Virus record (IMG/VR): IMGVR_UViG_3300027863_000016 | Location: 1-13,175 of that record | Reading direction: 5' to 3' (one strand) | Length of the DNA: 13,175 bases | Source of the DNA: a virus | Shown here: positions 1 to 13,175 of the stretch, piece after piece | Position numbering within the stretch: the stretch's first letter is position 1 | Layout: every line of letters begins with the position of its first letter | The notes under the pieces: model-generated | The model's input: the letters and a program-made list of their open reading frames with translations, nothing else | What the model was told of the DNA's origin: nothing | Database searches by the model: none | Made by a program: the position numbers and the translations under genes

Positions 1-127
1 AGGTCGCGGAGATCAGCCTCGACCCGCTCCAGGGCCTGCATGATGGACGGCCCCCGAACGACGTCGGTCAGGGCCATCCGCCGCAAGCTGGCGGCCGTCG
101 CAGTGAACGCAGCTTCCGGATTGACGG
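1..127. repeat. Terminal direct repeat, copy 1 (circularisation overlap)
   Basis: Bases 1-127 (aggtcgcggagatcagcctc...cttccggattgacgg) are identical base for base to 13049-13175. A length of 127 is typical of an assembler k-mer overlap at the ends of a circular contig. Confidence 0.95.
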
Positions 128-164
128 ACCAGATTTCGTTCGATAGAATAGAAGACGATAACAA
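1..164 (-). CDS. N-terminal part (54 codons plus 2 nt) of a 76-aa hypothetical protein whose ORF crosses the junction
   Basis: A TTG start at 164 is preceded by AGAAGGTGA and 4 nt. The frame stays open to base 1 and continues in frame at 13048. The joined product is MLSSSILSNEIWSVNPEAAFTATAASLRRMALTDVVRGPSIMQALERVEADLRDLGDRRTRTEALDRLRGWEGGRL. It is absent from the supplied ORF track because it is split by the window edge. Confidence 0.5.
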   Translation of the reverse strand, partial: MLSSSILSNEIWSVNPEAAFTATAASLRRMALTDVVRGPSIMQALERVEADLRD

Positions 165-184
165 TTTTTCACCTTCTCTTGCTG

Positions 185-215
185 CCCGCCGATGCTCCCG
201 GCGGGTTTTCGTTTT
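185..215 (+). terminator. GC-rich hairpin followed by a T-tract, oriented for the plus strand
   Basis: The stem is cccgccg (185-191) paired with cggcggg (199-205), followed by ttttcgtttt (206-215). On the minus strand the same hairpin has no downstream U-tract. Confidence 0.45.
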
Positions 216-424
216 CAGATGGCCTTTTGTTCTTCGAGCCAGCGCATTAGGCCGGCCTTGGCGATGATGTACTTTCGTCCGACGCGCAGTTTGGGGAAGC
301 CGGGTTGCTTAACAAGGTTATACGCTGCAGTTGAGTTGATCCCCATAATGCGGCCCAGTGTTTCAGGGCCGAAAAAGTCATCATTGACCTGATCGAGGTT
401 AATGCGGTTACACACACAACGCAT
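215..424 (-). CDS. Excisionase-type winged-HTH DNA-binding protein (paralog of 3333-3536)
   Basis: 69 aa. The ATG overlaps the upstream stop (TAATG at 424). The motif DFFGPxTL..I.G....AYNL....GFP.LR......II.KAGL..WLE is shared with the 3333-3536 product. Confidence 0.75.
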   Translation of the reverse strand: MRCVCNRINLDQVNDDFFGPETLGRIMGINSTAAYNLVKQPGFPKLRVGRKYIIAKAGLMRWLEEQKAI

Positions 425-606
425 TATTGATCCCTCCTGTCCCGCCTCGCCAAAAGCTCGTCCAGCACGCGCCGGGGAATTACCACCCGCTGCCCTAACC
501 TGATTGACTCGATTTCTCCCCGCTTGACCAATGCGTAGGCATGGGTACGGGAGATTCCCATTTCAGCCGCAAAGTCAGGGACATTCATGGTAGCTCTTAC
601 GGACAT
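424..606 (-). CDS. Excisionase-family (HTH_17 / MerR-superfamily) DNA-binding protein
   Basis: 60 aa. SD AAGGAGG lies 8 nt upstream of the ATG at 606. The sequence NVPDFAAEMGISRTHAYALVKRGEIESIRLGQRVVIPRRVLDELL fits the classic Xis/AlpA-type HTH pattern. Confidence 0.8.
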   Translation of the reverse strand: MSVRATMNVPDFAAEMGISRTHAYALVKRGEIESIRLGQRVVIPRRVLDELLARRDRRDQ

Positions 607-633
607 AGTTCATACCTCCTTAATTTTGAGCAT

Positions 634-660
634 AAAAAAACCACCCGAAGGATGGTTTTT
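634..660 (-). terminator. Rho-independent (bidirectional-looking) terminator after the 688-1368 gene
   Basis: The minus strand reads AAAAA-ccatcc-ttc-gggtgg-TTTTTTT, 28 nt after the stop at 688. An A-run and a T-run flank the stem. Confidence 0.7.
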
Positions 661-687
661 ATTGCTTGTGCCTAGTTGTATCTATTC

Positions 688-1368
688 TTATCTGGGCGGA
701 TTCTGGGCCAAAACCTCAACTATCTCCCCGTTGTCGTTGATGACAATATTTATGGGAAGGTATTTTGCCTCCTTTCCCTTGAAATGCCGCTCTTGATAAA
801 TCAGTATGTCGTCGGTTTCCCCGGGATGAGCGCCGAAAACGGGATGGCGTTGCCAAATGATTAATCCGGTATCCCCCAGGGAATCAAACTTTTCTGCCAA
901 GCTCCGGTTTACGCGCCAAAGAACGCTCCATAGTTCGCACGATGGTCCGGTCCCGGTAAGAACCCTGCTTCTGATTTCTGCCACAGTCTCCGGCGTCATC
1001 TTAGCACTACCGTGCATGAACCGCCATGCGGCGTAAGCCTCAGCCGGCGTTTCGTCTGGATAGTCGGCCACAATGCCAACGCCCCGACCACCGCCCTGCC
1101 GCGTGGCCTCTGGAATCAATCCGGCCGTCTCCCATCGGAGGAGTGAACGCCGGGATGTCTTGACCCCAAGTTTGTCCAAACGCTTCACAACTTCATCCGG
1201 CTTCATAATCACATCCCCGATATTCCTGAATTTGGGGTCACTCCTCCCGATTCCTTTGTGGCGAGGCTTGGCGTTTCGGGCCGCCCGGTCGGCGTTGTAG
1301 CGCACTGCCTCCCAGAACTCCTCGAACGGGTCAAAAGTTGAGTCCTGCGCAAGGCTCCCCATAGGCAT
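688..1368 (-). CDS. Hypothetical 226-aa protein with a central MerR/Xis-like HTH; stand-alone transcription unit
   Basis: SD GGGGGTGA precedes the ATG at 1368. The segment MKPDEVVKRLDKLGVKTSRRSLLRWETAGLIPEATRQGGGRG looks like a MerR-type HTH. The C-terminal about 100 aa have no motif I recognise. The gene has its own consensus promoter (1419-1447) and terminator (634-660). Confidence 0.8.
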   Translation of the reverse strand: MPMGSLAQDSTFDPFEEFWEAVRYNADRAARNAKPRHKGIGRSDPKFRNIGDVIMKPDEVVKRLDKLGVKTSRRSLLRWETAGLIPEATRQGGGRGVGIVADYPDETPAEAYAAWRFMHGSAKMTPETVAEIRSRVLTGTGPSCELWSVLWRVNRSLAEKFDSLGDTGLIIWQRHPVFGAHPGETDDILIYQERHFKGKEAKYLPINIVINDNGEIVEVLAQNPPR

Positions 1369-1418
1369 AGATCACCCCCGTTTAATCTCGCCACGACGTG
1401 TCTATATCAACCAAATTG

Positions 1419-1447
1419 ATTTTACCACGCCCAGGCTCTCCTGTCAA
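1419..1447 (-). promoter_or_regulatory. Sigma-70/SigA-type promoter for the 688-1368 gene
   Basis: The minus strand reads TTGACA (1447-1442), a 17-nt spacer, then TAAAAT (1424-1419), about 50 nt upstream of the ATG. Confidence 0.7.
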
Positions 1448-1468
1448 TGCCCCTGGAAAAGATTTATT

Positions 1469-1496
1469 CATCCCGGTCGCCTCGTCCACCGGGATG
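1469..1496 (-). terminator. 8-bp perfect hairpin; possible terminator of the integrase transcript or a regulator site
   Basis: catcccgg (1469-1476) pairs with ccgggatg (1489-1496) across a 12-nt loop. On the minus strand it is followed by AATAAATCTTTT. It sits just upstream of the 1419-1447 promoter. Confidence 0.35.
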
Positions 1497-1580
1497 GATC
1501 TCTGCCCTTCCGCCAGCGCATCTCCCATACACCAGCCAAAGCCGCCGGCCCGCGCCGCCGTAAGCGGGAGGAGTTACACT

Positions 1581-1620
1581 TTGACACCTCGGCTGACACC
1601 TACGGGACCTGATGACACCT
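1581..1620 (+). repeat. Left cluster of three TGACACCT repeats (candidate integrase arm-type sites, P arm)
   Basis: TGACACCT occurs at 1582-1589, 1594-1601 and 1613-1620. The block tttgacacctNNNNctgacacctacggg recurs at 1822-1849. Confidence 0.6.
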
Positions 1621-1748
1621 TAAAAAAGATTAGAAATAAGGGTACCGGGTTGGGTTCCCGATACCCTGGGGGCCGCACCAGATAGGGCTTCCTTGAATTA
1701 GCTTAACATGGCTTGAAGGTCCGCCATATAATTGGGGTGGTAGAGGCC

Positions 1749-1776
1749 GCAGGTTCAAGTCCTGTCGCTCCGACCA
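1749..1776 (+). other. tRNA 3-prime-end fragment (T-arm, 3-prime acceptor strand, ACCA), probably tRNA-Pro-like; candidate attP core
   Basis: GCAGG-TTCAAGT-CCTGT forms a T stem-loop, followed by CGCTCCG-A-CCA. The implied C1:G72 pair with an A73 discriminator is typical of bacterial tRNA-Pro. No matching 5-prime acceptor strand (CGGAGCG) lies upstream, so this is a fragment and not a gene. Confidence 0.6.
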
Positions 1777-1821
1777 ATAAAATCAAGGGGTCCGGGGTTT
1801 GAAGATAGGGTAGGGGAGAGG

Positions 1822-1849
1822 TTTGACACCTAAACTGACACCTACCGGG
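1822..1849 (+). repeat. Right cluster of two TGACACCT repeats (candidate arm-type sites, P-prime arm)
   Basis: TGACACCT occurs at 1824-1831 and 1836-1843, in the same orientation and with the same 12-bp spacing as the left cluster. It lies directly next to the integrase stop at 1853. Confidence 0.6.
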
Positions 1850-1852
1850 TCT

Positions 1853-3046
1853 TCAGGTCCCGGATCTTGCTTTACCCTGACCGATCAGGGCGGCCAGCCG
1901 GTCAACGGTGCGGCGTCTGTCCTCAAGGGTAGCATGGCAGTAGGTGCCGATGGTGGTTCTGATGTCGGCGTGGCCCATGAGCACCTGTATGTTTTTCGCC
2001 GGCTCCTGGGCCTGCCCCAGCATGGTTCCGAAAGTGTGTCGGATGGTGTGGACCCGGACTTCTTCCCGCAACCCGGCCCGTTTTAGGATGTTCTTCAACC
2101 GCTTCAAAACATTCCGCGGCTCCATCGGCTGCCCCGTAGGTCTGGCGAATACGAGGTCGTTATCCTGATACTTGTCGCCGTAGAAAAGCCGCTGTTCGTT
2201 CTGTTTTACCTTGTGTGCCTTCAATACCTGGATCACCTCGGCCGGGAGGGGGATTTCCCGCTTGGAGTTTTCTGTCTTGGGGCCCGCAAACGCCAGTTTG
2301 GTTTTCCCCTCGTAAGTCTCGATCCGGTTGACCGATTCTCGAACGATAATGACGCCAGCCTTGAAGTTCACATCCTTCCACCGTAAGGCGCAAAGCTCGC
2401 CCCGGCGCACGCCGGTGTAGAGCATGGTAAAGAAATACGAGTAAAGGTAATCGTCCTTGGCGGTCTCAAGGAACTTGTCCAACTCGGCCTTATCGAAAGG
2501 CATAACTTCCTTGTGTTTGACGGCCGGGCGCTGGGTCAACTCCGCAGGGTTGAAGGGAAGTACCTTCTGCCGGACTGCGTGCTTCAGGCATCCGCTAATC
2601 AACTGGTGGAGGATGGCGATGGTGCTGCTAGAATGGGTCTTGGCCTTCTCGTTGTAGAAGTTCTGCAACATATCCGACGTTATCTTTTGAATCTCCACCT
2701 TGCCTAAAACGGGGAAGATATTCGCCCTGGCATAGGTTTTATACTTGGTGAACGTGCTTTCCCGAACCTTCGGCTTGACGTAAAGGTCTAACCAGCGATT
2801 CGTATAGTCTTCCAGGGTTGCTTTAGTCGGATCGGTATAGGTTCCTGTCTTCACCGCGACCAGATAATCTTCCCGCTTCTTTATAGCATCCTTCTGGGAA
2901 TCGGCATATAGAGTCTTTACCATCTGCTTGCCCGTCAACGGGTCAAAGCCGGTTGTGATCTTCGCCGCCCACCTGCCGTCTTTCCGCTGAAAGACACTTC
3001 CTTCGCCGCTACCGCGTTTGCCTGTCTTCTTGCTCTTGCCTGCCAT
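1853..3046 (-). CDS. int: Tyrosine site-specific integrase (phage integrase family) with an N-terminal arm-binding-type domain
   Basis: Catalytic signature residues are present: R in YTGVRRGELCALRW, HxxR in HTIRHTFGT, and Y in TTIGTYCH. The N-terminus GSVFQRKDGRWAAKIT matches the arm-DNA-binding pattern. SD AAGGGGTGA lies 5 nt before the ATG at 3046. The ORF track extends to a GTG at 3055. Confidence 0.95.
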   Translation of the reverse strand: MAGKSKKTGKRGSGEGSVFQRKDGRWAAKITTGFDPLTGKQMVKTLYADSQKDAIKKREDYLVAVKTGTYTDPTKATLEDYTNRWLDLYVKPKVRESTFTKYKTYARANIFPVLGKVEIQKITSDMLQNFYNEKAKTHSSSTIAILHQLISGCLKHAVRQKVLPFNPAELTQRPAVKHKEVMPFDKAELDKFLETAKDDYLYSYFFTMLYTGVRRGELCALRWKDVNFKAGVIIVRESVNRIETYEGKTKLAFAGPKTENSKREIPLPAEVIQVLKAHKVKQNEQRLFYGDKYQDNDLVFARPTGQPMEPRNVLKRLKNILKRAGLREEVRVHTIRHTFGTMLGQAQEPAKNIQVLMGHADIRTTIGTYCHATLEDRRRTVDRLAALIGQGKARSGT

Positions 3047-3058
3047 CCAACTCACCCC

Positions 3059-3226
3059 TTACTTGAAAAGTTTCCCCATGACCCGGCCGGCCGCCCTGCC
3101 AACCGCCCGTCGAGCTATCCGCTTGTCCACGGTACCCTTCTGGACGGCGTTCACGTCGCCCAGGATTCGGGCTAGGCCGTAGAGCAAGCCCCTGGCGCTC
3201 GAAATCCCGCTCCGTCTCCGTGCCAC
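3059..3226 (-). CDS. Possible small basic protein (55 aa, GTG start)
   Basis: The frame is open from 3337 to 3062, and the only start codon is the GTG at 3226, preceded by GAAGGGGG and 8 nt. The product is VARRRSGISSARGLLYGLARILGDVNAVQKGTVDKRIARRAVGRAAGRVMGKLFK. Its TAA lies inside the integrase SD. It is below the length cutoff of the ORF track. Confidence 0.3.
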   Translation of the reverse strand: MARRRSGISSARGLLYGLARILGDVNAVQKGTVDKRIARRAVGRAAGRVMGKLFK

Positions 3227-3332
3227 CGCGACAACCCCCTTCGTATTTGCCCCAGGAGGGGCGATCCGGGCGCCAGGGGTACAACGTACCTGCCGGCCCC
3301 GTTTGGTTCGTCCTGCCGCGCCTGCGCCGCTG

Positions 3333-3536
3333 TTACCCTATGTTCTTTTCGAGCCACTTAATGAGCCCAGCCTTGGAGATGATCTTCTTTCGCGTGTTGG
3401 TTCTGAGCACCGGGAAACCGTCTACATGGCAGAGGTTGTAGGCGACGTCCCTGCTCACCCCGAGGATCTCAGCCAGTGTTGGGGGACCGAAGAAGTCTGG
3501 CGCGTCGGCCAGTTTAATGGTGCTTTTCAATGCCAT
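3333..3536 (-). CDS. Excisionase-type winged-HTH DNA-binding protein (paralog of 215-424)
   Basis: 67 aa. SD GGAGGAA precedes the ATG at 3536. It shares the DFFGPPTL...AYNL...GFPVLR...IISKAGLIKWLE motif with the 215-424 product. Confidence 0.75.
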   Translation of the reverse strand: MALKSTIKLADAPDFFGPPTLAEILGVSRDVAYNLCHVDGFPVLRTNTRKKIISKAGLIKWLEKNIG

Positions 3537-3692
3537 GATGTCATTCCTCCGTACATAGCCAGATTGTGAATTTTCGCCGGCCGGTGGCCGGATCGGCGCC
3601 GTAGTCCAGCGAAAATAGTAGTGTTTCGCTGTGCCTGGTGGGGCCCTACTAGAGCTGGCCGCCAGGGAGGGCCTTCGCGCGAGGCGGCAGCC

Positions 3693-3896
3693 TTATTCTT
3701 TAGGTTCTGGCTTCGTGCCGGTGTATCCGCTGGCCAGGAACTCTTCAAGCGCTTCCTCGGATATGCGCCAGTTGTTCCCGAGCTTGAACGCCGGCAGCTT
3801 GCCTTCCTTGATCCACCGAAGTACGGTCCCGGTCGGAACAATCAGGTACTTGCCGGCCTGCTCCGTGGTGTACAGCTTCGTGGGTAGCGGGGCCAA
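3693..3896 (-). CDS. Excisionase-family (HTH_17) DNA-binding protein
   Basis: 67 aa. The TTG start immediately follows the recombinase TAA, with SD GGAAGGAGGTGG 5 nt upstream. LYTTEQAGKYLIVPTGTVLRWIKEGKLPAFKLGNNWRISEEALEEFL is the classic pattern. Confidence 0.8.
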   Translation of the reverse strand: MAPLPTKLYTTEQAGKYLIVPTGTVLRWIKEGKLPAFKLGNNWRISEEALEEFLASGYTGTKPEPKE

Positions 3897-4643
3897 TTAA
3901 GCCACCTCCTTCCCGTGTAGACTGTTCTTCAGGACGTTGCTGACGGTGCTGGCGTACCACTTGCTGCCGCCTTTCTTCGTGGGAACCTGTTCCGCGGTCA
4001 GCCGGCGGGCAATCTCGTTGATGGAGGCGCCGGCCACCTTCATGTCCAGGATCCGCTTGACGGTTTCCTGCTCGGCCTCGTTCTCCACCAGGGCGTCACC
4101 GTTCCGGTCGAAACCCAGCGGGGTGGGGCCGTAAACTTCGCCGTGGGCCTTCTTATGGGCCAGTGCCTGGGTGGTACGCTCGGCGATCATGTTCCGCTCC
4201 AACTCGGCAAAGCCGGCGGCCATGGTGATGAAGAACCGGCCCATAGCGGTTCCGGTGTTGATGGCCGTGCCGCCCATGTCGATCAAGTGGAGGCTGACGC
4301 CAGCTTCGTCCCATGCCCGGGTCTGGTTCAAGCAGTCGGCCGCATCCCGGAAAAGCCGGTCCAGTTTCAGGGCCACGATGTTCTTAACACCGCGGTCCGT
4401 GACCTGGGTAAGAAGCTCCGCGCCGCCGGGCCGCGTTGCCAGTTCTTTGCTGGCGCTCACGCCTTCGTCGCGGACGACAGCCACCAGTTCCAGGCCGGCC
4501 ATGGTGCAGTATGCGCGAATCCGTTCTTCCTGCGCCGCCAGGGAAACGCCTTCGGTGGCTTGTTCGGTGGTACTGACCCGGACATATCCCACGGCCTGGG
4601 TAGCGGTAGCCTGCCCGGTGGTTTTCTTGGCGGCCTTTTTCAT
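3897..4643 (-). CDS. Serine recombinase (resolvase/invertase catalytic domain plus a recombinase domain; no zinc-ribbon or coiled-coil extension)
   Basis: AVGYVRVSTTEQ carries the catalytic Ser, and LKLDRLFRD is the DRLxR motif. The C-terminal part GPTPLGFDRNG...EAEQETVKRI...GASINEIARRL...KGGSKWYASTVSNVLKN resembles the recombinase domain of large serine recombinases. The protein ends at 248 aa. SD GGGAGG lies 8 nt before the ATG. Confidence 0.9.
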   Translation of the reverse strand: MKKAAKKTTGQATATQAVGYVRVSTTEQATEGVSLAAQEERIRAYCTMAGLELVAVVRDEGVSASKELATRPGGAELLTQVTDRGVKNIVALKLDRLFRDAADCLNQTRAWDEAGVSLHLIDMGGTAINTGTAMGRFFITMAAGFAELERNMIAERTTQALAHKKAHGEVYGPTPLGFDRNGDALVENEAEQETVKRILDMKVAGASINEIARRLTAEQVPTKKGGSKWYASTVSNVLKNSLHGKEVA

Positions 4644-4677
4644 GTGAACAACCTCCCGGTAACTTTTTCTTGTACTT

Positions 4678-4706
4678 ATTATACATCAACTTCACACATG
4701 GGTCAA
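4678..4706 (-). promoter_or_regulatory. Strong sigma-70/SigA-type promoter for the recombinase-to-integrase gene string
   Basis: The minus strand reads TTGACC (4706-4701), a 17-nt spacer, then TATAAT (4683-4678), 35 nt upstream of the ATG at 4643. Confidence 0.7.
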
Positions 4707-4795
4707 TAGCTCCTTCGTACATAACCGGACGGTCGTGTATAAACTTTTTAAGGGTAGGGGCAGGGGGGAGTGCTGAAATCCACCTCCACCGTTTG

Positions 4796-4840
4796 CCAGG
4801 GAGCGGGTCATCAGGGTCCGGTTATATCTCCGCTCCCTGG
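4796..4840. repeat. Perfect 11-bp inverted repeat enclosing the XRE stop codon
   Basis: ccagggagcgg (4796-4806) and ccgctccctgg (4830-4840) are separated by 23 nt. No U-tract follows on either strand. Confidence 0.8.
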
Positions 4841-5040
4841 TCCGGCAGATACTCAAAAAGGTCCCCGGGCTGACAATCTAAGGCCTCGCACAGCTTATCC
4901 ATCTGGCCCACCTCAATACGCTTGACGGTGCCCAGCCACAAGGCGGATACCGTGTTGGGCCGGATGCCAGTCTTTTCCGCTAGGGCCTTCTTCGTCAGCT
5001 TGTGCCGCCCCATGAGTTCGGCCACCTTGATGTTAATCAA
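4822..5040 (-). CDS. XRE/Cro-CI family HTH transcriptional regulator (short, YozG-like)
   Basis: 72 aa with a TTG start. LTKKALAEKTGIRPNTVSALWLG...MDKLCEALDCQPGDLFEY is the canonical short XRE pattern. Confidence 0.9.
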   Translation of the reverse strand: MINIKVAELMGRHKLTKKALAEKTGIRPNTVSALWLGTVKRIEVGQMDKLCEALDCQPGDLFEYLPDQGAEI

Positions 5041-5084
5041 TTTTTTATTCCCCTTCCCTGTGTGTAATAACCCCTGTCGTTTTG

Positions 5085-5114
5085 ATTATAACAGGGAACG
5101 ATATTTATACGCAA
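5085..5114 (-). promoter_or_regulatory. Candidate promoter for the XRE gene
   Basis: The minus strand reads TTGCGT (5114-5109), an 18-nt spacer, then TATAAT (5090-5085). The -10 box is enclosed by the inverted repeat CCCTGT (5072-5077) / ACAGGG (5091-5096). Confidence 0.5.
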
Positions 5115-5197
5115 CCCAAGGCCGTAAAATATCTATACGGGGTATTGACGATTATCTACAGGGGGTCTAAAATATCGGCAAGGGATAACCGATATCG
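5099..5197. promoter_or_regulatory. Repeat-rich divergent control region (candidate operators)
   Basis: ATATTTATACG (5101-5111) and ATATCTATACG (5129-5139) are direct repeats 28 bp apart. CGATAT/ATATCG half-sites occur at 5099-5104 and 5172-5177, and a CGATATCG palindrome at 5190-5197. These overlap both divergent promoters. Confidence 0.5.
5145..5173 (+). promoter_or_regulatory. Sigma-70/SigA-type promoter for the only plus-strand gene
   Basis: TTGACG (5145-5150), a 17-nt spacer, then TAAAAT (5168-5173). Confidence 0.65.
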
Positions 5198-5212
5198 ACA
5201 TAAAGGGGACGC

Positions 5213-5320
5213 ATGGCGAGGAGGTGGTCACCGGATAGACAAGGAAGTCCCCCGGCACCCCGCTGGCGGCCAACGGGCCGTCAAGAAATCGACAGCGAAG
5301 GAAGGGTGTATCGTGCTTAG
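5213..5320 (+). CDS. Possible 35-aa leader ORF overlapping the start of the ImmA-like gene
   Basis: The ATG at 5213 follows AAAGGGGA. The product is MARRWSPDRQGSPPAPRWRPTGRQEIDSEGRVYRA. Its TAG (5318-5320) overlaps the GTG at 5313. There is no recognisable motif. Confidence 0.15.
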   Translation: MARRWSPDRQGSPPAPRWRPTGRQEIDSEGRVYRA

Positions 5321-5834
5321 ATTCCTGGAGACCGTCGCTCACTACTACCGTTTGGAGATACGGTATGAGAACCTGCAGAATGAGCACCCCGGGCGTCTCG
5401 GAGTAGCCCGGCCTGCCAAAGGGCTAATTGTCCTAGATATATCCATTCGCGGGACCCGACAGGAGAAATGCGTTTTGGCCGAGGAGATTGGACATTGCCT
5501 TTATCCCCCCGTTGCAGATCATCGGTTGTTTTACAGCAAGAGGTTTTACACTCTCGATTCACATCAAAAGCGTGATCTGCGCCGCGATGTTTGGAGAGAG
5601 GAGCGGGCCGCCCGTTGCTGGGCTGCCGATGTTTTGATCCCTGACTATTGTTTTTGGGACTTCTTTGATATCGGTCCCCATGAAATGGAAGAATGGTGTG
5701 AGCGCTTCGATGTTGAGCCATGGCTTGTGGCTTTTAAGATTGCCTACCTACATAGTAAGGGGCGCCAGTCTGGCGGTCGGTTCTTTAAGTGGCACCAGGC
5801 CGTAAAGGGGTCATGTGTGCGTGCGCTGGCGTGA
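5313..5834 (+). CDS. ImmA/IrrE-like (M78 metallopeptidase fold) protein with a variant metal-binding motif
   Basis: The likely start is the GTG at 5313, preceded by GAAGGAAGGG and 6 nt. The ORF track start at 5082 lies upstream of the promoter. LIVLDISIRGTRQEKCVLAEEIGHCLYP...EERAARCWAADVLIPDYCF aligns by eye with the ImmA pattern (...FTLAHELGH...E.EAN.FAA.LLMP), but HExxH reads EEIGH here. Confidence 0.6.
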   Translation: MLRFLETVAHYYRLEIRYENLQNEHPGRLGVARPAKGLIVLDISIRGTRQEKCVLAEEIGHCLYPPVADHRLFYSKRFYTLDSHQKRDLRRDVWREERAARCWAADVLIPDYCFWDFFDIGPHEMEEWCERFDVEPWLVAFKIAYLHSKGRQSGGRFFKWHQAVKGSCVRALA

Positions 5835-5857
5835 GACATGCCGGATATTAAGGAGCG

Positions 5858-5877
5858 GGCCCGGGGGTACCCGGGCC
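5858..5877. terminator. 8-bp perfect GC hairpin between convergent genes
   Basis: ggcccggg (5858-5865), loop ggta, cccgggcc (5870-5877). No clear U-tract follows, so termination function is uncertain. Confidence 0.35.
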
Positions 5878-5950
5878 TTCGCTGTCCGTAAGACTCTTAA
5901 GAAAAGAGGACTATCGTTCCATGTCCCGCTCGATACCTTCACATAGTCGT

Positions 5951-6553
5951 CTACTTATCGTAAACCTTTCCGTATTGAACCTCTTTTAAGGTGATAAGAT
6001 AATAATTCTGGTATTGGCTAAGGTCGGAATTAAGTTGGTCCTGGCTGACATCGCCAGTAAGATATTCTGCCATATCGCTTACTGCATTAAGGGCAAAATC
6101 GGTCGTTGTAGCAACGTCAGATTGAATAAAACACCATGTTGGGTTAATCCCATTTGCAATGTCGGCAGACGCAGCACCCTGGGGCGGCGCAACGGCATCG
6201 CCTTTTGCCGATAAGGCTCTTGCTTCCTGCCCCTCAAAGGAGAACCAGCCAGGGTCTTCGGCACTAATTTGCTGATTTGTACCTGGTTGTAGCCCTTGAA
6301 AGCGTTCGTAGGCCTCGTTAAATTGGTCGTTTGTCCATAACAGGACGGCCTCTAATTCGTTCTGGGATAGAAGTTTGGGCGGCGCTGGAGTTGGCGCCGT
6401 CTTCGTCTGTGCCGATTTTCCCGATGCGTGCGATGGCGGGGAAGAGGTAGGAGCGGAGGGCGTCGATACCGAGGTATGCGTGCCCCCGCACCCAACCAGA
6501 ATCACCATGAGGAAAACAAGGATTGCCGCCCAGCCAATAGCGCGTTTAGCCAT
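5951..6553 (-). CDS. Secreted lipoprotein (200 aa) with a Pro/Ser/Thr-rich linker
   Basis: The ATG at 6553 is preceded by AAAGGAGGGG. The signal peptide is MAKRAIGWAAILVFLMVILVGC with lipobox LVGC, followed by GGTHTSVSTPSAPTSSPPSH...TAPTPAPP. The upstream extension in the ORF track (to 6661) runs through the TMP terminator. Confidence 0.8.
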   Translation of the reverse strand: MAKRAIGWAAILVFLMVILVGCGGTHTSVSTPSAPTSSPPSHASGKSAQTKTAPTPAPPKLLSQNELEAVLLWTNDQFNEAYERFQGLQPGTNQQISAEDPGWFSFEGQEARALSAKGDAVAPPQGAASADIANGINPTWCFIQSDVATTTDFALNAVSDMAEYLTGDVSQDQLNSDLSQYQNYYLITLKEVQYGKVYDK

Positions 6554-6628
6554 AGAAACCCCTCCTTTTGCCATGGTTATTCTGGCGCCAGGAAGATTTT
6601 CCTCTTTCCGGCGTTTTCCGGTCCCGGG

Positions 6629-6669
6629 AAAAAAAGATACCCCCGGCGCCCGTTCGAGCAACCGGGGGT
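6629..6669 (-). terminator. Rho-independent terminator after the tape measure gene
   Basis: The minus strand reads ACCCCCGG (6669-6662), a 15-nt loop, CCGGGGGT (6646-6639), then atc and TTTTTTT (6635-6629). Confidence 0.75.
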
Positions 6670-6711
6670 CTTGTTTAGTCCTCCAGCCCGGGACCGGGGT
6701 CCGCGCCGTCC

Positions 6712-8727
6712 TTAATAGACCGTAAGCACCTCGGCTGGCCGGCCGTAGGATATCTTGCGGCCCGTCCGCCCCAACTCCTTGATTACCTCCCGAGCTATCG
6801 CCTTCGGATCCTGGTTGGACTGGATGATGATGTTGATGTCTCCGTTATGCTGGCCGCCATAGAGCTTTGGCATCGACGAGCCCGGAATAGCGGCGGCGGC
6901 CATTTGCGAGGCCGCCCGCGATACGTAGTGCAGGTTGCCGGTCATGCCCTGAGCGAAGCCCAAGGCCGTGTATTGGCCGAACTGGGCCATGAGCCTCGAT
7001 GGCGAACTGATCCCCAGGAAATGCTTCACCGGGTCCACGACATTGCTCCTGAAGAAGTTGGACACCTGGGTCTTGAGCCAGCTTTCCAGCCTTACGATGC
7101 CCTGGACGAAGCCCTTGATGAAGCTGTCGCCCCACTGCATGGCCTCGGCCGGGAGATTCCTGAAGAACTCCTGAACTATGGCCCACTCGGTCGTGACCCA
7201 TTTGACCGTGGCCGCCCAATGCCCCCGGATGTTTCCCCAGTTATTGCGCCAGGCCAGCCAGAGGGCGGCCACGATGAGGATTAGGCCCTCTATTACCCAC
7301 AGGATAGGCCCGCCGGCTACCTGAACGGCAATGAGCGGGCCGACAAGCCCGCTGAAGGCTGTACCGATAGCCCTGATTACGGTGACGATCAGCCCCAGGT
7401 TCTTCAGGTATCCGATGCCGGCCCCAAGCAGCATCAGTGGCCCGACGACAAGCATAGCGGCAGATGCTATCGAAGTAAAAACAACGATGAATCGCATCAG
7501 CGGCGAGTGGGTTTGGACAAAACGCAAGACCACCGCCAGTACCTTGTTAAGGTTGGTCAGGAGTGGCAAGAGCGCTGGCGCTACGTTCTTGCCGAACGCC
7601 GTAAATATGTCGTGCAGCGTAGATACGAGCTGCTTTGTCTGCCCACCCCACGTTGCATTTTGTGCGGCCTGCATCTGGTTCACGGTCGGCGACGTTCGCA
7701 TCTGTTGCTGTACTCCTGTGTACAGACCCGCCGCCCCCGGGCTGGCCATTATCATGGCTACCCGCTCCCCCTGAAGCCCGAAGATGTTCTTCAGTAGCGG
7801 CACCATCACATTCGCGTCGCCGCGGAACCGCTTGCTGAAGTCCTGCATGATCTTGACCGATTCCGGGATCCCCACGAAAGCACCCTGGGCGTTCTCAAAC
7901 ACGGAGTGCCCGTTATGGACGAAGCCGGCCGCTATCATGGATTCGTCGGCCTTCTTGCCGGAGGAGCCGTAGATGCTCCGCGTAAGGAAATCCTGAAAGT
8001 TCGTTCCACCCCGGCCGGAGCCAAGGCCCATCCGGGAAAGCCATGCCGTGGTTGCAAGAGCATCCTGGAAACTCATGCCCATTACCTTTCCTGTGGTTGC
8101 GACGTACTTAAAGGTTGTGGCGAACTCGCTGGCCGTGTCGTGCGTGTGCATCAGCGCGGCATTCAGTTGGTTAAGAAACGGGGAGACCTGGGCCCCTGAG
8201 TAAAGTTGGTACTGGTGGGCCATTTTTACGGCGTCCGCTGTCACATCGGGAGCGTTTTCACCCTTTTGGAGCTTTTGCACGTCGGCAAAGTTGACGTACT
8301 CCTGCAAAAGATCGGGGTTTAACACCGCCTGTTTTGTCAGGCCAGAGGTAGCCATTGCCTGCATAATGCCGCCTACATCGGTAGCGGCGAATATAGTCGG
8401 GATGCCGGTAGTCTGCGCTAGGTTGATGGCCTTCTCGAACTCGGCATTGGTCAGCCCAAGGGCGTTCTTGACGCCCATCATGGACGCTTGAAGTTGGCCG
8501 TATGCATCAGCAGCCTTGACCAGTCCATAGGCCAGCCCCGCGCCGACTACGGTCAAGCCGGCCCCCACCATTGCCATGTTCTTCAAGCTGGTGAGTTTGG
8601 CTTGCATGGCCTCAGCTTGTGCGCTCATGGTTCCCATCTGTGCGCTCATCTTAGTCATTGGGCCTGTCATGTAGTCGTAAGCCCGGATGGCCACGCCAAC
8701 CTCAAAGGTTTTCTCCAACATACCCAC
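6712..8727 (-). CDS. Phage tail tape measure protein (TP901-type core region)
   Basis: 671 aa. The N-terminal helical part has GLTNAEFEKAINLAQTTGIP...ATDVGGIMQAMATSGL and GMSFQDALATTAWLSRMGLGSGRGGTNFQDFL, which fits the tape-measure core pattern. A cluster of hydrophobic helices spans about residues 420-500. The C-terminal LGISSPSRLMAQFGQYTALGFAQG motif is typical. The GTG start at 8727 abuts the upstream TAG. Confidence 0.85.
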   Translation of the reverse strand: MGMLEKTFEVGVAIRAYDYMTGPMTKMSAQMGTMSAQAEAMQAKLTSLKNMAMVGAGLTVVGAGLAYGLVKAADAYGQLQASMMGVKNALGLTNAEFEKAINLAQTTGIPTIFAATDVGGIMQAMATSGLTKQAVLNPDLLQEYVNFADVQKLQKGENAPDVTADAVKMAHQYQLYSGAQVSPFLNQLNAALMHTHDTASEFATTFKYVATTGKVMGMSFQDALATTAWLSRMGLGSGRGGTNFQDFLTRSIYGSSGKKADESMIAAGFVHNGHSVFENAQGAFVGIPESVKIMQDFSKRFRGDANVMVPLLKNIFGLQGERVAMIMASPGAAGLYTGVQQQMRTSPTVNQMQAAQNATWGGQTKQLVSTLHDIFTAFGKNVAPALLPLLTNLNKVLAVVLRFVQTHSPLMRFIVVFTSIASAAMLVVGPLMLLGAGIGYLKNLGLIVTVIRAIGTAFSGLVGPLIAVQVAGGPILWVIEGLILIVAALWLAWRNNWGNIRGHWAATVKWVTTEWAIVQEFFRNLPAEAMQWGDSFIKGFVQGIVRLESWLKTQVSNFFRSNVVDPVKHFLGISSPSRLMAQFGQYTALGFAQGMTGNLHYVSRAASQMAAAAIPGSSMPKLYGGQHNGDINIIIQSNQDPKAIAREVIKELGRTGRKISYGRPAEVLTVY

Positions 8728-9138
8728 CTACATCGCCCCTTTCACACTCAGTCCGGCCTTTTCGGCGCAGGTCTTGCAGTAACTCGGCGGCTGACTATCG
8801 ACCAGGTGAGCGGGGTGGTGGCCCGTGCCGGCGTAGCACTCCGGGCAGACCCGCCGGCTGCAGGCTGCACATGAGACGCACACCGGAACCTCTTCCCCAC
8901 AAGCCTGGCAGCGCTCGGTCTTCACGGCCATCTTCCGGTACCGGTCCCGGGCCGCGGCGAAGTGCCGCTTGAAGGTGTGCCGGTCGAAGCCCGGGAGGGT
9001 ATTGCACCCGGAGCCCTTCAATGCGTTCCAGATTATCCCCTCGACCTGTTTTGGGGTCTTGCCGATAGTGCACCAGCGCCGCAGGCCTTCGGTGTAGTCA
9101 CGGACAGTCTCTTCGTTAAGATCCAAGGCCTTCACCAC
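8728..9138 (-). CDS. Cys-rich (multi-CxxC, zinc-ribbon-like) hypothetical protein
   Basis: The frame is open from about 9240. The preferred start is the GTG at 9138 or the TTG at 9126, both preceded by AAAGGTGGTGAAGG and overlapping the upstream stop at 9116. The C-terminus is CQACGEEVPVCVSCAACSRRVCPECYAGTGHHPAHLVDSQPPSYCKTCAEK. The stop abuts the TMP start. The true start is uncertain. Confidence 0.6.
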   Translation of the reverse strand: MVKALDLNEETVRDYTEGLRRWCTIGKTPKQVEGIIWNALKGSGCNTLPGFDRHTFKRHFAAARDRYRKMAVKTERCQACGEEVPVCVSCAACSRRVCPECYAGTGHHPAHLVDSQPPSYCKTCAEKAGLSVKGAM

Positions 9139-9370
9139 CTTTCGTACTGTTTTCTGCTTCCTGCAGGGCCTTCTCAAACTGGGCCCGGTCTTCGGCATCG
9201 AGCAGGTCCGCAATGCCGAGTTCCTTTGCCCCGCGAAGGATTACCGCCAACCCATCGCAAGGGAGTAGCCGGGACGGCGCACATGCCGAATGGAATCGAC
9301 CGCGGTTTACCTGACATTTCCACCCCTCCTTTGATGCTTTGGCAGCAAAGTTGTCATTATCACCCCCCAT
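9116..9370 (-). CDS. Hypothetical protein (84 aa)
   Basis: The ATG at 9370 overlaps the TerL stop (ATGGGGGGTGA). The C-terminal half GLAVILRGAKELGIADLLDAEDRAQFEKALQEAEN looks protein-like, but the SD is weak. An alternative 47-aa ORF in another frame has a much stronger SD (AAAGGAGGGG, ATG near 9297). Confidence 0.4.
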   Translation of the reverse strand: MGGDNDNFAAKASKEGWKCQVNRGRFHSACAPSRLLPCDGLAVILRGAKELGIADLLDAEDRAQFEKALQEAENSTKGGEGLGS

Positions 9371-10805
9371 ATCCCTGGTTGACCACCAGGTCAAACAAAC
9401 TCGTGTTGTACATGCTTTCAAGCAGTTCTTCCCGGGAAACCGTCATCGTCGAAAACTCAACCTTTCTTTGTCGGGAAGGAGCGAACGCCAACACCACCGC
9501 ATCTGCCCGGTCAGGCGACGCCAGGCCCCGCTTCTTCATGTCCTTTTTGGGCTCCAGGGTGATCTTGCCCTTGCTGGTGATGGTGTACTTCCGGGTGGTC
9601 AATTGCCCCACCAAGTCATCGTCGTTAACCAGTTGCGGCTCCTCATCTTGCAGCAGGTCCCGCAAGTGGGCCCATGTCTCAGCGCCCCAGTTCTCGTAGT
9701 GCTCAGAGTCGGTCGCCGTCCCCCCGTTGTGGCAATCAACAATCTCTATAGCCAGGTCCTGTTCCTTAACCACTTCCCGGCATCGGTCGGTCACCGCGCC
9801 ACCAACCCCGTCGTCATCGATCCTGACCACGCATTTGGGCTTGCCGTACTTGGCCATCAGCTTCTTGGCAGCCGCCAGAACCTGGCCGCTCGTGACCATG
9901 GTGTCCTGCTTCGAGTGCGCCTCCTGGTGGATTTGCTTCAGCCCAATCCTGGCCGCAATCACCGTCTCATCGTCACCGAACCGGGCCACGTCAACGCCCA
10001 ACTCCAGGGAGCCATCAGCCTCTATTTCCCGCATGGTAGCGGCTTCGACGATATCCAGAGGGATGAACGTGTCAGGCTCGGCCTTTGGAAATTCGCCCAG
10101 GACGCGAACCCGGTAGACGTCGGAGTCCTCGTGGTATTTCCTTTTGAGCCGTTCGGCGTATTCTTTCGTGACCCGGGGGCTGTCCAGGCATGATACTCGC
10201 TTCGTCCAGTACAGGGCCCGGTCCTTGAAAAAGGCATCGTGGAAGACGCCGCTGTTCTTCGTTGGGTTGCTGCACAAAAGGAGCTTGGCGTCCGCCGTGG
10301 TCAGCGCGCCCTCAATGGCTTCAAAGATCCCATCGGCAACGCCGGAGGCTTCGTCTATGATGAACAAGATGTGGTCTTCATGGAAGCCAGCCAAGTTTTC
10401 CGGCTTGTTGCTGGTCCTGGCCACCGCGAACCACCGAGAAGCATGTTGCTTGCGGACAATGCGCGTCTTCTGCCACTCAAACTCCGCTTTCAGGGCCGGC
10501 GCGTTCTCGATCCACTTGGCTGCCTCCGGCCAGAGAACGTCAAAGAGTTGCTGGCGCGTTGGAGCGGTACACGGGATCTTGGGAAAGGGCCGGGTAAACA
10601 TAAACCACAGCAGGACCCATGCTTCCAGGGCCGTCTTGCCTACGCCATGACCGGAGCGGATGGCAAGCCGCGGGTGGCGGCCGATGGCGGCCAGGGCCTC
10701 GTCTTGCCACGGGTCCGGATCGGCATGGAGTACGCTGCGAACAAAAAGGCCTGGCTCATTCGCCAGGCGCCGAAATGTGGCCACGGCCTCTTTACTCGCT
10801 GACAT
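9360..10805 (-). CDS. terL: Terminase large subunit (ATPase plus nuclease)
   Basis: Walker A is RSGHGVGKT and Walker B is ILFIIDEASGV. LGEFP and the C-terminal RNaseH-like nuclease motif GVDVARFGDDETV are present. The gene overlaps the upstream small-terminase candidate. The start is either the ATG at 10805 or an upstream TTG/GTG (10814/10811). Confidence 0.9.
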   Translation of the reverse strand: MSASKEAVATFRRLANEPGLFVRSVLHADPDPWQDEALAAIGRHPRLAIRSGHGVGKTALEAWVLLWFMFTRPFPKIPCTAPTRQQLFDVLWPEAAKWIENAPALKAEFEWQKTRIVRKQHASRWFAVARTSNKPENLAGFHEDHILFIIDEASGVADGIFEAIEGALTTADAKLLLCSNPTKNSGVFHDAFFKDRALYWTKRVSCLDSPRVTKEYAERLKRKYHEDSDVYRVRVLGEFPKAEPDTFIPLDIVEAATMREIEADGSLELGVDVARFGDDETVIAARIGLKQIHQEAHSKQDTMVTSGQVLAAAKKLMAKYGKPKCVVRIDDDGVGGAVTDRCREVVKEQDLAIEIVDCHNGGTATDSEHYENWGAETWAHLRDLLQDEEPQLVNDDDLVGQLTTRKYTITSKGKITLEPKKDMKKRGLASPDRADAVVLAFAPSRQRKVEFSTMTVSREELLESMYNTSLFDLVVNQGYGG

Positions 10806-11337
10806 CCTCACCAACCCAAACTGCCTGCAGGATGTTGGTCAGGTGGTCTAGGGCATCCGCCTGCTTGGACGCTGGATCGTCGCCCAGAAGCTCCAATTTC
10901 GTCCTCATGGCCTGGCGAATCTCCGCAGCGGTTTTCTCGTGGAGCGCAACTAGGCTCATTGGCGGCCGTGGTACCCTCCTCTCTGCCGGTTCCTCCTGCG
11001 GTTTCAGAATATCGGTGAGCCACGCCCTGGCCTGCTGGTGCAGGCTATGGTTGCCCTGGATAACGCTGTCCAGGATCTCCAGGTCGGACAGCCGCTTTTC
11101 AACGGCCTCCTGCATGACCGCCTGGGATTGCTGATACTGTTCCCGAACAGCCGCAGGAACGTCGAAGTGCTCCCTGAAATGTCGGCCGATGGCCGGGTTA
11201 GAAATCGACTCACCCATCTCGGCCAGCCGGCGTTCAACCTCCCGGTAGCGTACACCGTCTTGCTTGACCCATTGTTCGATTTGCGCCCGGTGGGGGCTGT
11301 GACAGACTTTACAGCGTCCAATGACCACCTCAGCCAT
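10792..11337 (-). CDS. terS: Candidate terminase small subunit (N-terminal CxxC plus HTH-like segment, helical C-terminus)
   Basis: The ATG at 11337 follows GAAGGAGTGA and 5 nt. GRCKVCHSPHRAQIEQWVKQDGVRYREVERRLAEMGESISNPAIGRHFREH resembles phage small-terminase and DNA-recognition proteins. It overlaps terL by 14 nt. The call rests mainly on position. Confidence 0.55.
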   Translation of the reverse strand: MAEVVIGRCKVCHSPHRAQIEQWVKQDGVRYREVERRLAEMGESISNPAIGRHFREHFDVPAAVREQYQQSQAVMQEAVEKRLSDLEILDSVIQGNHSLHQQARAWLTDILKPQEEPAERRVPRPPMSLVALHEKTAAEIRQAMRTKLELLGDDPASKQADALDHLTNILQAVWVGEDVSE

Positions 11338-11371
11338 CTGAATCACTCCTTCGCGAACTACCATTTTCTTG

Positions 11372-11407
11372 ATGCAAAGTGCAACGTTGCAAAACTGTGC
11401 ATTGCGA
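11372..11407. promoter_or_regulatory. TGCAA-repeat / palindrome cluster upstream of the terminase genes
   Basis: A perfect 12-bp palindrome TGCAACGTTGCA sits at 11380-11391, flanked by further TGCAA/TGCA copies. On the minus strand a weak TTGCAA-18-GAAAAT promoter can be drawn. Confidence 0.4.
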
Positions 11408-11414
11408 CGCCGGT

Positions 11415-11702
11415 TTACGGCAAGCCTTCATCACGGACCACCGGGGCTTTCCCTAACCACTCGATGAACGCCGTCAAGTCATCCTCGCCACCCTCAGCTA
11501 GGTATTCCCGCAGCTTGTTTGCGTACCAGTCTGCGTAATGGACCGTCTCGCGTCCTTCCGCGTGTTCGACCAGGTCCTTGGTTATGGCGTTGCAGGCATC
11601 CGGATACCGTATTACGGCCTGGACCCACCGCCGTTCAAGCTCGAAGTTTATTGTCTTCCTTGTCACCAGGGCTTTAAGGCGCCGCCTGTTGTTCACATTC
11701 AT
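11415..11702 (-). CDS. Hypothetical protein (about 95 aa)
   Basis: The start is the ATG at 11702 or the in-frame GTG at 11696, after ACGGAGGG. The product is MNVNNRRRLKALVTRKTINFELERRWVQAVIRYPDACNAITKDLVEHAEG...FIEWLGKAP. I recognise no family. It sits where late-gene activators often lie, which is inference only. Confidence 0.55.
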   Translation of the reverse strand: MNVNNRRRLKALVTRKTINFELERRWVQAVIRYPDACNAITKDLVEHAEGRETVHYADWYANKLREYLAEGGEDDLTAFIEWLGKAPVVRDEGLP

Positions 11703-11868
11703 CCCTCCGTTTGGACCTGGCATCCGTTGAGCGGGTCCGCTTTTCATACTTACCCCTGCGGATTGCCCGCTTCCAGATTTCCGCGTCATGCGCCAGAAGG
11801 CTTATCAACTCCGCTTCTGTCAGATAGAGTTCACATTTAGTCAATTTGAGCGCGATCATCTTTTCCAT
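11674..11868 (-). CDS. Hypothetical protein (64 aa)
   Basis: The ATG at 11868 follows GGAGGTGG and 7 nt. The product is MEKMIALKLTKCELYLTEAELISLLAHDAEIWKRAIRRGKYEKRTRS... with a basic tail. It overlaps the next gene by about 25 nt. Confidence 0.55.
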   Translation of the reverse strand: MEKMIALKLTKCELYLTEAELISLLAHDAEIWKRAIRRGKYEKRTRSTDARSKRRDECEQQAAP

Positions 11869-12028
11869 GCTCAGACCACCTCCGGTAAGGTCATTTGTTG
11901 CGTCATCTGGCCGGTGTCCCGCTCCGGTCCTGGATTGATCCGCCGGGCGCTGGACACCCGCATTCATGGGCGGCGAAGGATTCCTCCACCTGGTCATAGG
12001 CGCTCAGGACGGCCGCCGCAAAGAGTCG

Positions 12029-12985
12029 TCAGAGGAACAGGTCTTCATCGGTGAACTCGTTGCCATGGACAGCGCTGGTGTCCTGGTCGGGGCATTTGTT
12101 GGGTCGGCATGGGGTCGGGCCGGGCCAGCTTGATGTTGGGAAGTTGCCCGACTGGTGGCGCGTTGCTCCAGTTGCAGATCCCTCTTCGTCTAGCCAGCCT
12201 TTGGCGTTCAACCACGTCGATGGGTATGGAATAAAGCGGCCACCTTCCCGTTTCCATGATGCGGAACGCTTGGCCCGCTCCAGCCCTGCCATGATGGCTG
12301 TGAAAAGCTGCTCGTCCGGCTTGATCTTTTCCCAGGTTTTCTCGGCCTTGCCTTTAGACTTTTTCGTGGGGTAGGCCGCCCAGAACCAGGAGAATGCTTC
12401 CTGCCGGTCAAAAACCTTACCCCCCACACCCCCCTGGTTCCTAGTTCCTGGTTTTAAGTTCCTAGTTTCGGTTATAGTTTCGGTTCCTAGTTCTAGGCCG
12501 ACGTGCGGCAGACGTGTCTCTGACGTGTCTCCGACAAGTCGGCTACATGGCAACAATTCGTCGTGGATCAAGTACCGGCATTTGTAGCGCTGCCGCTTAC
12601 CGTCCTCGTTGAACTCCTCGCACCATTCCAGCCAGGACGGAAGGGGTATGGTGGCTTTATTTGGCGGCGTCGGGTTATCAAGAGTCTGGTGCCGATGGAA
12701 ATTCACAAGGAAAAGGCACCGTTTCCCGGCGGCCATGTACGGCACCAGTTTTCCGAGCTCAACCAGTTGATCCCGCCATCCAGCCAAAACCTCGGTCGTG
12801 ACGTCTTCATCCAGAGGCGAGGCAAATAAGTGGACTTTGAACGCGAATGGACTGTCTTCAAGACAGCCTGAATCGTCCGCCAATTGCCAGAGGCCGACGT
12901 AAAACCAGCGCATATCCCGGCGCCACTGCAGTAGGTCTGGATCATTCCAGAAGGCCGCCTTGATCTGACGGTTATGCAATCTCAC
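12029..12985 (-). CDS. Replication initiator (phage replisome-organizer-like N-terminus; C-terminal FWxxYPxK...W...PxPxTWLN domain)
   Basis: The N-terminus IKAAFWNDPDLLQWRRDMRWFYVGLWQLADDSGCLED matches the replisome-organizer N-domain pattern. The C-terminus FSWFWAAYPTKKSKGKAEKTWEKI...WKREGGRFIPYPSTWLNAKGWLDE is a recurring phage/plasmid replication-protein motif. The GTG at 12985 overlaps the upstream TGA (GTGA), and an ATG at 13003 is also possible. Confidence 0.7.
   Translation of the reverse strand: MRLHNRQIKAAFWNDPDLLQWRRDMRWFYVGLWQLADDSGCLEDSPFAFKVHLFASPLDEDVTTEVLAGWRDQLVELGKLVPYMAAGKRCLFLVNFHRHQTLDNPTPPNKATIPLPSWLEWCEEFNEDGKRQRYKCRYLIHDELLPCSRLVGDTSETRLPHVGLELGTETITETRNLKPGTRNQGGVGGKVFDRQEAFSWFWAAYPTKKSKGKAEKTWEKIKPDEQLFTAIMAGLERAKRSASWKREGGRFIPYPSTWLNAKGWLDEEGSATGATRHQSGNFPTSSWPGPTPCRPNKCPDQDTSAVHGNEFTDEDLFL
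12437..12531. repeat. Iteron-like repeat array inside the initiator gene (candidate origin of replication)
   Basis: GTTCCTAGTT occurs at 12437-12446, 12458-12467 and 12483-12492. TAGTTTCGGTT occurs twice between 12463 and 12485. GACGTG-type 11-bp-phased repeats occur at 12500, 12511 and 12522, the last two as identical GACGTGTCTC. The array encodes the low-complexity linker between the two protein domains. Confidence 0.6.
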
Positions 12986-13175
12986 AGCCGACCGCCCTCC
13001 CATCCCCTCAGCCGGTCCAATGCCTCAGTCCTGGTCCGCCGGTCGCCCAGGTCGCGGAGATCAGCCTCGACCCGCTCCAGGGCCTGCATGATGGACGGCC
13101 CCCGAACGACGTCGGTCAGGGCCATCCGCCGCAAGCTGGCGGCCGTCGCAGTGAACGCAGCTTCCGGATTGACGG
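12982..13175 (-). CDS. C-terminal part of the junction-crossing 76-aa ORF (partial at the window edge; 13049-13175 duplicates 1-127)
   Basis: This is the same frame as feature 1-164 after joining the ends. The TGA at 12984-12982 overlaps the GTG start of the initiator gene. Confidence 0.5.
   Translation of the reverse strand, partial: VNPEAAFTATAASLRRMALTDVVRGPSIMQALERVEADLRDLGDRRTRTEALDRLRGWEGGRL
13049..13175. repeat. Terminal direct repeat, copy 2 (circularisation overlap)
   Basis: Identical to bases 1-127. Confidence 0.95.

Follow-up and report, generated by a model that had tools for sequence, protein, structure and literature searches.

Classical PICIs carry a terminase small subunit (TerS) but are not known to carry a terminase large subunit (TerL) or a tail tape measure protein (TMP), and they often carry genes for capsid-size redirection. 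Capsid-forming PICIs (cf-PICIs) are defined by capsid, portal and head–tail connector genes of their own. PLEs (phage-inducible chromosomal island-like elements), small integrative elements of Vibrio cholerae with phage ICP1 as helper, encode a baseplate hub and a tail assembly chaperone besides a TMP; the tails that they build are chimeric, and the PLE TMP was experimentally shown to take the place of that of ICP1 in them (PMC12987554, Nature 2026). The same study reports putative tmp genes for PLE-like elements and, in its Extended Data Fig. 10, for some cf-PICIs. EPIPs (Extracellular Prophage-Inducing Particles) of Mycolicibacterium are reported to encode TerS, a TMP proposed to alter helper tails, a head-to-tail adaptor, a stopper, scaffold and capsid-related genes and a serine integrase but no TerL (PMC12822802, bioRxiv 2025). 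Marine VEIMEs, whose working definition is the presence of concatemeric reads in purified virions, measure up to 16.8 kb, and full-size heads package them as concatemers (PMC9618062).

The locus studied here is a JGI contig of 13,175 nt, analyzed over its whole length and referred to below as the window. Self-comparison showed that positions 1–127 equal 13049–13175 exactly, which leaves a circular unit of 13,048 bp. The same circle, with different start points, was recovered as JGI 3300005573 contig Ga0078972_1013758 (L037; 13,169 bp, 13,048 + 121) and as ENA ERZ27247228 contig k141_1616938 (L020; 13,189 bp, 13,048 + 141); three assemblies at k-mers of 121, 127 and 141 thus yielded one circle at 100% identity. 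Identical fragments were present in further Yellowstone data sets, namely JGI 3300009503, ENA ERZ27247235 and Logan SRR5248875 and SRR6049666. All copies stem from one geographic setting and are 100% identical, except for contig L025 with a different 5′ part of the TMP gene. The 13,048-bp unit noted in an earlier sequence-only reading is, therefore, confirmed as a real circle. A thermophilic bacterium of the Bacillota in Yellowstone hot springs is its probable host. Of the element contigs found in JGI, ENA and Logan, none extends into host DNA or ends at attP and no integrated copy was found among them, suggesting that the episomal or concatemeric form dominates; attP was assembled in its circular form only. 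The window contains the following features:

1–127, no strand: assembly overlap, a copy of 13049–13175, indicating a 13,048-bp unit that is circular or concatemeric
215–424, minus: HTH_17 (Xis/AlpA-type) gene 1, 69 aa (PF12728, E = 1e-6)
424–606, minus: HTH_17 (Xis-type) gene 2, 60 aa (PF12728, E = 4e-10; phrog_66 excisionase/regulator)
688–1368, minus: MerR-like winged-HTH regulator, 226 aa, larger than any other protein that lacks a family name
1580–1848, plus: attP region, read from the sequence, with a core at 1734–1776 resembling a tRNA 3′ end (...GCAGGTTCAAGTCCTGTCGCTCCGACCA)
1853–3055, minus: tyrosine integrase, 400 aa (PF00589, E = 7e-31; PF14659; phrog_1, E = 8e-76)
3333–3536, minus: HTH_17 (Xis-type) gene 3, 67 aa (PF12728, E = 5e-6)
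3693–3896, minus: HTH_17 (Xis-type) gene 4, 67 aa (PF12728, E = 2e-15; excisionase PHROGs)
3897–4643, minus: truncated large serine recombinase, 248 aa (PF00239, E = 5e-35)
4822–5040, minus: XRE/Cro-type HTH regulator (HTH_26), 72 aa (PF13443, E = 3e-20)
5041–5312, no strand: control region from which xre and the ImmA-like gene diverge, with promoter-like sites and inverted repeats (consensus matches only)
5313–5834, plus: ImmA/IrrE (M78)-like protein, 173 aa (phrog_87 metallo-protease, E = 1e-12)
5951–6553, minus: predicted lipoprotein, 200 aa, with signal peptide, lipobox LVGC and a Ser/Pro/Thr-rich linker
6712–8727, minus: TMP of myovirus type, 671 aa, full length (PF10145, E = 1e-16; phrog_28, E = 3e-42)
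8728–9126, minus: Cys-rich orphan, 132 aa (ORF extendable to 9213), its N-terminal part helical and CxxC present four times
9360–10814, minus: TerL, 484 aa, intact (phrog_2, E = 2e-45)
10792–11364, minus: TerS candidate, 181–190 aa (synteny and weak profile matches)
11415–11868, minus: two small overlapping ORFs called in L020 (93 aa at 11415–11696; 64 aa at 11674–11868)
12029–13003, minus: phage-type replication initiator (Rep), 318–324 aa (PHROG profile matches)
12982–13175, minus: 76-aa ORF running across the window end to circle position 164 (gene call L020:11820–12050)

Searches of all called genes against Pfam, PHROGs and NCBIfam gave no match to a capsid, portal, sheath, tube, baseplate, holin or endolysin gene, in agreement with the initial claim that capsid, portal and lysis genes are missing. 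Called genes cover 83% of the unit, with the longest gap (484 bp) at attP, and tblastx detected no remnants of portal or tail genes in the spacers. Six ORFs, together 791 aa, lack an assignment; the largest such proteins are the MerR-like regulator, the lipoprotein and the Cys-rich orphan. For the first of these, at 226 aa, Foldseek gave no capsid or portal fold: the sole meaningful match to its AlphaFold2 model (pLDDT 75) was the MerR regulator HiNmlR (probability 0.85), and Pfam MerR was present in 15 of 41 scanned proteins from its 392 homologues. No family was matched by the lipoprotein in Pfam, NCBIfam or PADLOC, by the 93-aa and 64-aa ORFs in Pfam, PHROGs, NCBIfam or PADLOC or by the 76-aa ORF in Pfam or PHROGs. 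The element is too small for an autonomous tailed phage and cannot build a particle alone.

The packaging and tail genes that it does contain are complete. TerL matches 139 of 142 conserved family columns, with Walker A (GVGKT), Walker B (IIDEAS) and the nuclease acidic residues at invariant positions, and its C-terminal tail resembles the natural tails of family members P0062 and P0087, arguing against a fusion scar. It shares 51% identity with ‘terminase B’ of phiCD27/phiMMP02 and 78% with a prophage TerL of Biomaibacter acetigenes. The TerS candidate is 43% identical to the ORF immediately upstream of TerL in prophage L001 and weakly matches Mu gp27 (E = 3e-5) and phrog_426 TerS (E = 3e-4). 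The TMP aligns from residue 1 with those of phage MMB025 and L018, shows 46% identity to P0011 over 99% of its length and up to 56% amino acid identity to relatives and keeps 110 of 116 family-conserved columns. Contig L029 matches its 3′ end at 85% nucleotide identity, the homology ending ~15 nt short of the TMP stop codon. Neither the TerL nor the TMP assignment of the sequence-only reading needed revision, and its TerS candidate gained support.

The neighborhoods of these genes differ from those of their relatives. Among TerL relatives with at least 55% identity whose contig flanks extend beyond terL, all those tested for a portal (L001, L002, L003 and L033–L036) encode one directly downstream. 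In all TMP relatives with visible context, the gene lies between a tail chaperone and LysM/baseplate genes in a myovirus tail module. In the element, the Cys-rich orphan fills the slot between TerL and TMP. It has no homolog besides itself in a 5.8-billion-protein set and no family in Pfam, PHROG, NCBIfam or PADLOC, and its AlphaFold2 model (pLDDT 64) had zero Foldseek matches. It differs from the tail chaperone family upstream of related TMPs; a chaperone of that kind is absent from the element.

For integration, the tyrosine integrase and attP postulated earlier were borne out: arm-type TGACACCT repeats (1580–1606, 1613–1623 and 1822–1848) flank the tRNA 3′-end mimic of the core, which weakly matches the T-arm and acceptor of a tRNA model (partial match, 13.8 bits). 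ARAGORN found no complete tRNA in the window, and the tRNA-Pro target of the earlier reading is putative. The serine recombinase is present but corresponds to just the N-terminal half of an enzyme of the large type. Its catalytic domain is retained, but its Recombinase domain ends after the first half (PF07508, profile positions 2–52 of 102 only). It lacks the zinc-ribbon/coiled-coil part and aligns to positions 10–231 of 542 in CcrB and 2–188 of 465 in XisF, with PDB matches limited to the catalytic domain. Similarly, the proposed XRE/ImmA-like switch exists as a divergent pair, while its ImmA half is weak: PF06114 was matched below the cutoff (E = 0.009), and the motif reads EEIGH where HExxH is expected, the first His being missing. 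The truncation and the degenerate motif suggest that part of the element is decaying. Replication appears phage-like. Rep matches phrog_9474, phrog_270 and phrog_1408 (replication initiation; E = 1e-22 to 1e-16). Pseudomonas and Gordonia phages have related initiator or ‘primosomal protein I’ genes (~30% identity over 84%). A repeat search placed the predicted internal iterons at 12433–12535 inside the rep ORF, the likely origin.

The phage-like genes have their nearest relatives in complete phages or prophages with standard gene order. The lineages from which TerS/TerL and TMP derive are Bacillota temperate myoviruses with ‘terminase B’-type TerL (phiCD27/phiMMP02-like phages and Biomaibacter, Desulfosporosinus and Alicyclobacillus prophages). 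Their early gene order xis-rep-terS-terL recurs in the element and in prophage L002, but their genomes or prophage contigs span ~39–62 kb versus 13,048 bp, with portal and head genes after TerL and TMP in a tail module, all missing from the element. TMP relatives come from Desulfosporosinus and Alicyclobacillus, and the TerL donor lineage is missing among the best 27; together with the Biomaibacter affinity of TerL, this indicates a mosaic origin rather than a single parent. The sequence-only reading had suggested looking for syntenic int-rep-terSL-TMP islands; in IMG/VR, GTDB genomes, JGI metagenome contigs and the 5.8-billion-protein set, no other element with adjacent TerL and TMP was found.

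Compared with known satellites, the element shares with PLEs the small size, integration, its own TMP and the lack of capsid and most tail genes. It differs from them, as far as their descriptions allow comparison, in having TerS and TerL, a tyrosine integrase, a phage O-like Rep and a TMP nearest to Bacillota myoviruses and in lacking a related-type chaperone. cf-PICIs are likewise integrative, of similar size and equipped with both terminase subunits; the element has none of their defining genes. SaPI-type PICIs of Gram-positive bacteria resemble it in size (~13 kb), an integrase beside att, Xis- and XRE-type regulators, TerS, an initiator with adjacent or internal origin and, presumably, helper dependence. 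In the element, xre and an ImmA-like gene point away from each other, almost every other gene is on a single strand and searches gave no cpm/ppi-like family. With EPIPs, it has in common the small size and the combination of TerS, TMP and a recombinase, but it lacks connector and capsid genes, encodes a TerL and has a tyrosine integrase as its intact recombinase. VEIMEs/PICMIs match its monomer size range and its integrase, replication and packaging genes, and several units are expected per helper head in both (PMC9618062); VEIMEs are marine, mostly have TerS-like genes only and are defined from virion reads, the element from metagenome assemblies. Given the PLE, cf-PICI and EPIP reports, the earlier claim that a satellite-encoded tail-length protein would be new is outdated. 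The other part of that claim stands, as TerS/TerL plus TMP without capsid was absent from the satellite literature compared.

We tentatively interpret the element as phage-derived, integrative and autonomously replicating, with a life as a helper-dependent satellite, a reading to which we give close to an even chance. It would integrate at a tRNA gene by means of its integrase and attP, excise with the aid of HTH_17 proteins and replicate from the iterons inside rep. Its TerS and TerL could then recognize concatemeric element DNA and pump it into procapsids that a co-resident myovirus with a matching portal provides. Related TerL genes are followed by portals of Mu or SPP1 type, which suggests headful packaging, probably with ~3–4 units per head; the three units estimated earlier are likewise putative. 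By analogy with PLEs, its TMP may enter helper tails. In favor of a satellite, TerL and TMP are conserved at family-invariant positions, module borders coincide with gene ends, the slots beside TerL and TMP hold unrelated genes (Cys-rich orphan and lipoprotein) rather than wreckage, integration, regulation and replication modules are all there and precedents exist in PLEs and EPIPs (TMP) and in VEIMEs (concatemers). Against it, we found no relative of the same architecture and no helper phage, TerL and TMP relatives occupy standard phage contexts, the serine recombinase and ImmA motif are damaged and the related-type chaperone is absent. The gene set and real circle of the proposed new satellite, thus, held up, while same-architecture relatives did not appear; the element is a candidate new satellite variant, as yet unproven.

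As a singleton lineage from one geographic setting, the element agrees no less with descent from a temperate myovirus by deletion or mosaicism, and it may be either an unusual satellite or a stripped-down defective phage. Such a cryptic ‘miniphage’, still excising and replicating as a plasmid-like circle, is quite possible, if somewhat doubtful. At least two deletions or illegitimate recombinations would have removed the portal-to-tail-chaperone and LysM-to-lysis regions, with TerL and TMP kept by chance or recency rather than for a parasitic life cycle. The singleton architecture, the standard gene order of the closest relatives, the order shared with L002 and the decay signs all agree with this scenario, and redundant HTH_17 genes plus two recombinases suggest patchwork. 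Deletion is harder to reconcile with TerL and TMP complete to their natural termini, borders at gene ends, spacers free of gene fragments, mosaic rather than single-parent ancestry and an abundance sufficient for the circle to close in each of three assemblies, which draw on two or more independent projects with different PIs (3300005573 and 3300009503).

A non-transmissible, domesticated plasmid-like or integrative island seems unlikely. TMP, lipoprotein and terminase would here act as decoys or interference factors that poison tail assembly or packaging of related myoviruses, the island itself remaining unpackaged. Satellites and PICIs are known to interfere with helper tail assembly through Tai systems (PMC11364771) and Rta of PLE11 (PMC12987554), the lipoprotein encoded after TMP could act in superinfection exclusion and the co-occurring TMP allele points to related phages or elements in the same habitat. 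Complete TerS and TerL with conserved catalytic residues are, however, hard to explain as decoys, and PADLOC returned no convincing defense family, the best being a capP-like match of the ImmA-like protein (E = 2e-4). Very improbable, finally, is an assembly artefact in which a larger phage genome was collapsed or chimerically circularized across a repeat. Some assemblies do break within the element, recurrently at 12005–12014, 7897–7916 and 7125, and the different TMP 5′ part in L025 reveals co-occurring related sequence that could confuse assemblers; yet one circle emerged despite three overlap lengths and different start points, internal repeats >30 nt that could mediate a false join are absent and the GC3 frame signal and gene integrity continue unbroken over all module borders.

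The four Xis-type HTH genes listed in the sequence-only reading all match PF12728. In prophage L002, an ORF located upstream of rep/terL is 32% identical to gene 1. The ImmA-like gene is the sole plus-strand gene of the element. HTH_17 gene 4 has a TTG start immediately past the TAA stop of the serine recombinase gene, in the same frame.

The 127 nt at the start of the window are repeated perfectly at its end, which closes a unit of 13,048 bp. The same circle was recovered in two further assemblies, a 13,169-bp contig from JGI project 3300005573 (L037, 121-nt terminal overlap) and a 13,189-bp MEGAHIT contig from ENA ERZ27247228 (L020, 141-nt overlap), both 100% identical to the window and beginning at circle positions other than its start. 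Identical fragments were detected in JGI 3300009503 (L017), ENA ERZ27247235 (L021 and L025) and the Logan data of SRR5248875 and SRR6049666 (L023, L038 and L039). Project 3300005573 (Ga0078972) is a Yellowstone metagenome according to PMC8986864, and 3300009503 is a data set of another investigator (PMC9599585). Because the same unit was recovered independently and the window contains no internal repeats longer than 30 nt that could circularise it falsely, the element exists as a circle or as a tandem or permuted form. The circular unit proposed in the sequence-only reading was thus borne out by three assemblies.

Almost every gene is on the minus strand, and the called frames are backed by GC3 periodicity. 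Listed in transcription order around the circle, the features are as follows.

Features of the 13,048-bp circle (window coordinates, strand, description)
424-606 and 215-424, minus, HTH_17 (Xis-type) genes 2 and 1, from family searches
crossing the window end, minus, 76-aa ORF without family match
13003-12029, minus, phage-type replication initiator (rep; PHROG replication-initiation families, 1e-22 to 1e-16)
between rep and the TerS candidate, minus, two small ORFs without assignment
11364-10792, minus, candidate terminase small subunit (TerS), with 43% identity to the ORF just upstream of TerL in prophage L001
10814-9360, minus, terminase large subunit (TerL)
8728-9126, minus, orphan 132-aa protein with four CxxC motifs, between TerL and TMP
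8727-6712, minus, tape measure protein (TMP; PF10145, phrog_28)
5951-6553, minus, 200-aa lipoprotein with signal peptide and lipobox
5313-5834, plus, ImmA/M78-like protein (weak match), the sole plus-strand gene
5040-4822, minus, XRE regulator
4643-3897, minus, serine recombinase
3896-3693 and 3536-3333, minus, HTH_17 genes 4 and 3
3055-1853, minus, tyrosine integrase
1734-1776, attP core ending in CCA and resembling part of a tRNA (variable loop, T-arm and acceptor 3' strand)
1368-688, minus, 226-aa gene

Initiators of Pseudomonas and Gordonia phages share ~30% identity with the replication initiator across 84% of its length, and short direct-repeat arrays lie inside the rep gene at 12433-12535 (AACTAGGAAC-like, ~4 copies; GAGACACGTC, 2 copies). 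The tyrosine integrase (1853-3055) adjoins the attP core (1734-1776) with its arm-type repeats: TGACACCT occurs on either side of the core, and the tRNA-like 3' end reads ...GCAGGTTCAAGTCCTGTCGCTCCGACCA. ARAGORN identified no complete tRNA in the window; judging from the upstream GGG triplet, the tRNA-Pro proposed in the sequence-only reading is plausible. A host lookup in IMG/VR using the tRNA-like core gave 0 matches. No recovered contig extended into host DNA or broke off at the attP core; the form assembled was therefore exclusively the excised or episomal one.

The serine recombinase is a large serine recombinase reduced to its N-terminal half, with the Recombinase domain covering profile positions 2-52 of 102, CcrB covering positions 10-231 of 542 and PDB matches restricted to the catalytic domain. 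At 3893-3900, this truncated gene stops at TAA, and an in-frame HTH_17 gene opens with the next codon, TTG. Read-through of the TAA would generate a catalytic domain-HTH fusion with a layout like that of small resolvases and invertases; the junction could stem from a deletion or could serve in recoding. The ImmA-like protein features EEIGH in place of the metal-binding (zinc) HExxH motif and may be catalytically dead. Its gene is divergent from xre, while ImmR/ImmA modules are instead co-transcribed. A non-coding RNA in the gene-poor interval 4640-5950, where xre and the ImmA-like gene are located, was dismissed, as the only Rfam match (mir-H1, E=0.32) is at chance level.

Of the packaging genes, the TerS candidate additionally showed weak matches to Mu gp27 and phrog_426. 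TerL shares 78% identity with a Biomaibacter acetigenes prophage protein and 51% with ‘terminase B’, the large terminase of phiCD27/phiMMP02-type Clostridioides myoviruses. Its Walker A, Walker B and nuclease acidic residues fall in invariant alignment columns. In an alignment of 119 homologues, 142 columns reach 95% conservation or more; TerL keeps 139 of these, a share in the range of ordinary family members. The last 39 residues (446-484; window 9360-9476) are unlike those of the closest relatives, which are 78% identical elsewhere. A deletion or fusion scar was ruled out here because more distant TerL family members, P0062 and P0087, have similar tails, so this end represents natural variation; such tail swapping could reflect adaptation to another portal partner.

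The TMP aligns from residue 1 with its counterparts in Alicyclobacillus phage MMB025 and prophage L018, which rules out an N-terminal truncation hinted at by PHROG profile coordinates. Its alignments with the homologues P0011 and P0019 span 99% of the length, and 110 of 116 conserved columns are kept. TerL and TMP are therefore bona fide, complete genes, and the terminase and tape measure calls made at first reading were upheld by profile matches as well. Logan unitigs of SRR5248875 and SRR6049666 both stop at 7125 (TMP residue ~534), the point at which most TMP homologues cease aligning (residues 1-532); this protein looks like a mosaic of two parts whose C-terminal 140 aa are variable. The lipoprotein gene directly after the TMP, for which no family match was obtained, occupies a slot often taken by morons or superinfection-exclusion genes.

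Between TerL and TMP, the orphan 132-aa gene sits where related phages place ~10 kb of head and tail genes. In a set of 5.8 billion proteins, it had no homologues beyond itself, and its structural model was of low confidence and without structural match. A role as tail assembly chaperone was rejected: the protein does not resemble the chaperones of related phages in sequence, and no matching fold was obtained.

Searches for further virion genes were negative. Pfam, PHROGs and NCBIfam identified no capsid, portal, protease, connector, sheath, tube, baseplate, holin or endolysin among the called genes, Pfam and PHROG no baseplate hub family, and tblastn with the portals that follow related TerLs gave no match in the window. 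Six ORFs, 791 aa together, are without assignment. The largest, the 226-aa protein, has 392 homologues, of which 15 of 41 scanned matched Pfam MerR, and the sole match of its AlphaFold model (pLDDT 75) was a MerR-family regulator; it is accordingly modelled as a MerR-like protein. Called genes cover 83% of the unit, with the attP region, at 484 bp, as the longest gap. The claim that no room is left for a virion stands, and neither the profile searches nor the structure searches with the 226-aa and 132-aa models surfaced a cryptic capsid or portal.

The relatives of TerL and TMP whose flanks could be read reside in conventional phage contexts. Among TerL relatives with at least 55% identity, tested for a portal and with flanks extending past terL, a portal directly follows TerL and is itself followed by head genes in every one (L001, L002, L003, L033, L034, L035 and L036). 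All TMP relatives with visible context belong to a contractile-tail module comprising sheath, tube, chaperone, TMP, LysM protein and baseplate genes. The closest TMP fragment is on a 1.4-kb JGI contig (Ga0207433; L029), with 85% nucleotide identity over the last 535 nt; similarity to the window ends ~15 nt before the TMP stop codon, and a LysM gene follows. At positions 559-1200, this contig encodes the TMP C-terminus with 83% protein identity and then the LysM-domain tail protein. The contig represents the nearest relative of the TMP in a normal myovirus and is a lead to a helper or parent lineage.

TerL was found in 15 IMG/VR loci, three distant loci of GTDB genomes and 2189 matches in the 5.8-billion-protein set, the closest, apart from the element itself, being 78% identical. 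For TMP, there were two loci in IMG/VR, one in JGI metagenome contigs (L029) and 27 matches in the protein set. Rep yielded 0 loci in IMG/VR, and whole-unit megablast against plasmids gave no match. The JGI and ENA TerL relatives P0038, P0052 and P0053 were discounted as co-resident helpers, as they belong to normal phages from other samples. Nowhere else in IMG/VR, GTDB genomes, JGI metagenome contigs, plasmids or the protein collection did TerL adjoin TMP or the orphan ORF recur; the element, therefore, represents a single lineage from one kind of habitat.

We compared this gene set with known satellites. The 13,048-bp unit fits the 10-15-kb islands of SaPI-type PICIs and, as in these, the integrase adjoins the att site, although an integrated copy was not seen. 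SaPI-type PICIs, however, package with TerS only, whereas the element has a complete TerL. They often also carry capsid-size redirection genes, and no capsid-morphogenesis family was matched by any element ORF. SaPI-type PICIs are de-repressed by a protein of the helper phage and travel in its virions. Capsid-forming PICIs (cf-PICIs) share an own TerS and TerL but also own capsid, portal, protease or scaffold and connectors, none of which were matched in the element. PLEs, the Vibrio cholerae satellites with helper ICP1, form chimeric tails with an own TMP, a tail assembly chaperone and a baseplate hub. The element has a full-length TMP, the ORF upstream of it is unlike related myovirus chaperones, and no baseplate hub family was matched. 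In contrast to the element, PLEs are without terminase. PLEs further use a large serine recombinase, compared to a truncated one plus an intact tyrosine integrase here, and belong to a Vibrio/ICP1 system, whereas the phage relatives of the element are from Bacillota. P4-like satellites have a primase-helicase (alpha) in place of the element’s O-like initiator, together with a helper-type cos site and genes for capsid size and transactivation (sid, psu, delta); sid-, psu- and delta-type families had no match in PHROG or Pfam scans. The Mycolicibacterium EPIPs contain connector genes, which the element lacks, and an autonomous temperate tailed phage would carry full head, tail and lysis modules instead of only TerS, TerL and TMP. 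The element would function most like a PICI- or PLE-type satellite, yet it falls outside the definition of each family.

To our knowledge, helper-tail remodelling by a satellite’s own TMP has so far been shown only for Vibrio PLEs. The sequence-only reading had assumed that no satellite supplies a tail-length protein, a premise now outdated: PLEs supply one, putative tmp genes have been reported for PLE-like elements and some cf-PICIs (PMC12987554), and EPIPs combine TerS with TMP (PMC12822802). A full terminase plus TMP without further virion genes is undescribed in the satellite literature searched.

The element is a real, unusual phage-derived mobile element. It carries integration, regulation, replication and packaging modules and a TMP, has a circular form and lacks every other virion gene. 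Its best-supported model, which we favor tentatively, is a helper-dependent element. After excision, such an element would replicate by rolling-circle or theta mode from its iterons, its TerS would recognise its own pac site and TerL would translocate its DNA into a helper procapsid. Related TerLs are accompanied by portals of Mu or SPP1 type, and Mu and SPP1 both package by headful; headful packaging would therefore be expected here too, and hence ~3-4 units per head of ~39-52 kb. By analogy to PLE11, PLE1 and PLE4 (PMC12987554), the element’s own TMP would be used in helper tails. Marine VEIMEs are small satellites packaged as concatemers in full-size heads (PMC9618062), and they are recognised by head-length concatemers in purified virions; the circular assembly, from short reads only, is compatible with such virion concatemers, though not diagnostic.

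A serious competing possibility is that the element is a defective-phage derivative without an adapted parasitic cycle. The truncated serine recombinase, the EEIGH replacement in the ImmA-like protein, the missing tail assembly chaperone of related TMPs and the patchwork look of four HTH_17 genes and two recombinases all speak against a functional design, the first two being signs of decay. Signs of functional design are that TerL and TMP run to their natural termini, with module borders at gene ends, that the slots beside TerL and TMP are filled by unrelated intact genes and that the circle closes in several data sets. Remnants of lost genes were absent from the spacers, where tblastx gave only wrong-frame or insignificant extensions. 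The lineage that donated TerL is not among the 27 best TMP matches, and the two genes appear to originate from different phage lineages. An interference or decoy island is improbable by our assessment, and an assembly artefact still more so. Returning to the helper-dependent model, its weak point is the standard context of the TerL and TMP relatives and the lack of same-architecture ones. The observation of a terminase and tape measure without capsid, portal, tail and lysis genes is confirmed by assemblies and gene inventory, while its interpretation as a satellite is supported in part. We regard the element as a candidate new satellite variant, with a putative helper and predicted encapsidation. 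That it is the first of a satellite type with TerS, TerL and its own TMP but without capsid, portal, connector and other tail genes, capturing packaging and tail length or ejection of a helper myovirus of thermophilic Bacillota, is less likely than not.

As a working satellite, the element would extend the ideas that satellites remodel helper tails via their own TMP and that satellites can have a full terminase but no capsid, to thermophilic Bacillota as a new host group and to a new environment, with pac/TerS/TerL plus TMP as a minimal natural set of phage genes to steal. As only a defective derivative, it would be an ordinary product of prophage decay. Even then, it cautions against taking a circular, virus-like contig of 13 kb for a complete phage genome because terminase genes are present.

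A second variant was detected in ENA ERZ27247235. Contig L025 is 100% identical to the window over a ~9-kb backbone, from ~7916 down through lipoprotein, regulators, integrase and rep to 12005, but its first 235 nt encode another TMP segment with 63% amino acid identity (residues 193-273; window 7916-8150). The same assembly has the window-type segment on another contig, L021 (7897-12014). Scanning IMG/VR with an exact pattern of the second TMP variant returned 0 matches. L021 and the JGI 3300009503 contig L017 end exactly at 12014 and L025 at 12005, leaving a 10-nt overlap in the spacer between rep and a 64-aa ORF. A filled-in cohesive end is less likely as an explanation because the other end of the contig pair behaves alike inside TMP; most likely, 12005-12014 is the other border of a module that differs between two co-occurring variants. 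In the simplest reading of these contigs, a sibling or recombinant would co-occur that has the same backbone and another module from the end of rep to TMP residue ~273. If the reading as a new satellite type is true, the TMP variant would reflect ongoing TMP-module exchange with helper phages. The sibling module, if also short, would give the first indication that a family exists; were it instead a full virion module, its carrier could be the parent or helper.

Follow-up and report, generated by a model that had tools for sequence, protein, structure and literature searches.

A short serine recombinase with an upstream 30-bp dyad on a 13-kb viral element: a candidate multimer resolvase

Some small mobile elements carry two site-specific recombinases of different classes, and the locus described here raises the question of what the second one is for. 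A tyrosine integrase beside an attP site would account for integration of the element, so which reaction does the serine recombinase (SR) encoded upstream of it perform, and at which DNA site? The window analysed is an entire virus record of 13,175 nt (IMG/VR record IMGVR_UViG_3300027863_000016). Since it ends in direct repeats of 127 nt (1-127 = 13049-13175), the circle measures 13,048 nt. A replication initiator and terminase subunits are encoded on the element.

Gene string and integration module

The initial annotation described two recombinases of different classes in one co-directional string beside attP, and all of the features it named were found on the minus strand (Table 1). Their order is promoter, SR, HTH_17a, HTH_17b, a 55-aa basic ORF, tyrosine integrase and then attP. 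The promoter TTGACC-17-TATAAT that had been placed ahead of the serine recombinase is indeed present at 4706..4678. Consecutive genes from SR to the integrase are separated by 0, 156, 106 and 3 nt, all are co-directional, and no terminator-like site was found on the minus strand across the string until 1667..1639. From direction, gaps and the missing terminator we infer that the whole string is probably a single transcript. RNA structure in the gaps at 3537-3692 and 3227-3332 was not above shuffled controls (z -0.64 and +0.33), and an Rfam search gave no credible match.

Both small HTH genes had been described as Xis-type. That description is plausible for the second, HTH_17b, a candidate Xis for the tyrosine integrase; its region has no homology to the matching stretch of the closest (84%) relative. 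The first gene goes with SR instead. The start codon of HTH_17a abuts the SR stop codon, and its ribosome-binding site, AAGGAGG, lies within the last codons of SR. An HTH_17 gene likewise abuts SR in L003, L007, L009, L011, L013, L021, L087-L089, L099-L101, L104, L106, L110 and L163, and in the closest relatives it adjoins SR even where there is no tyrosine integrase. On this ground HTH_17a is assigned to SR, and we propose that it may be an accessory or directionality protein of that enzyme. The 55-aa basic ORF has a counterpart of 59% identity in L098, in the same place between the HTH_17 gene and the integrase.

The tyrosine integrase has the features of the heterobivalent (lambda) type: PF00589, a SAM-like domain, arm-type repeats and a core from a tRNA 3' end. 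Candidate catalytic motifs in its translation are VRRGE, HTIRH, GHADIRTT and the Tyr in GTYCH. No complete tRNA was found in the window. On the other side of the SR promoter, an XRE protein is likely to be the repressor of the element; its gene lies with the dyad described below directly downstream and is divergent from that of an ImmA-like metalloprotease.

Table 1. Features of the window around the two recombinase genes
Feature	Position	Strand	Remarks
Three arm-type TGACACCT repeats	1580..1621	+	at 1582, 1594 and 1613; one flank of attP core
attP core, 45 nt	1732..1776	+	identical to 3' part of Bacillota tRNA-Pro(GGG), anticodon loop to acceptor end
Two arm-type TGACACCT repeats	1822..1848	+	at 1824 and 1836; opposite flank of attP core
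Tyrosine integrase, 400 aa	1853..3055	-	PF00589 7e-31; PF14659 4e-15
55-aa basic ORF	3059..3226	-	without family match
HTH_17b, 67 aa	3333..3536	-	PF12728 5e-6, just at family cut-off
HTH_17a, excisionase-family, 67 aa	3693..3896	-	PF12728 2e-15; TIGR01764 'excise' 1e-15
Serine recombinase (SR), 248 aa	3897..4643	-	PF00239 5e-35; PF07508 positions 2-52 of 102
Ribosome-binding site GGGAGG	4657..4652	-	upstream of SR; read from sequence
Promoter TTGACC-17-TATAAT, sigma-70-type	4678..4706	-	11/12 consensus positions
30-bp dyad TTTATACACGACCG TC CGGTTATGTACGAA	4714..4743	.	read on minus strand; candidate SR binding/crossover site
XRE (Cro/CI-type) HTH protein, 72 aa	4822..5040	-	HTH_26 3e-20; dyad directly downstream
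ImmA-like metalloprotease	5082..5834	+	phrog_87, 3e-12

A family of short serine recombinases and its dyad

SR had been described as a catalytic domain with part of a recombinase domain and without the zinc-ribbon/coiled-coil part of large serine integrases, and a Pfam search confirmed this; neither a zinc-ribbon nor an HTH_7 (PF02796) domain was detected by it. The protein consists of the catalytic domain, a long helix E, and a beta-hairpin with three helices that match the first half of the recombinase domain. With PF00239 and all of S24, R22, D95, R96 and R99 present it belongs to the serine recombinase superfamily, but with half of PF07508 and no zinc-ribbon and embedded coiled coil it falls outside the large serine recombinases. 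The predicted structure is compact and confident (mean pLDDT 90.6), and among solved structures its best fold matches are to large serine integrases, in their N-terminal halves.

Such a build could result from truncation of a large serine integrase, in which case homologs should always exceed 450 aa. They do not. Among the best 150 cluster representatives, taken without a length filter, most are 220-260 aa long and align through to their ends. More than 3,000 homologs of near-equal length occur in many phyla, thousands of them at 225-250 aa, and the family length is about 233 aa. The short members all terminate after one common helix, beyond which long homologs continue with the zinc-ribbon/coiled-coil part. 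Of 262 homologs, 261 have all of R22, S24, D95, R96 and R99. The half-length PF07508 match and a few homologs of 470-530 aa (42-48% identity) are what a pseudogene would have in its favour. Against it stand the constant length and common end helix across phyla, the conserved catalytic residues, the compact predicted fold, and the position of HTH_17a, which begins at the SR stop codon and so leaves no zinc-ribbon remnant downstream. We therefore give a truncated pseudogene next to no credence. Judged from its sequence, SR is intact and competent for catalysis, and the family to which it belongs is large and uncharacterised. In a quick tree of 79 sequences, whose backbone is unresolved, the long forms fell into two or three clades among the short ones, and the tree gives no direction of descent between the two forms.

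A scan of viral contigs with the SR protein alone gave no close relative and was repeated with other alignments. No description of the family was found in the literature. A 2026 paper that treats small serine recombinases as defence-system markers deals with Gin-like homologs of EF_B0058, a group distinct from the SR family.

The closest relative (84%) has Asn in place of the nucleophilic Ser (S24N), with an open frame and the dyad kept. Its tyrosine integrase is truncated, and for that reason the element is probably decaying. We considered S24N as a sign of a non-catalytic role and dropped it on the same ground.

The initial annotation saw no obvious target site for SR. This does not hold, since a 30-bp dyad of two 14-bp half-sites flanking a 2-bp centre precedes the -35 box of the SR promoter by 8 nt, and dyads of the same type accompany SR genes at more than 25 loci across many phyla. 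In members from different phyla, identical or co-varying dyads precede the SR gene by 50-150 nt, typically by about 100 nt. Of the upstream windows, 25% contain a dyad with at least 10 of 12 arm matches, compared with 2.8% of control windows. The distance from dyad to the codon of a conserved N-terminal Tyr is nearly fixed at about 100-140 nt, near promoter-like hexamers. This association suggests that the dyad is the conserved cognate site of the family and that SR binds it.

The site is single. One copy is present in the 13-kb circle, even allowing 3 mismatches, and all three complete circles (the window and two circular phage genomes) have exactly one. The five metagenome-assembled genomes (MAGs) of 2.1-6.3 Mb also have one each, a count that is a lower bound as the MAGs are incomplete; reversed-pattern controls gave 0. 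No clear accessory subsites and no repeated subsites were found near the dyad.

Comparison of related loci placed the ends of DNA homology at this site. Homology between the window and L003, and between L099 and L100, sets in right at the dyad's outer edge (-14), and the left flanks of L099 and L100 differ right up to it. In L101, homology to L099/L100 begins at the dyad centre (+2/+4) and the SR-distal half-site is replaced, giving a hybrid dyad. These breaks may be traces of exchange at the dyad. The 1.2-kb insertion beside the dyad of L003 has no second dyad or half-dyad at its left end.

Multimer resolution and its alternatives

Three functions had been offered for SR, namely multimer resolvase, invertase and second integration system. 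We favour the first with moderate confidence: SR may resolve multimers of the element into unit circles. On plasmids, multimer resolution classically relies on a lone recombinase acting at one site, and the same layout is seen here, with one recombinase of this kind and, next to its gene, the only site of the replicon. Short relatives occur on small non-integrating plasmids (among them Polaromonas pW9NP1, Oscillatoria, Picosynechococcus and Nocardia pC1); pW9NP1, of 7.2 kb, encodes RepA and ParA and carries a consensus-type dyad. The complete phage G001 has SR, HTH_17, one dyad and ParA (6e-38), and no tyrosine recombinase was found in it. Relatives on RepA/ParA plasmids and on a ParA phage count for a resolvase.

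An SR dimer would bind the dyad at 4714-4743. With one site per replicon, recombination needs two copies of the element, and two dyads would synapse only once the excised element forms dimers or concatemers, a step open to an element with replication initiator and terminase genes of its own. Exchange at the central TC would turn these multimers into monomer circles, with HTH_17a, translationally coupled to SR, assisting or directing the reaction. Integration of the circles at tRNA-Pro would fall to the tyrosine integrase, probably aided by HTH_17b. Since the dyad keeps its place about 100 nt ahead of the start codon, SR may also regulate its own promoter.

Several observations count against a resolvase. 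A single dyad without clear accessory subsites does not account for the selectivity of resolution. The complete phage G002 has SR and a dyad, with neither ParA nor another recombinase found, and fits an integrase equally. The hybrid dyad of L101 could be an integration junction, and S24N in the closest relative also weighs on this side, though that element is probably decaying.

Some of the same observations fit a second integration system, in which SR would be a minimal serine integrase, the dyad its attP and HTH_17a an excisionase (directionality factor). The element could then use either the tyrosine integrase to enter tRNA-Pro or SR to enter a chromosomal site resembling the dyad. SR is nearest to large serine integrases in sequence and fold, it is the only site-specific recombinase of the complete phages G001 and G002, with the dyad beside its gene, and the replaced half-site of L101, with homology starting from the central dinucleotide, resembles an attL/attR junction; the left flanks of L099 and L100, diverging up to the dyad, point the same way. 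In phage phiRv1 a large serine integrase works with a directionality factor of the excisionase type, and a resolvase-like small serine recombinase is reportedly listed as the integrase of Ralstonia phage phiRSM. However, the dyad is intact in the integrated, tyrosine-integrase-bounded elements L089, L107 and L129, which argues against its use as a working attP, and each of the five MAGs has one site without a flanking pair. The family also occurs on small plasmids and a ParA phage, the element already owns a complete tyrosine integrase and attP module, and SR is without the zinc-ribbon/coiled-coil parts through which large serine integrases tell attP from attB. We regard second integration as unlikely, though a live minority view.

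The near-fixed spacing from dyad to Tyr codon and the promoter-like hexamers would also suit a protein that only regulates, binding the dyad by the promoter to control the excision/integration operon, with catalysis irrelevant. The S24N relative, in which frame and dyad persist, agrees with this, but that element is probably decaying, and the spacing from dyad to -35 box varies among relatives from about 8 to about 35 nt. The invariance of the catalytic residues in 261 of 262 homologs indicates that catalysis is under selection, and we find a role in regulation alone improbable. Inversion of a segment, for instance a promoter or a tail gene, is suggested by public annotation of many homologs as 'DNA invertase Pin-like' and by a PHROG 'DNA invertase' family as the second-best match. 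SR has no HTH_7 domain, however, and one site per replicon and genome (in the 13-kb circle with up to 3 mismatches, in the two other complete phages and in each of the five MAGs) effectively excludes inversion.

A more speculative proposal, to which we assign a distinctly low probability, is that dyad, SR and HTH_17 form a docking cassette, through which any two replicons present together in a cell and sharing the highly conserved dyad could fuse into a cointegrate and later separate. One pairing might be a capsid-less 13-kb satellite with its helper phage, another a phage with a plasmid. Docking would explain the homology breaks at the edge and centre of the dyad and the identity of the cassette across phyla, which is about 60%. 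If it occurs, a satellite could be carried within the DNA of its helper, or be packaged in concatemeric form and resolved to monomers after arrival, and gene modules would be shuffled exactly at the dyad.

Significance and comparison with known systems

The SR family makes up a widespread, unstudied class of minimal serine recombinases. Its members are about 233 aa long, come with a simple 30-bp site and a small HTH partner each, and are hosted by phages, satellites, integrative elements and small plasmids in many phyla. SR followed by a co-directional tyrosine integrase is a recurrent arrangement, and the serine recombinase with its site upstream of the integrase adds a module to the known layouts of small integrating elements. 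If the reaction is simple and free of host factors, compact enzymes with co-varying sites would be useful for genome engineering. The class would also reveal what the zinc-ribbon/coiled-coil parts contribute in large serine integrases.

Those integrases (phiC31, Bxb1, A118 and phi105 Int) are the best sequence and fold matches to SR over its full 248 aa, and they share a simple short dyad around a 2-bp centre. In contrast to them, SR ends after the third helix of the recombinase domain, without zinc-ribbon and coiled coil, its half-sites are shorter (14 bp against about 20-25 bp), and its dyad stays intact in integrated elements.

Small resolvases (Tn3/gamma-delta, Sin, beta and RK2 ParA) resemble SR in their length of about 200-250 aa, in a site beside their own gene and promoter, in having one site per replicon and in their occurrence on small plasmids; by this likeness autoregulation of SR is to be expected. 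The C-terminal part of SR matches PF07508, however, and not the HTH_7 of small resolvases and invertases (Tn3, Hin, Gin). One dyad is evident where the small resolvases have two or three subsites, and the recurrent partner of SR is a separate HTH_17 protein.

The IS607-family serine transposases also pair a serine catalytic domain with a MerR/excisionase-type HTH, and NCBIfam gives weak matches between HTH_17a and the N-terminus of IS607 (0.007) and between SR and the IS607 catalytic part (1e-10). The IS607 HTH is an N-terminal fusion, whereas here HTH_17 is a separate downstream ORF, and SR has retained a DNA-binding domain at its C-terminus as well as a specific dyad site. P1 Cre/loxP may share the proposed role by analogy, in that a single simple site serves to convert a phage or plasmid genome to monomers or to close it into a circle. 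Its layout is matched by the ParA phage G001, but Cre is a tyrosine recombinase, so that SR differs from it in enzyme class and mechanism.

Gene order around the short serine recombinase

The window is an entire virus record, 13,175 nt long; the first 127 nt are identical to the last 127 nt, so the assembly is a 13,048-nt circle. On the minus strand, a promoter and a ribosome-binding site (RBS) precede a co-directional string of genes for a 248-aa serine recombinase (SR), two HTH_17/excisionase-type proteins (HTH_17a and HTH_17b), a small basic protein and a tyrosine integrase. All features of this arrangement reported in the initial annotation, including attP, were located in the window. Between positions 1400 and 5200 there are four promoter-like sites, two of them on the minus strand and the SR promoter among them, versus 1.7 expected in shuffled sequences. 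Since the gaps between the genes are short and contain neither terminator-like sites nor significant RNA structures, the whole string is probably read as a single transcript.

Features of the recombinase region
Feature	Coordinates	Strand	Remarks
Dyad TTTATACACGACCG-TC-CGGTTATGTACGAA	4714-4743		proposed SR target; two 14-bp half-sites, 2-bp centre
Promoter TTGACC-17-TATAAT	4706..4678	-	11/12 consensus positions
RBS GGGAGG	4657..4652	-	
SR, 248 aa	4643..3897	-	
HTH_17a	3896..3693	-	start codon abuts SR stop
HTH_17b	3536..3333	-	
Basic ORF, 55 aa	3226..3059	-	
Tyrosine integrase, 400 aa	3055..1853	-	
attP core, 45 nt	1732-1776		adjoins integrase; identical to 3' part of Bacillota tRNA-Pro(GGG)

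Next to the SR promoter lie a gene for an HTH protein of the XRE type and, divergent from it, one for an ImmA-like protease. The element also encodes a tape-measure-like protein, large and small terminase subunits and a replication initiator; no capsid or portal family was matched among the larger ORFs scanned in the window. Two further small excisionase/HTH-type ORFs lie on the minus strand at 424-606 (phrog_66) and 215-424 (phrog_7338), bringing such genes to four in the element. The tRNA match of the attP core starts in the anticodon loop and runs through the acceptor end, with five TGACACCT arm-type repeats on its flanks. Upstream of this fragment, at 1690-1731, is a degenerate D-arm remnant with a 7-nt insertion; the attP region is thus more than a 3' piece of the tRNA and amounts to a pseudo-tRNA.

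A family of short recombinases

SR matches PF00239 completely and PF07508 only over positions 2-52 of 102; neither a zinc ribbon nor HTH_7 was matched in the protein. AlphaFold models it with confidence (mean pLDDT 90.6); among solved structures, large serine integrases match best, through their N-terminal halves and over ∼240 aligned columns. The matches in cultured phages are integrases of full length with ∼33% identity, for instance phi105 Int (474 aa). A word-indexed search returned 3,257 homologs of near length, the best 120 of which are, with few exceptions, 225-254 aa long and 58-84% identical. An exhaustive search with no length filter gave 694 cluster representatives below 1e-30. The initial annotation had tied a truncated pseudogene to homologs always longer than 450 aa; the best 150 of these 694 are mostly 220-260 aa and aligned to their C-termini, and only about eight are 470-530-aa forms, at 39-48% identity. 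In an alignment that includes the long forms, all short members stop after one common helix, beyond which the long forms run on into the remaining recombinase domain and the zinc ribbon. Of 262 sequences, 261 retain residues R22, S24, D95, R96 and R99. Conservation of length, end helix and catalytic residues effectively excludes a truncated pseudogene. The backbone of a quick tree did not show if short forms arose from long ones.

In the closest relative (84% identity; loci L003, L004 and L005) the nucleophile Ser is replaced by Asn (YVRVNT). Its tyrosine integrase matches that of the window only to residue 289, without the C-terminal catalytic part, and for this reason it is probably a decaying, immobilised copy. 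A 63%-identical member on a 121-kb Actinobacteria MAG contig lacks an HTH_17 neighbour; next to it are a PLD-SNF2 helicase and a methyltransferase of the Eco57I type, in what looks like a defence island. About 20 viral contigs (L057-L085) carry distant relatives (34-40% identity, about 225 aa) that overlap the start of a ∼470-aa terminase large subunit gene, the usual place of the small subunit.

A candidate target site and partner gene

The initial annotation found no obvious target site. A 30-bp dyad just before the -35 box is common to the SR upstream regions of the window, the 84% relative and a 60% relative, and is a candidate for that site. With its two 14-bp half-sites and central dinucleotide, the dyad has the canonical arrangement of a serine-recombinase crossover site. 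A search of the window for the core TACAnnnCCGnnCGGnnnTGTA gives a single match, also when 3 mismatches are allowed, and half-site searches of the window gave no convincing second copy. At 3548-3561 on the minus strand, just before the HTH_17b RBS, a half-site-like TGGCTATGTACGGA retains the GTACATA core; this may be a further contact for SR or a chance match. With up to 2 mismatches, the pattern is found next to the SR gene in the fetched loci and hardly anywhere else in their 6-10-kb flanks. Where the exact pattern is missing, a co-varying 12+2+12 dyad takes its place, e.g. CGTATAAAACCG-AA-CCCTTTTATACG or CATGTACTCACG-GT-CATGAGTACATG. When the 300 nt upstream of the gene were compared for 81 non-redundant loci, 25% contained a dyad with 10/12 or more arm matches, mostly 100-140 nt before the conserved Tyr codon, versus 2.8% of control windows. 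The dyad is kept in loci without an HTH_17 neighbour (e.g. L129, L114 and L125), so its presence follows SR rather than the HTH protein.

In the closest relatives, SR is followed by an HTH_17 gene that adjoins or overlaps its stop codon, even in elements and one complete phage without a tyrosine integrase; across the broader family, 20 of 89 loci show this arrangement. Both HTH genes had been described as Xis-type. They are present, but HTH_17a is reassigned to SR, since HTH_17 follows SR without an integrase too and the HTH_17a RBS lies within the last SR codons. A tyrosine integrase is found ≤4 kb downstream on the same strand in 9 of 60 non-redundant loci; none is downstream on the opposite strand and only 1+1 are upstream. 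The window, L005, L163 and L120 are further co-directional cases. Hosts of these loci are Bacillota, delta-proteobacteria, Acidobacteriota, Burkholderiales and an alpha-proteobacterium. At the DNA level, the window and the 84% relative are homologous in two blocks, dyad-SR-HTH_17a and integrase-attP, separated by a non-homologous stretch. The SR and integrase cassettes are thus separate modules, often joined.

Proposed role of the recombinase

Two more complete phage genomes, circles of 58.9 and 41.1 kb, each contain exactly one dyad, adjoining the SR gene. Five MAG genomes (2.1-6.3 Mb, different phyla) also contain exactly one each, with zero for reversed-pattern controls. A single dyad per replicon or genome effectively excludes an invertase, an option raised in the initial annotation, as well as an intramolecular deletion switch. 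Together with the conserved catalytic residues, it implies that SR must act on a pair of such sites.

Such pairs would be expected in multimers or concatemers, because the element can replicate and has terminase genes. Short relatives also occur on small plasmids, among them the non-integrating RepA/ParA plasmid pW9NP1 of Polaromonas (7.2 kb), where the gene for a 223-aa member is followed at ∼355 nt by a consensus-type dyad, TGTACAAAACGG-AA-CGGTTTTGTATG, and preceded at 67 nt by a weaker one. One of the complete phages, G001 (58,890 nt with terminal repeats; the IMG/VR record of locus L021), encodes SR, HTH_17 and a ParA ATPase (6e-38) but lacks a tyrosine recombinase. It may be a plasmid prophage; its layout is that of one needing a dimer resolvase. 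The two-copy substrate, these contexts and the expected multimers favour a resolvase. With moderate confidence, we propose that SR is a monomerising resolvase that, expressed together with the excision and integration genes, would resolve multimers to monomers; autoregulation is a likely second role. In two independent pairs of related elements, homology starts right at the dyad's outer border, and in a third case (L101) at its centre; these breakpoints may be traces of exchange at the site.

That SR is instead a second integrase seems unlikely, although its fold is integrase-like, its partner is of excisionase type and the other complete phage, G002, has neither another recombinase nor ParA. 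The plasmid contexts and the single site per genome speak against it. So do the dyads that remain intact in integrated elements ending in a tyrosine integrase beside host genes (L089, L107 and L129), which indicates that the putative site did not serve as attP when those elements integrated. A hybrid dyad in a Moorellaceae MAG (L101:5595-5624, TTTATATTGCTCGG-ca-CGGTTTTGTACAGC), with one foreign half-site, could be an integration junction. Its 78-89% DNA homology with L099 and L100 starts at the central dinucleotide, where a crossover with a foreign site would be expected to leave it. Purely regulatory action would account for the fixed dyad position and for S24N in the closest relative. We regard it as quite improbable, however, given otherwise invariant catalytic residues and the likely decay of that relative, with its truncated integrase.

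We found no paper on this family, its site or its partner; in public annotation its members go under the generic names 'recombinase family protein' and 'DNA invertase Pin-like'. The present analysis adds to the initial annotation a putative cognate site, family-wide evidence and the assignment of HTH_17a to SR. Mobile elements that combine two classes of recombinase are already known; P1, for one, carries both Cre and Cin.

Follow-up and report, generated by a model that had tools for sequence, protein, structure and literature searches.

An intact tape measure protein gene outside a tail module in a small circular element resembling a phage satellite

By its sequence, the open reading frame at positions 6712–8727 (minus strand) of the window, that is, the whole 13,175-nt stretch of DNA analyzed here, is an intact phage tail tape measure protein (TMP) gene. 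The window comes from a bulk metagenome, not a virome, of the Obsidian Pool hot spring, Yellowstone. Our preferred reading, which we hold with moderate confidence, is that it represents the complete circle of a phage-satellite-like element, integrative and self-replicating, whose TMP would enter contractile tails built by a helper phage. Within this reading, the host is best placed among thermophilic Bacillota.

The identification of the TMP is supported by Pfam, NCBIfam, and PHROGs profiles and by full-length alignment. The 671-aa product (GTG start) scores 61.7 bits against PF10145 PhageMin_Tail (cut-off 33.2, E 1.1e-16) and 67 bits against TIGR01760 tape_meas_TP901 (cut-off 28.8), and matches phrog_28, "tail length tape measure protein", at E 3e-42; profile searches place it in the tail TMP family, not in a non-tail one. 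The JGI gene call starts at a TTG at 8718 and gives a 668-aa protein identical to P0001; an exact-protein look-up matched this version and returned no match for the 671-aa one. Among cultured relatives, the closest is the TMP annotated in Alicyclobacillus phage MMB025 (38% identity). Between 98% and 99% of the length aligns with TMPs of 666–704 aa, and three of these proteins (P0006, P0014, and P0027; 98–99% coverage), all from sheath–tube–TAC–TMP–baseplate modules, are collinear with it from end to end. Full-length identity to any known phage TMP is nonetheless at most 56%, a divergence of roughly 40–50% from the phage relatives. A conserved N-terminal core is followed by a hydrophobic cluster (aa 408–494, with a further hydrophobic segment at aa 51–70), an SPSR module (aa 575–578), and a conserved C-terminal end. 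The initial annotation, which described a full-length TMP with core motifs, a hydrophobic helix cluster, and a C-terminal SPSR-type motif, is thereby confirmed on each count. A TMP is known to touch the tail tip and tail terminator with its termini, and the conservation of both with phage TMPs is consistent with real incorporation into a tail. At about 1.5 Å per residue, 671 aa would correspond to a tail of about 100 nm.

The TMP is the last gene of an operon ordered TerS, TerL, p84, p132, TMP, in which neighbors overlap or abut; the TAG stop of p132 directly abuts the GTG start of the TMP. Two small minus-strand ORFs of 93 and 64 aa (11415–11868) occupy the operon head. The TerS-like protein (10792–11364, minus strand) is similar to Mu gp27 and phrog_426; it carries a CxxC in its N-terminal part and shares 44% identity with the TerS of locus L008. 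TerL (9360–10814, minus strand) is full length and of the "terminase B" type according to Pfam, PHROGs, and its motifs (P-loop GVGKT, ILFIIDE, and the nuclease motif SPDRADA), and it shares 78% identity with the TerL of a myovirus-type prophage. As judged by homology, the element therefore carries a packaging-redirection set of the satellite kind (TerS with or without TerL), here a TerS-like gene together with a full-length TerL. The odd-looking C-terminus of TerL was considered as a recombination scar and this was rejected, since the region after SPDRADAVVLAFAP varies in all homologs; TerL is simply complete. The uncertain small ORF p84 (9116–9370, minus strand), between TerL and p132, was called by JGI and not by ENA, and no homologs of it were found. 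It was considered as a portal-gene remnant, which tblastx did not support (no similarity), and as a partner of p132 in a G/GT-type frameshift pair, which would need a +1 shift and for which no slippery heptamer is visible.

Downstream of the TMP lies an intrinsic-terminator-like structure (6618–6697, minus strand), in which a GC-rich core hairpin (6639–6669) and a run of seven T (6630–6636) are nested within a longer inverted repeat (6618–6697). The fold of this region has a minimum free energy of -52.4 kcal/mol (z = -3.3), and none of 200 shuffled sequences was as stable; a simple consensus scan missed the terminator because its loop is long. Both the placement of the TMP at the end of the terminase operon and the strong terminator after it, as first annotated, are borne out.

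The window carries an exact direct terminal repeat of 127 nt (1–127, identical to 13049–13175), which in an assembly marks a circular or tandem unit, here of 13,048 bp. The same circle was seen again with a 121-nt repeat in the JGI contig and as 13,048 + 141 nt in a MEGAHIT k141 contig, so that three assemblies (k 121, 127, and 141) show a terminal repeat of k-mer length at different break points. The circles of the three assemblies match one another at 100% identity and stem from one site, possibly with reads in common; partial contigs from two further runs (L025 and L026) are identical to the circle wherever they overlap it. That the window is a chimera or a collapsed repeat joining unrelated phage fragments might be suspected from the use of short-read metagenome assemblies and from the presence of two similar HTH_17 modules, able to confuse assembly graphs. 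We consider the chance of this close to negligible: besides the identity of the one circle across assemblies, contig L025 spans the TerL–p132–TMP joins, and the adjacency of p132 and TMP is found independently in distant relatives.

Since the window is the whole circular element, the absence of tail genes holds for the entire element and not merely for a truncated fragment. Among all other ORFs, no structural-protein match was obtained with Pfam, PHROGs, or NCBIfam, and tblastn of the window with the sheath, tube, TAC, LysM, hub, gp25-like, and baseplate-J proteins of the closest phage loci returned nothing. No capsid, portal, sheath, tube, chaperone, or baseplate gene is recognizable in the 13,048-bp circle. 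In place of a position between TAC and distal-tail or baseplate genes, the TMP has p132 on one side and, on the other, the terminator followed by a lipoprotein gene. The absence of tail tube, distal tail, and baseplate genes, which had been stated for the surroundings of the TMP, can accordingly be extended to the whole circle, and the TMP remains the sole recognizable virion structural gene of a small complete genome without most virion genes, as in satellites.

The remainder of the circle comprises integration/excision, replication, and regulation modules. A tyrosine integrase (1853–3055, minus strand; Pfam, PHROGs) adjoins a candidate attP (1582–1843, plus strand), in which five copies of TGACACCT (3 + 2) flank GGTTCAAGTCCTGTCGCTCCGACCA at about 1751–1775, resembling a tRNA 3' end through a weak, truncated match (13.8 bits, E 1.7, in a scan of 1680–1800 alone); the tRNA in question would probably be tRNA-Pro. 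Neither ARAGORN nor a whole-window Rfam scan found a tRNA gene in the window. A short serine recombinase of 248 aa (3897–4643, minus strand) combines a Resolvase domain with the beginning of a Recombinase domain. The four HTH_17 genes form two pairs, one of them excisionase/AlpA-like and upstream of Rep (215–606, minus strand), the other at 3333–3896. Rep itself (12029–13003, minus strand) is a replication initiator whose C-terminal part is DnaD-like. In the regulatory region (4822–5834), a Cro/cI-type HTH gene (4822–5040, minus strand) and an ImmA/IrrE-like metalloprotease gene (5313–5834, plus strand) are divergently oriented. Megablast of the whole element against phage and plasmid collections gave no match.

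Beyond the terminator, a 200-aa lipoprotein with the lipobox LVGC is encoded (5951–6553, minus strand). It was tried as an Ltp-like exclusion protein and gave no Pfam match; its single-sequence AF2 model was unusable (pLDDT 42). This adjoining gene, the large hydrophobic cluster of the TMP, and the absence of other tail genes are what might lead one to see the TMP as a repurposed membrane protein acting outside the virion, for instance as an envelope channel, a superinfection-exclusion factor, or in some other DNA-transfer role. Such a repurposing is very improbable, given that bona fide phage TMPs have the same hydrophobic cluster and all of the other modules, that the gene is linked to terminase genes, and that no relaxase, T4SS, or defense-family match was obtained.

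The genomic context of related TMPs separates two groups. All 12 homologs in phage context lie between sheath–tube–TAC and LysM–hub–gp25–baseplateJ genes. The TMPs of contractile-tailed Bacillota prophages (P0006 in L003, P0014 in L004, and P0005 in L006, compared together with MMB025) resemble the present one in domain order, hydrophobic cluster, and conserved termini, with full-length homology at 45–56% identity; they are always flanked by sheath–tube–TAC and LysM–hub–baseplate genes, whereas the census genes (sheath, tube, TAC, LysM, hub, gp25, and baseplateJ) are absent from the window and from L023, L030, and L034. In three further metagenomic elements (L023, L030, and L027/L034) an intact TMP likewise stands outside a tail module. 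The contigs of these relatives are short, at 7.4 kb, 3.4 kb, and 12 of 15 kb, and L023, L027, and L030 show no TerL over the stretches covered. L023 has HTH_17, Rep (27% identity to that of the window), a p132-like gene, and TMP in common with the window; L030 shares TMP, the Cro-like HTH (52% identity), and the tyrosine integrase (32% identity); L027/L034 combines a p132-like gene, a Neck1/gp10-like gene, and TMP. A p132 homolog adjoins the TMP in two of the three, the L030 contig stopping 130 nt upstream of its TMP.

This recurrence bears on whether the element is a decaying prophage remnant, a deletion derivative of a myovirus prophage that can still excise as a circle and in which the TMP is a leftover without current role. 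The order TerS–TerL...TMP is indeed that of a phage minus the portal-to-TAC and baseplate-to-lysis blocks, and the serine recombinase is short. Yet both TMP and TerL are intact, with no frameshifts, no portal remnant is seen between TerL and p132, and the gene layout is compact, with Rep, a terminator, and an attP-like site all in place. The non-tail context and the rare partner gene recur, moreover, in elements that are only 31–45% identical. Between two TMPs of non-tail context, dN/dS is 0.18 (dS 0.9), so that these orphan TMPs are under purifying selection; the related small elements keep the gene intact and have neither lost it nor reduced it to a pseudogene. Decay is, in our judgment, decidedly improbable.

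A tree built from the N-terminal region of the TMPs places that of the window with phage TMPs (60–63% identity) and not with the other orphan TMPs, which cluster with different phage TMPs. The scattering of the orphan TMPs among phage TMPs, combined with a p132 partner in common, is consistent with TMPs tracking different helpers. No IMG/VR contig was found with both a related TerL and a related TMP, and the sheath families of the TerL-type and TMP-type phages found are different. The locus of the phage with the 78% TerL (L008) could be extended by merely 413 bases. Scans of genome contigs and of metagenome contigs gave one locus each, none from the same sample, and yielded no helper candidate.

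The conserved TMP partner, p132 (8728–9126, minus strand; TTG start with a strong SD), consists of an N-terminal helical domain followed by an eight-cysteine, two-zinc domain that is cross-brace or zinc-ribbon-like. Its family is very rare, just four of its sequence clusters occurring in a set of 1.84 billion representatives, and p132 has no match in Pfam, PHROG, NCBIfam, PADLOC, or the phage collection. A profile search against the PDB returned generic zinc-finger matches alone (E about 4e-3), and Foldseek retrieved nothing from BFVD with an AF2 model (pLDDT 71). The variability of the p132 alignment precluded a pattern scan. The idea that p132 is itself a tail assembly chaperone (TAC) was rejected, as hhalign gave a probability of 3% for p132 against the TAC profile. 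We propose that p132 helps the TMP, as a TMP-specific assembly or selection factor, or else acts as a regulator. A bolder version, which we find possible but doubtful, is that the p132–TMP pair marks an undescribed class of satellites of contractile-tailed Bacillota phages, in which the TMP would be the sole structural input, p132 would replace the TAC or select the satellite TMP, and the TMP would have been swapped repeatedly with helpers. Were this the case, TMP substitution would amount to a minimal and portable takeover of helper tails.

With packaging genes, an intact TMP, and no other recognizable virion part, the element most likely borrows helper heads and tails and supplies its own TMP. 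When a contractile-tailed helper is active, the element would excise and replicate, and its own terminase would fill procapsids made by the helper with its DNA; as no gene for capsid resizing is visible, the packaged DNA would probably be multimeric. The helper would provide sheath, tube, chaperone, and baseplate, and replacement of the helper TMP by that of the element would produce chimeric tails. Alternatively, the TMP might serve mainly as a poison or decoy that enters or blocks helper tail assembly, lowering helper yield, and the element would not need it to be transferred itself. Satellite and prophage defenses are known to target tail assembly (e.g., Rta in PLE11, and tail-assembly-interference systems), the element is without its own TAC or hub, and the divergence of its TMP from phage relatives would fit such a role. 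A decoy would not require full length, however, and here the termini and the whole core are conserved under purifying selection; the TMP, as a late morphogenetic gene, is also transcribed together with the terminase genes, and in PLEs the satellite TMP is structural. We therefore regard a mainly interfering function as unlikely. Roles in interference and in piracy can coexist.

Satellites were until 2025 believed to use helper tails unchanged. Satellite TMPs are already published for PLEs, some cf-PICIs, and EPIPs, and so the present element does not introduce a new principle. The PLEs of Vibrio cholerae, satellites of the myovirus ICP1, encode their own TMP, TAC, and baseplate hub and thereby form chimeric tails; the PLE TMP enters ICP1-derived tails, shortens them, and is needed for efficient transduction (Nature 2026, PMC12987554). 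Like them, the element would be a small integrative satellite of a contractile-tailed phage with an own TMP presumably diverged from the helper type, and with most tail parts missing and to be supplied by the helper. Compared by description, the two differ in host, here Bacillota, and in gene content: the element has its own TerS, TerL, and the novel zinc-finger partner p132, whereas TAC, hub, Rta-like, and capsid-remodeling (TcaP-like) genes are not recognizable in it. No homolog of a satellite-encoded TAC was found, and Rta, without a detectable family, is not searchable by homology. A baseplate hub homolog is also absent; small ORFs of no assigned function exist in the element. The satellite reading of the initial annotation thus stands as regards an intact TMP that is the sole recognizable virion gene of a small, complete, satellite-like element, but chaperone and baseplate-hub partners are absent, and no TMP-targeting inhibitor is recognizable. 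Both a change in tail length and escape from TMP-targeted interference have been demonstrated for PLE11 (PMC12987554). The two functions suggested for the present TMP, retuning of tail length and escape from such interference, match these experiments and are in consequence reasonable analogies rather than new ideas.

A TMP is likewise encoded by EPIPs, satellites of about 11 kb of the Mycolicibacterium prophage HerbertWM, and their particles have altered tail lengths (bioRxiv 10.64898/2025.12.02.691453). The element resembles them in its small genome, TerS, integrase, and TMP and in lacking other tail proteins. From the EPIP gene set (TerS, adaptor, stopper, scaffold, major capsid protein, serine integrase, and TMP), only TerS, TMP, and a short serine recombinase were matched: the major capsid protein, scaffold, and head–tail adaptor and stopper of EPIPs have no counterpart, the element has a TerL and a tyrosine integrase where EPIPs use a serine integrase, and the host phylum differs. 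The cf-PICIs are integrative satellites with their own TerS and TerL that use helper tails, some with a predicted TMP. Their defining feature, however, is a set of capsid, portal, protease, and connector genes of their own, and no ORF of the element gave a Pfam, PHROGs, or NCBIfam match to an HK97-type capsid, portal, protease, or head–tail connector. With classical PICIs/SaPIs and P4 the element shares the small integrative form, the regulator, replication, and packaging-specificity genes, and the exploitation of a helper virion; those satellites, by contrast, redirect capsid size, use the helper TerL, and encode no tail component.

Together with its three relatives, the element suggests an independent origin of a PLE-like strategy in thermophilic Bacillota, where it takes a more minimal form, namely a TMP without chaperone or hub, coupled to an own terminase and paired with an unknown zinc-finger protein. 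If confirmed, tail manipulation would become a general feature of satellites, the element would offer a simple system in which to study the selection of a foreign TMP into a tail, and a TMP outside a tail module could serve as a marker for satellites overlooked by current tools. The orphan TMPs, at 664–719 aa, lie at the short end of the length range (median 769 aa).

The element is a complete circular (or tandem) unit of 13,048 bp. Bases 1-127 of the window are identical to 13049-13175, an exact terminal direct repeat. The same element is circularly permuted in the JGI contig L002, where the terminal repeat measures 121 nt, and the MEGAHIT k141 contig behind L024 has 13,189 nt (13,048+141). 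The three assemblies, which may not be independent, are 100% identical wherever they overlap. Three k-mer-length overlaps with differing break points thus indicate a circular or tandem unit, and they speak against the rival reading of the contig as an assembly artefact. The DNA comes from the Yellowstone (Obsidian Pool) metagenome Ga0078972 / SRR6049666, which is bulk community DNA and not a virome.

The minus-strand ORF at 6712-8727 (671 aa, GTG start; 668 aa, P0001, from the JGI start at 8718) was assigned to the tape measure protein (TMP) family by all profile libraries tried. It scores 61.7 bits against PF10145 (cut-off 33.2) and 67 bits against TIGR01760 (cut-off 28.8), and matches phrog_28 (E 3e-42) as well as a dozen more TMP phrogs. 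Among cultured relatives, the annotated TMP of Alicyclobacillus phage MMB025 comes closest. In a set of 5.8 billion proteins, a word-indexed search identified 36 relatives, the closest at 45-56% identity, and four of them (666-704 aa) cover 98-99% of the query. Multiple alignment shows the protein to be intact, with a conserved N-terminus, the core, a hydrophobic cluster (aa 408-494) and a conserved extreme C-terminus; an SPSR module lies at aa 575, as also found in P0002. Profiles and alignment therefore agree with the initial annotation, which had described a full-length TMP with core motifs, a hydrophobic helix cluster and a C-terminal SPSR-type motif. The gene comes last in a tightly packed minus-strand operon (p64, p93, TerS-like, TerL, p84, p132, TMP; p-names give ORF length in aa) whose neighbouring ORFs overlap or abut, the p132 stop codon touching the TMP start. 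A GC-rich hairpin at 6639-6669, 42 nt past the TMP stop, is followed by T7 and lies inside a longer inverted repeat. This terminator-like structure (MFE -52.4 kcal/mol, z = -3.3) was missed by a consensus scan only because of its loop length. Operon order and hairpin bear out the earlier proposal that the TMP closes the terminase operon ahead of a strong terminator. TerL and p132 are separated by a 234-nt stretch (region 9116-9421), in which JGI calls an 84-aa ORF and ENA no gene; in another frame, a 47-aa ORF begins with ATG 9317, preceded by a strong AAAGGAGGGGTG ribosome-binding site.

That tail tube, distal tail and baseplate genes are missing around the TMP had also been pointed out, and this holds for the whole circle: no window ORF matched capsid, portal, protease, connector, sheath, tube, chaperone, hub or baseplate families, and tblastn with tail proteins from the nearest phage loci found no match in the window. 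In all 12 phage-type loci checked (L001, L003, L004, L006, L007, L031-33 and L036-39), the homologous TMP falls within the same conserved block. Sheath (about 490-500 aa), tube, tail assembly chaperone (TAC, about 110-123 aa) and a 45-53-aa ORF precede it, while a LysM protein, a 388/516-aa protein, the hub (Phage_base_V), a gp25-like protein and Baseplate_J follow. The loci departing from this block are the window, L023, L030 and L027/L034, the last three known from short contigs. L023 (7.4 kb) has the order HTH_31, HTH_17, Rep-like, p132-like, TMP (675 aa), coiled-coil and TerS-like, with identities to the window of 27% (Rep-like), 31% (p132-like) and 43% (TMP). In L027/L034 small ORFs are followed by a p132-like gene, a Neck1/HK97-gp10-like gene and the TMP (719 aa). 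In L030, of which 12 kb of a 15-kb contig were seen, the TMP gene (664 aa) follows the end of a gp10-like gene; after it come genes for coiled-coil, SHOCT and membrane proteins, then recombinases, a Cro-like HTH (52% to that of the window) and a tyrosine integrase (32%). Whether small relatives retain the TMP, a check raised in the initial annotation, is thus answered affirmatively by intact genes in all three. Four such loci point to a family of small integrative elements that keeps the TMP outside tail modules. The two closest of these orphan TMPs (L030 versus L034) give a dN/dS of 0.18 at dS 0.9; the orphan TMP gene is under purifying selection and not decaying, which speaks against the rival reading of the element as a decaying prophage remnant.

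The Neck1/tail-completion (HK97 gp10-like) gene is reported between the p132-like gene and the TMP in L027 (1136-1609), L034 (313-786) and L030 (1-130, its end only). These elements would thus supply two tail- or neck-related proteins, and the gene was either lost from the window element or never present there. A lipoprotein or membrane-anchored protein is encoded near the TMP in each orphan-TMP element (window 5951-6553; L030 3371-4006; L023 6403-7377); these proteins have a linker rich in Pro, Thr and Ala, and their C-terminal domains are unrelated. In the phage locus L031, a 2.7-kb insertion between the TAC and TMP genes encodes a lipoprotein (7447-8025), a Cro-like HTH (39% to that of the window) and a 511-aa Cys-rich protein. 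A link between these lipoproteins and TMP-targeted exclusion is speculation. In L033, an otherwise canonical phage tail module, a 286-aa ORF (2731-3591) separates the small TAC-associated ORF from the TMP gene. The TAC-TMP junction thus looks like an insertion hot spot.

The p132 gene (8728-9126, minus strand; family members P0159-P0163) lies directly upstream of the TMP. Its 132-aa product combines a helical N-terminal domain with eight conserved cysteines in a two-zinc cross-brace or zinc-ribbon-like motif. This family is exceedingly scarce: HMMER, run exhaustively against 1.84 billion cluster representatives, recovered four clusters only, and family members adjoin an orphan TMP wherever the context is visible. 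From this conserved adjacency we propose that p132 may be a TMP-linked assembly or selector factor, or a regulator. Homology to tail assembly chaperones was ruled out (hhalign probability 3%), and no structural match was found among viral models.

When the N-terminal 440 aa are placed in a neighbour-joining tree, the window TMP clusters with the phage TMPs P0005, P0004 and P0006 (60-63% identity), and the remaining orphan TMPs with other phage-context TMPs, P0025 and P0027. These differing groupings, with p132 in common, suggest exchange of the TMP gene with different helper lineages, or its co-divergence with them. Orphan TMPs measure 664-719 aa (median 673) versus a phage-context median of 769 aa (one-sided Mann-Whitney p = 0.013, n=4 vs 11), a trend only, since the samples are not phylogenetically independent. 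As for the terminase, TerL has P-loop, Walker B-like and nuclease motifs and thousands of relatives, and is complete, given that all homologues vary in the tail that follows SPDRADAVVLAFAP. The nearest TerL (78% identity) belongs to a prophage encoding TerS (44% identical to that of the window), TerL, portal, MuF-like head morphogenesis, decoration and, further on, Neck1 and sheath proteins, a gene content that identifies it as a contractile-tailed phage. No TerL was found in the parts seen of L023, L027 and L030; TerL thus seems particular to the window element, whereas p132-TMP forms the core that the elements have in common.

By analogy, a phage-satellite-like element is the model with the best support. 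Such an element would excise and replicate, its own terminase would package its DNA into helper procapsids, and its own TMP would be supplied to contractile tails built by the helper. In known tails the two ends of the TMP are in contact with the tail tip complex and with the tail terminator, so the conservation of both ends fits real incorporation; a TMP repurposed for a non-virion role and a TMP used for interference or as a decoy are rival readings of the same gene. From 671 aa and about 1.5 Å per residue, the predicted tail length is about 100 nm. To fill a normal-sized head, the 13-kb genome would have to be packaged as headful multimers, and no capsid-resizing gene is recognisable in the element. 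Satellite-encoded TMPs are no longer without precedent. The V. cholerae PLEs encode their own TMP, TAC and sometimes hub; the PLE TMP takes the place of the ICP1 TMP in virions, whose tails are about 10 nm shorter; efficient transduction requires this TMP, which also allows PLE11 to evade its own TMP-targeting inhibitor Rta (PMC11838301, PMC12987554). Moreover, tmp genes are predicted in PLE-like elements and some cf-PICIs (PMC12987554), and Mycolicibacterium EPIP satellites, which also encode a TMP, show longer and variable tails (bioRxiv 10.64898/2025.12.02.691453). The window element resembles PLEs, EPIPs and some cf-PICIs in outline, which is the ground for its putative function, but is a member of none: it lacks the head genes of cf-PICIs and EPIPs and the TAC and hub of PLEs, is distinguished by its own TerL and p132 partner, and differs in phylum from those compared.

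The circle also encodes a lipoprotein, a 226-aa HTH protein, a replication initiator, a tyrosine integrase, a short serine recombinase and four HTH_17 (excisionase-like) genes. Adjoining the integrase gene, five TGACACCT repeats (3+2; 0.3 expected by chance) at 1582-1843 flank a tRNA-3'-end-like sequence, GGTTCAAGTCCTGTCGCTCCGACCA. This is likely an attP with arm-type sites in the classical layout, the Rfam tRNA match itself being weak (13.8 bits); the C1:G72/A73-type ending would fit tRNA-Pro. A Cro-like HTH gene (4822-5040, minus) is divergent from an ImmA/IrrE-like metalloprotease gene (5313-5834), the sole called plus-strand gene, which no ImmR-type repressor adjoins on its strand; the 272-nt region between them holds a promoter-like site (5145-5173). 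Two similar HTH_17 gene pairs (HTH17_b vs HTH17_c, 57% identity) precede Rep (215-606) and lie between the serine recombinase and the tyrosine integrase (3333-3896). The 248-aa serine recombinase ends within its Recombinase domain, its stop codon abutting the next HTH_17 start. Module duplication, or an insertion truncating a large serine recombinase, may account for this arrangement. Just upstream of the integrase gene region lies a 25-nt inverted repeat (3189-3279; 76% complementary, 41-nt spacer).
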